Assembly: GCA_965237955.1 (NCBI GenBank)
Contig: OZ250169.1
Location: forward strand, 960,001-1,024,000
Reading direction: 5' to 3'
Source of the DNA: Candidatus Marinacidobacterales bacterium
GTDB lineage: Bacteria; Acidobacteriota; Vicinamibacteria; Marinacidobacterales; SMYC01
Length of the DNA stretch: 64,000 bases
Shown: in pieces, positions 1 to 64,000 of the stretch
Position numbering within the stretch: position 1 is the stretch's first letter
How the letters are laid out: the number at the start of each line of letters is the position of its first letter
Translations under genes and position numbers: made by a program
Notes under the pieces: model-generated
Seen by the model: the letters and a program-made list of their open reading frames with translations, nothing else
Database searches by the model: none
Told to the model about the DNA's origin: nothing

Positions 1-525
<525 letters not shown>

Positions 526-671
526 GATGCCTCCCTCTCAGCCGCAGGTGGTTTTCTCCCTCCCAAAGAGGCTGAGAATCTCCGCCACGACCGAAAACTA
601 GGCGGCCATTGTGCCATATTCGAGAGTGAGTGGGGTTTGAAATCGAAAAGCCGTTTGGTGTATCTGGATTA

Positions 672-709
672 GGGGTCTGACAATCATTGGGACGCAAACG
701 TCCGCTAAG
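672..709 (+). repeat. Solo 38-bp Tn3-family terminal inverted repeat
   Basis: GGGGTCTGACAATCATTGGGACGCAAACGTCCGCTAAG is 38 nt from GGGG to TAAG and matches the canonical Tn3 IR, as I recall it, at 29/38 positions. Confidence 0.75.
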
Positions 710-893
710 GCGGTTACCGTACTCGCCAACAGACTCCGTACGCCGCCTAACCTTTGCCGTTGCAGTGGCTTCCGTCAGAGCGTAGTGCTCTCCGACGAAG
801 GCGATGGTTCATTTCTCAAGAGGCGAAACGCTCCCTGGGCGGTCCTCGGGGTGGAATTCTTGAGGTGGCACCACTACATTTTGGGTCCTGCGG

Positions 894-1130
894 GGCGTTG
901 GTGGATAAATCAGTTCGGGACACGCACGGATCCTTTTGAGCGGCCCAACTTACTCCCGACGATCGCTTGGGATTCAGGCTTGCCCACCTCAGCCATCCGG
1001 TTCAATACATTGCACCCGATCCTTGCCTCCCGCTTCTGCGATTCGTAGCCGCGCGCGCGAAGGCTGTTTCCGAGCGTGCGCTTGTACCTGAAGAAAAGAT
1101 TCTCGACGGCGCCCTGTTCATACGGAGAAG
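894..1130 (-). pseudogene. IS5-family (IS903-like) transposase 3' remnant with terminal IR
   Basis: Minus strand reads ...AVENLFFRYKRTLGNSLRARGYESQKREARIGCNVLNRM, homologous to the C-terminus of 59335..60072. IS903-like IR ggcgttggtggataaatc at 894. Confidence 0.75.
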
Positions 1131-1499
1131 TGGTTCACGAAGGACTTCCTCACGATTCGGATCAAGCCCGTGATGTGAACGCCGCCTCGGTGGAGGCGAG
1201 GAAACCGGCATCGGGGGGACAACTCAGTCGGCGCGGAGGTAAAGTCGTAGCGTATTACACGCGGGCGGAGGCGCTGGAGTCACGGTATCGACGATGACCA
1301 CAGCCAAGTGGACGGTTGGTGTCAACCGTCGTTGACACTCTCCGCGAAACCGTTTCGCGGGGGGTACGAGAATCTTCGGCGTCTACGACTTCAGGCGTCC
1401 CAGCGGAGACGACCCGAGCGGGGACGAAGGATAGGATAGTCGAGTCTCTGGCTACGCGGTGCCAGGTCTCGCGAGTGCCCGGCATCCTTGCGGAAACGC

Positions 1500-1605
1500 T
1501 CGTGCTCGAGTAACTCGAGAGCGTCGCAGCAGGCTTCGATGGAGAGGCCGGATGTGTCCAGCACTCTGTCCGCCCCTGCCACGGGCGCGTACCGTCTCCT
1601 TCTAG
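1500..1605 (-). pseudogene. Probable C-terminal remnant of a BoxR/BzdR-type regulator (shikimate-kinase-like domain)
   Basis: RRYAPVAGADRVLDTSGLSIEACCDAL resembles the shikimate-kinase-fold C-terminus and lies divergent from the benzoate-CoA ligase. Confidence 0.4.
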
Positions 1606-1735
1606 TTCTGGGCCCCGGTCACCGATTCAGGCACCATGGTGGCGCTTCCTGCAAACCGCGCTTTGGCCGCGGGACACGCGGTATATAGTATGAGCCCGCA
1701 CCGGGTATCAGATAACAATCATCGAGGGAGGCACG

Positions 1736-3274
1736 ATGGACTATCCACGCGAGTACAACACCGCTGTCGATCTCGTCGACCGGAATGTCGAGGCAGGGCG
1801 AGGCGAAAAAGTTGCCTTCATCGATCCCGAGCGGTCGTTGACCTATGGCGGGCTGCGCGAGGAGTGCGCGCGCTTCGGCCACCTACTTTGCGACCATGGG
1901 CTCGGCGCCGAGAGCCGCATCGCCATGCTGGTGCTGGACACCGTCGACTTCCCCGTGGTTTTTCTCGGCGCCATCCGCGCCGGCGTCATTCCCGTCGCTT
2001 TGAACACCCTGCTGACCACGGATCAGTACCGCTATATTCTCGGCGATTGCCGCGCGCGGGCGTTGTTCATCTCAGCGCCCCTGTTGCCCACGGTGGAGCC
2101 GATACTGGACGAGCTGCCTTTGCTCGAGCACATCTTCGTAGTCGGTGGCGACAGCGGCCGCCACCGTGACTTCGCTGCCGAGCTCGCTTCCTGGCCGGCG
2201 GACGGCGGGCCGGTACAGACCTGCGCCGACGAGACAGCCTTCTGGCTGTACTCGTCGGGGTCCACGGGTATGCCCAAGGGCGTGCGCCACGTCCACTCGA
2301 GCCCCATGGAAACCGCGCGTCTCTACGGTCAGGAGATCATCGGCCTCAACGAGGACGACGACGTGTTCTCGGCGGCGAAGCTTTTTTTCGCCTACGGACT
2401 CGGTAACGCCCTGTCCTTCCCTATGTCCGTAGGCGCCACCGCGGTGTTGTGGCCGCAGCGGCCGACGCCGGACGTCATACTCGAGCAGCTGAAGAAGCAC
2501 CAGGTCACGGTGTTCTTCGGCGTGCCGACCTTGTACGCGGCGATGCTCGCCGATCCCGAGTGCAAACCCGAGAACAGCTCGGCGCGCCTGCGCCGCTGCA
2601 TCTCCGCGGGCGAAGCATTGCCCGAAGAGCTCGGCAAGACCTGGAAGGCGCGTTTCGGCGTCGACGTCCTCGACGGCGTCGGTTCCACCGAGATGCTGCA
2701 CATCTTTCTCAGCAATCGTCCCGGCGACGTGCGTTACGGCCGCTCGGGAAAAGCCGTCCCGGGATACGAGCTACGTCTCGTGGACGAGAACGGAGCAGAC
2801 GTCGCCGGCGGCGAGGTCGGCGAGCTTCTGGTGCGCGCGCCTTCCGCCGCCGAGGGCTACTGGAACCAACGCGCCAAGAGCCGCGCGACCTTCGTCGGTG
2901 AATGGGCACACACGGGCGACAAGTACATACTCGATGCTGATGGCTACTACGAATACTGCGGGCGCACCGACGACATGTTCAAAGTCAGCGGAATCTGGGT
3001 CTCGCCCTTCGAGGTCGAATCGGCACTGATCTCTCACGACAGCGTGCTCGAGGCAGCCGTGGTGGCGGCCGAGGATGCGGAGGGACTGCTCAAGCCCAAA
3101 GCGTTCGTGGTGCTGAAACAGGGCTGCGAGGATGAAAGGCTGTTCGAAACCCTCAAGCAGCACGTGAAGACCAAGGTTGGACCCTGGAAGTACCCCCGCT
3201 GGATCGAATTCGTCTACGACTTGCCGAAAACGGCCACCGGCAAGATTCAACGCTTCAAGCTGCGCGACCCCTGA
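1736..3274 (+). CDS. Benzoate-CoA ligase family protein
   Basis: 512 aa. AMP-binding motif FWLYSSGSTGMPKGVRH, AKLFFAYGLGN, GVGSTEMLHIFLSN, LPKTATGKIQRFKLR. RBS GGAGG upstream; adjacent to boxC. Confidence 0.95.
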   Translation: MDYPREYNTAVDLVDRNVEAGRGEKVAFIDPERSLTYGGLREECARFGHLLCDHGLGAESRIAMLVLDTVDFPVVFLGAIRAGVIPVALNTLLTTDQYRYILGDCRARALFISAPLLPTVEPILDELPLLEHIFVVGGDSGRHRDFAAELASWPADGGPVQTCADETAFWLYSSGSTGMPKGVRHVHSSPMETARLYGQEIIGLNEDDDVFSAAKLFFAYGLGNALSFPMSVGATAVLWPQRPTPDVILEQLKKHQVTVFFGVPTLYAAMLADPECKPENSSARLRRCISAGEALPEELGKTWKARFGVDVLDGVGSTEMLHIFLSNRPGDVRYGRSGKAVPGYELRLVDENGADVAGGEVGELLVRAPSAAEGYWNQRAKSRATFVGEWAHTGDKYILDADGYYEYCGRTDDMFKVSGIWVSPFEVESALISHDSVLEAAVVAAEDAEGLLKPKAFVVLKQGCEDERLFETLKQHVKTKVGPWKYPRWIEFVYDLPKTATGKIQRFKLRDP

Positions 3275-3372
3275 GCGCGCCGCTCGTCACGCCATGAACG
3301 GCGCCGCTGGACACGGATGGAGCGAAGCATTATTAGTCATCAGGTTGATTGGATGAAATTGCACTATTTTTC

Positions 3373-3672
3373 ATGATTGTCGACTTCCAGACTGATCCGT
3401 CCAGGTACCGGCATTGGAAGCTCGTGCTCGACGGCGCGGTTGCCGAGCTGGTCATGGATGTCGTCGAGCACTGCGGGCTCTTCGACGGCATCCCGCTCAA
3501 GCTCAATTCCTATGACCTCGGTGTGGACATCGAGCTCCACGACGCGACGCAGCGGCTGCGCTTCGAGCATCCCGGGGTCAAGGCGGTGGTGCTGCGTTCC
3601 GGCAAGGACCGGGTGTTCTGCTCCGGCGCCAACATCCGCATGCTGGCGCTCGCAAGCCATGGCCACTTTTGA
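3373..3672 (+). pseudogene. boxC: 2,3-epoxybenzoyl-CoA dihydrolase, N-terminal ~100 aa only
   Basis: DFQTDPSRYRHWKL...LKLNSYDLGVDIELHDATQRLRFEHP...FCSGANIRML is the BoxC N-terminus. It stops abruptly at 3672, whereas full BoxC is ~550 aa. Confidence 0.88.
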
Positions 3673-3779
3673 GTGACGAACGCATCGAGCTGTTGAACTC
3701 CTTTCGACATAGGGGAGTGAATTCAAGTGGCCGGGCGTGGCAGAGGCAAGGTCCTAAGCTGGCCCGCGGCCGGGCGTTC

Positions 3780-3797
3780 CAGTTTCTTGACCACACG
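3780..3797 (+). repeat. Divergent ACG-type element end
   Basis: cagtttcttgaccacacg resembles gagttttggcacaggacg and gagtattttgacctcacg. It lies between two unrelated truncated genes. Confidence 0.4.
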
Positions 3798-4111
3798 AGG
3801 ATGTCGATCCCCGTCGTCATGCGGGTGGGGGGATCGTGCTTCCAAAGCTCAATCCCGGTGCTGCCGTCGGCGGCGTCGAAGAACAAGGCGCCGTTCACTG
3901 CCGTCAGCTCGGCAGGAAACGACGAGCTGCCACCGGGGAAGACATCGGCAACCCGCGCGGTCAAGCCGGTGGCTGGATCATGCTTCCAAAGCTCGACCCC
4001 CGTGATGCCGTCGTCGGCGATGAAGAACAAGGCGCCGTTCACCGCCGTCAGCTGGAAAGGAACCGACGAGCCGCCACCGGGGAAGATGTCGGTTGCGCGG
4101 TTGAATGGCAA
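3798..4111 (-). pseudogene. Fragment of an ELWxxDGT-repeat surface protein (two tandem ~47-aa repeats)
   Basis: DIFPGGGSS.P.QLTAVNGALFF.A.DG.TG.ELWKHDP occurs twice. No signal peptide; both ends look truncated. Confidence 0.8.
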
Positions 4112-4234
4112 TAGCCGCCGCCGCCCTTTGGATGCGACGAGGCTTTCCTACGGCCGATATGAGCCTTGATCGAGGGGCGTCCAAGCCGACACAGAACCCG
4201 GAGCGCCATCGGCTACCTTGCCGGGATTACTTTA

Positions 4235-4657
4235 TCAATAGCCAGGCTCCGGCGGGGGTGAGCTCGCACCTACTCGGATCGAGCCCTTCATGTCACAACA
4301 GTTCGAGTGCGCGGTGCAGGCGTACTCGAATGTCCTTCCGTCGTCCCCGCCGCCGAAGGTTCTTTCGAAAGTGGCCCCCGGCTGCGTGAACACTAAGCCG
4401 CTATCCCAGGCTCCGTCCTTGGCAGTGGACGTGTGGGTTGGGTCGGCGCCCCGGTGAACCCAGCGCACCATCTGGCCGGCCTGAATCGTGATCGACTTGG
4501 GCCGGTATTCATTCTCGAAGATCTCAACCGTAACCACTACGGGGGAAGGCGCCGCCGTCGTCGTTGCGGTCGGCGAGTTGCTGCCACCTCCGTTGCCGCA
4601 GCCAAACACCATGAGACCCACCATTAGAGATGGGATAGCCGTTATTTTCTTTAACAT
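4235..4657 (-). CDS. Cupredoxin (plastocyanin/azurin-like) lipoprotein
   Basis: Lipobox-like MVFGC, Thr/Pro linker, PKSITIQAGQMVRW, His in PTHTST and a C-terminal YACTAHSNCCDM copper loop. Confidence 0.85.
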   Translation of the reverse strand: MLKKITAIPSLMVGLMVFGCGNGGGSNSPTATTTAAPSPVVVTVEIFENEYRPKSITIQAGQMVRWVHRGADPTHTSTAKDGAWDSGLVFTQPGATFERTFGGGDDGRTFEYACTAHSNCCDMKGSIRVGASSPPPEPGY

Positions 4658-4852
4658 GTTCTGCCTCCAAATGCGGCCCATCGGGCTCCAACAAGAGATG
4701 ATCCCCACAGGATAACCCTCAGGTAAGCAAGCCGCGTGCCAAGATGGAAGGGCGGCGGGCTTCTAAAGGATTAGAACTGCAGGGGATCGCCTCACGCGGG
4801 ATCGTGGGGAAGCGACGAGACTTTACGAGACTCGTAAGGCGAGTCACTCTTA

Positions 4853-6779
4853 GGGCCGGCGACAAAATAAGTTCCCGTTTTCAAGACGGTCGGATGGTGT
4901 AGTTCCATTTGGGTAGAGTCTGGTCCTTTGTAACGGAAAGCGCCTGCATCCGCTCGTCAGTGATTTTGACGCCCTTCGGATAACGACGCCGGATAAGGTG
5001 TGCGCGTACTCGCAAACCGGAAGAGGTGGTGGTCGTGCGGATGTATTTGAGGATGGTTTCGTAGCTGTCGAGAGGCCTGCCCGCCCAGTTCTTGCTGATC
5101 TCGCTGAACAGACGGTGCTCCACTGGATTCCACTTGGATGTACCGGACGGATAGTGGGCTATGGTGATAGCGATGTCGTGGCGATTGCAAATCCGCGTTT
5201 GAAGCCCGTGCTTCCAACCCCGACACCGATAGCCATTGCTGCCCCCGGCGTCTGCCAATATCGCGAGGTCACGGGCTGCAGGATAGCGTCGCCGTCCTTC
5301 CGTTCGCCACCACTTCTCGATGGCATTCACGGCGAAGTCCGGGGTGTTGTACGAGGTACCAATGAACACTGTCCCGCGGTTCGCGAGCAGATCGTAGACG
5401 CCGTAGGGGATTGCGATGCCGTTCGATTCGGAACGGAAGTCATGGTCTTTGACGAGAGTCGGCTCACGGTTCCAGGCCTGCCCGCCGTTTTTGAATAATC
5501 CCACCAGCTCCCGTTTCTTCGTGTCTACGCTGATGATGGGATGACCAGCTGCGGCAAAACGCTCGCGCAGTTCGGCGATACACGCGAATTGGGTATCGCG
5601 ATCTTCGGACGTGGCACCGCACAGCTTCTTGTGGTTCACCCGCAACGAGAAGCCGAGCTGTTTGAGCAGTCGACCGACGGTTTTGCTGCTGACGTTCACA
5701 CCGAGGCTTCTTAGCTCGCAAGCAATCTTGTCGGTGGTCCGCCGCGTCCATTTCACTCCCGTCATCGGATCGCCCGCGGTGTCGTGCTTCATGAGTTCTT
5801 CGATCTTGGCGATGACTTCTGGCGTTTTTTTTTGCACGGCGCGCCGTCCGCCACCCTTTCGCCGAACTCCGTCGAGCTCAACATCTCTCATTAGGAATTC
5901 CCTACGACCTCTGGCTACCGTGCTCGGATCCATCCCGAGCAGTTCGGCAATCTGTTGGTCGCCACCGTGACCGAGCTTCATGGCCTCGACTCCCGCGTAG
6001 AGACGGCGCTGCTTTTCATCGAGCAGGCTGTAGAAAAGAACGATCGCAGCCTTCAACTCCACGGGGAGCACGCGGACTCCCCCGACCCAGCCCAACGTGG
6101 AAGGTGACGCCTCATGTACCTGGCGGGCCGAGAGCTGTTGCTTGCGCGTGCTCACATCGGTGGCCAGATACAGATATCGGCCGAACACCTGCTCGCGCGC
6201 CAATCTTTTCTCTCGGACCAGTTTCAACAGAGGAGCCTTGACGTCAACCTGCACCACGTCCTCGAGCTCGTCGACGTAGTAGCCTGCCTCACAGGCCGCG
6301 ACCAACGCTTTTACCGTCGCAAGCAACGTCCCGTACTTCGAGAACCACACTGAGCGCAACGACCAAAGACCTTTTCGATCGAACTGGGCGATCTCGTCCA
6401 ACGTGTAGTAGCTACCACGGTGGGAGTAGCTTGTCCGATACGCCAACTCATTGAGCTTTCGGAAGACGGTCGAGTCCACATCGGTACCCAACACTGCCTT
6501 CAAATCATCGAGGGTAGCTATTTTGTGCTTCCTCAACAGGCGGTCGAGATCTTCAGACTGATAGCTCGTAGGTCTCATAATAGGAGAAGTGCTCCTTGAT
6601 AGGCGTAATCCTCCCTAAAATGAGGACCGTTTGTCAAACACGCGCTGGTTGCTGAAGATCTACAAATGTTCCGTTTCTAGGGAGCTTGCCAGGCTCTCGT
6701 GATGCCAGACGACATCGCGATCACGACCTGAAACAGGAAGAGTGTGCTCAAAACTAGACAGTTATTTTGTCGGCGGCCC
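4853..6779 (-). mobile_element. ISAzo13-family insertion sequence
   Basis: IRs gggccggcgacaaaataa / ttattttgtcggcggccc, flanked by TTA on both sides; encodes the transposase 4881..6578. Confidence 0.88.
4881..6578 (-). CDS. ISAzo13-family transposase
   Basis: TAGDPM..KWT, ISVDTKKRELVG.FKNGG, DHDF, ADAGGSNG, SKWNPVEHRLFSEISKNWAGRPL, WNYTIRP. Confidence 0.92.
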   Translation of the reverse strand: MRPTSYQSEDLDRLLRKHKIATLDDLKAVLGTDVDSTVFRKLNELAYRTSYSHRGSYYTLDEIAQFDRKGLWSLRSVWFSKYGTLLATVKALVAACEAGYYVDELEDVVQVDVKAPLLKLVREKRLAREQVFGRYLYLATDVSTRKQQLSARQVHEASPSTLGWVGGVRVLPVELKAAIVLFYSLLDEKQRRLYAGVEAMKLGHGGDQQIAELLGMDPSTVARGRREFLMRDVELDGVRRKGGGRRAVQKKTPEVIAKIEELMKHDTAGDPMTGVKWTRRTTDKIACELRSLGVNVSSKTVGRLLKQLGFSLRVNHKKLCGATSEDRDTQFACIAELRERFAAAGHPIISVDTKKRELVGLFKNGGQAWNREPTLVKDHDFRSESNGIAIPYGVYDLLANRGTVFIGTSYNTPDFAVNAIEKWWRTEGRRRYPAARDLAILADAGGSNGYRCRGWKHGLQTRICNRHDIAITIAHYPSGTSKWNPVEHRLFSEISKNWAGRPLDSYETILKYIRTTTTSSGLRVRAHLIRRRYPKGVKITDERMQALSVTKDQTLPKWNYTIRPS

Positions 6780-9349
<2,570 letters not shown>

Positions 9350-9352
<3 letters not shown>

Positions 9353-9471
9353 GCCGCGGCCGAACCCCGGGCGATGTGGGGCTGGTTTCGGGGGGTTGCT
9401 GGGGTATGGCCTGGCTCGAGAAGACGCTTCCTGAGGCATTCTCGCGCGTCGTTTTGGCGCCGCATCGTCTG
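9350..9471. repeat. ~120-bp internal piece of the IS21 3' region (copy of 43358..43480)
   Basis: acctgccgcggccgaacccc...cgcatcgtctg is the same sequence as 43358..43480. Confidence 0.9.
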
Positions 9472-9548
9472 CTCATACGCCGCTCGCCAACGGCGATCTC
9501 ACCGAGTGAACCCATCGGCGCATAAAGCGTGAACAGGAGGAAGCGCAC
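9472..9548 (-). pseudogene. cas5e: Type I-E Cas5, first ~26 codons only
   Basis: MRFLLFTLYAPMGSLGEIAVGERRMS immediately follows cas7e and is a typical Cas5e N-terminus. Confidence 0.85.
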
Positions 9549-9552
9549 GACG

Positions 9553-10605
9553 TTAACTCACTGCGAAGTCTATAAGGTCCGGCAACGCACCCGCGCCGGT
9601 TAGAACATTCACCGTGTCACGGTCCTCGGCGCAGGGTCCGTATGTTTTATCGAGCCGGTCGCGAAAACTTTCCAGCGCCGTAATGGAACGGCCACCGTAA
9701 TCGTCATTTCCGGAAATCGGGTCGAGGAAGGCGGCAGCGAGGCTGCGCGGTTGACCCGAGCCTTTTTCGCATAGCGCGTAGAGGGCATAGGCGCGACTCG
9801 CGAAACTCGCCTGCTTGCCCCTTGGCGCGACGGTGGCAGCGGCTTCCACCAGGGCGGCCAAGCTTGCGTCCTGCACAGCCCGCGTACCGTCGAGATTGCG
9901 GAGCAACAGATCGCGGTCGACGCAAATATAGAGATAGAAGACGCCAGCGCCGAATTCCTGCACGCCAATAAATCCGGCCCCGGAATCCTCAGCTTCACCG
10001 CGCGACTTGAGGTCGTCGACGGCGGTGTAGTAATCGTCCTCGGCGACCGCGCGATGCGTGGTGATGGCGTGCGCTACCTGCACGGCGGCTTCGCGGTTGA
10101 ATTTCGGATTGTCGGCCAGCATCCGCCCGAACATGGCGATATCGGCGGCCGTGTCGGTCTTGCGCAACAGATCGGCGGCTTTGGGCTCAATGGTTTCTCC
10201 GGACAGCGCGCGGTCGGCGAGCGCCAGGGCTTCCGCCCGTTCTGCGGGCGAGACGAAGGCAAGCTGTTCGATGAAGGTAGGATCCTTGTCGCCTTCTTTG
10301 TGGATTTTGCCGAAGACACCGGCGATCACACGCGACACCTCCACGGCTTTGCCTTCATCCATCTCGCCGTTGAGCAAATAATCATAAATCTCTTTGCCCA
10401 GACGTTGCGTGCGGCTCGCGAGGTGTCCGCCGAGCTTCGCCTGGAACGCATTGGACTCTCGCCATGCCCGTTTCAAGCTTTGCGAGGACACACGCAGGCG
10501 TGGTGTGCCGCCGAAGACGGCGCTTTTCGGCCTACCGGTATCGTCCCGGTTTAGGTTGGACGGGCCGTAGGCGGTAAGAAGATGCAGTTGTAGGAAATCG
10601 GCCAT
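9553..10605 (-). CDS. cas7e: Type I-E Cascade backbone Cas7/Cse4/CasC
   Basis: FLQLHLLTAYGPSNLNRDDTGRPKSAVFGGTPRLRVSSQSLKRAWR, DIAMFGRMLAD, AAVQVAHAITTH, DDYYTAVDDL, PRGKQASFA. Confidence 0.96.
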   Translation of the reverse strand: MADFLQLHLLTAYGPSNLNRDDTGRPKSAVFGGTPRLRVSSQSLKRAWRESNAFQAKLGGHLASRTQRLGKEIYDYLLNGEMDEGKAVEVSRVIAGVFGKIHKEGDKDPTFIEQLAFVSPAERAEALALADRALSGETIEPKAADLLRKTDTAADIAMFGRMLADNPKFNREAAVQVAHAITTHRAVAEDDYYTAVDDLKSRGEAEDSGAGFIGVQEFGAGVFYLYICVDRDLLLRNLDGTRAVQDASLAALVEAAATVAPRGKQASFASRAYALYALCEKGSGQPRSLAAAFLDPISGNDDYGGRSITALESFRDRLDKTYGPCAEDRDTVNVLTGAGALPDLIDFAVS

Positions 10606-10623
10606 GAAATACCTCCGATTCGG

Positions 10624-11090
10624 TCAGGTTGAAGGGGAAGCGGGTGAAGAATCGGGCATGGGCGCTTGCGGTCGCACACTCTCAAAAACGTGGTAGTAGT
10701 CGAATATCCAGCGCTTCCTCACGCTGTCACCCCAGTGTAAAACGGCGAAGGACAAATCACGAACATTGGCCTTTCCCTTGTTCAGACGAATAAGGCGACG
10801 CATCGCGTCCATGAGTTCGCCGTCGTCGGTTTGCAGCAGGCGACGAAAACGGCCTTCGGACATGACTGCCGATTCGTCATCGTCGAGCGAGATGCGCCCG
10901 ATGGCGCGCGCGATGCCCTGGGTGTCGGACTCATCAACGAACGCCAGGACGCCAGCAAGGATGGCGACTCGCTCCGGATTTTCATTAGGCAGTCTTGCGA
11001 TTAAGCGGAGCGCCTCGGACTCATACATGACCTCAAGCGGCGTTGCGGCCCGGCGCAGGTGCGCCCGCGACGCTCGTCGCCCCCCGCGCG
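10624..11090 (-). CDS. cse2: Type I-E small subunit Cse2/CasB with a degenerate N-terminus
   Basis: RAHLRRAATPLEVMYESEALRL...MSEGRFRRLLQ...LHWGDSVRKRWIFDYY, directly upstream of cas7e. The native start was not identifiable. Confidence 0.82.
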
Positions 11091-11485
11091 TTGCGCGGCG
11101 TCCAGATTCGACCGGTGAGTGTCTCGACCATGTGATCGTCCTCGACGAGCGGCTGTCCCTTCCATAAACTTGAGCTGCATCTTCACCGCACGCGGTCGCT
11201 CTCTACGTCATTTTGTGGCGGTCGTGCGCGTCTCAGTTACCGTCTGCCTCACGGAATCTGACGCAGCCCAGTTTCCCACGTTCTCCTGGCCGACCGATCA
11301 GACAACGGCTGCCTGATCAACAGCGAATGTCGCAAGCACCGGACGATGTTTCCAAGAACGAACTTTTTCCTGCAGCGGACACCCGGGTGTGTGGGAGAAT
11401 TGAGCCTTGCCCAATCGCCCGGCATTGGAGTGAGGGAAGAAAGTCGGCCTATCTTCAAGGCCAAGAATATCAGGAAGATCTGAGC

Positions 11486-13468
11486 ATGGAGGGAAGCCGA
11501 CTCAACTGGATCGCCAACTTCATCTGGGGCATCGCGGATGATGTGCTGCGCGACCTCTACGTTCGCGGCAAGTATCGGGATGTGATCTTGCCCATGACCG
11601 TGCTGCGGCGGCTCGACTCGCTCCTTGAGCCGAGCCAGCCGGCCGTGCTGGAGATGAAAACCTCTCTAGACAAGGCGAAGATCATCCACCAGGATCAGGC
11701 ACTGCGTCAGGCTGCTGGTCAGTCTTTCTACAACACATCGAAGTTCACGCTGCGCGACCTCAAGGCCCGTTCCAGCCAACAGCAGCTCAAGGCTGACTTT
11801 GAGGCGTATCTTGACGGTTTCTCGCCGAATGTCCAGGACATCCTGGAGAAGTTCGAGTTTCGGAACCAGATTCCCCGCCTATCCAAGGCCGATGCCCTCG
11901 GCACGCTGATCGAGAAGTTCCTCTCGCGGGACGTGAACCTGAGTCCCCACCCGGTCCTCCATGGTGACGGGTCGATCAAGCACCCCGGCCTGGATAACCA
12001 CGCGATGGGCACGATCTTCGAGGAGCTGGTCCGCCGCTTCAACGAGGAGAACAACGAGGAGGCCGGCGAGCACTGGACCCCGCGCGATGCCGTGACGCTG
12101 ATGGCGAAGCTGGTCTTCTTGCCTGTCGCCGACCAGATCGACTCGGGGACCTACCTGGTATACGACGGCGCCTGCGGCACGGGTGGCATGTTGACAGTGG
12201 CCGAGAAGACGTTGACGCAGCTCGCCGAGCAGCGCGGCAAGCAGGTCGCCACCCATCTCTACGGCCAGGAGATCAACTCCGAAACCTACGCCATCGCCAA
12301 GGCGGATCTCCTCCTCAAGGGCGAGGGAGAAGCCGCCGACAACATCGTCGGGGGGCCGGAACACTCGACGCTCTCCAACGACGCCTTTCCGTCTCGCGAG
12401 TTCGACTTCATGCTCTCCAACCCGCCCTACGGCAAGAGCTGGAAGAACGACCTGGAGCGTCTGGGTGGCAAGGCGGGCATCAAGGACCCGCGCTTTCTGA
12501 TCGAACACGGCGGTGATGCTGAGTACTCGCTCATCACCCGCTCCAGCGACGGTCAGATGCTGTTCCTGGCGAACATGCTCTCGAAGATGAAGCGCGACAC
12601 CCCGTTGGGGAGCCGCATCGCCGAGGTCCACAACGGCAGCTCGCTCTTCACCGGAGACGCCGGTCAGGGGGAGAGCAACATCCGCCGCTGGATCATAGAG
12701 AACGACTGGCTGGAGGCGATCGTCGCCCTGCCGCTCAACATGTTTTACAACACCGGCATCGCCACCTACATCTGGGTGTTGACCAACCGCAAGCCTGAGC
12801 CCCGTCGAGGCAAAGTACAGTTGATCGACGCTACCGGGTGGTACCGGCCGCTCCGCAAAAACCTCGGCAAGAAGAACTGCGATCTGTCCGAGGAGGACAT
12901 CACCCGCATCTGCGACACGTTCCTGGCCTTCGAGGAGACCGAGCAGTCGAAGATCTTTCCGAACGCCGCCTTCGGGTACTGGAAGGTGACAGTCGAGCGA
13001 CCCCTCCGGCTCACGGGGATCGACCCCGACCGGGCTTACGCGGCGAAGGAGGTCAAGGCGCTCAAGGAAACCGCCGCGCGGGACGAGAGTGCCCCGCCCG
13101 TTATCAGGAAGATCCACAAGCGCGGTATCGACCCCAACCCGCTGGTCGGCCTGTTCACGGCGACCGTCAGCGGGAAGCGATGCGTCGTCGAGTACGAGCC
13201 GGACAGCGACCTGCGTGACACCGAGCAAGTGCCGCTATTGGAGGAGGGCGGCGTCGAGGCGTTCCTGCGCCGTGAGGTGCTCCCGCACGCAGCCGACGCC
13301 TGGTACGTCTCGGACAGTGTCAAGACCGGCTATGAGATCAGCTTCACCCGCTACTTCTACAAGCCGCAGCCGCTCCGCACGCTGGAGGAGATCCGCGCCG
13401 ACATCCTGGCGGTGGAGAAGGAGACCGAGGGGCTGCTCGGCGACATTCTCAATATCTCGGAGAATTAG
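11486..13468 (+). CDS. hsdM: Type I R-M methyltransferase
   Basis: NFIWGIADDVLRD, AGEHWTPRD, YDGACGTGGML, YGQE, NPPY, YEPDSDLRDTE, GYEISFTRYFY. Confidence 0.96.
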   Translation: MEGSRLNWIANFIWGIADDVLRDLYVRGKYRDVILPMTVLRRLDSLLEPSQPAVLEMKTSLDKAKIIHQDQALRQAAGQSFYNTSKFTLRDLKARSSQQQLKADFEAYLDGFSPNVQDILEKFEFRNQIPRLSKADALGTLIEKFLSRDVNLSPHPVLHGDGSIKHPGLDNHAMGTIFEELVRRFNEENNEEAGEHWTPRDAVTLMAKLVFLPVADQIDSGTYLVYDGACGTGGMLTVAEKTLTQLAEQRGKQVATHLYGQEINSETYAIAKADLLLKGEGEAADNIVGGPEHSTLSNDAFPSREFDFMLSNPPYGKSWKNDLERLGGKAGIKDPRFLIEHGGDAEYSLITRSSDGQMLFLANMLSKMKRDTPLGSRIAEVHNGSSLFTGDAGQGESNIRRWIIENDWLEAIVALPLNMFYNTGIATYIWVLTNRKPEPRRGKVQLIDATGWYRPLRKNLGKKNCDLSEEDITRICDTFLAFEETEQSKIFPNAAFGYWKVTVERPLRLTGIDPDRAYAAKEVKALKETAARDESAPPVIRKIHKRGIDPNPLVGLFTATVSGKRCVVEYEPDSDLRDTEQVPLLEEGGVEAFLRREVLPHAADAWYVSDSVKTGYEISFTRYFYKPQPLRTLEEIRADILAVEKETEGLLGDILNISEN

Positions 13469-13611
13469 CAATGACAGACGCGCCCAAGGTTTATCTCGTC
13501 AGAGCTGGCCGAAATGGTGAAGATGAGGACTACGCGCTAACGCATAATCTCGCCATCATAGGCTTTCAGAATGTGCCATCTCTAGAAGGGACGAAAGGCT
13601 ATGATGAGCTA

Positions 13612-14794
13612 GTCCCCTGGATCTTTAATTACTGTCCAAATTCGATTTGCCATGTGTATCGAGCGTTCGCTGGGCGAACCGAGCGATGGTTTCGAGGATT
13701 TGGTCGGCGGATTTCGTCCACTTGAACGGCTTTGGGTTCTCGTTGTGAGCATCGAGATAGTCTTGTATCGCAACGCGGAGCTGAGGCACGCTCGTGTGCG
13801 AGCCTCGTCGCAAGGCGTGTTCGGTGAGCAAGCCAAAGAAGCGCTCAGCGAAGTTGAGCCAAGAGGCGTGTGTCGGTGTGAAGTGAAAGTGGAAGCGAGG
13901 TCGCTTGGAAAGCCAGCATTTGATCGCCGGTGTCTTGTGCGTGGCGAGATTGTCGAGCACGACGTGGATGTCCAACTCGCTGGGAACGGCTGCTTCGATC
14001 TCAGCGAGGAACTTCTTGAACTCTAGCGCTCGATGTCGCGCGTAGCACTTTCCGAAGACTTCACCTGTTGCGGCGTCGAGTGCGGCAAACAGGTCAGTCG
14101 TTCCATGCCGAATGTAGTCGTGGGTTTGTCGCTCGGGCTGGCCCAAGCTCATGGGCAGGACAGGTTGAGCACGCTCGAGCGCTTGAATCTGCGATTTCTC
14201 GTCGACGCACAGGACGACCGCGTTATCCGGTGGGTTCATATACAGGCCAACAACGTCGCGTACTTTTTCGACCAGTTGTGGGTCTTGCGAGAGACGAAAC
14301 GATTCCGAGCGGTGCGGTTGAAGCCCGAACGTTCACCAAATACGTCCAATCGTCGAATGACTCAGCCCAAGATGCTTGGCCATCGAGCGCGTACTCCAAT
14401 GGGTTCTCCCCTTTGGAGTCGTCTCCAGCGTCTTGGTCACGACTTCCTCGATCTGGTCATCGCCGATTTTGCGAGCCGCTCCCGGCCGAGGTTCGTCGTA
14501 CAACCCTTCCATTCGTTGTTCTACAAAGCGTCTTCGCCACTTGCCCACCGTGCTCCTCATGGTGTGCATCTTCCTAGCAACTTCCATATTCGTCAGACCC
14601 GCCGCGCAATCCAGCACGATCTTCGCTCGGAAGGCTTGGTGCGGCGAACTACGGCTGCGTCGCGCCAGTCGCGTCAGCGCTTCGCTTTCTTGAGACGACA
14701 GCTTCAATTCGGCTTTTCGCCGGCCCTTGTGTTTCATGCATTTAGCAGATCACAGAAGGGCCGGTGTTGTCTAGCTTTTTCTGTTCCATGGGAC
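13612..14794 (-). mobile_element. IS630-family element with a nonsense-disrupted transposase (14737..13625)
   Basis: CTAG at both junctions; ends gtccc/gggac. Motifs [44 protein letters not shown]. In-frame TGA at 14333. Confidence 0.92.
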
Positions 14795-14796
14795 TA

Positions 14797-14923
14797 GTTC
14801 CCTGTATCAGAACAAACTAGATAAAGCAGAGCTTGCCGAAACCATTCTAAGTGCATGAATCTTATGAATCTTATGGGCTGGCGAAAAGCCTAACTTTGTA
14901 TAGTAATCAAAAATCCAGGGGAC
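14797..14923. mobile_element. ~127-bp MITE-like element related to the adjacent IS630
   Basis: Bounded by CTAG. Its right end atccaggggactag is the inverse of the IS630 end ctagtcccctggat. AT-rich and non-coding. Confidence 0.75.
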
Positions 14924-15836
14924 TAGCCAACCTCGTGAGCGAGGCGCTACCTGACCGGAAGCCACGTGCTGTCGGTAATTTCGCGGGACAACTCGGGGCC
15001 TTCGCGCTTGCAATGCGGGAAGGTGACATTGTCGTCCTGCCACGCAAGCTCACCTCGCAGATCGCCATCGGCCGTGTGACCGGACCCTACAGATATCAGC
15101 ACTTGAACACTGAGTCGCGGCACACGCGGCCGGTGGAGTGGTTGCAACCCGACCTTCCGCGCACCACCTTCAAGCAGGACCTGCTCTATTCGTTCGGCGC
15201 GTTCATGACAGTCTGCAACATCTCGCGCCACGACGCCGCCCGGCGCGTCGTGGCCGTGCTCAAAGGCAAACCGGATCCAGGGCCTTCTGTCCCCTTGAAG
15301 AGCCCGACCGTATCGCCGCCGCCAACAGACGAAAGCGAATCCATACCAGACCTGTCGCAGGTGGCCCACGACCAGATCGTTGCCCAGATCCAGTCGCGGT
15401 TCGCTGGGCATGCGCTGGCGCGACTCGTGGATGCCGTGCTACGGGCCGATGGTTGGGTGACAAAGATCTCCCCGCCTGGACCAGACGGAGGTGTGGACAT
15501 TCTCGCGGGAAGTGGTTCACTGGGGTTGGACGTGCCACGCCTTTGTGTGCAGGTCAAGTCGCAGAACACCTCCGTCGACGTAACCGTGTACCGGACCTTA
15601 AAGGGCACTATGCATACCTTCAAAGCGGAGCAGGGGTTGCTCGTTTGTTGGGGCGGCTTCAACAAGAAGGTTCTACAGGAATCGCAGCAAAGCCACTTCA
15701 TGGTGCGTCTGTAGGACAGCAGCGATCTCGTGGGAGCCATCTATCGCAACTACGAACGACTGCCAGCGGAAATCCAGGCGGAGTTGCCGCTGAAACGGGT
15801 GTGGATGCTCGTAGTAGAAGAACCCGCGGAATAAAC

Positions 15837-17201
15837 GTGGATTTCAAACCCTACCCGACGTACAAGGACTCCGGCGTGCCGTGGCTCGGCGAGGTGCCGG
15901 CGCATTGGGAGATGGAACGCGGGAAATGGTTGTTCCGCAAGATGAATCGGCCTATCCGGGATGCCGACGAAGTCGTAACGTGCTTTCGTGACGGGATTGT
16001 CACCCTCAGAAAGAACCGGCGGGTTCGCGGCTTTACGGAATCGTTGAAGGAGATCGGCTACCAGGGAATTCGCCGGGGCGACCTTGTGATCCACGGGATG
16101 GATGCGTTTGCTGGTGCGATTGGTGTGGCCGACTCCGACGGCAAGGGCACGCCGGTCTACTCTGTTTGCAAACCTGGGCTGACAGCGAACGCTCCGTACT
16201 ACGCCTATGCGTTGCGCGAAATGGCACGGAGCCAGTGGATTCAGGCGCTCGCAAAGGGGATTCGCGAGAGGTCAACCGACTTTCGATTTGAGGGTTTCGG
16301 TTCACAGCCGGTCCCACTTCCCCCCCGCACCGAACAAGCCGCCATCGTCCGCTTCCTCGACTACGCCGACCGCCGCATCCGGCGCTACATCCGCGCCAAG
16401 CAGAAGCTGATCACGCTGCTGGAGGAGCAAAAGCGGGCCATCATCCACCAAGCCGTCACCGGCCAGATCGACGTCCGCACCGGCCAGCCCTATCCGGCTT
16501 ACAAGCCCTCCGGCGTGGAGTGGCTGGGGGATGTGCCGGAGCATTGGGAGGTGCGGCGGCTCAAGACTGTTTGCGGCATGAAGAGTGGGGACGGCATTAC
16601 CGCAATGTCGATTGAGCCTGCAGGGGAGTACCCTGTCTATGGCGGAAATGGACTGAGAGGTTATACATCAAGCTACACCCACGATGGAAACTTCGCGTTG
16701 ATTGGCAGACAGGGCGCGCTATGTGGAAATGTCCATATCGCTCAAGGGCGATTCTGGGCTTCGGAGCACGCGGTGGTTGCGACTGTCCATTCTGGTCACG
16801 CCCTTGAGTGGTTCGGGGCCATCCTGGGAGTCATGAATCTGAACCAGTATTCGATCGCCGCTGCCCAGCCAGGGCTGTCTGTCGAGCGAGTGCTGAACCT
16901 CTGGTTACCCGTACCTCCTTCAGAGGAACAAGCAGTCATCACAACATCTATTGAACAGCAAACCGCTGGTACCGACACCGCCATCGATCGCGCTAGGCGC
17001 CAAATCAACCTCCTCCGCGAGTACCGCACCCGCCTGATCGCCGACGTGGTCACCGGCAAGCTCGACGTGCGCGAGGCGGCCTCCCGGCTGCCGGACGAGG
17101 TCGAAGAACCGGAGCTACTCGACGAGACCGATGCCCTCACCGAGGGCGAAGAAGAGCCCACCGACGACCTCGCCGCCGCCCCCGAGGAGGCCGCGGTGTG
17201 A
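15837..17201 (+). CDS. hsdS: Type I R-M specificity subunit
   Basis: Two conserved repeats (PYPTYKDSGVPWLGEVPAHW, PYPAYKPSGVEWLGDVPEHW), two TRDs and EYRTRLIADVVTGKLDVR. GTG start at 15837. Confidence 0.95.
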   Translation: MDFKPYPTYKDSGVPWLGEVPAHWEMERGKWLFRKMNRPIRDADEVVTCFRDGIVTLRKNRRVRGFTESLKEIGYQGIRRGDLVIHGMDAFAGAIGVADSDGKGTPVYSVCKPGLTANAPYYAYALREMARSQWIQALAKGIRERSTDFRFEGFGSQPVPLPPRTEQAAIVRFLDYADRRIRRYIRAKQKLITLLEEQKRAIIHQAVTGQIDVRTGQPYPAYKPSGVEWLGDVPEHWEVRRLKTVCGMKSGDGITAMSIEPAGEYPVYGGNGLRGYTSSYTHDGNFALIGRQGALCGNVHIAQGRFWASEHAVVATVHSGHALEWFGAILGVMNLNQYSIAAAQPGLSVERVLNLWLPVPPSEEQAVITTSIEQQTAGTDTAIDRARRQINLLREYRTRLIADVVTGKLDVREAASRLPDEVEEPELLDETDALTEGEEEPTDDLAAAPEEAAV

Positions 17202-20197
17202 CAACCGACACCAGCGAACGCGGCCTCGAACGGCTGATCTGCACCGTCCTGACTGGCAGTCCCTGCGATGCCGGGTTGGCACAGGGTGACCCAGAAAGGG
17301 AAGCCGCCACTCTCTCGGGTGGGGTCGGCTGGATCTGCGGCGACCCGAACGACTACGACCGCGAGTACACGGTCGATCTGGCGCAGCTGCTCGCCTTCCT
17401 CATAGAGACGCAACTGGATGCGTTCGAGGGCCTGGGCCTCGAAGACGATGGCCCAGCGCGCCGGAAGTTCCTTGCGCGCCTCCAGGGCGAGGTCAGCAAG
17501 CGCGGCATCATCGACGTACTCCGCAAAGGGGTCAAGGACGGGCCGTATCACGTCGAGCTCTTCTACGGCACGCCGTCTCCCGGCAACCCCCTCGCCGCTG
17601 AACGCTACGCCCAGAACCGCTTCTCGGTCACGCGCCAGCTCCGCTACAGCCGTGACGAGACCCAGCGGGCGCTCGACCTAGGGCTCTTCATCAACGGCCT
17701 GCCGGTTGCCACGTTCGAGCTGAAGAACAGCCTCACCAAGCAGACGGTCGAGGACGCCACAGAGCAGTACAAGCGTGACCGCGACCCCCGTGAGAAGCTC
17801 TTCGAGTTCGGCCGCTGCGTGGCGCACTTCGCGGTGGACGACCACGAGGTGCGGTTCTGCACCCGCCTCATGGGCAAGGGCTCGTGGTTCCTGCCCTTCA
17901 ACCAGGGCTGGAACGACGGCGCAGGCAACCCGCCGAACCCGAACGGCCTCAAGACCGACTACCTCTGGACGCGCCTGCTCACCCGCGACGGGCTGACCGA
18001 CATCCTGGAGAACTATGTGCAGGTCGTCGAGACCAAGGATGAGAAGACGGGTAAGAAGAGGAGGAAGCAGATCTGGCCGCGCTACCACCAGCTCGACGTG
18101 GTGCGCCGGCTCTTGGCCGACACGCGCCAGCACGGCGCAGGGAAGCGGTATCTCATCCAGCATTCGGCCGGTAGCGGGAAGTCGAACTCCATCGCCTGGC
18201 TCGCCCACCAGTTGATTGGGTTGCGGAAGGACGCTGCCGGGGTGTTCGACTCCATCATCGTGGTCACCGACCGCCGCATCCTCGACCGGCAGATTTGCGA
18301 CACGATCAAGCTGTTCGCTCAGGTCGGGGCCACCGTCGGCCATGCCGAACGCTCGGCTAACCTCCGCACGTTTATCGAGAGCGGCAAGAAGATCATCATC
18401 TCAACGGTGCAGAAGTTCCCGTTCATCCTCGACGAGATTGGGAACGAGCAGCGGGGCCGGCGCTTCGCCATCATCATTGACGAGGCGCATTCGAGCCAGA
18501 CCGGCAGGACCTCGGCAGCGGTCAGCATGGCGCTCTCCGAGGCGGGCGCTGCCGAGGACGATGAGACCACCGAGGACGCGGTCAACCGCATCATGGCCGC
18601 GCGGAAGCTTCTCCCGAACGCGAGCTACTTCGCCTTCACCGCTACGCCCAAGAACAAGACGCTGGAGATCTTCGGCGAGGCGTACGACGCGGGCGGGCAG
18701 ACCAGGCACCGCCCCTTCCACAGCTACACCATGAAGCAGGCGATCCAGGAGGGCTTTATCCTGGACGTGCTGCGGTACTACACGCCGGTCGAGAGCTACT
18801 ACAAGCTCATCAAGAAGGTCGAGGATGATCCCGAGTTCGACACGAAGCGCGCCCGGAAGAAGCTGCGCCGCTACGTCGAGATCCACGATTATGCCATCCG
18901 GCTCAAGGCCGAGATCATGGTGGACCACTTCCACGAACAGGTGCTGGCGCTCAACAAGATCGGTGGCAAGGCACGCGCGGTGGTGGTGACGGGCGGCATC
19001 GAGCGCGCGATTCAGTATTACCATGCAATCCGGCAGTACCTCCTGGAGCGCAAGAGCCGGTATCAGGCCATCGTCGCCTTCTCAGGCGAGCACGAGTATG
19101 GCGGGATACAGGTCAGTGAGTCGTCCCTCAATGGCTTCCCGTCCGGGCGGATCGCCGACAAGATCCAGCAGGACCCGTATCGGTTCCTCATTTGTGCCGA
19201 CAAGTTTCAGACCGGGTACGACGAGCCGCTGTTGCACACGATGTACGTAGACAAGATCTTGTCCGGGATCAAGGCGGTCCAGACGCTGTCGCGTCTCAAT
19301 CGAGCGCACCCGCAGAAACACGACGCGTTCGTGCTCGACTTCATGAACGATGCCGACACCATCCAAGAGGCGTTCGCTGACTACTACCGGACGACGGTCC
19401 TGAGTGAGGAGACGGACCCCAACAAGCTGCACGACCTCAAGGCCGCGCTCGACGGCTATCAGGTGTATGCCGACGCAGAGATCGACCAGCTCGTGACGCT
19501 CTACCTGGATGGGGCGGACCGCGACCAGCTCGACCCCATCCTCGACGCCTGCGTCGCGGTCTACAAGGAGCAGCTCGACGAGGACGGGCAGGTGGACTTC
19601 AAGGGCAAGGCCAAGGCGTTCGAGCGCGCGTACGGCTTCCTCGCCTCAATCCTGCCGTACAAGAACGCCGAGTGGGAGAAGCTCTCTATCTTCCTGAACT
19701 TCCTCGTGCCGAAGCTCCCCGCGCCCGTGGAAGAGGATCTGTCCAAAGGCATCCTTGAGTCCATCGACATGGACAGCTACCGGGTTGAGAAGAAGACGGC
19801 GATACACGTCCAACTGGCGGACGAGGATGCTGAGATCCAGCCGGTTCCGACTAACGGCGGCGGCCACAGACCGGACCCCGAACTCGACCGCCTCTCGAAC
19901 ATCCTCAAGAGCTTTAACGACCAGTTCGGGAATATCCCCTGGACCGACGGCGATCATGTCCACCGACTCATCACGGAGGACATCCCGAACCGCGTGGCGG
20001 CTGACCGGGCCTATCAGAACGCCAAGCAGAACTCCGACAAGCAGAACGCGCGGATCGAGCACGACAAGGCACTTCGGCGGGTGATGACGGCACTGCTGAA
20101 GGATGACACGGAGTTGTTCAAGCAGTTCAGCGACAACGAGTCGTTCCGGCGGTGGCTGACGGACACGATCTTCGCGATCACCTACAAGGCCGCGTAG
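17198..20197 (+). CDS. hsdR: Type I R-M restriction subunit
   Basis: 999 aa. DLGLFINGLPVATFELKN nuclease motif, QHSAGSGKS, DEAH, FTATP, KFQTGYDEP, QTLSRLNR. Confidence 0.96.
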   Translation: MTTDTSERGLERLICTVLTGSPCDAGLAQGDPEREAATLSGGVGWICGDPNDYDREYTVDLAQLLAFLIETQLDAFEGLGLEDDGPARRKFLARLQGEVSKRGIIDVLRKGVKDGPYHVELFYGTPSPGNPLAAERYAQNRFSVTRQLRYSRDETQRALDLGLFINGLPVATFELKNSLTKQTVEDATEQYKRDRDPREKLFEFGRCVAHFAVDDHEVRFCTRLMGKGSWFLPFNQGWNDGAGNPPNPNGLKTDYLWTRLLTRDGLTDILENYVQVVETKDEKTGKKRRKQIWPRYHQLDVVRRLLADTRQHGAGKRYLIQHSAGSGKSNSIAWLAHQLIGLRKDAAGVFDSIIVVTDRRILDRQICDTIKLFAQVGATVGHAERSANLRTFIESGKKIIISTVQKFPFILDEIGNEQRGRRFAIIIDEAHSSQTGRTSAAVSMALSEAGAAEDDETTEDAVNRIMAARKLLPNASYFAFTATPKNKTLEIFGEAYDAGGQTRHRPFHSYTMKQAIQEGFILDVLRYYTPVESYYKLIKKVEDDPEFDTKRARKKLRRYVEIHDYAIRLKAEIMVDHFHEQVLALNKIGGKARAVVVTGGIERAIQYYHAIRQYLLERKSRYQAIVAFSGEHEYGGIQVSESSLNGFPSGRIADKIQQDPYRFLICADKFQTGYDEPLLHTMYVDKILSGIKAVQTLSRLNRAHPQKHDAFVLDFMNDADTIQEAFADYYRTTVLSEETDPNKLHDLKAALDGYQVYADAEIDQLVTLYLDGADRDQLDPILDACVAVYKEQLDEDGQVDFKGKAKAFERAYGFLASILPYKNAEWEKLSIFLNFLVPKLPAPVEEDLSKGILESIDMDSYRVEKKTAIHVQLADEDAEIQPVPTNGGGHRPDPELDRLSNILKSFNDQFGNIPWTDGDHVHRLITEDIPNRVAADRAYQNAKQNSDKQNARIEHDKALRRVMTALLKDDTELFKQFSDNESFRRWLTDTIFAITYKAA

Positions 20198-20249
20198 GAG
20201 GTGCGGGGGCTCGGGCTCCCGAGCTGGCTGACGATGGAGGGTGCGCGCG

Positions 20250-20356
20250 GACCCTCTCAAGCATTGCCGGACCCTGATTGAGGCCGAATCCGAGGCAAGT
20301 AAGGACACTAAGGAGGTCCAGGCCCACCTGGACCAGAACGTGCTAGCCCGCTACGC
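20250..20356 (+). pseudogene. Possible scrap of the C-terminal region of a second, long-form HsdM
   Basis: LIEAESEASKDTKEVQAHLDQNVLARYA resembles, from memory, the helical C-terminal extension of long HsdM proteins. Confidence 0.3.
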
Positions 20357-21477
20357 TGCGGTAGCCCAGGTCTCGATTCTGGGCCTTTCGGGCGGCCTCT
20401 CTTCCGCCGCCGCACGGGCCGGTCCGCGCCCGTTCTCCTATTGGGCGCAAACGTGGCACTCGAAAATCGAGATTAGAGACGAAAACCGAAAATGAGGCCC
20501 GTTCCGCCCTTCTAGCGGGTCTCTGGTGCCACCTATCCCTGCAAAACCCCGCCAACCGCGCGGAAAATCTCACGCGTCTCTGCAGTGCCACAATTGGCTA
20601 GACTGGGTGGCGGATGGTGCAGGTTGGAGCTATCCGGTCTCGGCAAAAGGCGGTCCAGCTTTTGGCGGAAATCCTCAAAAAGAAAAGTAAGTGGAGATTC
20701 AGGAGGTTTCGAGTTTCGCGCATTTCTTGACTTTTTTGACGCGTACACAGGTTTTACGAGAAGGCTGTTTTACGCCCTCTCGGGTTTCAACCATGATGCC
20801 AATTTCGTTCCATCCTGTTTCCCTACAGTGATTTAACGGCCTCCGTCACGTGCTGGTCCCCGCACGCATTATCGACGGGTGGTCGTTCGAGCCGGAATTT
20901 TAATTGGCTTTAATCAGATTTTCTATACGGCAATTTCAACCTCCTGGACGCCTGAAAGAAGGCCGTGTCGTGAACCCTCCGGCGCCACCGCCGGCCGTTA
21001 CTCATTGTTATAAAAAGCTTTACGTCTCATCAGCGAATATTCGTCGACGGGAACATCTTTCCAGCTATCGCAGTCGGGAGGCTTGAGTGGGGGCGAGTGG
21101 GAGCTTCCGGTTCTTGGCTGGAAACGATCAGAAACAGAGCAAAACAGGTCCTTAGCGTGCAATTTGGGGCGATTTTGGGGCTTATCGTGTCGTTTTTCCA
21201 CTTAATCGCGCAGACAATGAGAAGACGCTCTACGCCTAGATCGCGCCTGAGGAGAAGGCAAATGGCGGAATTCGAATTGGCCAAACCTCGAATTCATCCA
21301 GTGGAGTTTTACGGAGGAAACGAAGATGACTCCGCAGACGGTCCAGTACAAGGAGCTATCCGAGTCTGGAAACCATGACAGGGAATTTGGGCCAGTTTGA
21401 GGCTGATTGGTGGAGGCCAGTGTCGGAGAGCAGCTTGCTGCTAACCGAGCCCATTCACGAAGTGGGCGCTGGCAGGC

Positions 21478-23139
21478 TCACAGCGTTTTGACGAGCACTC
21501 GCTGTTTCTCCCAATCGTCGGGAAGTGGATGATGCAAGAGGTAGCTCGAGGTCAGCCCAACGGGCTGGCGGCCTTCGACAATGGCGCGGACGATGTCGGG
21601 AGCCAGGAAGGCATAACGGATTGCCTTGCGCACGCGGTCCGTTGGGATGGCGTTTTCGGTGGCAATCTGCTCATAGGTTTTGCCTGCTTTGATTCGGTCG
21701 AGCCAGGAGCGGGCGTTTCTGATATTGCGCAGGAGTGTGCGGTCGACGGATTTCGTGGGGTTGCCCAGAACGAGCTTGGTCTCGACGCTGCGTCGACGCA
21801 AGCGGAACGGTGCGAGGATGCGGAGTGCATCCTCGCGAATGCGTTCGGGTCCCATAGAGAGGCAAGCAGCGAACGCATTGCGGTCGAGCAGGATGGACAC
21901 AGAGCCGGGGCTGATGTCGACCCGCCGGATAAGACGGAGCAGGGGGGCTGCCGAGGCACTATCATCATTACTACCGGAACACAGCCCGTCTAAAAAGCGA
22001 CGCACCGAGGCGAGCTCTTGCATCGTCGGAGTGTGGATCAACGAGGCCGAGAAGGTCGTGGCATCCACATGCTGTCGGATGAGATGCACGGCGGTCTGTT
22101 CCAGCATCGGGGCGGGCAGTCGCCAGCCGGAGAGGTCCTTTTGGCCACTGTGCTGGATGAGGCGCCGGGAGACGTAGTAGCGGAGCCGTTGCCCGTTTTT
22201 CTTTTTGGTGTGGCTCGGCGTCAGCCGGTCCCCGGTCTCGTCGAAGAGCTTGCCTGCCAGTGGGGAACGGGCGGCACGGCCCTTCGTCGTGCGTCTCCTT
22301 GGTTTGGCAGCCCCTGCCTGCAGCTGCGTTTGGACCGCGTCCCAGAGCTCCGGAGCAATGATCGATGGATGCTGGCCCTCGTAGACACGCCTCTGGTGCC
22401 GGATGCGGCCGGCGTAGAGAGGATTGGTCAGCAGGCAGTGGAGGTGTCCGCGACGGAACGGCAGCCCGCCCGTTCGGGTTCCATCCGCGGTGAAGCGTTG
22501 CTTGGTACGCAGTCTCAGACGGTCCGCCTCGGCCTTCACCTGCCGGAGCGTTTCGTGCTTTCGGTACAGCGCATAGAGCGTCCGGACCGTTTCGGCCTCA
22601 GCCTCGTTGATGCGCAGCGTGCGCCCGTCCTTCTCATAGCCGAGCGGTACGCGGCCGCCCATCCATAGTCCCTTGCGCTTGGAGGCAGCGACCTTATCGC
22701 GGATCCGCTCGGCCGTGACCTCGCGTTCGAATTGTGCGAAGGACAGCAGCATATGCAGCGTCAGTCGTCCCATGCTGGTCGCGGTGTTGAAGGACTGAGT
22801 CACCGAGACGAAAACCGCGCCGGCCGCCTCGAGCCGCTCGACGAGCTTTGCAAAGTCGGAGAGGGAACGGGTCAGCCGGTCGACCTTGTAGACCACAATC
22901 TGGTCGACGAGACCTGCGTCGATGTCGGCGAGCAAGCGCTGGAGGCCCGGGCGCTCCAGGGTTCCTCCCGAGATCCCCGCGTCCTCGTAGACGGTTGGCA
23001 GCAGCACCCAGCCCTCCGCCTTGTGGCTCGCGACATACGCGGCGCAGGCCTCTCGCTGCGCATCGAGGGAGTTGAACTCCTGTTCGAGACCCTCTTCCGC
23101 GCTCTTTCGCGTATAGATGGCGCAACGGATTTTCTTCAT
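21478..23139 (-). CDS. Large serine recombinase (resolvase + recombinase domains)
   Basis: CAIYTRKS, FNSLDAQREAC, VYKVDRLTRSL, SFAQFEREVTAERIRDK, GLWMGG.VPLGY. Confidence 0.93.
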   Translation of the reverse strand: MKKIRCAIYTRKSAEEGLEQEFNSLDAQREACAAYVASHKAEGWVLLPTVYEDAGISGGTLERPGLQRLLADIDAGLVDQIVVYKVDRLTRSLSDFAKLVERLEAAGAVFVSVTQSFNTATSMGRLTLHMLLSFAQFEREVTAERIRDKVAASKRKGLWMGGRVPLGYEKDGRTLRINEAEAETVRTLYALYRKHETLRQVKAEADRLRLRTKQRFTADGTRTGGLPFRRGHLHCLLTNPLYAGRIRHQRRVYEGQHPSIIAPELWDAVQTQLQAGAAKPRRRTTKGRAARSPLAGKLFDETGDRLTPSHTKKKNGQRLRYYVSRRLIQHSGQKDLSGWRLPAPMLEQTAVHLIRQHVDATTFSASLIHTPTMQELASVRRFLDGLCSGSNDDSASAAPLLRLIRRVDISPGSVSILLDRNAFAACLSMGPERIREDALRILAPFRLRRRSVETKLVLGNPTKSVDRTLLRNIRNARSWLDRIKAGKTYEQIATENAIPTDRVRKAIRYAFLAPDIVRAIVEGRQPVGLTSSYLLHHPLPDDWEKQRVLVKTL

Positions 23140-23140
23140 G

Positions 23141-23578
23141 TTAGGCCTTGCGCTTGGGCGTCAGACCGAAAAAGCGTGGTCCTGACCAGTGGGTGCCGGT
23201 GATTCGCTTTGCGATGGTAGTGAGGGACGGATAGGTTTTGCCATCGAACCGATAGCCGTTGTCGATTACCTCGACCTGGTAGGTCCGGCCATTCCACTCG
23301 CGGACGAGATGGGTGCCGGCAGAAACGGACCCTGCGGGAGCGGCGGCGCCGTTGCCTGGCGTCCCGTTCGCCATGGCGGCCAGAGCGCGCCGGGTTGCGG
23401 CCGAAAGCCCGCCATGAGTCCGGCACTGGCGTTCGTACGCCAGAACACGGCACAGGAAAACGCGAGAGAGCGAGCGTGGGGGAGCAGCCCCGAAGGCCTG
23501 CTCCCAGACCCGCTGTAAGCTGGCGAAGTCCAAACCGTCCAAAACGACGTTCCGGCCAACCCCTGTATTCTGCGGCAT
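23141..23578 (-). CDS. DUF2924 domain protein
   Basis: GTHLVREWNGRTYQVEV...YPSLTTIAKRITGTHWSGPRFFGL; the usual partner upstream of this recombinase type. Confidence 0.9.
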   Translation of the reverse strand: MPQNTGVGRNVVLDGLDFASLQRVWEQAFGAAPPRSLSRVFLCRVLAYERQCRTHGGLSAATRRALAAMANGTPGNGAAAPAGSVSAGTHLVREWNGRTYQVEVIDNGYRFDGKTYPSLTTIAKRITGTHWSGPRFFGLTPKRKA

Positions 23579-23675
23579 CACCGAACGTTCGCTCTTGTGC
23601 TCGATAAAGTCCAGTCTAATGAGGGGCTTCCGGGTGCGCAGTCCGCTGCCCGCAGCTCGCCCCGCAGCCCAAGGG

Positions 23676-24090
23676 TCGGCGGATTCCAAGGGCGTCTAAG
23701 CTGCTGATTTGTGGTCTATTTCAAGAGGGCCGAGTTTTGGCACAGGACGCGGTTCTCCTCTTGCTGGTAGTCGATCACATCCTGCTGCTGGCGGTTGACC
23801 CAGCCAGCTAGAACGAGCAGTAGGAATTGCGCGTGGTACGTCATCATGGATCTGAAGATAACACCCTCGGGCCAGACGATTGTAAAGCCTACGGCCCTTG
23901 GCCCGGTCGCAAACACAGACACTAAGCTGCTGATTTATGGTCTATTTCAAAAGGGCCGAGTTTTGGCACAGGACGGGGTCGGAAGCCAGCCCTGCGGCGC
24001 GAAATACCCTCGATTCTGCGCGGATTCCAAGGGCGTCTAAGCTGCTGATTTGTGGTCTATTTCAAAAGGGTCGAGTTTTGGCACAGGACG
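23676..24090 (+). repeat. Head-to-tail stack of three ACG-type element ends (ending 23749, 23975, 24090) enclosing a 5' scrap of the rve transposase
   Basis: ctaagctgctgattt(a/g)tggtctatttcaa(a/g)aggg(c/t)cgagttttggcacaggacg occurs three times in the same orientation. Confidence 0.92.
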
Positions 24091-24240
24091 AATCAGTTCG
24101 GGATACGCACGGAACCGTTTGGCAGCCCAACTTACTCCCCGACGGTCGCTTGGGATTCAGGCTTGTCCATCTCAGCCATCCGGTTCAATACATTGCACCC
24201 GATCCTTGCCTCCCGCTTCTGCGATTCGTAGTCGCGATCC
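24091..24240 (-). pseudogene. Second IS5 (IS903-like) 3' remnant, paralogous to 908..1050
   Basis: aatcagttcggga(t/c)acgcacgg...ccttgcctcccgcttctgcgattcgtag is shared with 908..1048. Confidence 0.8.
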
Positions 24241-24406
24241 GCTTACGCCGGCGATGTTGGCGTACGCTCCTGCTCTCATCTCTGTCTTCAGGGCTCGTCG
24301 CAAGCACCGATCGGTCGGCACCGCAGCCGCGTCGTGACAGTGGCTCTCCCCTCCGTACATCGGCCGTCTCCGCCACTTTGACTTAGAGGCCGCAGACTTG
24401 CCTGGC

Positions 24407-25486
24407 TCACGCCAGCCCACTTCCCGACCGCCTAACGACGTCGGCCGAGTGTGCGGAGTCCCTTATCCGCATTACATCGCCGAGCGTGATCCCTTCCTTG
24501 ACCGTGAGAATCAACCCGATTGTCAATACTGGTAGGTTGTGCAGAAGGTGTGCAGCGATCGCCGCTGCCACGGTAGGCTCCGCCTCCACTGCATAGACCT
24601 GTGTAAGGGCAAGCCGGTAGGCTTCATGGAATCCCCCCACCATGCCGGGAGTCGGGATCGAAACACCGACGGTGAGGAACGCAATCACGAGGAAGCTGGC
24701 ATGGACCGGCAACTCGACGTCGAAGGCGCGGTAGCTGCAGTGTATGCCCAAAGCTATAGCGAACCACACGAGCAAAGATTGACCAAAGATCGCACCGAGA
24801 TGTGCTGGTGAAGCCTTAAGCACTGCGAGCCCATCTCCGAATGATCGAAGTATGCGAGTGGCGACCGACGCAGGGCGGGCCGGGAGTCGACGCAACAAGC
24901 CCCGCACGAATCGCATCGTTAGCTCATTTTGAAGTTGAAACGCAAACAACAGTCCGCCTAAGACCATGGCGAACAAACCGGCAATCGCGCCCGCCACTTT
25001 CAAGACCCCTATTAGAGGTCCGATCTGCTGCACCGACGGCGTTGGGAGAACGTATAGGTACAAGCTGAACAGAAGGAGCACTGTCACCAGATCTACTAGT
25101 CGTTCTAAAACGATTGACGCAAAAGCAGTTGGGAAGGGCACACAATGGTGGCGCCCGATCAAATATGGCCGCAGAAGCTCGGCAGCTCGTGGAATGAAAA
25201 GTGCTGCCATGAAGCCCACGAACGTGGCCGAAACGAGGCGGCCTAAAGGGACTTGGACCACAGGCTTTAGCAGGTAACCCCAGCGCCACGCTCGGACTAA
25301 GAACGTGAGGAGCGATGCCAGGACAACGCCGAGCAGATAGCCCCGGTGTGCACCGCGGTACCTGTCTGCCAGCGCAGTCCATTCGATGCCGCGGAAAAAG
25401 AGGAACAGTAGCACCGCCATGGCTGTGATTCCTAGTACCCAGCGGCCGGATCGTTGCACCTGGCCTAACCTCACCGGCACCTCCAC
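24407..25486 (-). CDS. Lysylphosphatidylglycerol synthase TM / flippase-like membrane protein
   Basis: Multiple TM segments; RAWRW..LL, P.RAAELLRPY, SIVLERLVD, PTPGMVGGFH. Confidence 0.85.
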   Translation of the reverse strand: MEVPVRLGQVQRSGRWVLGITAMAVLLFLFFRGIEWTALADRYRGAHRGYLLGVVLASLLTFLVRAWRWGYLLKPVVQVPLGRLVSATFVGFMAALFIPRAAELLRPYLIGRHHCVPFPTAFASIVLERLVDLVTVLLLFSLYLYVLPTPSVQQIGPLIGVLKVAGAIAGLFAMVLGGLLFAFQLQNELTMRFVRGLLRRLPARPASVATRILRSFGDGLAVLKASPAHLGAIFGQSLLVWFAIALGIHCSYRAFDVELPVHASFLVIAFLTVGVSIPTPGMVGGFHEAYRLALTQVYAVEAEPTVAAAIAAHLLHNLPVLTIGLILTVKEGITLGDVMRIRDSAHSADVVRRSGSGLA

Positions 25487-25531
25487 GCATCAGGAGAGTC
25501 GACTGTCAAGAACGGAAAGTCGGCGTGTTCG

Positions 25532-25661
25532 CGTCGTGTCCAAAAATACAAACGAACTCTAAGACCCACGCGCCGGGACGTCACCGAGTTCATCTATCAT
25601 TCATCATGGAGAGCGCAACCATTAAGGGCTTGGCAACGCGTTTGTGTTTTTGGACACGACG
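25532..25661. mobile_element. 130-bp mini-element (MITE) of the ACG-end family carrying a transposase scrap
   Basis: TIRs cgtcgtgtccaaaaa(t/c)acaaacg. The interior encodes HHGERNH*GLGNA, the rve transposase C-terminal motif. Confidence 0.8.
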
Positions 25662-27160
25662 CGGTCGAAAACTTCCCTCTCCCCGAGTTGGAGCCGCGCT
25701 ATCGGGAAGATCTCGGCTCCCCCCCGCGGCAGCGACAAAGTCAGAGGCCGAGAGTTCGCCTTCCGAAAGCAGAATCCACAGGAGCCGCATAACTTGGTCG
25801 CGATTTTGCAAGAGCGCCCGCAACAAACCCTCCCGGCGGTCTTCGGGTGCTCCCTCGAGTGGAAGATTGAGTGCGAAGCGAACCTGCGCATCTTGATTCT
25901 TGTACGAGGTGTTTATTTCGAATGCAAAGAAGCTCGTCAACGCCGCGGACGAGAGCATCTCGAAGCGTGCGACGGCCCGGCGTTTCGACTGTGCTTCGAG
26001 AGCCACCGACGCGTCAAAACGAAGCGACGTCGGCCAGACACGCACACTACAACCCGCCGGGACAATAGCACCGGAAGAGCGCCGAACCAGATCGATGCTG
26101 TACGTGCGGTCGTCCGCATTCGGCAAAACCTTCGCCGTGAGCTTTGCTGCAGCGATCTGTGAGCGTGCCACGTTCAGCCGTCTTTCCAATTCAGCTTTCG
26201 CTTCGTCGGTGGAAGGGGGCACGTCCCCGCTCGGCGTGAAAGGTTGAAGGAGATCGCGCAATGTTGGAGCATTGTGTACACCTCCTTCTCCCAGCAGCAC
26301 ATCGATGCCGACACGGGTCTTCTTTCCTACGAGCTCGACCAGGAATTCGACGTTGCGCTGAAAAGCCGCAACGGTCGCGTTGGCGGATCCTGTCCACACA
26401 CAAGCATTCCAACCATCGTCGATGACGAAGAGCTTGGCGTGGAGACCAGAAATGGTTGCTTCGTTACCCTCGGAGGCGAGATCGACTTCCGTTCCCTCGG
26501 CATCGGCATTTGCCTCTTCGGCAAGGGTGTAGACCTCGAGATCATGCAACGTCTCACGAGGAAGTCTTTCGAGCTCTTCTGGCCGGGACACGAGTACGAC
26601 TCGCTTTCGCCTAGCCGCAATGCGATCAATCGTGCTCGAGGTCACAAAAGGTGAAACGATCACGCAAGGCCGCCGGTTCTTGGGGAATGGCCAGAGCGCG
26701 CGCGGATGCATCCCGAGCGGGTGAAACGCCACTTCTTCAAAACCTTCGGGCAACTCGAATTCCACACGCCGCACCTCGTCCTGCATTTGCTCGATCCCAG
26801 AGGCAACCTCCGCAGGCAGCGGATGAAGCGTCATCTTCGGGAGCGCGGAAAAGAACTCGCCCAGCGGGCGATTGACGCCGAAAGCATTGCGGCGTTTAGT
26901 GAGATGGCCGTCCAGAACCAAGGCCGTATCCCATGAGCGGTCGAACGTGAGGTTGCGCGATAGGCAGAGCAGCCGGTACCGAACGGGCTCCCCGTCGTCG
27001 GTGGCGACGTAGCGTAGCAGCCAGACCTTCGGATGGAAGACACCACCCTTGTGCGGCGCCTCGACTTCGAAGACTGAATCCTCAAGGTACGCGAGCAGCG
27101 TCTGCCCCGGAGCCGGAACCTTCACCCGTTCAGCCTGACAGAAAAGATGGATGCGCTGCG
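25662..27160 (-). pseudogene. Phospholipase D-family protein, truncated at both ends
   Basis: FHPKVWLLRY...SRNLTFDRSWD and LHAKLFVID...TGSANAT motifs. Cut by an IS256 fragment at the N-terminus and by the MITE at the C-terminus. Confidence 0.85.
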
Positions 27161-27654
27161 CATGGCACAAGCGCGTCAACTTGCTCGAACATTGCCCGGC
27201 GCACGCACGCCGTGAGCTCCGGCGTGACTACAACCGGATCGTCTACGCCAAGAACGGGATCGATGCTCGCAAAGCCTATGACGAGCTCGTCGCCAAGTGG
27301 ACGCCTCTCGCGCCGGCCGTCGTCCGAAGCCTAGAGGAGGCCGGTAATCAGCTGCTGACCTTCTATGAATTCCCTCGTGCCATGTGGAAATCGATTCGAA
27401 CGACCAATGCTCTGGAGAATCTCAACCGCGAGTTTCGACGCCGGACGAAAACCCAAGCGTCGTTCTCCAGCGAGGAGTCCGCGGTCGCTTTGCTGTTTGG
27501 GCTTATCGCCTCTGGCCAGATTCAACTACGACGCATCGACGGCTACCAACGTCTGAGCGAGGTTCTCGAACACGCGGAGGTTGCCGCCTGATCTGATACT
27601 CTGATGACGGAGTGGAGGGCGCCGTTCTTTTTCCACGGACCTCGGGACACATCC
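27153..27654 (+). mobile_element. IS256-family 3' fragment with right IR
   Basis: RCAWHK..N and IRTTNALENLNREFRRRTK motifs; IR-like ttccacggacctcgggacacatcc. Confidence 0.85.
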
Positions 27655-29187
27655 TCGAAGACGGTTGCATGACCTTGATGCCACCACTTTTCCGATTGGG
27701 AATAGGTATGAACCAAGGGATTATGGGGTGAATCAGTCCATGGCCCTGTCGGCGACGCGGACCGAGCGACGACCGCCATGTGAGCCGTTGACGGTCCACC
27801 CGTTCCGCCCATTGCAGATACCAAATAGTAAAAGCCGCTCTTGAAAAATAGTTTGGGACTTTCCAAACCTTTAGTTTCCACAATCCACTCTTTGGGATAT
27901 TCCCAGCCGTCGTATACAAGTTCTGGAGGAGCCGTGACTCTCAATCCACCCTCGGAAAGCGGCATCACGAAGCCAACATCGGTATGAAGATACTTCTTAC
28001 CTTCTGGCGTTTGAATGAATCCGGGGTCACCGCCAACGTAAAGATCATCCTCGATAGGGTCTCTATCGACTCGGATGGGCTCGCTCCAGGGTCCTTCCGG
28101 CTTTTCGGAGTTGATTACGAAGTTAAATGACCCCCGGCAGAGCCGGGGGCTTATCTTTGTTAGCCCCTCAAAGGGGCAGGTTCATGAGCCGCCTGAAGGC
28201 GGCTGAACCACTATTGGGCCTTCTTGGCCGACCAAACCAGATTCAGCTGCTCTAGGCGTTGATCCTCCTTTTCTTGGTGCCGGATGTATTCACGAACAAC
28301 TTCTTCATCCAAACCTACCGTGGACACGAAGTAGCCCCTCGCCCAGAAACTCTCCCCCGTGAAGTTACGCTTGCGCCTCAGGAAGTTTCGAGCTATCGAA
28401 ATTGCGCTTTTCCCCTTCGGAAGCCCACCACACTCGACACCGCAAACTTCGGTGGAATGCTGATGCACATGTGGACGTGATCGCCCTTCAAATGCCCTTC
28501 CAAGATGCGACTTTCCTTCTGCTTCGCCAGCTCGTGAAAAATCTCTCCCAGATGCCGCCGAATCGCCCCGTAGATTTTCTTCCGTCGGTATTTGGGGATA
28601 AAGACAACATGGTATTTGCAGTCGTACCGCATGTGCGATAGGCTTTCGTAGTTTTTCATTGAGTCCTCCTTGTTTGGAAGTTGGCGCTTTCCAAGGGGGA
28701 CTTTGTTATTACTGCCTCACACGGTCAAACCTCTGCGAGTCACCCCGGCAGAGCCGGGGGTTCACCTGTGATAATTAGCCCTGTTAGGTGGTAAAAGCTC
28801 CTTTGCTTTGCCCGGCCAGGAACCAACCGGCATGTAAATATGGAAGTTGAAGTACTGCAAGTCAATGGCCACAATGCCATCCAGGTCGTCAAAAGTATGC
28901 CTGGTGATAGGTCTCCAGTTGACCAGATCACGCGAATGCCACAACATGATTCCAATCTGGCGGGTAAAGGCCATGTAATAGCCTTCCCCGACTCTGACGA
29001 TGGTCGGGTCGGCGTAATCACCCGCCATGATAGGATTTTGGTAATATCCGTTGCCGAGATCTGCACGGGGCTGGTTCTCCGCCTCGACCCGTTCAACTCG
29101 CTTCTTTGCGTCTTCCGTAAGTGTTTGAGAATTCAAACTCCCAACCAAGACAAGTATGGATAGGGTTGAAACAACGACATTCTTCAT
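27655..29187 (-). pseudogene. Secreted GH43 glycoside hydrolase, split by IS200 and truncated by IS256
   Basis: Signal peptide, YQNPIMAGDYADPTIVRVG, HSRDLVNW, EGPWSEPI, GLESPKLF, GYYYL, GPWTDSPHNPL, GHATVFE. Confidence 0.85.
28126..28774 (-). mobile_element. tnpA: IS200/IS605-family element; tnpA 28211..28659 with a 1-nt frameshift
   Basis: HUH motif DHVHM, CKYHVVFIPKYRRK, FWARGYFVSTVG, YIRHQ. Subterminal hairpins ccccggcagagccgggg at both ends. Removal restores GH43 RANFVIN. Confidence 0.9.
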
Positions 29188-29523
29188 TTTCGTGCTCCAT
29201 CGCGGACGAAAGACGCCCGTCAATCGTGTCCGTCGGCTTCCGAACTAAGCTTACGAGACCGTCCATGAGCTCATGGCTGCGGCGGTAGAAGAAGAGGATT
29301 TTTCTCCGTTCACAATACCACCACCGTCTACCCCAGTGACGAGGCTGGTCTCCAACGCGGATGTCCGGTCCTGGGTTTGGCAGGGGGCACTGGGTCGCCA
29401 TCGGCGGGTGGCATCGCCGGCACATGCCCATTTCCACCCTGCCTCGACGCTTTTACTCTTGTCGTCCATCCACGACGACGGAGCCAGCGACGCTACCGCC
29501 CTCCGGCAGGGGTGACGTTCTAC

Positions 29524-30865
29524 CGGTGAATGTCAAGATAGTTGTCGCGAAAAAGGTTAGTCATGCTGCCTGATCTCGATCGTGAGATTCTGTTTTTGTT
29601 CGCTTCGGATTGAGAGTAACTGTTTCTACTGGCGTCCAGTCTCGAGTCTTGCCTGACCAGCGCTCCGGGGTCTTCGCACGCGCGAGTTGGTACACGCGGT
29701 GGCGCTTCGCCAAGATATTCTTGTCGCGTCCTTCATGCCGCTCGTCTGGAGTGACGAAGCGTATGGCACTGTGCCGATGCGCGGTGTTGTACCAGATGAC
29801 GAAAGTCTTGGTCCAGGCGCGAGCATGCTCGACCGAGGAGAAAGCCTCCGAAGGGTATTCCGGCCGGTACTTGAGAGTTCGGAACAGAGCCTCGGAGTAG
29901 GGATTGTCGTCGCTGACGTGGGGTCTGCTGAATGAAGCAACCACACCGAGTTTTTGGAGTGTGGCCAGCATGGTGGAGCCTTTCATGGGACCGCCGTTCT
30001 CCGAATGAAGCACGAGGCCGTCAGGGTCGAGCTTCAAGTAAGCACAGGTCTCCTTGAACAGAGAGGCGGCCAGCTCCGGCGATTCCTTTTCGTGAATCTG
30101 CCATCCGACGATCTTTCGACTCCAAACGTCCTCGATCATATACAGGTAATAGAAACTGCCTCGAACCGGACCACGGAGGTATGTAATATCCCAGGACCAA
30201 AGCTGGTGCGGGCCGGTGGCCTCCTGCTCGTTCGGACGTCTTGACTTGGCGGGTCTCGAACGTTCACGGTGCACCAGTTGCTTGTGCTCGCGCAGTAATC
30301 GATACATCGTGGATTCCGAAGCAAGGTAGATTTCCTGGTCAGCGAGTCGCGGAACAATCTGATTGGGGGATAGGTCGCGCCATTCCGCGGAGTTCACCGT
30401 CTCCAGGATCTCCTGGCGCTCCTCGACGCTCAGCTTGTTCGCTGGAACCGTCCGAGGACCATGGCGCCCATCCTCGACGCCACCGGGCTTACGCCAGCGC
30501 TGAATCGTTTTCACGCTCAATCCCAGTTCGTGGCACACTGAACGCAACCGGGCTCCTGGATGCAACCGCTTCGTCGACGAGGGAGAGGATCATTTCCCGT
30601 TCTTCCACTCCGTGGAGTCGTCCTCGTCCCCCCAGATCGCCGCCGCTTTTTTTTAAGCACCAACAGTGCCGCCGTCTCGGCCAGGGCCTTTTCCTTGCGC
30701 CGCAGCTCCCGCTCGAGCGCTCGCACACGTTTCGCCTCCACCGACGCTTTCTTCCGCGAGCTCTTGCTCTGCAGCGCTTCCATAGATGCCTCCGTGACCC
30801 GGCGCCGCCATTGCTCTAGCTGAGCTTCGTGCAATCCCTTGCGGCGAAGGTACTCACCGAGCTTT
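29524..30865 (-). mobile_element. IS3-family element, 3' part (end of orfA, orfB 29561..~30600, right end)
   Basis: WSWDITYL, LHSENG, SRPHVSDDNPYSEALFRTLKY; A8 slippery run near 30650; end gacaactatcttgaca. Confidence 0.85.
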
Positions 30866-30960
30866 CGCTCCCAACAGCCTTGTGTCGTAGGCATGCACAA
30901 AGAGCCTCGCGACTCGCCAGTCACAGGTGACTAACCCACGATCGGCGAGATGACGGTAGC

Positions 30961-31534
30961 CCCCTGTGTCAGGATAGTTGTCGCATGTCCCGACGCGGCG
31001 CGGCAAGTTATGATTCCGTGCATCCTGGGGTTCTGTATATATCCAGGAGGAGGGTCCTGTGGGAGCTGTGGGAAACCCGGAGGGTTTTCCAAGCGGCTCG
31101 TTGGAATCGCGAAGCGATTTCAAAGGCCCTGTGGAAGACTTGGGGCACGGACGGAGACGAAGCTCGAAAGTTTCCCCAAGTCTTCCATAGGGCCGTCAGC
31201 CGCGGCAGCTTCCATAGGACATCGGCGCGGATGAAAAAACACAAGGGGGAGGAGAAAGAGGTTGTTAGTGAACTATCCGTAAACATTCAGGGAGAAGATG
31301 GTACTGCGCATGAGCGAGCCGGGCGGAATCAGCGCGAACGCGTTGTCGGAGGAAGTAGGAGTTTCCCAGACATCGCTTTCGAAATGGCTTCGAGACGCAG
31401 CTGGGGTTGAGCCTGTGGCGAAGAAGGTGAACGGCAAATCCATCAAGGCGAAGGTCGGAAAGCGTCCGCAAGATTGGACGGCTGCGGAAAAGCTAGAAGC
31501 GGTTCTGGAATCGGCCTCGTTGTCCGAGCAGGAA
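30961..31534 (+). mobile_element. IS3-family element, 5' part (left end plus degraded orfA N-terminus), in the opposite orientation
   Basis: Left end cccctgtgtcaggatagttgtcgc matches the end at 29531. KMVLRM..PGGISANALSEEVGVSQTSLSKW...RPQDWTAAEKL. Confidence 0.75.
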
Positions 31535-31631
31535 GGATTATGAGATTTAAGACCCTTTTAGAGTCCGATTCAAGCCATCCTCTTAGGGGTGGTTGTTGAC
31601 TGGTAGCCACTTTTCAAGTCTCACTAGAAAT

Positions 31632-31654
31632 GGGCGGGGAATTGTTCCCCGCCC
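31632..31654 (-). terminator. Probable intrinsic terminator of the arylsulfotransferase gene
   Basis: Perfect 10-bp stem gggcggggaa-ttg-ttccccgccc, 12 nt past the stop codon, with a short U-rich tail. Confidence 0.6.
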
Positions 31655-31666
31655 TGAGCAATGGGC

Positions 31667-33121
31667 CTATTTTTTGGGTTCGATTCTGAACTTTGAGTTG
31701 ACAGGAGGGATCACAGCCTCTTCCACAGGCCTTTCTAGTTGTGGTACCCAGTCATACGGAACCCGATAAGCGCGATAAACAGTATTTTGAAACTCCACTT
31801 TCTCGCCCAGTTGTGCAACCCAGTCATAGTCATAGGGAGACTGGTCATCAGCATCCCCACTCGTCCAACGGTTTTCCTCATCGGCTCCGAAGTGAACCTG
31901 CCCCGCGTCGACCGCCGCCTCGGCTTTAAAGAATGGGAGAACGTATTCCCAGACTATCTCCAATTCGGGGGTCACCTCGAAAAGGCGCCCCTGGGCACCT
32001 TCCGTGATTAAGGTGTTACCGTTGGGAAGACGCTGGGCGTTGCTGGCATCGTAGCTGAAGAACTTCTCATTCCTATATCCAACCTTGCCGGCTCTATATT
32101 CCCAAACCAATTCCAGCGTCAGCGGATTGAACTCTAATATCCGGGAATACCACCTTAGAGCATTTCTTCTCCCGAAGGGAGCACCAGGATTAGGGGGGCC
32201 GTATCCGGCTCTTCCACCATTATCAAAGACCAGGATGTTCCCTGCGCCAGGAAGTCCCTTGGGGATCACATGGGCATGATGCTGGCCAATGATCTGACCC
32301 AGCTTGCGGAGTGCCGGTGTGGCGGTATAGTCCGGTCCCACCTTCCAGACGATCTTGCCGGTCTTCCTGTCGGTTATTCCCATGATGTTAGCCTCGCGGG
32401 AATCCCAGATCACGTTGTCAGGATGGAAGCGCTCATCACCCGCGTCGTACCACTTATTGGGTCCGACATATGACAAACTGTTGATATGCAGCCAGTCGTC
32501 AGCCTTCACTCCTTGTACATTCTCGTATTTCGGATGGCGGTACATGGTGTTCTTGGCTGCCTCGCTGAAACCCAGTTCATCTAAGTGCTCATTCCATAAC
32601 CATTCCCAGACGATCTTTCCGTCCCAGGTCACCTCATAGATATAGTCATCAGCTAGAAGCTCGTTGGTTATCTTGGGATTTTTCAAAAGCTTGCGGGAAA
32701 GGATCAGGGTCTTTCCCCTATCGACCAAGGGCTCCATGCCGGGGACATAGTATCCCACCGGATTACCCTCTCTCTGGAAATCATGATGTTGACCGGAGTT
32801 TTCGAGCTTCCATACAATGTTCCCATCCCAATCTTCTTGGCCGAAATCGTTAGATGTTCCCGCTCCGCGTCGCATTAAATAGCCACCCGGAAGAAGCTTG
32901 GGCGGATGTGAGGAACCTTCCCACTGCTTAACCACATTGCCGTTCATGTCGATTAGGGTAGGTCCAACTCCTCCCGCGGCTCGGAATATGGTGTAGCCAT
33001 TCCAAGCTTTATCAGGTTTGTAGATCGTCGTTCCTGTCGGGAAAACGGTTGGAATTGCAGGAAACGTTGCGGGAATGAGCGCTAGTGAACAAATCGCCAG
33101 CATGAATAAAGATTTTTTCAT
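31667..33121 (-). CDS. Aryl-sulfate sulfotransferase (ASST family)
   Basis: Signal peptide, PTVFPTGTTIY, QHHDFQREGNPVGYYVP, DWLHINS, GQHHAH, VFDNGG, AQRLPNGNTLITEG. Confidence 0.9.
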   Translation of the reverse strand: MKKSLFMLAICSLALIPATFPAIPTVFPTGTTIYKPDKAWNGYTIFRAAGGVGPTLIDMNGNVVKQWEGSSHPPKLLPGGYLMRRGAGTSNDFGQEDWDGNIVWKLENSGQHHDFQREGNPVGYYVPGMEPLVDRGKTLILSRKLLKNPKITNELLADDYIYEVTWDGKIVWEWLWNEHLDELGFSEAAKNTMYRHPKYENVQGVKADDWLHINSLSYVGPNKWYDAGDERFHPDNVIWDSREANIMGITDRKTGKIVWKVGPDYTATPALRKLGQIIGQHHAHVIPKGLPGAGNILVFDNGGRAGYGPPNPGAPFGRRNALRWYSRILEFNPLTLELVWEYRAGKVGYRNEKFFSYDASNAQRLPNGNTLITEGAQGRLFEVTPELEIVWEYVLPFFKAEAAVDAGQVHFGADEENRWTSGDADDQSPYDYDWVAQLGEKVEFQNTVYRAYRVPYDWVPQLERPVEEAVIPPVNSKFRIEPKK

Positions 33122-33214
33122 TTTCTCCTCCTTTTCTTAGCTTTCGACCGATTCGGTCCGAACTTGCTTGACAACATACACTGTAAAAAACTGCATCACT
33201 CTAAAATCTGCTTA

Positions 33215-33604
33215 AGATGTAAACATTTTCCAGCTTAAAGTACGGCCTTAACATCTCCTCATCCAGGTCGTACTCGGCTTTTTTAAAGCTTTTCTGCATA
33301 GTAAGCTCCAGTCCCAGGGCTTCAGTTTAAAATCCTTGCCTTCTTTGTCAATCATCTCCTGAAGCTCTTTGGCTTCTTTTTTCGCCATCCGCAGAGCTGG
33401 TTTCCAAAACAGGTCAAGAAATTTGTAAAACATTCTCAGGTTTTTTTTCCATATTGTTTTCAAGCACAAAATGGGCATAGGTTTTGTAGCCTAAGAGATT
33501 TGCTTTTTCAACGCGAAGAGCGATTATTCGAGATACGATAGCTTTGTTGTCCAGATCATCATTATTATTAGAGCGGTTGATGTAAGCCTTAAAGATTTGC
33601 CTCG
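33215..33604 (-). pseudogene. Internal fragment of an M3 peptidyl-dipeptidase (Dcp-like), AT-rich and frameshifted
   Basis: LRVEKANLLGYKTYAHFVL...LKPWDW.YYAEK...YDLDEEMLRPYFKLENV read across several frameshifts. Confidence 0.8.
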
Positions 33605-33884
33605 GCTTCTTTTTCGTTCGCTTGATTTGAGCAAGACAAAAGCATTAGACTCAACGAAGATACAATTGTTATTTTCAGTGTTTATTAGCTCCTTTTGATA
33701 TTTGTAGACCTAAAATTCGACAGCAAAACTGTATGTTGTCAAGCAAATTCGGAACGTCGCGGTCGAAAGCTTCGTCCACAACTTTGGGCCCGGCGGGAGG
33801 AAGATCGCCTACGAACTTGCCCACTGTGCGTGGTGTCTCGACCGCCCTGAGTACTAGACGTCGGAATCATAGTTTATTGGTATT

Positions 33885-34402
33885 CTCCTCTACAACGCGC
33901 CGTCCATAGCGGTGTGGGTTCCTTTCAACGAAGCGTGGGGGCAGTTTGATGCGGCCGAGATCGCCGAGTGGACGAAGAGCTACGATCCCACCCGGATCGT
34001 GGACCACGCCAGCGGTTGGTTCGACCAGGGAGCCGGCGACCTGAAGGATGAGCACATCTACATGCGGGAGCTGACGCTTCCCGAGCCCGAACCCGAGCGG
34101 GCCCTGGTGCTGGGTGAATTCGGGGGTTACGGCCTACTGGAGCGAGACCACTCCTGGCAAACAGAGGATCTGTTCGTGTACGACGAGTCGAGCTCGTCCG
34201 CCGAGCTCACCGAGAAATACGTCAGACTGCTCGAGGAGCAGGTCATCCCGCTCGTGCCCAGGTGGTCTTTCAGCGGCCGTCTACACCCAGACCACGGACG
34301 TCGAGTGAGAAGTCAACGGGTACCTCACCTACGACCGTGAGGTTTTCAAGATGGACATATCGTGAATCAGGCCAGTGCACGAGAGCTGACCAGCATCTAC
34401 TG
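33885..34402 (+). pseudogene. GH2 glycoside hydrolase C-terminal fragment
   Basis: LYNAPSIAVWVPFNEAWGQF, DHASGW, LGEFGG, LSAAVYTQTTDVE*EVNGYLTYDR; one frameshift and one stop. Confidence 0.82.
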
Positions 34403-34423
34403 AGGACACGGGAGGTCTGAGCC

Positions 34424-37114
34424 ATGGCATCCGCGCGACCCGCGCCCCCGCGCCGTGGGATCGCAGCCCTCGCGCTGGCTGCGATCCCGACCGTCGCCGC
34501 AGCGCAGGAGCTCCCCCCTCCGGTGGATCGGGAGATCCAGTTCCAGAGGGACGTCAAGCCGATCCTGGCCGAGCGCTGCTACGCGTGCCACGGCGAAGAC
34601 GTGGCGATGAACGGCTACAGCATGCGGCGGAAGAAGGAGGCCGTGCGCGGCGGCTACTCCGGCCTGGCCGCGATCGAGCCCCGCGACAGCGCCGCCAGCC
34701 GTCTGATCCACCTGGTGGCCGGCGTCGAGGAGATGTTGTTGATGCCCCCGACCGGCGGCCGGCTCTCCGATGAGGAGATCGGGGTCCTGCGCGCCTGGAT
34801 CGATCAGGGCGTCGACTGGGTCTCCTCGGACGAGGGCCCGGAAGCAGCGGAATCGGAGGAGTGGCTGGAGATGGACTACGGACCCGTGATCTCAGCCAGC
34901 ATCACGGTCCGCGAGCCGCAGGATCCACGCGCCGACAAGACGCCGCAGGACAACGTCAGCTACAAGGCCCACGCGGTGTCGCTGGGCCCGGACCGCAGGG
35001 CCGGCATCGTGTTCGACACGGAGCTGCTGCGCTACGCGGCGGGTTGGCGGGACGGGGGTCTCGAGCTGACCGGGACCGTCTTCGACGGGAAGCACGGGCC
35101 CCATCCCTGGGTCCGCGACGAGCCCGCGTTCGAGAACCCGGTCGGCCCGGGCTGGGCCGATCACGGCCGCTTCGACGACCCGCGCCCGGACGGCTTCGGC
35201 AACCTGCCCGAGGAGTGGGCCCGGTATCGCGGCTACTACGTGCACGGCACCCGGATCGTGTTCTCGTACTCGGTGGGCGGCGTCGGGGTGCTGGACCAGC
35301 CGGGTTTCGAGATCAGGCAAGGGTTTCAGGTCCTCACCCGAACGCTGGAGACGACAGCGAGCCGGGAAGAGAGGGTGCTCCAGGTCGCCGAGGCCCCCGG
35401 TGCGCCCCGACTCCTCGACCGGGTCTCCCTCGAGCCCGGAGAGGGCCCCGCGGCGCAGACGCTCGTGCGCGCGGGAGCGCTCGTCGTCGGTCTCGTCGGG
35501 GACGAAGGCGCCGAATGGGACCTCTCCGACGCCCAGATCCGGCTCCGGCTCCCCCCCTCCGACGAAGGCCGCCGGTGGAAGTTGTTCTTCGCCGCAGATG
35601 CGAACGTGGAGCGTCTGGCCGCGGTGCTGCGCGAAGCGCCCGCACCTCTCGCTCTCGCGGAGCTCACGCGCGGTGGGCCGTCCCGCTTCGCCCGGGAGGT
35701 GAGCACCCGCGGCCGGCTGGGACCCGTCTCCGGGCCGTACGTCGTGGACGAGATCACCCTGCCCGTCGACAACCCCTGGAAGTCCTGGATGCGCCCGGGG
35801 GACTTCGCCTTCTTCGAAGGTGAGGACCGCGCCGCGGTCACGACCTGGAGCGGCGACGTGTGGCTCGTCGACGGCGTCGATGCCGATCTCGAAGAGCTCG
35901 TGTGGCGCCGCTACGCCACCGGCTTCTACCAGCCTCTGGGCGTCGAGGTCGTCGACGGCACGGTCCACGTCCTCGATCGCAACCAGATCACTCGCCTCCA
36001 CGACCTGAACGGCGATGGCGAGGCCGACTTCTACGAGAACTTCAACAACGACTTCCTCGCCACCCACCACTTCCACGAGTTCACCTTCGACCTCGATCGC
36101 GACCGCGACGGCAACTTCTACTTCGCCAAGGCGGCGCGCCACGCGCTCCCGGCCAAGGTCAGGCACCACGGGGTGATCTTCAAGCTCGATCCCGGCGGCC
36201 GGAAGCTCGAGGTCGTCTGCCGCGGCTTCCGCGTGCCCAACGGCGTGTCGGTGGGGCCGAACGGCGAGATCACGACTTCGGACCAGGAGGGGCACTGGAT
36301 CCCGTCCACACCGATCGTGATGTGCGAGCCCGGCGGCTACTACGGCTACGCCTGGGGCGGGGGCGTCGATCCGGCCCGGGCCGACGACTACGATCGCCCG
36401 GTGGTGTACCTTCCGACCGAGGTCGACAACTCGGGGGCCGGGCAGGCCTGGGTCCCCGACGATCGCTGGGGGCCGCTCGAAGGCCATCTCGTCCACGCCT
36501 CTTATGGACGCGGGAAGCTCTTCCTGGTCCCGATCGAGCGCGTCGACGGCGTCCTCCAGGGCGGGGCGGTGGCGCTTCCCGCCGAGTTCGACACCGGGCT
36601 GTTGCGCCCCGGCTTCCGCGACGGGGACGGTCAGCTCTACCTCACCGGCCTGCGCGGCTGGGGCACCAGGAAGAAGGCGGCCGGAGCGTTCTACCGCGTC
36701 CGCTACGCCGGTGGGCCGCTCTATATGCCGATCGCGCTACAGGTGAGCGAAGCGGAGGGGATCTCGATCACCTTCACGGATCCCCTCGAACGCGGCTCCG
36801 CGGAAGACACGGAGAACTACGTCGTCAAGCGCTGGAACTACCGGCGCAGCAGCCGCTACGGCTCGGATGAGTTCCGGCTCGACGGGGAGCGGGGAATCGA
36901 AGAGGTCCAGGTCCTCGCCGCTCGCCTCTCCTCCGACGGCCGGACCGTGACGCTCACCGTGGAGGACCTGCGGGAGGTGGACCAGATGCAGGTCTGGCTG
37001 AGCCTCGAGGCCGCCGACGGCGCCCTCGTGGTCCACGAGATCCCGCTCACGGTCAACCGTCTCTCGCACCAGCCGGGGAAGCCGGTCCTGGCGCTGCGGG
37101 GGCAAGAACGCTAG
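34424..37114 (+). CDS. PVC-type cytochrome c domain / DUF6797-like / beta-propeller protein
   Basis: FQRDVKPIL..RCYACHG (CxxCH), MPP...LRAWIDQG, FDTELLRYAAGW, LHDLNGDGEADFYENFN, GFRVPNG, DQEGHW. Very GC-rich. Confidence 0.8.
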   Translation: MASARPAPPRRGIAALALAAIPTVAAAQELPPPVDREIQFQRDVKPILAERCYACHGEDVAMNGYSMRRKKEAVRGGYSGLAAIEPRDSAASRLIHLVAGVEEMLLMPPTGGRLSDEEIGVLRAWIDQGVDWVSSDEGPEAAESEEWLEMDYGPVISASITVREPQDPRADKTPQDNVSYKAHAVSLGPDRRAGIVFDTELLRYAAGWRDGGLELTGTVFDGKHGPHPWVRDEPAFENPVGPGWADHGRFDDPRPDGFGNLPEEWARYRGYYVHGTRIVFSYSVGGVGVLDQPGFEIRQGFQVLTRTLETTASREERVLQVAEAPGAPRLLDRVSLEPGEGPAAQTLVRAGALVVGLVGDEGAEWDLSDAQIRLRLPPSDEGRRWKLFFAADANVERLAAVLREAPAPLALAELTRGGPSRFAREVSTRGRLGPVSGPYVVDEITLPVDNPWKSWMRPGDFAFFEGEDRAAVTTWSGDVWLVDGVDADLEELVWRRYATGFYQPLGVEVVDGTVHVLDRNQITRLHDLNGDGEADFYENFNNDFLATHHFHEFTFDLDRDRDGNFYFAKAARHALPAKVRHHGVIFKLDPGGRKLEVVCRGFRVPNGVSVGPNGEITTSDQEGHWIPSTPIVMCEPGGYYGYAWGGGVDPARADDYDRPVVYLPTEVDNSGAGQAWVPDDRWGPLEGHLVHASYGRGKLFLVPIERVDGVLQGGAVALPAEFDTGLLRPGFRDGDGQLYLTGLRGWGTRKKAAGAFYRVRYAGGPLYMPIALQVSEAEGISITFTDPLERGSAEDTENYVVKRWNYRRSSRYGSDEFRLDGERGIEEVQVLAARLSSDGRTVTLTVEDLREVDQMQVWLSLEAADGALVVHEIPLTVNRLSHQPGKPVLALRGQER

Positions 37115-37134
37115 CGTTGAATAAGGAGGTCTCG

Positions 37135-38303
37135 ATGCGTCTTCCCTCCATCGCCCTGCTCGGGCTGCTCGGCTCCATGGCCGTCGCTCCCGTCTCCGCG
37201 GAGACGGGAGATCGATGGCTGGTGTACGAAGGGATAGGAGGACCCGGCGACGGCGTCCGCATCGTCCTGATCTCCGGCGACGAGGAGTATCGGTCCGAAG
37301 AGGCACTGCCCCAACTCGCCGCGATCCTGGCGTTCCGCCACGGCTTCCACTGCACCGTCCTCTTCGCCATCGATCCGGAGACCGGGATCATCAACCCGAA
37401 CGAGCAGACGAACATACCCGGACTCGAAACCCTGGGGACCGCCAACCTGGTCCTCGTGTTCACCCGCCTCCGGTCGCTGCCGGACGATCAGATGAAATGG
37501 ATCGACGAGTACCTCCTCTCGGGCCGGCCGGTGATCGGTCTCCGCACCGCGACCCACGCCTTCCGTCCTCCGGACGCAACGGCAACACCGAGAGGCCGTA
37601 CTCGCCGCGGAGCAGGCCGGCTCCACGCCGCCGGCGCTGGCGATCGAGGACGAGCAGTGGGGACGGTTCGGGCACTACGGAGACGGATACTCCGGGCCGC
37701 GGACGGCGTGGGAGGGCGGCTTCGGCCGTCTCGTGCTGGGCGAGCGCTGGATCGCCCACCACGGACGCCACAAGCACGAATCGACGCGCGGGATCGCGGC
37801 CCCCGGGGCGGCCGGCCATCCGATCCTGCGCGGCGTCGCTCCCGGCTCGATCTGGGGGCCCACCGACGTCTACCGGGTCCGCCTGCCGCTGCCGGGTGAC
37901 GCCCGCCCGCTGGTCCTCGGCCAGGTCGTGGAGCGCCGTGGCGACTTCGACGAGCAGGACCCCTTCTTTGGCATGAGGCCCGACGACGGGCCGCCGGCGG
38001 CGGCCAAGAACGACCCGATGATGCCGGTGGCGTGGACGAAGACCTACCGGGTCCCTGGCGGGAAACCGGGCCGGGTGTTTGCGACGACGCTGGGCGCATC
38101 GACCGACCTCCTCTCGGCCGGTTTGCGCCGCTTGATCGTCAACGCCGTCTACTGGTCCCTCGGCAAGGCCGAAGAGATTCCAGGGGGGGCGCGGCCGTGG
38201 ACCCCGTCGGGCGCTACGAGCCCACCCAGTACGGCTTTCTCTCAACCGAGCACCACCAGAGCACGGGGCGCCGGCCGGCCGACCTCCGAGTGGAACCCGG
38301 TAG
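37135..38303 (+). pseudogene. ThuA-like domain protein, frameshifted
   Basis: IVLISGDEEYRSEEALPQLA, IGLRTATHAF, then in another frame W..HHG.HK.ESTRG, DPMMPVAWTK, RVFATTLGA. Confidence 0.78.
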
Positions 38304-38579
38304 GAAATACGAGGAGTGAGATCCTGATGGGGACAATTTAGGGACAGTCCATCGTCTCGAGTCTACTCTCTAAAGGCCGATGACGATCTGAAAAAGATCC
38401 TCGAGATGTTCCACTATCCGAACGGGTCGCGGCTCGTCGGCCGCGTGCTCGAGCAACACACCGCGAGCACCAGGACCGATTACCCCGAGGACATATACAG
38501 CGGGAAGTGCAGGCGCGTTTCGGACCCAACCACTCCGTCGGCGGCGGTATCGCTCACGAATCGTCAGTCCGTTCAGGTT

Positions 38580-39310
38580 GATCCTCGAGTCTCCGTGGTC
38601 GGGCAACCTACCGAACGGACACGACGTGCGCTGCGACGTCGGTCTTTGCACCGGGCGCCGCGGGCCCAGTCCTCACTTCGGCTTGCGGGAACGTGTGACC
38701 CGCCGCCGCTTCGCCGTTCGCGGTGACGATGAACTGACGCGTCACGACATTGCCTGCCGCGCCCCCGATCGCGAACGTGTACGTAGTTTGACCGGTCACT
38801 CTGACGCCCGGCGGAAGGGCAGTTCCGGCTCCCGGGTAAGTAACCGTGACCGGGCCGACGTAAGGAGGGATTTGCGTGACAGTTGCCATCACGACCACGC
38901 CCGGTCCGCCGGGTGTGAGCGAGACCTCCGATGGCGTGATCTCGATGTAGGCTCCGCCATCCGCGGCACCGTACGCCTTCACCGTGTACGGCGTCGACGA
39001 CTTCGGTGCGACTGGTGGCGCGGTTCCGGTAACGGCAATCGGGTAAACTCCCTGGGCAATGCCGGCCGGAACGTTGATCTGCAGCCGCGCGGTGAACTCA
39101 GGACGCCCGGCCGCAGCGCCGACATACGCGCCCGTGATGCCCGCGGGCAGCGGGCCTACGCCGAGCGTCACGACGTTCGGTACGGGGATGACTTTGTTGG
39201 TCGCCGGGTCGACGCCAGAGCGACGCGTGTGGACCGCCCTGAAGTGGATCGACGCCGGTCCTCCGGCGAGAATCTTGATCTCGCTTGGAAGATCTCCAGC
39301 GATGAGGTAA
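38580..39310 (-). pseudogene. Fragment of a beta-sandwich-like (surface) protein
   Basis: Gly/Pro/Thr/Val-rich open frame (LQINVPAGIAQGVYPIAVTG, IEITPSEVSLTPGG) with no native start; begins next to an ACG end. Confidence 0.4.
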
Positions 39311-39325
39311 TCCGGTGGCGGGTCC

Positions 39326-40155
39326 CGTCCTGTCCGAAAACGGGAACGGAGCGGCAAGGTCGAATCCTAGAGGCGTTCTCAAAACTCGCGGAGACCAGCC
39401 GACGCGGTACTGGCTCTGCGATAGGCGACCCCGAGCAGACCTCTCCTGCAGACCATCCGTTCCGTCCAACTGGCGCGCCCGAACTCCTATGCGGCGTCGC
39501 GGTGGTAATAGCTGAGCAAGCCGCCCAATCGCTTACGACATCGCACCTTCTCGTGAGGACTGCCGACGCATTCTTCCGCTTCGAGCAACGCGTTCCCGAG
39601 CCCTTGATGGTTGCGCTCTCCGTGATAATGATGGATGAACTCAGCGACGGCACGGCGCAGCGATTGCTCACTGAAGAAGATCATCCGCTCCAAGCACTCG
39701 CTCTTGATCGACAAAACAAACCTTTCGACGTAAGCGTTCAGATTCGGCGAACGGTGCGGCAGCCGAATGACGTCCGTTCCGGCGTGCTCGAGCAAATCGC
39801 GAAACTCCGTGGTGAACTTCTTGTCGTGGTCCAGGATGAGGAATCGCTTGCCGCGCAGAAAGCCGTCGAATGGGTCGGTGAGATTCCGACCGACCTGCAT
39901 CATGAACGGGCCATCCGGCCCCGGAGTGATTCCGGCAATGTGCACTTTTCGCGAAGACAGCTCGATGACGACGAGCACATAGTTAGGTCACGAGCCTGCG
40001 AACTGTGGCGACCTCGACGGTGAAGAAGTCGATCGCAGCAACGGTTTCCCAATGGGCGGCGAGAAACGTGCGCCACGGCGTCCGCTCACCTCGCTCCGGC
40101 GCGGGCTCGATGCCATGTTCTCGCAGAATATTGGCGATGGTGCTCCTGGCTACCG
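39326..40155 (-). mobile_element. 3' part of a second, divergent integrase-core (rve) element
   Basis: End cgtcctgtccgaaaac; [53 protein letters not shown]. Cut at 40155 by an ACG end. Confidence 0.85.
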
Positions 40156-40266
40156 CGTCCTGTGCCAAAACTCGGCCCTTTTGAAATAGACCACAAATCA
40201 GCAGCTTAGACGCCCTTGGAATCCGCGCAGAATCGAGGGTATTTCGCGCCGCAGGGCTGGCTTCCG
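40156..40266 (-). repeat. Sibling ACG end (inverse copy of 23980..24090)
   Basis: Outer ~54 bp match the TIR; the inner part matches 23980..24036. Confidence 0.9.
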
Positions 40267-41704
40267 CGTCCTGTGCCAAAACTCGGCCTTTTTTGAAATA
40301 GGCCATAAATCAGCAACTTAGTGTCTGTGTTTACGACCGGGCCAAGGGCCGTGGGCTTTACAATCGTCTTGGGCGGGCGGGTCGTCACCATGCAGATGAC
40401 CACCTAGTCGAGAGCGAATATCGAAGCGTGTTCCTGAAGCGGTTTCCACGCTACGCCGGTCGAGCCCGCCGAGGGGCTACCGTCGCCGGCGACCATCTAC
40501 GCGGCACGGCAGTAGTAGTTGAGAATGCCCCCAAGTCGCTCTCGCGACACGATGGGGCCAGCGTCATTCGCGCTTGCCGGCAGAGGTGTGAGGAGCTCGT
40601 TGCCGAGACCTTGGTGGTTCCGTTCTGTGTGATAGTGCACTACGTATTCGGTTACCGCTGTGCGCAGGTGTCGCTCACTGAGAGGTACGAAGCGGTCGAG
40701 ACACTCTCGACGTATGGAGAGAACGAATCTTTCCGCATATGCGTTCAGATTCGGACTATTAGCGGGAAGGCGAAGGGGCTTCACGCCTGAATCTCTCAAC
40801 AGCCCACGTACCGCCTCGGTGAATAGCGGGTCCCGGTCGTGGATGAGGTATCGCTTGCCAAGGAGGAAACCATCCCACATGTCAGTGAGGTTTCTTGCCA
40901 CCTGCTTCATCCACTCCCCGTTGGGGTCCGACGTTATCCAGGGCAGTACACCGATGCACACGCAGCGAGTGGCGATATCGATGACAAACAGGACATGGTA
41001 GCGGACGAGCCCGAACGGGTTCACAACCTCGACGATGAACAGGTCTGTCGCAGCGATGGCGCCCCAATGAGCCTTGATGAAGGTGCTCCACGACATGCTC
41101 CTGCCCCGCTCCGGCGCAGGAGCGATACCGTGCTCGGCGAGGAGCCTCTTGATAGTGTTGCGTCCGAGTTCATGTCCTAGGTTCTTGAGTGCGCCTCGCA
41201 GGCGCGTATATCCCCACGTCGGGTTCTCCCGCGCCACGCGCACAATGAGCTCACGGATGTCCTTCGCCGTCGGAGGTCGGCCTGGACTCCGGTTCTTGCT
41301 GCCATCGTACTTGGCTGCGATGAGGTGGCGGTACCAGCGCAGAAGCGTAGCGGGTGTGGCAACGGACGCAATCTGGGCCAGCGCCTCGCGGCCCAAAGCC
41401 TGGGCCTTGACGGCGAGCCTGCGCCGCTCGTCGTCCGAGAGACTGAGACGCTTGCCCCGAAGCCCGGCTCGGAGCACACGGTTCTCCTCTTGCTGGTAGT
41501 CGATCACATCCTGCTGCTGGCGGTTGACCCAGCCAGCTAGAACGAGCAGTAGGAATTGCACGTGGTACGTCATCATGGAGCTGAAGATAACACCCTCGGG
41601 CTAGACGATTGTAAAGCCTACGGCCCTTGGCCCCGGCGCAAACACAGACACTAAGCTGCTGATTTATGGCCTATTTCAAAAGGGCCGAGTTTTGGCACAG
41701 GACG
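40267..41704 (-). mobile_element. Full-length long-TIR integrase-core element, copy A
   Basis: ~102-bp TIRs CGTCCTGTGCCAAAACTC...; single transposase; no TSD. Confidence 0.9.
40497..41576 (-). CDS. Integrase-core (rve/DDE) transposase
   Basis: 359 aa. [12 protein letters not shown] region, [28 protein letters not shown]. 9-nt insertion relative to the sister copies. Confidence 0.9.
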
Positions 41705-42118
41705 GGGTACGATGCGCTAGATGCGCAGAGGAAAGCAGGCCTGAATAAGATCGGCAAATTCGATAGGGATTTGGGTCGCTTCGTTATCCATCGGCTTGAG
41801 GGCGACGTGCTGCGGCATGAAGACTGGGGCCACATAGCGATTCTGGACAACAGCGCCATCGTCGTCGACGGACGCACTCTGCCTGGCGAGGCCAGAAGCC
41901 CGAACGCGGCCACGTTCGGGTGGGCCAAAAAACGATACGTTGAAAAAGAGATGCAGAGGTTCAAAGACAACATTTACAAGCAGCCGGACATGTCGTCTCA
42001 GGAGCGCGCGACCGCCGTTCAAGAGTTCAGGAGAACGATCGAACAGACGTTCGATGGATTCAGCCGCGCTCGGAAATACGAGATAATGATGCGAGAGGCA
42101 TACGGACTGGAGGAGTGA
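41705..42118 (+). pseudogene. C-terminal fragment of an unknown protein
   Basis: Open frame begins exactly at the element end; its stop overlaps the next start (GTGATG). Confidence 0.5.
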
Positions 42119-43020
42119 TGGCTGAACCGTACGGCCAGGATCTTGTGGAGCGGGCCTATTTGTCACGGCTCCATGCGATGCTGGTGAACTCCGGATATCG
42201 AGGACAGTTCGCCGGCGTGGAGCCGGTCGACCGGCTGTTCGCGCTTTTGAGACGCTCGGACAGAGGGACGAAACTCGCCGACCAGTTTGTGTCCGTTTTC
42301 GGAGACGGCGGCAAACGGACCAGCGTGGCGACGATCAGAATCGCGGACGAGCGCGCGTACCAGGCGTGGGGGTTGCCAAACGTCTGGCCGACACGCCATA
42401 CTGCCGTCATGGCACTTCCAAAACGCCTAATCAAGGACATCAAGGAAAATCGCGAGGAGTGGAGAGCGCGCCGGTTCGAGCGCTTTCTCCAGCCGATTGA
42501 CGCGATCGTGCCGGTGGACCAAAACCACCCAAGTCCTGCTGACATCAACGCGGCAGCCCTGCGGATCGCAGCACAGGTGGACGCTCGGCACAAGAAAGGG
42601 GTCCATCAGATGGCGAAGCGTAAGACGCCACAAAAGACGGACAAGAAGTACGACCGCTTCGTCATGGACGTGCGGGAAATCGGCGACCCTGCGACTTCTC
42701 CTAGCCAGGCCGAGATCAACGCAAGCGTTGAGATCAATCTACGGAAGCAGGCGCTGGCGATCTTCGCCAAGGCCGAGAAGGCCAAGACGAAGGGCCGAAA
42801 GCTGACAGCCGACGACAAGCAGACGTACGATCACTTCGCCAAGCAGTACCCGCACCTCGTTACTGAGCGCCGTGCGGAGTTCCAGAAGCAGTTAGAGCGA
42901 TTCATCCAGCCGGCCGAAGGCATCCGGCCCAACGGGGTGGGGCCGTCGCCGGCAGAGGTGGACGAGGCGGCGCGCCGAGCGCTGGAGAATTACAAGCGCA
43001 GTGGCAAAAAGAGTTCGTAA
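42118..43020 (+). CDS. Hypothetical protein with three degenerate internal repeats
   Basis: ~300-aa ORF with RBS GGAGG; basic and helical; no family recognised. Confidence 0.6.
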   Translation: MAEPYGQDLVERAYLSRLHAMLVNSGYRGQFAGVEPVDRLFALLRRSDRGTKLADQFVSVFGDGGKRTSVATIRIADERAYQAWGLPNVWPTRHTAVMALPKRLIKDIKENREEWRARRFERFLQPIDAIVPVDQNHPSPADINAAALRIAAQVDARHKKGVHQMAKRKTPQKTDKKYDRFVMDVREIGDPATSPSQAEINASVEINLRKQALAIFAKAEKAKTKGRKLTADDKQTYDHFAKQYPHLVTERRAEFQKQLERFIQPAEGIRPNGVGPSPAEVDEAARRALENYKRSGKKSS

Positions 43021-43542
43021 GTCGGACGACGACCGACGACCGACGGCAGAGGAGCAGAGACTACTGGAGCGGCTGACCGACTGGACGGCCGACACCGTCA
43101 TAATCGCGAAGGCGTCCTGTGCCAAAACTGCGTATTCCAGCCATCGTGAACGCCGAATCCAGAGCAAGCTGAACAGCGAATCCGGTGAAGCCGAACGCTC
43201 ATCGAAGCGATGAAGTGTTGGGTGACCTCCTTTCCACTGATTGAAAACGTGAACCTATCTTACCTGCGTGTTGTGTAGCAAGGGGCGGCAGGTCGGTGCC
43301 GGAGGGAGCGGGCGTAAGGAAAGACGCGAAGCGACCTTCCCGCTCCCGTAGGCAGCGACCTGCCGCGGCCGAACCCCGGGCGATGTGGGGCTGGTTTCGG
43401 GGGGTTGCTGGGGTATGGCCTGGCTCGAGAAGACGCTTCCTGAGGCATTCTCGCGCGTCGTTTTGGCGCCGCATCGTCTGGTACCCCGGGTTTGGCGGTT
43501 TCACCCGTTTTTATCGCATCGACGCTGTGGTCCCTCGCTCGC

Positions 43543-44301
43543 TCATGCATCGGCGTTGTCAAATGCCTTTGGCGCAGCCTTGGTCTTTCTCAGAGAAGCT
43601 CCTTTGAGAGTGATGCGGTGCGCGCTGTGGAGAATGCGATCGCAGATAGCGTCTGCCTGGTTTGGGTCGCCAATCGCTTCGTGCCACTGCTTGAGCGGAA
43701 TCTGGGTCGCGATGAGTGTGGAGCCACGCTCGGCGCGGTCTTCGATGACCTCCATTAGATCCCGTCTCTCCGATTCTTTCAGCGGGTGAAGCAGCCAATC
43801 ATCGATAGCCAGTAAGTCCAGCTTGGCGAGTTTCGTCAAAAGCCGGGCGTAGGAACCATCACCACGAGCGACCGCGAGCTCGTGGAGCAAGCGCGGTGCT
43901 CGCACGTAGCATCCGGTGAAGCCGCGACGACAGGCCCGCTCCACGAAGGCGCAAGCCAAGAACGATTTGCCAATCCCCGTCGGGCCGGTGATGAGCAGGT
44001 TATGGCGCTCACCGACAAAGCGGCAGTTGCCCAGGCTCAAGATCTGTTCGCGGTTTAAGCCTCGAGGCGCTTGGAAGTTCACGTTCTCCAAACATGCCGG
44101 ATAGCGGAGCTTTGCCGCTCGCAGTCGTCGAGAAAGCTTACGCTGTTCGCGGGCGGTCCACTCGGCATCGACCAGGAGTCCCACACGTTCCTCGAAGCTC
44201 AGCTCCTTGTATTCGCTCGAGCTCAACTGGGTTTCGAACGCGGACACCAAGCCGAACAACTTCATGGCGTTCATCTTTTCTATCGTTTCGGGTGTCAGCA
44301 T
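43543..44301 (-). CDS. istB: IS21 helper ATPase
   Basis: GPTGIGKS Walker A, LLAIDDW, DAICDRILHSAHRITLKGASLR. Confidence 0.93.
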   Translation of the reverse strand: MLTPETIEKMNAMKLFGLVSAFETQLSSSEYKELSFEERVGLLVDAEWTAREQRKLSRRLRAAKLRYPACLENVNFQAPRGLNREQILSLGNCRFVGERHNLLITGPTGIGKSFLACAFVERACRRGFTGCYVRAPRLLHELAVARGDGSYARLLTKLAKLDLLAIDDWLLHPLKESERRDLMEVIEDRAERGSTLIATQIPLKQWHEAIGDPNQADAICDRILHSAHRITLKGASLRKTKAAPKAFDNADA

Positions 44302-45667
44302 CGGGACTCTCCTCCTTCGTAGTGATCCGCGCCTCGGATGTTCTCGTGCTCCTCTCGCGGTTTCGCTTCGGCGTCCGATTCGAGCACCACACGATCCAGA
44401 CCAGCCGAGAGAATGTTTTTCACCGTGCGATAGCTGTAAGAGCTCAAAGCTTCCGCTCGTGCGCAAGCGGCCTCGAGACGCTCACTGCCCCAGCGGCTGC
44501 CTAGTCGCATGACTCCCAGGCAAGAGCGAAATCCCTGCTCCGGGTGAGGCCGACTCTCTAGAATCCCCGCAACCAGCCTTCCCGTGGCGCGACCTGACTG
44601 CTCCGCCCAGTGGAGCAGCCGCGACGGCGTCCACTCCAGGTGCTCCCGATGCGAACGTGGCATATGCTCCGGGTTCGTGGAGTAGTGCCCCTTTCCTTTC
44701 TTGCGGGGATGCGACGCGACGCGCTTTCCCTTGAACAGGACCTCCACCACCGAGGCCGTCACCCGTGCCTCGACTTTCTCGTGAATGAGCTGATAGGGAA
44801 CGCTGTACAAGTTGTTCTCCACCTCCACGTGGTAGTCGATGTTCACTCTGCACCGCTTCCACGTCGATAACTCGTAGCTCTCCTGCGGTAGCGGTTTCAG
44901 TACGGGCCGGTCTAGCCTTTCGTACAACTCCCGCCGACTCACACCGAGCTTCTGCATCGGACGCGCATTCAGGACCTCTAACTTCTCCCAGATGGCTTCG
45001 TTCAGTTCCGCCAGGCTGAAGAACGTGCGATGACGAAGCACCGCCAGGATCCAGCGCTGCGCCACCTGCACTGCCGACTCCACCTTCGCTTTGTCTTTCG
45101 GCTTGAACACCCGAGCCGGGACCACAACCGCACCGTAATGCGTCGCCATCTCTTCGTACGTCCGGTTGATCCCTGGCTCGTAACGGTCCACCAAATCCAC
45201 GCCGCTCTTCAAGTTGTCCGGAACCCAGATCTCCGTACTGCCACCGAAGTAATCCGACATCCCCTTATGGGCCTTCGCCCACGATTCCAGCGACTGGTTC
45301 AGTGTCGCTTCGACGTAGGTGTAACTGCTCGCGCCCAACGTCCCGACGAACAGCTCCATTTCGACGAGCTCTCCCGTTTTCGGATCGCCGATGTGAGGCT
45401 TCTTCCCCGAAAAATAGACGAATGTCTTCTCGCCTGCTCGATGCCGTTGACGCATCGTCGGGTTCAGCTTCTTCTTCCACTGACCGTACAGCTCGCAATA
45501 ACGGCTGTAGCCGTACGCTCCCGGCTTATTCTCCGCGTACTCCACCCACAGCTGCAGCAACGTCAGCTCTCGGTGACGCCTCAGCTCCTCGTGGATGTGG
45601 GCATAGTCCAGACCCGGCCGTGCGCCAGACGAGCCCGGCGGCGGAAACAGCCCTGCCTCCAGCTCCC
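44295..45667 (-). pseudogene. istA: IS21 transposase lacking its N-terminal HTH
   Basis: MRQRHRAGEK, VPDNLKSGV, KPKDKAKVESAV, YSVPY. FVYFSG in place of the usual FVDYSG suggests a lost catalytic Asp. Confidence 0.9.
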
Positions 45668-47097
45668 CGTCCTGTGCCAAAACTCAGCCCTTTTGAAATA
45701 GCCTATAAATCAACAGCTTAGCGTCTGTGTTTGCGACCGTGCCAAGGGCTGTAGGCTCTACAATCGTCTTGGGTGGACGGGTCGTCACCATGCAGACGAC
45801 CACCTGGTCGAGAGCGAATATCCAAGCGTGTTCCTGAAGCTGTGTTTCCACGCTACGCCGGTCGAGTCCATCGAGGGGCTACCGTCCCGACCACAATCTA
45901 GGCGGCACGGCAGTAGTAGTTGAGAATGCCTCCAAGTCGCTCTCGCGACACGATGGGGCCAACGTCCTTCGCGCTTGCCGGCAGAGGTATGATGAGCTCG
46001 TTGTCGATGCCTTGGTGGTTCCGTTCGGTGTGATAGTGCACGACGTATTCGGTTACCGCTGTCCGCAGGTGTCCCTCACTGAGAGGTACGAAGCGGTCGA
46101 GACATTCTCGACGTATGGAGAGAACGAATCTTTCCGCGTAGGCGTTCAGATTCGGACTATTAGCGGGAAGTCGGAGGGGCTTCACGCCTGAACCTCTCAA
46201 CAGCCCACGTGCCTCTTCGGTGAATAGCGGGTCCCGGTCGTGGATGAGGTACCGCTTGCCAAGGAGGAAACCATCCCACATGTCAGTGAGGTTTCTTGCT
46301 ACCTGCTTCATCCACTCTCCGTTGGGGTCCGAAGTTATCCCACCGATGCACACGCAGCGAGTGACGATATCGATGACAAACAGGACATGGTAGCGGACGA
46401 GCCCGAACGGGTTCACCACTTCGACGGTGAACAGGTCTGTCGCGGCGATAGCGCCCCCATGAACCTTGATGAAGGTGCTCCACGACATGCTCTTGCCCCT
46501 CTCCGGGGCAGGCGCGATATCGTGCTCGGCGAGGACCCTCTTGATGGTGTTGCGTCCGAGTTCATATCCGAGGTTCTTAAGTGCGCCCTGCAGGCGCGTA
46601 TATCCCCACGTCGGGTTCTCCCGCGCCATGCGTACCATGAGCTCACGGATGTCCTTCGCCGTGGGAGGTCGGCCTGGGCTCCGGTTCTTACTGCCATCGT
46701 ACTTGGCTGCGATGAGGCAGCGATACCAGCGCAGCAGCGTAGAGGGTGTGGCAACGGAGGCAATCTGGGCTAGCACATCACGGCCCAAGGCCTGGGCCTT
46801 GACGGCGAGCCTACGCCGGTCTTCGTCAGAGAGCCTGAGACGCTTGCCCCGAAGCCCGGCTCGGAGCACACGGTTCTCCTCTCGCAGGTAATCAATCACA
46901 TCCTGCTGCTGGCGGTTGACCCAGCCAGCCACAACGAGCAGTAAGAACCGCACGTGGTACGTCATCATGGAGCTGAAGATAACACCCTCGGTCCAGACGA
47001 TTGTAGAGCCTACAGCCCTTGGCCCGGTCGCAAAACACAGACGCTAAGCTGTTGATTTATAGGCTATTTCAAAAGGGCCTAGTTTTGGCACAGGACG
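45668..47097 (-). mobile_element. Full-length long-TIR integrase-core element, copy B
   Basis: TIRs at 45668..45769 and 46995..47097; no TSD. Confidence 0.92.
45898..46968 (-). CDS. Integrase-core (rve/DDE) transposase, apparently intact
   Basis: 356 aa; [30 protein letters not shown]. Confidence 0.92.
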
Positions 47098-47220
47098 GGG
47101 AACCCGAATCGCCGACATCGCCTCCGACACGCCCCAGAACTGGGGCTCGCCACAAGTCGATGACGATCGAAACGGCCCGGCGCGCCAGTCTTGAGTTCGT
47201 TTGTGTTTTTGGACAGGACG
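47098..47220 (+). repeat. ACG end of a third subfamily (paralogue of 51381..51502)
   Basis: cgaatcgccgacatcgcctccgac...tcttgagttcgtttgtgtttttggaca(gg/ca)acg is shared. Confidence 0.85.
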
Positions 47221-47570
47221 CGCAAGCACCAGGCTTGTGCCTTCTATCTATTCATCCGCGCGCACCGAACTTGATTAGTCTCCGGTCTGCCGGCACCATG
47301 ACGAGCTCGCTAATCTCGGCCATGACCCGGGTGTGATCCGCAAAAAAGAAGATCGCGTATCGACGGCCAGACAACCATGAGAGCGATGTCCTGCGAACTC
47401 GTCTTCACCTCGGTGGAGCTTCTGCACGCTTTCGCCGTCGGTTCATCGACGCAATAACGTTCTGGGAAAAGAACGCGTTGGTCGCCACGAGAACCTAGCT
47501 CCGTCAGGCGACGCGTGCCAACCGCGTGAGGTCAAAATACTCATGCGGCTTCCCGTTTGAAGCCGATATC

Positions 47571-48050
47571 TCAGTCGGGTCGATGCCGTCCCGTCATGGC
47601 CCTGCCAACCAGACTCCAGTTCGCGATCGCCGATTCTCCAGCGGCCGAACCGGCATGTGGGAATTCAGCGTATCTGCCAAGCAACAGCACGTCAATCAGG
47701 TACGAAATCAACCGCGCGTCCCTGTCGTCATCCGTCTTCTCGTACTGCCGACGGTCTCGATTCACGTCCGCCTGAATCATCCTCCAGGCGTCCCCATCTG
47801 CGGCGAAACGTACGACGTAAATGCAGAACCCGGTCCAACTCCGATGGAAGAACAACGCGTCATCCTTCCAGTAGATGAACCACTTGTCTTCCATGACCTC
47901 GGGTATCATTCCCTGGCGGATATGGTCCATTTCCTCACGCGAGAACACTCGGTCGAGCGTGACGGACGCTCTGCGCGCAGGCAGATCCTTGGTCTTCCAT
48001 GCACTCGGGACCGCTGTTCTCACGTGCGTCCTCTTTTCGCTCCTTCCCAC
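47571..48050 (-). CDS. Conserved hypothetical protein (MEDKWFIY...FHRSWTG motif)
   Basis: Motif-rich protein-like ORF; start uncertain; followed by an ACG end at 47525. Confidence 0.7.
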   Translation of the reverse strand: MGRSEKRTHVRTAVPSAWKTKDLPARRASVTLDRVFSREEMDHIRQGMIPEVMEDKWFIYWKDDALFFHRSWTGFCIYVVRFAADGDAWRMIQADVNRDRRQYEKTDDDRDARLISYLIDVLLLGRYAEFPHAGSAAGESAIANWSLVGRAMTGRHRPD

Positions 48051-48390
48051 TCTGTGTCGATTTTGCCCGTCCCGGGACGTCCCAGTCCAGAGCCGCCTGT
48101 GATCCTCAAGAAAGAAGATCGCTTCGGCCTGCCTGTGTCGGCGTGCACACGAAGAGGTCCCTGAACGTCAGGCACCGCGTGGTCAGCCCAGCCAGCATCG
48201 ACGGAAGAACTGCGCCTCTAGAAATCAGGCTCAAACTCCAGCACGCGAACGGGTTACGCGGAGGCCGCCAACATTTGACTGCGGAAGCACCCATCGGTGG
48301 CGTCGTCGGGTCGACCGGCGTGAAGCAGTCGATCACGCCAAGTCTATACCGCGCAATCAACGCTGGATTGATTTTTTGCGGAGCACAGCT

Positions 48391-48640
48391 CATCGGGAAA
48401 ACCGGCTCGAGCGGATTCTTCAGCAACTCGTCTACCCGAAGCTGCTCATCCTCGACGAGCTTGGCTACCTCCCCCTCAATCGCAAGGAAGCCAGTCTCTT
48501 CTTCGGGCTTCTCGTCCGCCGTTACGAACGCGCTGGCCTCGTCGTCACCAGCAACAAGAGCTTCCTCGACTGGGGCGAGATCTTCAACGACCAGGTCTTG
48601 GTGACGGCCATTCTCGACCGGCTGCTCCACCGTGCCATAA
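48391..48640 (+). pseudogene. istB: Internal fragment of a second IstB-type ATPase
   Basis: PKLLILDELGYLP...TSNKSFLDWGEIFNDQVLVTAILDRLLH, bounded by element ends. Confidence 0.85.
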
Positions 48641-48822
48641 CCCGTGACGTCAAAATACTCATGCGGCTCCCCGATGGTAGAGACGTAGCAACCCGCCAAG
48701 CCGTTCACGGGAGCGTACCTTGCGCTCGGACTGAGGTAACTGGTCGCTGGCTGGCAACAGCAGCAGATCCTCCTTGCCTTGATGATTCCTCTCGTGGTGA
48801 TGATAAGACGACCTACTCTCTA

Positions 48823-49280
48823 AAGCTCACGGATGTCCTTCGCCGTCGGAGGTCGGCCTGGGCTCCGGTTCTTGCTGCCATCGTACTTGGCTGCGATGAG
48901 GTGGCGGTACCAGCGCAGAAGCGTAGCGGGTGTGGCAACGGACGCAATCTGGGCCAGCGCCTCGCGGCCCAAAGCCTGGGCCTTGACCGCGAGCCTGCGC
49001 CGGTCGTCGTCCGCGAGACTGAGACGCTTGCCCCGAAGCCCGGCTCGGAGCACACGGTTCTCCTCTTGCAGGTAGTCGATCACATCCTGCTGCTGGCGGT
49101 TGGCCCAGCCAGCTAGAACGAGCAGTAGGAATTGCACGTGGTACGTCATCATGGATCTGAAGATAACACCCTCGGGCCAGACGATTGTAAAGCCTACGGC
49201 CCTTGGCCCGGTCGCAAACACAGACACTAAGCTGCTGATTTATGGCCTATTTCAAAAGGGCCGAGTTTTGGCACAGGACG
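48823..49280 (-). mobile_element. 5' fragment plus one TIR of the long-TIR rve element
   Basis: [15 protein letters not shown]...KDIREL, then a full TIR ending at 49280. Confidence 0.9.
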
Positions 49281-49329
49281 GGATGATGCCGGGCCCTGCT
49301 GGGCTCGTGGAGGCTGAAGGACGGAGCGG

Positions 49330-50262
49330 CGCTTGGTAGCCGAGGCCGGCGAACTCCAGGGAGGCGTCGAACGGCATGACCCCATCGGCCTGTACCGGTG
49401 CGTGGCTGCGGATCAGGTTCCAGGTTGCAACGTCGTCGACATCGTCGAATCTGGCCCAGCGCAGCGCCACGCCGACCGACGTGCGCTCGCTCAACGAGTA
49501 ATCGACGCCGGCCAGCAGTTGGAACCCGAAGATGTTCTTGCCCACCTTCGTATCCATGATGCTGGCGGTGCCTGCGGCGGCGCGTTTAGCGTCGGCCGGC
49601 CAGTCCGGGTCGAAGTCGATCTGCAAATACTCCGCCTCCGGTTTGCGGATGAACTGCGCGTAGTAGCTCAACTCCGTCACGGCCCACCCGATGCCAATGC
49701 CCGCGTATGGCGTCCAGTTGGATTCGTTGAGAAAGTCGTAGTACGCGTTGGCAAAGATCTGGTGCGCCTTGTAATCTCCAATCCTTTCGAAGGGCGGCTC
49801 GTCACTGCTCCACTCCGAGTTCTTGCCTTGAAGCGCCGTGCTGGTCGTGCCCCCAAGCGGCGACGTGTCGTCACCCATGTACCGGTAAAGGTATTCCACC
49901 TCGAACCGGAGCCTGCCGAACATGTAACCGACCGTCAAGCCGCTGACGAGACCGGTGCCCGGGTCGAACTCGTTGGATATGATTACCGCAGGCGTGTTGT
50001 CGCGGCACGCCGCATCGTCGACTGGCGGACTCACCGATGGCGGGTACAGGAGCACGTCGCAGCGCGTCGGGTGGTTGATCCCACCGAGAGATGAGGTCAC
50101 GACGGAAGAGTTCGCGATGCCCATCTGAAGGCCAGCGTAAAGGCCAGCGCGATCTTGCTGGGCGCTGGCGGGGATACCGGCCAGCGCAACGCACGGCACG
50201 GCGACGAGGACGCCGCGCAGCAAAAAGTCAAGCTTGTTAGGTTTCAATCTGCTTTTACTCAT
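49330..50262 (-). pseudogene. Outer-membrane beta-barrel protein lacking its last strand
   Basis: Signal peptide, GLYAGL, VGYMFGRLRFEVEYLYR, FANAYYDF, WTPYAGIGIG, FQLLAGVDY. No C-terminal aromatic strand. Confidence 0.75.
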
Positions 50263-50789
50263 GCGGCTAGGCCGCGATTCCTCATGCTCCAAACAGTACA
50301 GGACGGCAGCTAGATTGCCGCCGTGTGACCTGCCCCCTCGGTTAGTACCACGTTGTATCTCAGTCATTCGGTGTTGACAAGGGCTGGTTGAAGCCGGCAG
50401 AGCGGAGCCGGTTTCAACCAAATCGTTTCGGGCGCCGGCGGTCGGTTACCCTTAATTTGGGAATTATAACTAACGGTTGACAAAGCCTCCTGGATTGGGT
50501 CAGCGTGGGCTACCCATCGTCAAGGCGGATTCCGTCAACGGATTCGAGCCAAGCTGCGACACCTACCTGTTCAAGATGGAGGGGGAAATCGTTGCCGTCA
50601 TTCCGAAGGCGAACGTTCTTTCTGTCGAGAAGGTCGCCTCGGACGACGACGACTGACCTCAACGTCACTCTTGCTGACAACGGTTTTAGCTCGGGCCTGC
50701 CGTCGGCGTAGAGGCCGCAGCAGAGCAAGGGCAAGATCCTCCGGCGTCGCGTCGCCGTAATCCGGTCGCTTTCGCATCGGCTATATTCT

Positions 50790-51074
50790 TCATTTCTTCC
50801 TACATTCTACCAAAATGAGTGACCGCGCCTCGTCGGGAGTGAGGCCAAGTTTTCCAAGGAAGGGAGGTTTGGATTTCAGTAGTATCTCCGCTGTTTCGTC
50901 GCAGGAATAGTTAAGATCCGAGGTCAAATACTTATAACACTTACCAATAAACTCCAGCGCTTTGCGCTCGCGCTCTCTTTTGTCAGCCTTCGCGAAGTCT
51001 TCATCGGTTTGCCTCCTATCAAACTCCCGATCTAGCTCGGCCATGTATTCCTCTAAGCCGGTTTTCCGTTTCAC
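50790..51074 (-). CDS. Small hypothetical protein
   Basis: 94-aa ORF with RBS AGGAGG, in a lower-GC segment. Confidence 0.5.
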   Translation of the reverse strand: MKRKTGLEEYMAELDREFDRRQTDEDFAKADKRERERKALEFIGKCYKYLTSDLNYSCDETAEILLKSKPPFLGKLGLTPDEARSLILVECRKK

Positions 51075-51134
51075 CTTCGTATCCTCCTGGAATCAGGTCT
51101 TATCTACAATCCCGCTACGCTTCTAGCGTAAATA

Positions 51135-51502
51135 CCTGTGCCTTCTATTTATTCATCCGCGCGCACCGAACTTGATTAGTCTCCGGTCTGCCGGGACCAT
51201 GCTGGCATGATTTCGTCGTTTGTTCGCGCTCTCGTCTCTAGAGGACCTAGAATCAAGGCCGGGGCTACCGCGGCGCAGCGGGCTAGCACGTTCTGGTCCA
51301 GGTGCAGCCCGGGCCTGGACCCAGGTTTCCGCTCGGGAGCGTGGCATCCCCTTGCTGGACGGTATTTTCCCTGCGCGTACGGAGAACTCGAATCGCCGAC
51401 ATCGCCTCCGACCCCCAGATCTTGAGCTCGCCACGGGTTGATGACGATCGAAACGGCCCCGGCGCGCCGATCTTGAGTTCGTTTGTGTTTTTGGACACAA
51501 CG
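51135..51502 (+). mobile_element. ~370-bp non-coding repeat element; parts recur at 47236, 57920 and 60190
   Basis: tgtgccttctatttattcatccgcgc...ccgaacttgat occurs 3 times, gctagcacgttctggtccaggtg-like twice; ends in an ACG end. Confidence 0.65.
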
Positions 51503-51632
51503 CGCACGCTGCGTGCGATGTGGCGGGGGCTGGAAACGGACTTACGGTGCGGCTAGTGAGGCACTCCCACAGGAAACGGGGAGAAACAGATAGGCCGCGC
51601 CTACGGAGCACCGCGCCAGCCCTCGACCCTAC
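51503..51632 (+). ncRNA. 3' remnant of a group II intron (3' half of domain V plus domain VI)
   Basis: cgcacgctgcgtgcgatgtggcgggggctggaaac...accgcgccagccctcgaccctac. The DVI stem gggggctgg/ccagccctc and terminal ...CCCTAC are typical. Confidence 0.75.
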
Positions 51633-51872
51633 CGAGATCGCCGTATCGACGCTACGTCCGCCGCTAACACGGAAGCACCCCTGGGAGAGTTGCACGCGTA
51701 GATGCCAAGTCTAATGTCAGTGGCGGCGGTCCCTGATCGCTCTGACCCATGTGTCCAAGGTGTTGATGTCTGCTTTTAATTCATCAGGCTCTGGCACGGG
51801 CACGTTCTCGGCGGGTGACTGGTCGTGTCCGGGAAGCCATCTCGATGACTTTGTCATTCCCGAATGAAAAAT

Positions 51873-53625
51873 GGTTCTCCTGTCGTTTCGGGGGATCTGA
51901 TTTGTGTTGGAGGGCATGGCCTATGGACGCTGCCGCGATTGTGGAAAACGCCGGAAACTCCGGGCGAGAGAGGCGTTTAGGGAAAGGTTGTGAGCACGTA
52001 CAAACGTGGAGCGGCGTTTTCCACAATCGCTTGGAAAACGCTTCGCGTTTCCCACGAGCGCCCACAGGCCCCTCCTGATATATATACAAGAAAGATTAAT
52101 TCATATGGAATAAGGAAGGGGGGGCTCGATTAGTGGAGGCTATGGAAAACGCCCTTCCAGGCTTCGAAGAGAACTCAGTCGTGAGCAAGGTCTGAACGAC
52201 CAGAACCGTGGGGGCGTTTCCCACAGCCTCGTCTCCCGCTGAGGGGCAGTGGCATTTGGTGAGGCCCGTGGGTTGAGAGGGTAAGCCATGTGTAGATGCG
52301 CATCGGCGAGAACGCTAGAATCTTTTTTTCCGAAAGAGAAAAGAGCGTTCCCGCGATGCGCGTTACTACGTTAGTCAACAAGCTCATCGGATTGCAAGGC
52401 CTGTGGGTCCGAGGTTTCCACTTCCAGGCGGACAAAGCCAGAGTGGTGGTGGATGTAGTACCACGGAGGAGGAAGCCTCTGTGCGGGATTTGCGGACGAA
52501 AGGTCCGCAAGAACAAAGATCGCTACAATCGCTACTGGCGGCACTTGGACCTGTTCGGAGTCCGGACCTATCTTCGCTACTCGATCCGACGAGTGGTATG
52601 TCGGCGGTGTGGAGTGGTCAGAGAAAAGGTGCCTTGGGCAGACAAGGGAAGCCGCTTTACCAAAAGCTTCGAACAAGAGGTAGCGTGGCTGGCACAGAGG
52701 ACGGACGTCAGCGCCGTAGCGAACTATTTCCGAGTGACGTGGCGTTCGGTGCGACGGATCATCCAGCGAGTGGTTGCCGAGCAGCGGGATGAGCGGCGCG
52801 AGCTCGATGGATTGCGGGTGATTGGGATGGACGAGATCAGCTACCGCAAACGCCACAAGTACTTAACAGTGGTAATAGACCATCTCAGCGGCCGGGTCGT
52901 CTGAGCGGGAAAGGAGCGCAAGGCCAAGACGCTGCTGCGGTTTTTCCGCAAGCTCGGACAGCCGCGGAGCTCGAAGCGGTCAGCATGGACATGCACAAAG
53001 AGCCGCGGAGCTCGAAGCGGTCAGCATGGACATGTGGGAGCCGTACATAACTGTCGTCGGCAAAAAGGCTCCTCAGGCACGGGTGATCTTTGACCGCTTC
53101 CACATCGTCAAGCATCTGAACGAGGCCGTGGATAAGACCCGGCGCGAGCTGGTGCGCGAGCTCAAAGGGACTGCCCGGCGCAACCTCAAGAACACCAAGT
53201 TTCCCCTTCTCAAGGCCAAACACAACCGCAGCGCGAAAGACAAACGGGTGCTCCGCGAGCAGGTGCGAGCTAATCGTCGCCTCTACCGCGCCATGCTTCT
53301 GCGCGACGACTTCATGGACCTCTACACCTACAAAACCGAGACATGGGCCAAGAAGTTTCTCCGAGGATGGCTGCGGCGCGCTATGAGCTCGAGGATAGAG
53401 CCCGTCAAACGCGCGGCGAAGATGATCCGCAGCCACTTCGATGGCGTCATCGCGTGGGTCACGTGGAGACTCAGCAACGGCCGACTCGAAGGAATGAACA
53501 ACAAAATCCGGCTGCTGAGCCACCGCAGCTTTGGACTCCACTCTGCCGAAGCTCTCATCAGTCTCGTCTACCTAAACTGTGGCGGTCTCACCCTCGAGAG
53601 GATCCACTGAAATGGCAGGAGAGGC
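51873..53625 (+). mobile_element. ISL3-family element with a disrupted transposase (52336..53610)
   Basis: 8-bp TSD TGAAAAAT; IRs ggttctcctgtcgtttc / gaaatggcaggagaggc; zinc-finger Cys pairs, IGMDE, SMDMW, FDRFH, EGMNNKI. TGA at 52902. Confidence 0.92.
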
Positions 53626-55740
53626 TGAAAAATAGCGCAGTCGTCTTTCGTGATATCAGATAGGTGCTTTATTTGTTGGGTTTGGATGGTACGTCGGTAA
53701 CGCTGCACGACGCCACCGAGCATTATTTCTTCCAGAGCGCGTTCCCACGCTTCTCGAAGCAGGCCGTAAACATATTTGGCTTCGTGGTCGTAGCGGTCGC
53801 GATGGGCAGTCCGGAAGAGCTTTTCAGCATCCTGCCACTTCTTGTTAAGAGTCCCGATCCGAGCTTTGACGTTCATCGCGATCCACGGAAGATCCGAAGA
53901 GGACATACCAGCGCCGAGGTGTTCTCTACGCAGGTACTGGTGCTGAGGCTGTGTACCCACCTCGTCGGCGTTCGTGACCAGTGCAACTAGGAAGGTTACG
54001 TCGTGAGTGAAGACAACGACTTGACGTAGCTTCGCTTCAGCAGTGAGACGCCTGGCAACGTTTTCTCGCCAGTTATGGTCAAGTGACGACACGGGATCAT
54101 CGAAGAGGATTGCCGAGCGATCCGAGGAGGTGCTGAGTTCGGCGAAGAACGCGGCGATCGATAGTGTGCGGGCTTCCCCCTCACTTACGACGCGCGGGAG
54201 TTCGACGCCTGTGGCGCGCTTCAGGACGAGTTTGTGATAAAGGGCACCCCTTACCCCTCCGGCCTCCTGAAGGTTCACCTCCAGGTGTGTAAATTTGAAG
54301 TTCGCTAATTCATCCTGAAAGCAGGTGTTTGGTGACAGCAGCTTTGGTAACCTCGCTGCTTTTTAGCGTAATGGCCCTCGTATTGGTGTCTTTTCGACAG
54401 AGTTCATAGGCGGCAAGTTTCATTTGCCTTTCGATCTCATTCAAGACGGTGTCGATGTTGTTGCCAAGCGTCGCTCTGTCCTCAAGCTCTCGTAGGTCTT
54501 TAAGGAGTCGGTCTTTCACGTATGGATCGACGCTCTTGAGGACTTCTGTTGCGCGTTCGCGCAAGCTGTTGGCTGCGGCGCTTACGCTGGTCGGATCTAA
54601 AGTGAGAACGGGAAGGTTGTTTGGAACAGGCCTCCCCTCAGCAAGCGCGGTCAGGGCCTGCGCTCGTCGATCCTCGGTGGCAGACAGGCCATCCTCCATA
54701 GAGGCAGCAAGCTGCCCAGTGTCGATCTGGAGTTCTTCGAGCGTCATGGCGGTTGTGCGACCCCTGACAACGACGCTGTCGATGGACTGATGTAGGTCGC
54801 CGTAGTCTGAGATTGCTCGATCGAGTTTTTGCTGGAGAGTGGAGTTGACAGAGTCCGCGAATTGCTGCAGCCGCTCGGGAGCGCCGTTGCGGAGAGCCTG
54901 TTGGCAGAGCAGACATTTAGCGTCGGTAACGGGGAACTGTTTGTCCGGATAGACCTCCGCAGTAGAAAAATGCCGGGCTGCTTCCCACATGGCGCGCCAC
55001 AGGTCCGACCCACTGCCGGGGAGCAGTCCAGCAGAGAAGGTCTTGGTGTGGAGAGTCTCCACAGCGTTCCGAAAGCTCTCAACCATATCCCGAGCCTCAA
55101 AGACGGAATTGATGGTCACATCCGAGAGAACCGTTGTGAGATTCTCAAGGTCGGAAGTAAGCGTGTCGAGCCGCTGTGCACGGAGGGTCAGAGCCCTCGC
55201 TGTTTTCTTGGGATCACCGGACTCAAGGTCCTTCAATCGGAGCCGGAGCTGACCCTGGCGTTCCTTCTCGGCTTCAGAGAGGTTTGCTAGCATCCTGACG
55301 TCGTCGGGTTTGGTTAAGGACGACAGGTGAGACACAAGCTCGTAGGTGGCTGTTCCCTCCGACAACTTGGGAAGGTCGGTCGGCTTTTCCAGTAATGATC
55401 GTTCCTTCTCGATGGATGTCCTGACGTCCTCGCAAGCTTTGGATAGCTTGTCGAAGATATCCAGGCCAAAAGGCCGGAATGCCACGTCAGTTTTCTCACG
55501 CAAGTAAACCGAGGCGCAATGGCGATCGAAGACGCTGACGTTGCCAAGAGCATGTTGCGCGACATCTCGGTCACTCCACTCCTGGGATTTTTCTTTATCG
55601 CCTACCTTGAACCGGATGGTTGCCGACGGGCGACCTGGGGTCGAGGTGGCCAAGACGTTGCCGAGAATCTCCTCGGCTCCGCGGGCACGGCAAGCACGTT
55701 TCAGGATTCGGGTATAGCCGGATTTCCCCGCAGCGTTGGC

Positions 55741-57453
55741 CCTCTGTGCCAACCTCCTTGAGACACTTTGCCCCTTGAAATTAGTGTAGAGGGCGGAGGA
55801 GGATCATGAATGACTACGTTGATTGAGAGAATGACCCCGGCGGGATCGGAAGGAGCCCGTAGGGCGACTGCAGATCGCGCCGGCCGCGATGCGGCAGGGG
55901 TCCCGGATCCCGAAGTGAGTGAGCAAGCGAAGCGTCGACGCTTTACCGCAGAGTACAAGCTGCGGATAGTGCGCGAGGCCGATGCTTGCAAGGGTGACGG
56001 GGATGTTGCGGCTCTTCTGCGTCGAGAGGGACTGTACTCGTCGCATCTTTCGAGTTGGCGTCGCCAACGTGACAAGATTGCCAAGGCGGGGTTGACATCG
56101 AGGAAGCGAGGACGGAAGGCGAAGGCAGAGGATCCACGGGTCAAGGAGCTCGAGCGCGAGAACGCGCGATTGAAGCATCGCCTGGCTCGGGTGGAGACGA
56201 TGCTAGAGATCCAAAAAAAAACCTCCGAACTTCTGGGGATCCCCCTGAATCCACCAGACAGCGACGAGAACGATTGATGGTGGCGGCCGAGGAGCTGGCG
56301 GGACGAATTGGACAGACGGCGGAAGCCTGCGAGGCCCTTGGAATAGCTCGCTCCACGTTGTATCGCAGGCGCCAGACGGTGACGTCCAATGCGAAACGCC
56401 GCCCTCGGTCGCACCGAGCCCTCGATGTGACCGAACGTGAGCTGGTTCTCGGTGCCTTGCACTCCGAGCGGTTCGTCGACAAGGCGCCCGCTCAGGTGTG
56501 GGCCACGCTCCTGGACGAGGGAATCTACTACTGCTCGATCCGCACGATGTATCGGATTCTGGCGGAGAACGGAGAGGTCCGAGAGCGCCGGAACCAGCTG
56601 CGACATCCGAATTATCAAAAGCCGGAGCTGCTGGCCGAAGCGCCGAACCAGGTTTGGTCGTGGGATATCACCAAGCTGCGTGGCCCCGTCAAGTGGACCT
56701 ACTACTACCTCTACGTGATTCTGGACATCTTCTCCCGTTACGTGACCGGGTGGATGTTGGCTCGACGAGAAAGCGCTGAGCTCGCTCGTCGTCTCATCAG
56801 CGAGAGCTGCCGCAAACAGAACATCGAACCAGACCAGCTCACCATCCACGCCGACCGTGGCAGCTCGATGCGAAGCAAGTCCGTAGCTATGCTCCTGGCT
56901 GACCTCGGCGTTACCAAGACCCACTCCAGACCTTACGTCTCGAACGATAACCCCTACTCCGAGTCCCAGTTCAAGACTCTGAAGTATTGCCCTCAGTTTC
57001 CGAGCCGTTTTGGTTCCATCGAAGACGGCCGGCTGTTCTGCGGCGGCTTCCTCGACTACTACAATCACGAACGCCGGCACTCGGGAATCGGCCTCATGAC
57101 ACCGGCCGCCGTTCACGATGGTCTCGCGGAACAGCTCACCACTGCCCGGCGCCAAATCCTCCTCGAAGCTCATCGGGCTCATCCCGAACGCTTCGTTCGC
57201 GGAATGCCACAGCCCCCCGTTTTGCCTCCTCAGGCCTGGATCAACCCGCCGCCGGAGAAAACGACGCGCCAGGAGGCCGCCGGAGCCACTTTCTCAAGGT
57301 GGTCCACACCTGGGGTACCCCCGGATTCAGGCCAACGCGACCAGATCTCGCCGCACGCAGGCGGTGACCGCCCCGGGCCCACGAGTCTTACTGCATTGAT
57401 TGAGGCTCACTAAATGCAGTCCGCGGGTGTCTCAAAGTTGTTGACACGTTCCG
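55741..57453 (+). mobile_element. IS3-family element (orfA 55810..56277, orfB 56274..57413)
   Basis: 4-bp TSD TGGC inside the ATPase Walker A codons; WSWDITKL, HADRGSSM, SNDNPYSESQFKTLKY. Confidence 0.92.
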
Positions 57454-58007
57454 TGGCGCCATAGACGATCGTTAATCCCGGCCCGAATTCGATGGTCTGT
57501 TCCGATGCGAGAGCGTTAACACCGACGTGGTGGGTGATGGACGACAACGTAACGACATTGAGGGTCGGATCAGGAGTGGGAATATGCCTCTGCTGCAACG
57601 GATCAGAAAGGTGTTTGGCGGAGAGCCCGTAGGTTGCTTTGCAGATCTCGGTAAGCTCGACCACATCGTAATCAGAAAGTGAACCGTGCACCACCAGACG
57701 TCTTAGGGCGTCACGCTGCCAGGTCGGCAGACTCGAAGACCACCTAAGAATCTCATTGAGTACATTCATGCGTGGACACCTCGCCTGTTATTGAATGACG
57801 CCGCATACCATGGTAGAGGATGCATCCCTAGGTCCTTGGAAAAAGAACAGCACACCGCCGCTTCGTCATCAAGATATCAGAACAAGCGGCGAGCATGCCT
57901 GAGCCCGGAGGCCACCCGAAAGGCCCAAAATCGAGGCCGGGGCTAACGCGGCGTAGCTGGCCTAGCACGTTCTGGTCCAGGTGGGTCTGGGTGAACCGCC
58001 CCGGGTT

Positions 58008-59322
58008 TGAACCGCCCCGGGTTTCCCGGAGACTCCAACTCTTGAGAGGATGGAGTCATGACAAGACGAAGCAGGTATTCACCGGAGGTAAAAGAGCGCG
58101 CAGTGCGGATGGTTTTCGACCAGCAGGCTCAGCACGAATCTCAGTGGTCAGCGATCTCATCGATTGCGTCGAAGATTGACTGTACGCGGGAAACGCTACG
58201 CACGTGGGTGCGGCGAGCAGAGCGTGATGCTGGGAAACGAGCGGGACTGACGACGGACGAGCGTCAGCGGCTGAAGGAGCTTGAGCGAGAGAACCGTGAG
58301 CTAAAGCGGGCGAACGAGATCCTTCGCAAGGCGTCGGCGTTTTTCGCCCAGGCGGAGCTCGACCGCCGACCGAGGTGAATGTGTTGTTCGTGGACGCAAA
58401 CCGTGAAAATTACGGGGACGCGCCGATCTGCCGGATGCTTCCGATCGCCCCGTCGACCTATTACGAGCAGAAAGCGCGAGAGAAGGACCCAAGCCGCCTG
58501 CCAGCGAGAGCGAAGCGCGACGTCCAACTCCGCGGCGAGATTCGTCGTGTACGGCAAGAGAACTTTGACGTGTATGGCGTGCGCAAGGTCTGGCGTCAGC
58601 TGTGCCGTGAGGGCCGCGACGTGGCTCGATGCACGGTGGCCCGTCTGATGCGTGAAATGGGTCTCCAGGGCGCGGTCCGTGGACGTCGATTCAAGACGAC
58701 GAAGCCGGATTCGAGCGGCGCTCGCCCGATGGACCTCGTGGAGCGCGACTTCAACGCCACACGCCCGAACGAGCTCTGGGTTTCGGACCTGACCTACATT
58801 GCCACGTGGCGCGGCTTCGTGTATGTCGCCTTCGTCATCGACGTCTTCGCTCGACTCAGCGTCGGTTGGCGAGCGACGACATCGTTGACTGCCGGCATCG
58901 CTCTCGATGCGTTGGAGCAGGCGCTGCACGAGCGCCGACTAAACCCAGAAGATCCATTGGTGCATCACAGCGATCGCGGCGTGCAGTACGTCTCGATCCG
59001 TTACACCGAGCGGCTCGCCGAGGCGGGCATTGAGCCGTCCGTCGGCAGCCGAGGCGACTCTTACGATAACGCTTTGGCTGAATCCATCATCGGCCTCTAC
59101 AAGACCGAGGTGATCCGTCGACGTGGGCCCTGGCGTGGTCTCGAAGACGTTGAGTTCGCCACCCTCGAGTGGGTCCATTGGTACAACACGCAACGACTCT
59201 TGGAGCCGATCGGAAATGTCTCCCCCGTCGAGTACGAGATGAACTGCTATCGGTCGCAGGAAGGCTCGCTAGAGATGGCGAGACTCAACTAAAACAGTCT
59301 CCGGAAAACCCGGGGCGGTTCA
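58008..59322 (+). mobile_element. IS3-family element, sister of 7355..8662 (orfA 58058..58378, orfB 58375..59292)
   Basis: Same IRs; near-identical orfB; no TSD. Confidence 0.93.
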
Positions 59323-60127
59323 GTCACCCTGGGCATGGTGTTTCATCTGTCATCTAGGCAGAGCGAGGGATTGCTGCGGTCGTTGTTCGCTCTGATGAAG
59401 CTAGACAATGATGTGCCCGGTCACACCACGATTTCGAGGCGCAAGGCGAAGCTGGGTAAGGTCCCCTTCTACCAAGACAAGCAGAAGACGCCGTTGCACA
59501 TCTTGATCGACAGCAGCGGTCTCGCTGCCCACGCCGGCCAGCTGCGCAGAGCACCAAAGAGCAGGGACTATCGCAAGCTCCATCTGTGTGTCGACGAGCA
59601 GACTGGCGAAGTCGTCGCCGGCGAGCTGACGAGCAAAAGAGCCCGCGATTCATCGCGGGTTGCATCGCTTGTCGGACAGATCGACAGTCCCATCTCATCG
59701 GCCAGAGCTGACACCGCATACGACGCCGGCGGCGTCTATGAGGCAATCGAGAATCACAGCGCTCATTGCTCGCCGAGGGTGCTGATACCGCCGCGCAAGG
59801 GCGCCCAGCTCGCATCGGGGCCGGCGAGCAGCCGACAGCGCAATCGCAACATTGCAGCACAAGCTCGGCTCGGCAAACGAAAGTGGCACACAGAATCGGG
59901 CTACAGCAAACGGAGCAAAGTCGAGACAACGTTCCATCGCTACAAGGCTATCGTGGGCTCAGCGATGCGAGCGAGAGGGTTGGCGGCACAGAGAGTCGAG
60001 GCAAGGATCGGGTGCAAGATTCTCAACACGATGACGGCGCTCGGGATGCCTGATAGCGAGATGATCGGATGATGGGAGTCGGGGCCAAGCGAGCTCTCGG
60101 CCTCTATCGGAGTTGTGCACCAAGGCA
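59323..60127 (+). mobile_element. IS5-family (IS903-like) element, 5'-truncated
   Basis: LIDSSGL, YRKLHLCVD, ADTAYD, LIPPRK, GYSKRSKVETTFHRYK; right IR gagttgtgcaccaaggc. Confidence 0.85.
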
Positions 60128-60285
60128 GCTGTGCTCCGCAAAAAGTCGATCCGGCGTTGATTGCGCGGTTTAGACCTGCCATGATCGGCTTGTGCCTTTC
60201 TATTTATTCATCCGCGCACCCCGAACTTGATCGGTCTCCGGTCTGTCGGGACCATGCCTGCATGATTTCGTCTTTTGTTCGCGCT

Positions 60286-60369
60286 CAGCCCTTGGCACGT
60301 CCGCAAACACAAGCACTAAGCTACTGATTTATGATCTATTTCAAAAAGGCCGAGTTTTGGCACAGGACG
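60286..60369 (+). repeat. Solo degenerate long-TIR end
   Basis: gcccttggc...gcaaacacaagcactaagctactgatttatgatctatttcaaaaaggccgagttttggcacaggacg. Confidence 0.88.
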
Positions 60370-60759
60370 GGATCGAAGGCGTCATTTCGTTCTTGAAACG
60401 AGTCTTTGGTCTCGACCGATGCACATGGCGCTCATTGCCTTCTTTTAAATCGTACGTATGGGGTTCCATCATCACCTGCAATCTACTGGTGATGGCGAGA
60501 CATCTATTAAGATAATAACTATTACTCTTCCGCTCCCATAGCCTTGGATTCCTGACGATTCGCCTCTCGTTTCGTCCAAGATTTTCATTCGCTCTCAACC
60601 CTACGAAGTTCCCTACCGAAACCGTATAATACCCACATCTTCGGTAGGCCTGTCGCACACCACAAGTTATGGTGTTTCTGGACAGGAACTAGTTAGGACA
60701 GCCCCTTACTTTATGTTCGTCGAAAACCACCGGCACAGAATGCTCTCGAACGGCTTGTC

Positions 60760-63216
60760 ATGACCGATCAGATCGTCATCACAGAGAAATCCAGCCAGGC
60801 GAAGGATGTCCGCGCCGCCGTCGGGTCCCGCTATGGCGCCGTCCTTCCGGCCGAGGGTCACCTGCTCGACCTGTGCGAGCCGGAGGATGTGAACCCGGCC
60901 TGGAAACGCTGGTCCGCGGTACTGCTGAGGCCGGAGGAGCTCTACGGCACCAAACCGGCCTCGGGCGGCAACAAGGCGGCGAAGCTGAAGGCTATCCGCA
61001 TGGCGCTGCGCACCGCCAAACGGGTCTGGCTCGCCACCGATTGCGACCGCGAGGGGCAGCTCATCGGCCAGGAAATTCTGGAGCATTGCGGCTATCGCGG
61101 AGAGGTTCTGCGGGTACTGTTCACCGCGCAGGACGCGCAAACCATCCGCGAGGCGTTCGGCCGCGCCCGGCCCAACAGCGACCATGCTCGCCTCTACGCC
61201 GCAGCTGTCGCGCGCAGGCAAGCCGATCAGATATACAACCTATCGCTGACTCGTACTGCGACCGTCACGCTTGGCCGGGGCGCGCGTGGCGTGATCGGGG
61301 TCGGCCGGGTCAAGACGCCGACCCTGGCGATTGCGTGCAAACGCGAGCTTGAAATCCGAGACTTCGTGCCGGTTCCGTATTACGAGGTGGTGGCCAGCGC
61401 GCATGTCGCGGGCGGCGCATTCCGAATGCGGCACGCGCCGAAGGCGCGCCTTCTCAAGCGCGAGGACGCCGAAGCAGTCGTGAACGCGGCTCGGAACTTC
61501 GAGAGTCGGCTCGGCGTTCGTGTCGAGGACAAGCGGCAACGTCCGCCCAGGCTCCACGATCTGCCTTCGCTGCAGAAGCTTTGCAGTGTCCGGTTCGGCT
61601 GGTCGGCTTCCAAAACCCTGGAGGTCGCGCAAGAACTCTATGACGGCGCGGGCAAAAAGATCCTGACCTATCCACGCGCGGAGGTGCGATACGTGCCGGA
61701 GAGGGCGATCGCGGATGTACCGAAGATTATCGCCGGGCTGCAAGCGGGAAAATCCTACGGTGCCATCCCCGTGCCGTCGCCACCGGTGATCCGCAAGGGA
61801 CGGAACGGCGGCTTCCACGACAAGGGGCTTGAGGGCGCTAGCCATCACGCGGTCATTCTCAACGTCAACACGATTGAAGATCTGGGCGAGATCTGGCCCC
61901 GCCTGTCGGGTGACGAGAAGAAGCTGTTCGACGCCGTCGCGCGGTCGTACCTCGCATCGGTCATGTCCGATTACCGCTACCGGCAGACGACCGTGAGGCT
62001 GGATGTCTGCGGCTTCGAGTTTCGCGCCGTTGGTCGTCAACCCATCGAGCCCGGCTGGTGCGCCGCCTTCCCCGACTGGCGGCCCGCTGAAGAGAAGGGC
62101 GAGGCAGCGCAGGTGCTGCCCGCCCTCCACGACAAGGAGGCCGCGCGGTTGCTCGATCCGGAGATCGAGAAGAGGGAAACCCGTCCGCCGCAGCGCTACA
62201 AGGAAGGAACGCTGATCGAGGCAATGCAAAATGCCTGGCGGTTCGTCAAGGATGAGGTTTTGCGGGACCGCCTCAAGGAGGCCAAGGGGATCGGCACACC
62301 GGCGACCCGGGCAGAGATCATCGCCGGGCTCAGAAAACAGGGATTCTTAACGACACAGGGAAAGAACATCGTACCGACCGACCGGGGGCTGGCACTGTTC
62401 GGGGTTCTCGAACGCGCCGACCCGTCGCTCGTCGATCCGGGCGTGACTGCAGAGCTCGAATGCCTGCTCGACGATGTGGTGACCGGCAGGCAGGAGATGA
62501 TGGGCGCGATCGGCGCGGTGTGCGATGCCGCCCGGCGTATCATCGACAGGCTCGGTGACGACGTCATTGCCGGGAAGGCGTTTGAACTGGGGGAAGCCCT
62601 CGGTGTCGGGAACGGCGGAGAGCGGCCGCCGACGGCGGCAATGAAGCGGTTTGCTGCCTCAATCGCTCGGCGCAAGGGCATCAAGCCACCGGCGGGATAT
62701 ACGAAATCGGGGGCGATCTGCCGGGCGTTCTTGGATCTACATGCGTCAAAGCGAATGGCTCGGGATACAGGTAGGGAACCCACAGGGGCGACGGGGTCCA
62801 GACCGGCTAGTCCGGCACAGGTGTCGTTTGCCGAGGCGATCGCGCGGGAGAAGGGCATCGCTGTTTCCGACGAGACCAGGGTCTGTTCAGCTGAAATGTC
62901 AAAGTGGATTGATGCGAACCGGCAGCCGAAGCCTGCAAAAGGCCGTAAGACGCCCGTATCCAAAACGCGCGGGCCAAAAGCGAAGGGAAAGACAGCACGG
63001 GCGAGAACGCCACGGAAGGAGAAATCGGTAAACGCTGCAGACGGAACGGCGCAATCAGGCCAGTCCCAGACAGATTCGGGGATGGGCACGCCATTGCAGA
63101 TTCCTTACGGCAACAAGGAGGTTGCGCTCCAACTCGGCGCGCGCTACTCGGCGCGCGGCTGGTATGCGCCGCCCGGCGTCGATCTTGTGGCATTCCGCAA
63201 GCGCGGGTGGCTGTGA
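60760..63216 (+). CDS. topB: DNA topoisomerase III, mobile-element type
   Basis: ITEKSSQA, EGHL, ATDCDREG TOPRIM, GRVKTPTL, catalytic TYPR, GIGTPATRA; C-terminal repeats and an IPYGNKE..LGARY tail. Confidence 0.9.
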   Translation: MTDQIVITEKSSQAKDVRAAVGSRYGAVLPAEGHLLDLCEPEDVNPAWKRWSAVLLRPEELYGTKPASGGNKAAKLKAIRMALRTAKRVWLATDCDREGQLIGQEILEHCGYRGEVLRVLFTAQDAQTIREAFGRARPNSDHARLYAAAVARRQADQIYNLSLTRTATVTLGRGARGVIGVGRVKTPTLAIACKRELEIRDFVPVPYYEVVASAHVAGGAFRMRHAPKARLLKREDAEAVVNAARNFESRLGVRVEDKRQRPPRLHDLPSLQKLCSVRFGWSASKTLEVAQELYDGAGKKILTYPRAEVRYVPERAIADVPKIIAGLQAGKSYGAIPVPSPPVIRKGRNGGFHDKGLEGASHHAVILNVNTIEDLGEIWPRLSGDEKKLFDAVARSYLASVMSDYRYRQTTVRLDVCGFEFRAVGRQPIEPGWCAAFPDWRPAEEKGEAAQVLPALHDKEAARLLDPEIEKRETRPPQRYKEGTLIEAMQNAWRFVKDEVLRDRLKEAKGIGTPATRAEIIAGLRKQGFLTTQGKNIVPTDRGLALFGVLERADPSLVDPGVTAELECLLDDVVTGRQEMMGAIGAVCDAARRIIDRLGDDVIAGKAFELGEALGVGNGGERPPTAAMKRFAASIARRKGIKPPAGYTKSGAICRAFLDLHASKRMARDTGREPTGATGSRPASPAQVSFAEAIAREKGIAVSDETRVCSAEMSKWIDANRQPKPAKGRKTPVSKTRGPKAKGKTARARTPRKEKSVNAADGTAQSGQSQTDSGMGTPLQIPYGNKEVALQLGARYSARGWYAPPGVDLVAFRKRGWL

Positions 63217-63385
63217 CGTTGGGGGGTACTTTCGAGTGAACGAACGATTTCGGTCACTCCCCGATGACCTCCGCCCACGCGGGCGGTGCCATTGCTGTCA
63301 ACTTGAACCGAGGTGTCTGTCAGACTAGCCGAATGAAAAGCACCTGGCGCGCCATCGGCTCGGTGCCGCGACCACGATCCCGTCC

Positions 63386-63417
63386 CGTCCTGTGCCAAAA
63401 CTCGGCCCTTTTGAAAT
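63386..63417 (-). repeat. Outer 32 bp of a long-TIR end, interrupted by IS1595
   Basis: cgtcctgtgccaaaactcggcccttttgaaat followed directly by gggaattatatac. Confidence 0.85.
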
Positions 63418-64000
63418 GGGAATTATATACTAGTTTACACTTGACCCCTGCCATAGCTTTGTGTATACTACTCCAGTAAATAGGGAGTAGATAAATGGCA
63501 CATAAAGCACCCGGCAAGCACTACCGCGAAGGGCTCTCTCTCGTAGAACTAACGCGCCTCTTCCCCGATGACGCAGCTGCGGAGCGGTGGTTCGTCGCCC
63601 AGAGATGGCCGGATGGTGTTTCCTGCCCTCTTTGCGGTGGGACCGATCGCGTCAAGGAGCGCAAGAACAGGAAGCCGTCCCCCTACCACTGCGGAGACTG
63701 CCGACAGTACTTCAGCGTCAAGACGGGTTCGCTGATGCACAACTCCCCACTGGGCTGCCAGACCTGGGCCATCGCCATTTACCTTTTGACGACAAACCTC
63801 AAGGGCGTTTCGAGCATGAAGCTGCACCGAGATCTCAAAGTCACACAGAAGACCGCGTGGTTTCTGGCTCACCGGATTCGTGACAACTTCCAAGGGCAAC
63901 ACAGTTCCTTCGCTGGCCCCGTCGAGGTTGACGAGACATTCATCGGTGGCAAGGCCAAGAACATGCACGCGCACAAGCGCGAGCAAGTCATCAAGGGACG
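63418..64000 (+). mobile_element. IS1595-family element; transposase starts at 63495 and runs off the window
   Basis: MAHKAPGKHYREGLSL..LFPDDAAAERWF..RWPDGVSCPLCG...CGDCRQYFSVKTGS...GVSSMKLHRDL..TQKTAWF...VEVDETFIGGK. Confidence 0.9.

What the first reader, a model, noticed from the sequence alone, without database searches (positions are those of the whole stretch)
3780..63417. About 20 related transposon ends terminate in ...ACG-3', are followed by (C/G)G and show no target duplication
Seen: ends of the form GAGT/GTGT-T-rich-G(G/A)CANNACG or close variants at 3797, 23749, 23975, 24090, 25532, 25661, 39326, 40156, 40267, 41704, 43113, 45668, 47097, 47220, 47525, 48643, 49280, 51502, 60369 and 63386. 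Insertions into known sequence (own transposase at 23750, IS5 at 24091) place the terminus at ACG, with the CA dinucleotide 5 nt inside. By my manual tally, 17 of 20 are followed by CG or GG. Known: IS3, IS481 and retroviral integrases join CA-3' ends and make TSDs. Inference: an atypical end chemistry, or a strong short target preference, shared by several cross-related subfamilies.
Basis: partly seen in the sequence, partly recalled or inferred. Interest (0 to 1): 0.75.

Follow-up and report, generated by a model that had tools for sequence, protein, structure and literature searches.

The report
Deletion-making transposon family without target duplications
A widespread, apparently uncatalogued family of bacterial jumping genes ends in ACG instead of the usual ACA, shows none of the short duplications that mark a normal insertion in the copies examined, and deletes neighbouring DNA up to a one-sided target motif, so it likely joins DNA one end at a time.

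Summary
All 20 ends are real, and 17 of 20 are followed by CG or GG. They belong to 1.2-1.4 kb insertion sequences with one D-D(35)-E transposase that scores far below the IS481 and IS3 cut-offs. The genome holds about 850 such ends. The terminus is ACG-3', in register with the ACA-3' tip of Streptomyces and Bradyrhizobium relatives; the internal CA is irrelevant.

No consistent duplication was found in 29 full-length copies here or in 42 elements from eight phyla, while other IS families in the same regions keep theirs. Empty alleles give a one-sided target, AC(G/T)|GGGT, shared by both ends. None of 222 ends has a partner junction at a consistent offset, and no stagger makes the site symmetric, unlike control families. 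Deletions from the tip to this motif are seen directly (297 bp to 10.7 kb here; 6,405 bp between two Streptomyces plasmids).

Best reading: single-end strand transfer to a polar site is the dominant reaction. A rare ordinary insertion that is later overwritten is not excluded. No description was found in print, and the scan had not noted it on other DNA.

The parts
40267..41704 (-). Full-length family-A insertion sequence (1,438 bp), inverted repeats 5'-CGTCCTGTGCCAAAAC, no TSD
   Evidence: transposase ORF 40497-41576 (359 aa; rve_3, HTH_32)
45668..47097 (-). Second full-length family-A copy (1,430 bp); transposase 45898-46968 (356 aa, D178/D244/E279)
   Evidence: its two flanks match different repeats
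6753..9351 (-). Family-A copy split by an IS3 element; no intact tip detected
   Evidence: repeat families D3-D10; Pfam on 8663-9439 and 7388-8299; no end hit here
3780..3797 (+). Isolated end of a rarer subfamily (..TTGACCACACG), 3 hits in the genome
21478..23749 (-). Large serine recombinase plus DUF2924 passenger bounded by a family-A end at 23749; this end is joined inside the element's own transposase gene by a 297-bp adjacent deletion relative to the copy at G000:2870651
23750..23975 (-). Remnant of a family-A copy (5' part of the transposase plus its left end at 23975)
24073..24090 (+). Family-A end joined 14 nt inside the end of another IS
25532..25661 (.). 130-bp miniature element with two family-B ends, no consistent TSD
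39326..39978 (-). Family-B end (39326) with a transposase fragment (39487-39978, rve_3)
   Evidence: junction inside contigs of runs X1 and X2
40156..40173 (-). Family-A end nested next to the 40267 end; empty target ..CCATA|CGGTAG
43113..43129 (-). 17-bp family-A tip, interrupted on its inner side by an IS21 end
47203..47220 (+). Family-B end
47525..47542 (-). Family-C end (..TTTTGACCTCACG)
48643..48830 (-). Family-C end with the 3' stub of its transposase gene
   Evidence: same sub-terminal sequence as C elements
48824..49280 (-). Remnant of a family-A copy (5' part of the transposase plus left end at 49280)
51485..51502 (+). Family-B end; empty target ..AAAGC|CGCACG
60288..60369 (+). Family-A end; empty target ..CTGCG|GGATCG
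63386..63417 (-). Family-A end truncated on its inner side

Best explanation
These are the ends of a widespread, apparently uncatalogued IS3/IS481-related insertion-sequence family with 5'-CGT..ACG-3' tips whose transposase likely joins one end at a time to a one-sided target, AC(G/T)|GGGT, producing adjacent deletions and probably replicon fusions rather than clean insertions with a duplication. Shown: the tip, the target motif, the lack of partner junctions, and tip-to-motif deletions. Inferred: the DDE enzyme nicks the 3'-G of one end and transfers that single strand to the motif, as in the first step of IS3-family copy-out (recalled), but aimed at a short sequence instead of the partner end. 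Host replication or repair would then fix the junction in one daughter. Repeated rounds from both ends would leave each copy between two unrelated flanks. How a new copy first arrives (two uncoupled half-reactions, or a rare concerted insertion that is soon overwritten) is not shown.
For: (1) No consistent TSD in 29 A copies, 42 A miniatures, 7 B copies and 26 B miniatures, while in the same dense regions other families keep theirs in 6/6, 3/3, 8/8, 7/9, 3/3, 5/6 and 9/19 copies. (2) Partner junctions across empty alleles: 222 of 495 A ends had an empty allele, and none had a partner at a consistent offset (7 scattered hits at +3, +6, +11). Controls gave 32 hits for 59 IS21 ends (28 at -6/-7), 54/86, 8/29 and 4/29, and 2/70 and 5/74 at -9 for two families that mostly lose their TSD; 0/222 against 7/144, p=0.0013. 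(3) Of 34 A end-pairs with both flanks in repeats, none joined at a consistent distance within 6 kb, and no long duplication up to 20 kb was found in 120 pairs. (4) Target A61 C65 K72 | G77 G88 G59 T65 from 188 distinct sites, alike for both end types, replicated with 50 sites from 340 kb of G008. (5) Mirror test: the forward reading beats its mirror image in at least 94% of 189 A sites at every stagger from -6 to +12, whereas controls fall to 0.46, 0.54 and 0.67 at their TSD length. (6) Deletions from tip to motif: 297, 990, 9,271 and 10,653 bp between G000 copies sharing 1.8-3.5 kb of inner context, and exactly 6,405 bp between plasmids of Streptomyces NBC_00053 and NBC_01243. (7) Six near-identical Streptomyces copies have no TSD; the two flanks of one have empty alleles on different plasmids. 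(8) 42 CGT..ACG elements from eight phyla: TSD 0/1/2/3 nt in 29/8/3/2, both flanks GGGT. (9) Intact D-D(35)-E; predicted fold matches IstA, HIV integrase and TnsB.
Against: No intermediate was seen. No end-to-end circle junction was listed in Logan contigs of four runs, which is weak either way. All target data come from junctions in multi-copy DNA, and the empty alleles are paralogues, not the true ancestors. One pair of family-B ends fits a 3-bp TSD at a perfectly palindromic site, and one G000/G008 pair fits a 1-bp TSD. 3-nt flank repeats occur in 2 of 42 foreign elements, 2 of 42 miniatures and one 1,556-bp copy. A TGT-ended relative in this genome (31% identity) keeps a 3-bp TSD in 4 of 16 copies, so the wider group can insert normally. 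One control fell only to 0.67 in the mirror test. The structure model is modest (pLDDT 64.9, pTM 0.47).
Confidence: 0.6

Rival explanations
1. Ordinary two-ended transposition (replicative or copy-out, 1-3 bp duplication) followed by so many secondary adjacent deletions that no primary junction survives; ends keep moving until they sit beside a GG flank that is a poor substrate, which makes the surviving targets look one-sided.
For: The TGT relative keeps a 3-bp TSD in 4 of 16 copies and has 21 of 84 mirror-type (NCC) flanks. One B pair fits 3 bp. The A site has palindromic arms AC..GT. An IS5-family control also loses nearly all TSDs.
Against: Mirror-type flanks are 14 of 495 in family A and T at +1 occurs in 3 of 495. 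Minority flanks do not have the upstream bases a partner junction would need. Two-ended deletion-makers here stay symmetric and leave some partners. Elements from eight phyla look the same.
Confidence: 0.27
2. An excised element is joined by both ends to two separate sites, or into host DNA breaks, so that it sits at the centre of a deletion or duplication, as proposed for an IS481 and an IS5 event by Ngan et al. 2024.
For: Explains new copies with unmatched flanks and no TSD. PMC11708052 (abstract and sections 8 and 10 read) reports an IS481 copy between 60-kb duplicates without a TSD.
Against: A sharp 7-bp target motif shared across genomes argues for enzyme-chosen cuts, not random breaks. 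The observed variants change one flank while the element and the other flank stay put.
Confidence: 0.07
3. Normal insertions whose duplications were separated by homologous recombination between the many copies.
For: About 500 family-A ends lie in one chromosome. This explanation is given for DR-less IS1202 members (passages).
Against: Recombination moves partner junctions apart but keeps both. The genome-wide partner search is blind to position and found none of 222, against 32 hits for 59 IS21 ends.
Confidence: 0.03
4. The true end is the internal CA (or ..GGA) and the last bases are target or duplicated sequence, or the pattern is an assembly artefact.
For: CA lies 5 nt inside in 17 of 20 window ends; 40% of A targets have G at -1.
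Against: Empty alleles lack GGACG, and 60% lack even the G. The five bases vary between subfamilies but are mirrored at both ends. The CGT tip is in register with the TGT tip of relatives. Junctions lie inside short-read contigs, one of them in two studies.
Confidence: 0.01

Closest known systems
IS481 family (NCBIfam NF033577)
   Same: Single ORF with HTH plus rve-type D-D(35)-E core; about 1.2-1.4 kb; short terminal IRs in the TGT..ACA register; best-scoring named model for family A.
   Different: Score 84-95 against a cut-off of 224. Tips are CGT..ACG. No TSD, whereas IS481 members make 2-15 bp, mostly 6 bp (PMC10045372, passages). One-sided target.
IS3 family (NCBIfam NF033516; IS911-type copy-out, recalled)
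   Same: Same catalytic clan; R at E+7; the first step of IS3 transposition is a single-strand transfer by one end (recalled).
   Different: Score 73-78 against a cut-off of 160; one ORF; IS3 copies in this genome show 3-4 bp TSDs in 11 of 27. Here the single-end transfer appears to be aimed at a short motif, not at the partner end.
IS1202 family (Siguier et al., bioRxiv 2022.12.17.520857, passages)
   Same: Distant IS481/IS3 relative, single ORF, tips in the TGT register.
   Different: IS1202 transposases are 400-500 aa with Q at E+7 and make 5-28 bp repeats; this one is 356-360 aa with R/K at E+7 and makes none.
Adjacent-deletion makers with two-ended chemistry (IS1, IS26, IS903; mechanism recalled)
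   Same: Deletions start exactly at the tip; TSDs are often lost; copies sit in dispensable DNA.
   Different: Their targets stay symmetric about a fixed TSD and some partner junctions survive, as for the IS5-family control here (mirror test 0.46 at 9 bp).
TSD-less IS481 and IS5 events of Ngan et al. 2024 (PMC11708052)
   Same: An IS sits between unrelated flanks without a duplication.
   Different: Those are rare events in families that normally make TSDs; here it is the rule across the family, with a defined target motif.

Membership tests
IS481 | Transposase reaches the NF033577 cut-off (224 bits) | tested here: not met
   95 and 84 bits; five relatives 79-110 bits
IS481 | Single ORF with RNase H-fold DDE triad | tested here: met
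   D178, D244, E279 invariant in 18 aligned proteins; fold matches
IS481 | 5'-TGT..ACA-3' termini | tested here: not met
   CGT..ACG in 42 of 48 well-paired elements; same register as TGT relatives
IS481 | Target duplication of 2-15 bp | tested here: not met
IS3 | Transposase reaches the NF033516 cut-off (160 bits) | tested here: not met
   78 and 73 bits; the window's own IS3 scores 307
IS3 | Two frameshifted ORFs, TG..CA tips and a 3-4 bp TSD | tested here: not met
   one ORF; tips and flanks
IS3 | Figure-eight and circle intermediates | tested here: inconclusive
   no end-to-end junction listed in contigs of four runs; contigs drop rare forms
IS1202 | 400-500 aa transposase, Q at E+7, 5-28 bp direct repeats | tested here: not met
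   356-360 aa, R/K at E+7, no repeats; features
Any ISfinder or TnCentral entry | Listed with these ends | not testable with these tools
   database not available; plasmid records label relatives only 'integrase core domain-containing protein'
Two-ended replicative IS (IS1/IS6/IS903-like behaviour) | Symmetric target about a fixed TSD, with some partner junctions kept | tested here: not met

The most novel reading that the evidence does not exclude
A very large DDE insertion-sequence family, found in at least eight phyla, has lost concerted two-end integration altogether. Each end is joined on its own to a short polar motif, so the element spreads and rearranges genomes only through deletions, duplications and replicon fusions: a sequence-targeted genome-trimming and fusing machine.
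Probability: 0.35. Interest if true: 0.85.

Novelty: new variant of a known kind. Interest (0 to 1): 0.72.

Why it matters
DDE transposition is understood as the joining of two ends across one target, with the duplication as its signature. A family in which junctions are nearly all one-sided would widen that picture and give a natural system for the open question of TSD-less IS events raised by Ngan et al. The family is huge (at least 7,997 database proteins) yet labelled only 'integrase core domain'. TSD-based and split-read IS finders would likely miss or misdraw it. It visibly reshapes Streptomyces plasmids and about 30% of this chromosome (800 of 852 ends in 49 of 163 50-kb bins). An intact, identical transposase sits in five plasmids of cultured Streptomyces, so the mechanism can be tested directly. 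A one-ended, motif-directed deleter could also be a tool for nested deletions.

Tried and rejected
1. Terminal CG as a 2-bp TSD, or CA as the true end: rejected; empty alleles lack these bases.
2. Blunt insertion into a palindrome ACCC|GGGT, which full-length copies suggest: rejected; the bases upstream of the cut are AC(G/T), not ACCC.
3. Long or variable TSD up to 20 kb, or a fixed target deletion up to 6 kb: none consistent in 120 A, 47 B and 7 C end pairs. One miniature gave -326 on 16 alleles of one repeat; not followed up.
4. Information beyond -3..+5 in the target: none out to 45 nt.
5. Reading-frame continuity across elements: underpowered (both flanks coding in 1 of 29 A copies and 3 of 44 foreign elements); not used.
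6. Replication-strand bias: weak and inconsistent (A 273:222, p=0.025; B 108:135; C 47:47), with an uncertain origin; not used.
7. Circle junctions: none listed in contigs of four runs and no clear abutted ends in the chromosome; no evidence either way.
8. Phage collection: no match in 50,697 records; fits an element that phages cannot tolerate, but weak.
9. The careful tree did not finish; the quick tree is quoted.
10. The B end pattern also catches some chance hits outside the dense regions, so B counts are upper bounds.
11. Literature searches found no description of this family; one search gave nothing that was used. The telomeric-transposon preprint (passages) concerns TnsB-type elements that still move with two ends. 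The Frankia IS survey (passages) does not describe it. Supplements were not read and could list members under another name.
Full report
OBSERVATION. All 20 positions carry an end that reads ..ACG-3' outwards; 9 are followed by GG and 8 by CG. The window is G000:C1:960001-1024000 of an 8.13-Mb single contig. Close relatives of its transposase lie in MAGs titled Ca. Marinacidobacterales. Genome-wide patterns give 503 family-A, 260 family-B and 85 family-C ends (B includes some chance hits). 800 of 852 ends lie in 49 of 163 50-kb bins. Junctions at 39326, 41704 and 43113 are inside short-read contigs, the first in runs of two studies.

THE ELEMENT. Family A is a 1,428-bp IS with long inverted repeats and one 356-359 aa ORF; two full copies lie at 40267-41704 and 45668-47097. 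Family B (1,348 bp, 360 aa, about 54% identical) and family C are relatives, and there are many 130-400 bp miniatures. The protein has HTH_32 and rve_3 domains and an invariant D178-D244-(35)-E279 with R at E+7. Its model (pLDDT 64.9) matches IstA, HIV integrase and TnsB. It scores 95 against a cut-off of 224 for IS481 and 78 against 160 for IS3. At least 7,997 database proteins are related, the Atlas clusters are unnamed, and plasmid records say only 'integrase core domain-containing protein'. Copies of high identity (up to 96-99%) occur in genomes of other genera and families; 16 of 30 related genomes had a match.

THE TIP. Relatives in Streptomyces and Bradyrhizobium end TGT-N8-(A/T)AAA; this clade ends CGT-N8-AAAA, in the same register. 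The tip is therefore a T-to-C variant, and the internal CA, present in 17 of 20 window ends, is incidental. Of 84 loci examined, 48 had a well-paired IR and 42 of these read CGT..ACG. They comprise 2 from G000, 12 family-A copies from kin (which may overlap the G008 sample) and 28 others at 52-62% identity from Acidobacteriota, Myxococcota, Planctomycetota, Pseudomonadota, Chloroflexota, Verrucomicrobiota, Gemmatimonadota and Spirochaetota. In a quick tree of 41 rows the CGT elements form one clade (34 rows, SH-aLRT 99) beside the TGT relatives (the careful search did not finish).

NO DUPLICATION, WITH CONTROLS. The longest flank repeat was 0/1/2 nt in 25/3/1 of 29 A copies and 0/1/2/3 nt in 30/6/4/2 of 42 miniatures; B looked the same. 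In the same dense bins other families keep their TSD in 6/6, 3/3 and 8/8 (8 bp), 7/9 (3 bp), 3/3 (5 bp), 5/6 (4 bp), 9/19 (IS21) and 3/14 (IS3). Two roughly 1,085-bp families, one of them IS5-type, have lost nearly all of theirs. The 42 elements show 0/1/2/3 nt in 29/8/3/2, with GGGT read outwards at both ends.

THE TARGET IS ONE-SIDED. Many ends sit in repeated DNA, so intact alleles show what lay on the other side of the cut. For 188 distinct A sites the consensus is A61 C65 (G44/T28) | G77 G88 G59 T65 C47. It is alike for both end types and has no signal beyond. Fifty sites from 17 stretches of G008 give A60 C56 (T40/G32) | G78 G86 G70 T62. B and C share the distal half but prefer G at -2. 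A reaction that joins both ends leaves two mirror-image junction types. In a leave-one-out mirror test the controls become symmetric at their TSD length (0.46 at 9 bp, 0.54 at 6 bp, 0.67 at 9 bp), while A stays at or above 0.94 and B at or above 0.86 at every stagger from -6 to +12. A position-blind search for partner junctions found none at a consistent offset for 222 A ends, against 32 hits for 59 IS21 ends and 7 of 144 for the two TSD-losing controls (p=0.0013). Of 34 A end-pairs with both flanks in repeats none joined up.

DELETIONS AND FUSIONS CAUGHT. Copies in G000 that share 1.8-3.5 kb of inner context differ by deletions of 297, 990, 9,271 and 10,653 bp that run from the tip to a target motif; the 297-bp one is the junction at window 23749 (5 of 16 candidate rows were checked). 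In cultured Streptomyces a TGT-tipped relative occurs six times at 99% identity or more without a TSD. The NBC_01243 plasmid equals the NBC_00053 plasmid minus exactly 6,405 bp from the tip to CCCAGT|GGCCG. Two other copies share a left flank and differ on the right, and the two flanks of one have intact alleles on different plasmids. The six empty sites recovered read AGT|GG (twice), GGT|GG, GGC|GG (twice) and AGC|CG. Three Bradyrhizobium copies also lack a TSD.

MECHANISM. Shown: tip, polar target, absence of partners, tip-to-motif deletions. Inferred: one end is nicked at its 3'-G and transferred to the motif, as in the first, single-strand step of IS3-family transposition (recalled), and host replication or repair fixes the junction. 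Repeated rounds would explain nested ends such as 23749/23975/24090, the excess of ends over whole elements (about 500 against 29), the miniatures, and confinement to dispensable DNA. How new copies arise is open.

AGAINST. A TGT relative in this genome keeps a 3-bp TSD in 4 of 16 copies and has 21 of 84 mirror-type flanks, against 14 of 495 for A. One B pair fits 3 bp at a perfect palindrome and one cross-genome A pair fits 1 bp. A rare normal insertion that is overwritten several times per end, with survivor bias for GG flanks, therefore remains possible (0.27). No intermediate was observed.

LITERATURE. IS481 makes 2-15 bp TSDs (PMC10045372, passages). IS1202 features come from bioRxiv 2022.12.17.520857 (passages). 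Ngan et al. (PMC11708052; abstract and sections 8 and 10) report rare TSD-less IS481 and IS5 events and list the usual explanations. Eight searches found no description of this family. ISfinder, subscription journals and supplements were not seen. IS911, IS903, IS1 and IS26 mechanisms are recalled. Earlier scan notes held nothing on this element.

VERDICT. A real, large and apparently uncatalogued IS3/IS481-clan family with variant tips and a one-sided, duplication-free junction pattern. New variant of a known kind, interest 0.72. The reading that it never integrates with two ends has probability 0.35 and interest 0.85.

Noticed in passing
window 21478-23749; G000 608119-611598, 870870-874296, 7895809-7899237 and others: A DUF2924 plus large serine recombinase pair rides inside family-A ends: 37 of 43 DUF2924 hits above 80% identity have an A end less than 500 bp upstream, and there are 32 long recombinase hits. 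The recombinase could offer a separate integration or resolution route.
   Followed up: partly
L011:3576-3580 and L138-L143 (Leptospira plasmids): A distant relative (30%) has a similar left context but seven different right flanks that start exactly after ..GCGAGACTCA or close variants, often immunity or RHS-associated genes. No left inverted repeat was found; an end-like direct repeat lies upstream. It looks like a fixed one-ended element with a variable cassette side.
   Followed up: partly
G000-wide; window 59335-60127: An IS5-family element of 1,087 bp (80 full copies) and a related-looking 1,085-bp family (50 copies) have a symmetric 9-bp target but almost never keep the duplication, even outside the dense regions.
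   Followed up: partly
G000 566783-568128 and 15 other copies: A TGT..ACA relative (31% identity) with a 3-bp TSD in 4 of 16 copies: a possible intermediate state between normal and one-sided behaviour.
   Followed up: partly
window 9553-10605: Cas7-like CT1975 (type I-E Cas7/Cse4) gene next to an IS remnant; no other cas gene among the 40 ORFs scanned.
   Followed up: no
window 11213-20197: Type I restriction-modification operon (hsdM, hsdS, hsdR) inside the IS-dense region.
   Followed up: no
G000 2873717, 3010042, 3128620, 3154602, 3358990; also L024: A recurrent hot-spot flank (..GACT|GGGTGGCGGATGG..) used by several A ends in this and another genome.
   Followed up: no
G000 3660277-3660552: A miniature whose two flanks map 326 bp apart in duplicated orientation on 16 alleles of one repeat; may be an element at the centre of a small duplication.
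   Followed up: no
window 60760-63216: Type IA DNA topoisomerase with a C-terminal DUF5710 domain between two family-A ends.
   Followed up: no
L111:4716-8832 (Streptomyces NBC_00257 plasmid end): TnsA-like, transposase and TniB genes near the end of a linear plasmid, resembling the telomeric transposons of bioRxiv 2024.11.13.623437.
   Followed up: no

Follow-up and report, generated by a model that had tools for sequence, protein, structure and literature searches.

The two ends of a DDE insertion sequence are expected to go in together, leaving a short target duplication behind. For IS26, a model has been described in which one end is transferred to the DNA flanking another, with flank exchange, branch migration through the IS and no new duplication, and a one-end attack followed by Holliday-junction processing is described for IS911 (both PMC7986276). 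In the IS481 family, duplications of 2-15 bp, mostly 6 bp, are given in PMC10045372, which also describes a loosened spacing of the two strand transfers in the IS1202 group and IS481EU. DDE elements that move with one end are known from the telomeric transposons (TnsBC) of Streptomyces and cyanobacteria (bioRxiv 10.1101/2024.11.13.623437).

We analyzed a 64,000-nucleotide window, the whole stretch of DNA presented here, which holds two full copies, A and B, of a single-gene element together with several of its fragments (Table 1). The element resembles IS481 in its single ORF, rve-type DDE transposase and NGT tips, but has 5'-CGT tips, a predicted long N-terminal helix before the HTH and no duplication. 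It shares a related DDE domain with IS3; however, IS3 elements have orfA and orfB with a programmed -1 frameshift and make 3-5-bp duplications, whereas this element has one ORF, no frameshift and no duplication, and whereas IS911 targets a real IR, it uses a 7-8-bp site in any DNA. IS26 belongs to a different family (IS6), requires a second IS copy with an identical end and makes 8-bp repeats by its ordinary route; our element uses short degenerate sites and no ordinary route was seen for it. The IS1202 group and IS481EU, which fall in the same broad clade, make discrete duplications of about 5, 15 or 25 bp (5-6, 15-17 or 24-29 bp in the IS1202 group), and the element none up to 180 bp. In the telomeric TnsBC transposons the telomere serves as the other end, and TnsC and telomere proteins are encoded, unlike the two ends and one gene found here.

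Table 1. Copies, ends and neighbouring elements in the window
Feature	Position	Strand
Full-length copy A of the main lineage, 1438 bp	40267..41704	-
A left arm, 3' end of gene, likely derived as an inverted copy of the 5' end	40267..40369	+
A right arm, native 5' end	41603..41704	-
A transposase ORF, 359 aa, HTH and rve_3	40497..41576	-
Full-length copy B of the B lineage, 1430 bp	45668..47097	-
B left arm, right-arm-type states C35, T37, A46, C55, T83, C91	45668..45769	+
B right arm, native 5' end	46995..47097	-
B transposase ORF, 356 aa	45898..46968	-
Solo 54-bp end of the same element as A and B, with foreign inner DNA	40156..40266	+
16-bp relic end adjoining the IS21 end	43113..43128	+
IS21-family element, istA and istB, cut off at B's left end	43129..45667	-
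123-bp end fragment of sister element (CGTCCTGTCC end)	47098..47220	-
One-ended fragment, 457 bp of the 5' end	48824..49280	-
Three nested ends in tandem, tips at 23749, 23975 and 24090	23668..24090	-

The transposase is encoded by one ORF with an rve-type DDE core. In B's protein, residues D178 and D244 are invariant and E279 is at least 90% conserved, which by sequence points to a DD35E spacing. The predicted fold is RNase H-like and closest to IstA, retroviral integrase and TnsB (model pTM 0.53), with the long helix ahead of the HTH; a single-sequence fold was poor (pLDDT 43), and sequence searches of the PDB returned nothing useful. The best NCBIfam match was the IS481 model NF033577 (E 1e-23; 84.3 and 95.1 bits, below its cut-off of 224), and the IS3 model NF033516 scored 73-78 bits, below its cut-off of 160. 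The tips are not the IS481 5'-TGT...ACA-3', and distant group members, from Streptomyces, have TGT, TGC or CGT. At E <= 1e-20 the group took in at least 7992 of 8000 scored candidate clusters, a number that may include neighbouring families. Literature searches, with ISfinder, TnCentral and most subscription papers outside their coverage, returned no earlier description of the group. An acidobacterium with 37 'integrase catalytic region' genes of family NA is recorded in PMC3469429.

A's left end has joined the solo end next to it (TCCG^ACC), and B's left end lies in the IS21-family element (CTCCC^CGTCGC), from which about 400 bp of the 2943-bp IS are missing. B's right flank is the fragment of the sister element, a family member at about 55% amino acid identity; it is unrelated to the left flank, and there is no duplication. 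In the tandem array of three ends, the middle end is joined into the target DNA of its first neighbour. The genome holds 22 full copies and 515 end motifs, A and B included; it is rich in fragments, and solo ends far exceed full copies in number. None of 512 element ends lies in 4.75-7.25 Mb, compared with 12 of 50 IS21 ends and 12 of 76 IS3-type ends. Element ends pile up in accessory islands, and these islands are heavily rearranged.

No target duplication longer than 3 bp was found on any of 77 full copies. Flank matches of 0, 1, 2 and 3 bp occurred in 62, 10, 3 and 2 copies, as against 60, 12, 4 and 1 with shuffled flanks, and duplications up to 180 bp in the 77 copies did not rise above chance. 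None of 68 mini-elements exceeded a 3-bp flank match, and the sister element had duplications in 0 of 7 cases. Elsewhere in the family, homologues on Streptomyces plasmids (12/12 and 4/4) matched by at most 2 bp, and seven metagenome relatives by at most 3 bp. In the same genome as A and B, IS21 has kept its duplication in 17 of 34 copies and an IS3-type element in 10 of 25; these controls thus also lose duplications, in half and 60% of copies, respectively. Empty alleles for both flanks could be found for 25 of 62 copies, and none was contiguous: in most of the 25 the two flanks come from unrelated sequences. The absence of duplications is likely because each end joins new DNA on its own.

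An ordinary two-end insertion, with both flanks later replaced through frequent adjacent deletion and inter-copy recombination, would also leave no duplication, and we regard it as rather unlikely. Adjacent deletion and IS recombination are documented causes of lost duplications (PMC11708052), the genome has its 515 ends and many fragments, and half of the IS21 copies lack a duplication too. However, this requires that every one of the 77 full copies, of the 68 mini-elements and of the 16 copies from Streptomyces has lost both flanks, and it leaves a one-sided target logo unexplained. Every end is joined exactly at its CGTCC tip, and left, right and solo ends all meet the target, (G)A(C/T)CC^NGT, in one and the same orientation. 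Across 167 empty alleles the logo is polar (A108 at -4, C145 at -2, C128 at -1, G108 at +2 and T104 at +3). Junctions predicted for a partner end, with duplications of -6 to 12 bp, fit this logo in 1-29% of cases, compared with 90% of the real ones. The other half of the target was not found at another end, and the 167 targets showed no modal offset. Two-end chemistry should yield partner junctions, as IS21 does in the same genome (27 of 41 empty targets, with offsets of 5-8), and since they are absent here, this counts against normal insertion. In Streptomyces the flank logo is weaker (C11, G8, A4 and T1 of 24 at -2, with one end mis-set), and an exact empty allele was obtained for one of four junctions tried.

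Several special cases were tried and rejected. A 1-bp duplication within AC-NNN-GT requires T or A at -2 in partner junctions, which is seen in 5 of 515 ends. Placing the ends at TGT, with CGTCC belonging to the target, or assuming that CG is a 2-bp duplication, does not fit, as the junctions lie at ^CGT regardless of the base that follows in the target. Long duplications of IS1202 type were absent up to 180 bp and in BLAST of long flanks, where the 77 copies (73 with flanks of at least 1 kb) gave no long direct duplication.

Alternatively, both ends could be transferred in one complex, with each active site taking its own polar site at a variable distance, so that a single event combines insertion with a deletion, an inversion or a long duplication. 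In a few copies the two flanks indeed map to one target, 473-1150 bp from each other, an 899-bp inverted duplication is centred on one copy, and IS481/IS1202 relatives with loosened spacing make duplications of about 4-6, 15 or 25 bp (PMC10045372). Nevertheless, in most of the 25 copies open to this test the flanks derive from unrelated sequences, solo ends are far more numerous than full copies, and we consider this route unlikely. Sequence data alone do not separate such a transfer from two sequential events.

Taken together, we favor, at a probability of roughly 55%, an unclassified IS3/IS481-related single-gene DDE insertion sequence that makes no duplication, joins its ends singly at a polar site and owes its long terminal inverted repeats (TIRs) to a one-off copy of the 5' end that is rarely re-homogenised. 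The joining of one end to a flank without a new duplication matches the single-end transfer pattern of IS26 and IS911, and by analogy with their targeted pathways single-end strand transfer is likely the main route. Transfer of this type would depend on an active DDE transposase and on RecG/Ruv, but not on RecA. The 3'-OH of one end would attack the strand 5'-ACN^GGGT, a site that may resemble an end-plus-flank junction. The target's likeness to the element end stops at +3, and the idea of an end mimic is therefore weak. The product would be a one-strand branched intermediate, presumably resolved by host replication or Holliday-junction processing. To make a new copy, a pair of such events would be needed, each at its own site, and the DNA lying between the sites would be deleted or inverted; repeated events may eat outward and leave solo ends behind. 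We saw no before-and-after pair for a fresh insertion. Reciprocal flank-exchange products, which conservative resolution should yield, were not in excess among 148 targets, and deletion circles would be lost; inspection of end clusters by eye gave no sign of inherited flanks, that is, of homology with the donor flank. The genome has no abutted ends, the closest back-to-back pair being 27 bases apart, and contig-derived data showed no circle or dimer junction among 15 of 33 joints, a weak negative.

The first-pass annotation of this DNA had singled out the TIRs of A and B, and its description was confirmed: the inverted arms are 102-103 bp long, and six differences between A and B, at arm positions 35, 37, 46, 55, 83 and 91, are common to both arms of each copy. 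The two arms of a copy are nevertheless not identical, a point it had omitted: they disagree in 7 alignment columns in A and in 4 in B. In a permutation test on 76 long-TIR copies (the 77 without L112, a sibling with short IRs), co-variation exceeded chance, with a mean own-partner distance of 5.30 versus 5.89 permuted (0/5000 permutations). This signal stems from the five-copy B lineage, and the other 71 copies show none (5.45 vs 5.40, p 0.86).

From these shared differences it had been inferred that one end is made from the other during transposition, for example by panhandle or strand-displacement replication or by end-to-end gene conversion. As a step of every transposition this is refuted by our data, and we give it next to no credence. 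In the separate comparison of left and right arms that the annotation had named as a check, arms sort by side and not by copy: among 77 copies, A49 occurs in 61 left and 3 right arms and G86 in 58 and 9, and such side-specific markers are kept across about 10 genomes. Identical arms occur in 0 of the 76 long-TIR copies, and rare variants are present in both arms in 1 of 113 instances. Arms are thus not remade identical in each cycle, and a panhandle or strand-displacement step is not supported. What fits copying is confined to a few cases. The B-lineage arms have five states in common in three genomes, and B-type paired arms recur in G018 and G033. Of B's 1430 bases, 3 differ from its twin, and two of these occupy mirror positions; T37 is present in both arms of B. 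Some fold-back mini-elements have identical arms, and in the one at 603478-603921 a variant is confined to those 2 of 515 ends. Identical 50-bp arms are seen in only 2 of 24 mini-element pairs, and mismatches average 2.8 compared with 3.8 in random pairs. End-to-end copying therefore survives as a rare event, in the inverted 5'-end copy, the mirror changes of B and its twin and the fold-back mini-elements, but not as a routine step.

Arms might also co-vary through a need of the transposase or IHF for matching sites, with nothing copied. Motifs that we take to be IHF-like lie at 41652-41664 in A's right arm and at 45708-45720 and 47045-47057 in B's left and right arms, and A46 falls within such a motif. 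However, relatives and L112 have just 19-30 bp common to both ends, multi-copy mini-elements carry a 19-31-bp end, as in a 317-bp form with 15 copies, and point selection cannot yield 102 bp of near identity. In addition, position 37 has changed in both arms of B although its transposase region is the same as the twin's. We find this explanation very improbable. The right arms also carry a TACAAT hexamer (41608-41613 in A, 47000-47005 in B), presumably -10-like; a promoter scan, run on B's ends, found nothing.

Homogenisation of the arms by an assembler or polisher is barely credible. The genome is an assembly, the available runs are contigs that cannot phase arms, and T37 in both arms of B comes from one assembly; yet arms differ in every copy, B-type pairs recur in G018 and G033, and T37 is also found in other right arms. 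Searches with the literature coverage given above returned no description of TIR conversion in an IS.

In relatives with 79-88% protein identity, and in one sibling element, the 102-bp segment is found only at the 5' end of the gene. Six relatives have the long segment at that end alone, and seven 3' ends have 19-30 bp in common. The sibling, L112, is a full-length element that retains the old 3' end, at 95.6% CDS identity; six relic old ends persist in G000. The long TIR is therefore likely a past, one-off inverted copy of the 5' end, and since its origin re-homogenisation of the arms has likely been only rare. Under the favored reading, occasional template switches or recombination among some 500 arms would give rise to fold-back ends, both in the long TIR and in the mini-elements, and may also cause patchy right-to-left conversion, as in the B lineage and T37. 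Short-IR ancestor and long-TIR descendant are both preserved in the lineage, which gives a rare view of how a long TIR comes into being.

The absence of duplication is a stronger finding than the co-varying arms. More tentatively, and with some doubt, we suggest that a very large, unclassified group ranging from marine Acidobacteria to Streptomyces has abandoned paired strand transfer, its DDE enzyme acting as a relaxed, polar, site-specific recombinase that joins single ends to A(C/T)CC^NGT and makes scarless fusions and deletions of accessory DNA, while fold-back end copies arising from these one-strand intermediates build new long TIRs and mini-elements. If true, single-end transfer, to date a side route in IS26 and IS911, would become a main way of moving. 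It would also account for the annotation of such genes as 'integrase core domain' with no family assigned, and for the build-up of ends in accessory islands. The group has cultured members in Streptomyces, which makes the single-end reading testable.

The inverted arms of the two full elements in the window, A and B, are 102–103 bp long, and the six positions at which A differs from B with both arms of a copy in agreement are present as the first-pass annotation described them. The 8.13-Mb, single-contig genome containing the window (G000) carries 515 end motifs and 22 copies in which both ends are present; across the family and order, 15 of the 41 genomes searched contain the element, with full copies 91–95% identical. 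Its transposase is a single ORF of 356–359 aa with HTH and rve_3 domains, and the best family models, IS481 (84–95 bits, cut-off 224) and IS3 (73–78 bits, cut-off 160), stayed below their cut-offs. Across 77 homologues D178 and D244 never vary and at least 90% keep E279; we infer that the three residues form a DD35E triad. The predicted structure (pLDDT 78, pTM 0.53) matches IstA, retroviral integrases and TnsB; plasmid homologues (34–39%) are annotated solely as 'integrase core domain-containing protein'. Full copies in G000 have mosaic interiors, one (copy 3682737) combining B-type arms with a mainly A-type coding region, which argues for free recombination among them.

From the A and B arms it had been proposed that one end is copied from the other during transposition. 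Arms were aligned from 62 copies in 10 genomes and later from 77 copies. In the larger set they sort by side rather than by element: A49 occurs in 61 left arms (the 3' end of the gene) vs 3 right arms, and G86 in 58 vs 9. No arm of the 62-copy set was nearer to its own partner than to a same-side arm, no copy in the aligned long-TIR set has identical arms (they differ at 7 alignment columns in A and 4 in B), and of 113 instances of rare variants (at most 3 copies) one was present in both arms. These results refute end copying at every hop. When the short-IR sibling L112 was left out, own-partner distance over 76 copies was 5.30, vs 5.89 permuted; without the five B-lineage copies it was 5.45 vs 5.40 (p 0.86). 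The first-pass comparison of A with B was thus one between two lineages, with coding regions 92.8% identical.

What stands of the proposal is copying as a past event, in the origin of the TIR, a conversion in the B lineage and fold-back ends. In six relatives (79–88% protein identity) the 102-bp segment matches 54–102 bp of the 5' end, while seven 3' ends share just 19–30 bp with it; L125 and L164 show both the long 5' and the short 3' match within one element. L112 is a full-length sibling (CDS identity 95.6%) that keeps the old 3' end. Since relatives and L112 carry the long segment at the 5' end and a short old 3' end, a single inverted copying of the 5' end, which bears what we take, from their consensus, to be an IHF-like site and a TACAAT hexamer, likely gave rise to the long TIR. 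The new arm took the place of a piece similar to it in length (anchor at 116 vs 110–111). Among 80 loci the 3' end was the long arm in 60, the old end in 3 and another junction in 5, with no anchor in 12; six relics of the old end remain in G000. A promoter scan was negative at B's ends.

B and its twin G000:1110991 agree at all but 3 of 1430 bases, namely position 37, the mirror position 1394, and 1413. Because many right arms have C35/G37-type states, whereas left arms have them almost exclusively in the B lineage, conversion likely ran from right to left; it left a patchy tract, with B's arms remaining different at 18, 19, 62 and 73. The arms of one fold-back (G000:603478-603921) are identical over at least 62 bp and carry a variant unique to those 2 of 515 ends; in another (G000 711272-711810) two left ends match over ~134 bp with one mismatch. 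Over 50 bp the two arms are identical in just 2 of 24 mini-element pairs, which counts against end copying. At L022 (G008:C4:1932050-1933890) a full copy lies inverted within another, replacing ~1150 bp of that copy's interior; nesting of this kind could produce elements whose two ends are alike.

Empty alleles place the join exactly before CGTCC, with offset zero in 80 of 192 cases; small positive offsets are targets whose start resembles the end. The consensus of 167 strict targets is (G)A(C/T)CC^NGT, which ends of all three kinds (left, right, solo) meet from the same side. If insertion were paired, the opposite end should show a partner junction. Partner junctions predicted for each spacing from -6 to 12 bp fitted the observed logo poorly, and downstream target halves showed no modal offset up to 270 bp; the same test, applied to IS21 in G000, found partners for 27 of 41 targets, at 5–8 bp. 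Duplication above chance was seen in 0 of 77 full copies and 0 of 68 mini-elements, the 317-bp form contributing 15 of the latter; the G000 controls kept their duplications in 17 of 34 IS21 copies and 10 of 25 copies of an IS3-type element. The main rival explanation, in which insertion is normal and both flanks are eroded afterwards, is rather unlikely; such erosion is described for other IS (PMC11708052). Both flanks could be traced for 25 copies, and in none were they contiguous; in a few the flanks lie 473–1150 bp apart within one target, and an 899-bp inverted duplication is centred on L038. Within the window, B interrupts an IS21 with its left end and a sister element (~55% aa) with its right.

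One sister element (20-bp IR) lacks a duplication in 7 of 7 copies. One Streptomyces plasmid has 36 matches; of 14 loci examined there, a rule fixed the ends of 12 (one end wrongly), all with duplications of at most 2 bp. Four homologue copies on other Streptomyces plasmids have none, and seven metagenome relatives at most 3 bp. Streptomyces and metagenome flanks show the same C-rich polarity with a weaker lean. For four Streptomyces copies, no non-source record among the best 15 matches each held both flanks in one place; at one junction the empty allele is exact (GAATCC^ACC), and its continuation differs from the copy's other flank. At L135 and L213 (Streptomyces strain) a homologue end has entered a helicase gene that is located close to the ends of linear plasmids but here occupies an internal position on the larger plasmid.

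G000 also carries non-autonomous mini-elements with unequal ends, several copies each; in repeated forms one end is always at least 54 bp, keeping the IHF-like site. The commonest solo end (a cluster of 81) has 54 bp of TIR, then a common foreign sequence. Other IS ends, TGTGCCTTCT (107 hits) and TGTGCTCCGC (80 hits), are confined to islands and hardly ever show A or T at position -2, and may for these reasons be further polar members. Of the nine IS end motifs counted, among them those of IS21 and the IS3-type element, none occurs in the region 1.25–2.0 Mb of G000.

Table. Elements, ORFs and ends in the window, and mini-elements of G000
Feature	Position in window	Ends (bp)	Copies	Remark
Copy A	40267-41704			full, (-)
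Copy B	45668-47097			full, (-)
Segment between two outward-facing ends	41705-43112			1.4 kb
ORF, 150 aa	41666-42118			starts inside A's arm; no Pfam/NCBIfam match
ORF, 301 aa	42115-43020			no Pfam/NCBIfam match
Commonest solo end	40156-40266, 23668-23749, 23980-24090
Other IS ends (TGTGCCTTCT, TGTGCTCCGC)	47240-47330, 51143-51231, 60198-60286
Mini-element, 317 bp		159+31	15
Mini-element, 134 bp		89+20	5
Mini-element, 392-395 bp		78+62	6
Mini-element, 345 bp		54+20	3
Mini-element, 329 bp		84+19	3

In a single-end model, DDE chemistry would join GGACG-3' to 5'-GGGT, the enzyme attacking ACN^GGGT, the same bond as would be cut at a real end. One event would yield a deletion, inversion or fusion, and two a new copy. 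The reciprocal product showed no enrichment; either resolution is replicative or circles are lost, or else the result speaks against the model. In IS26 targeted integration and IS911 targeted insertion, as modelled in PMC7986276, one end is moved to another end's flank and a Holliday junction follows. The same reaction may operate here; unlike in those routes, where a real end is the target, it would use a short look-alike site. A literature search, with ISfinder outside it, found no account of the group. By the sequence features tested the element is outside IS481, IS3 and IS1202; it would work like their single-end side reactions, and the single-end model fits its solo ends, its nested ends and its confinement to islands.
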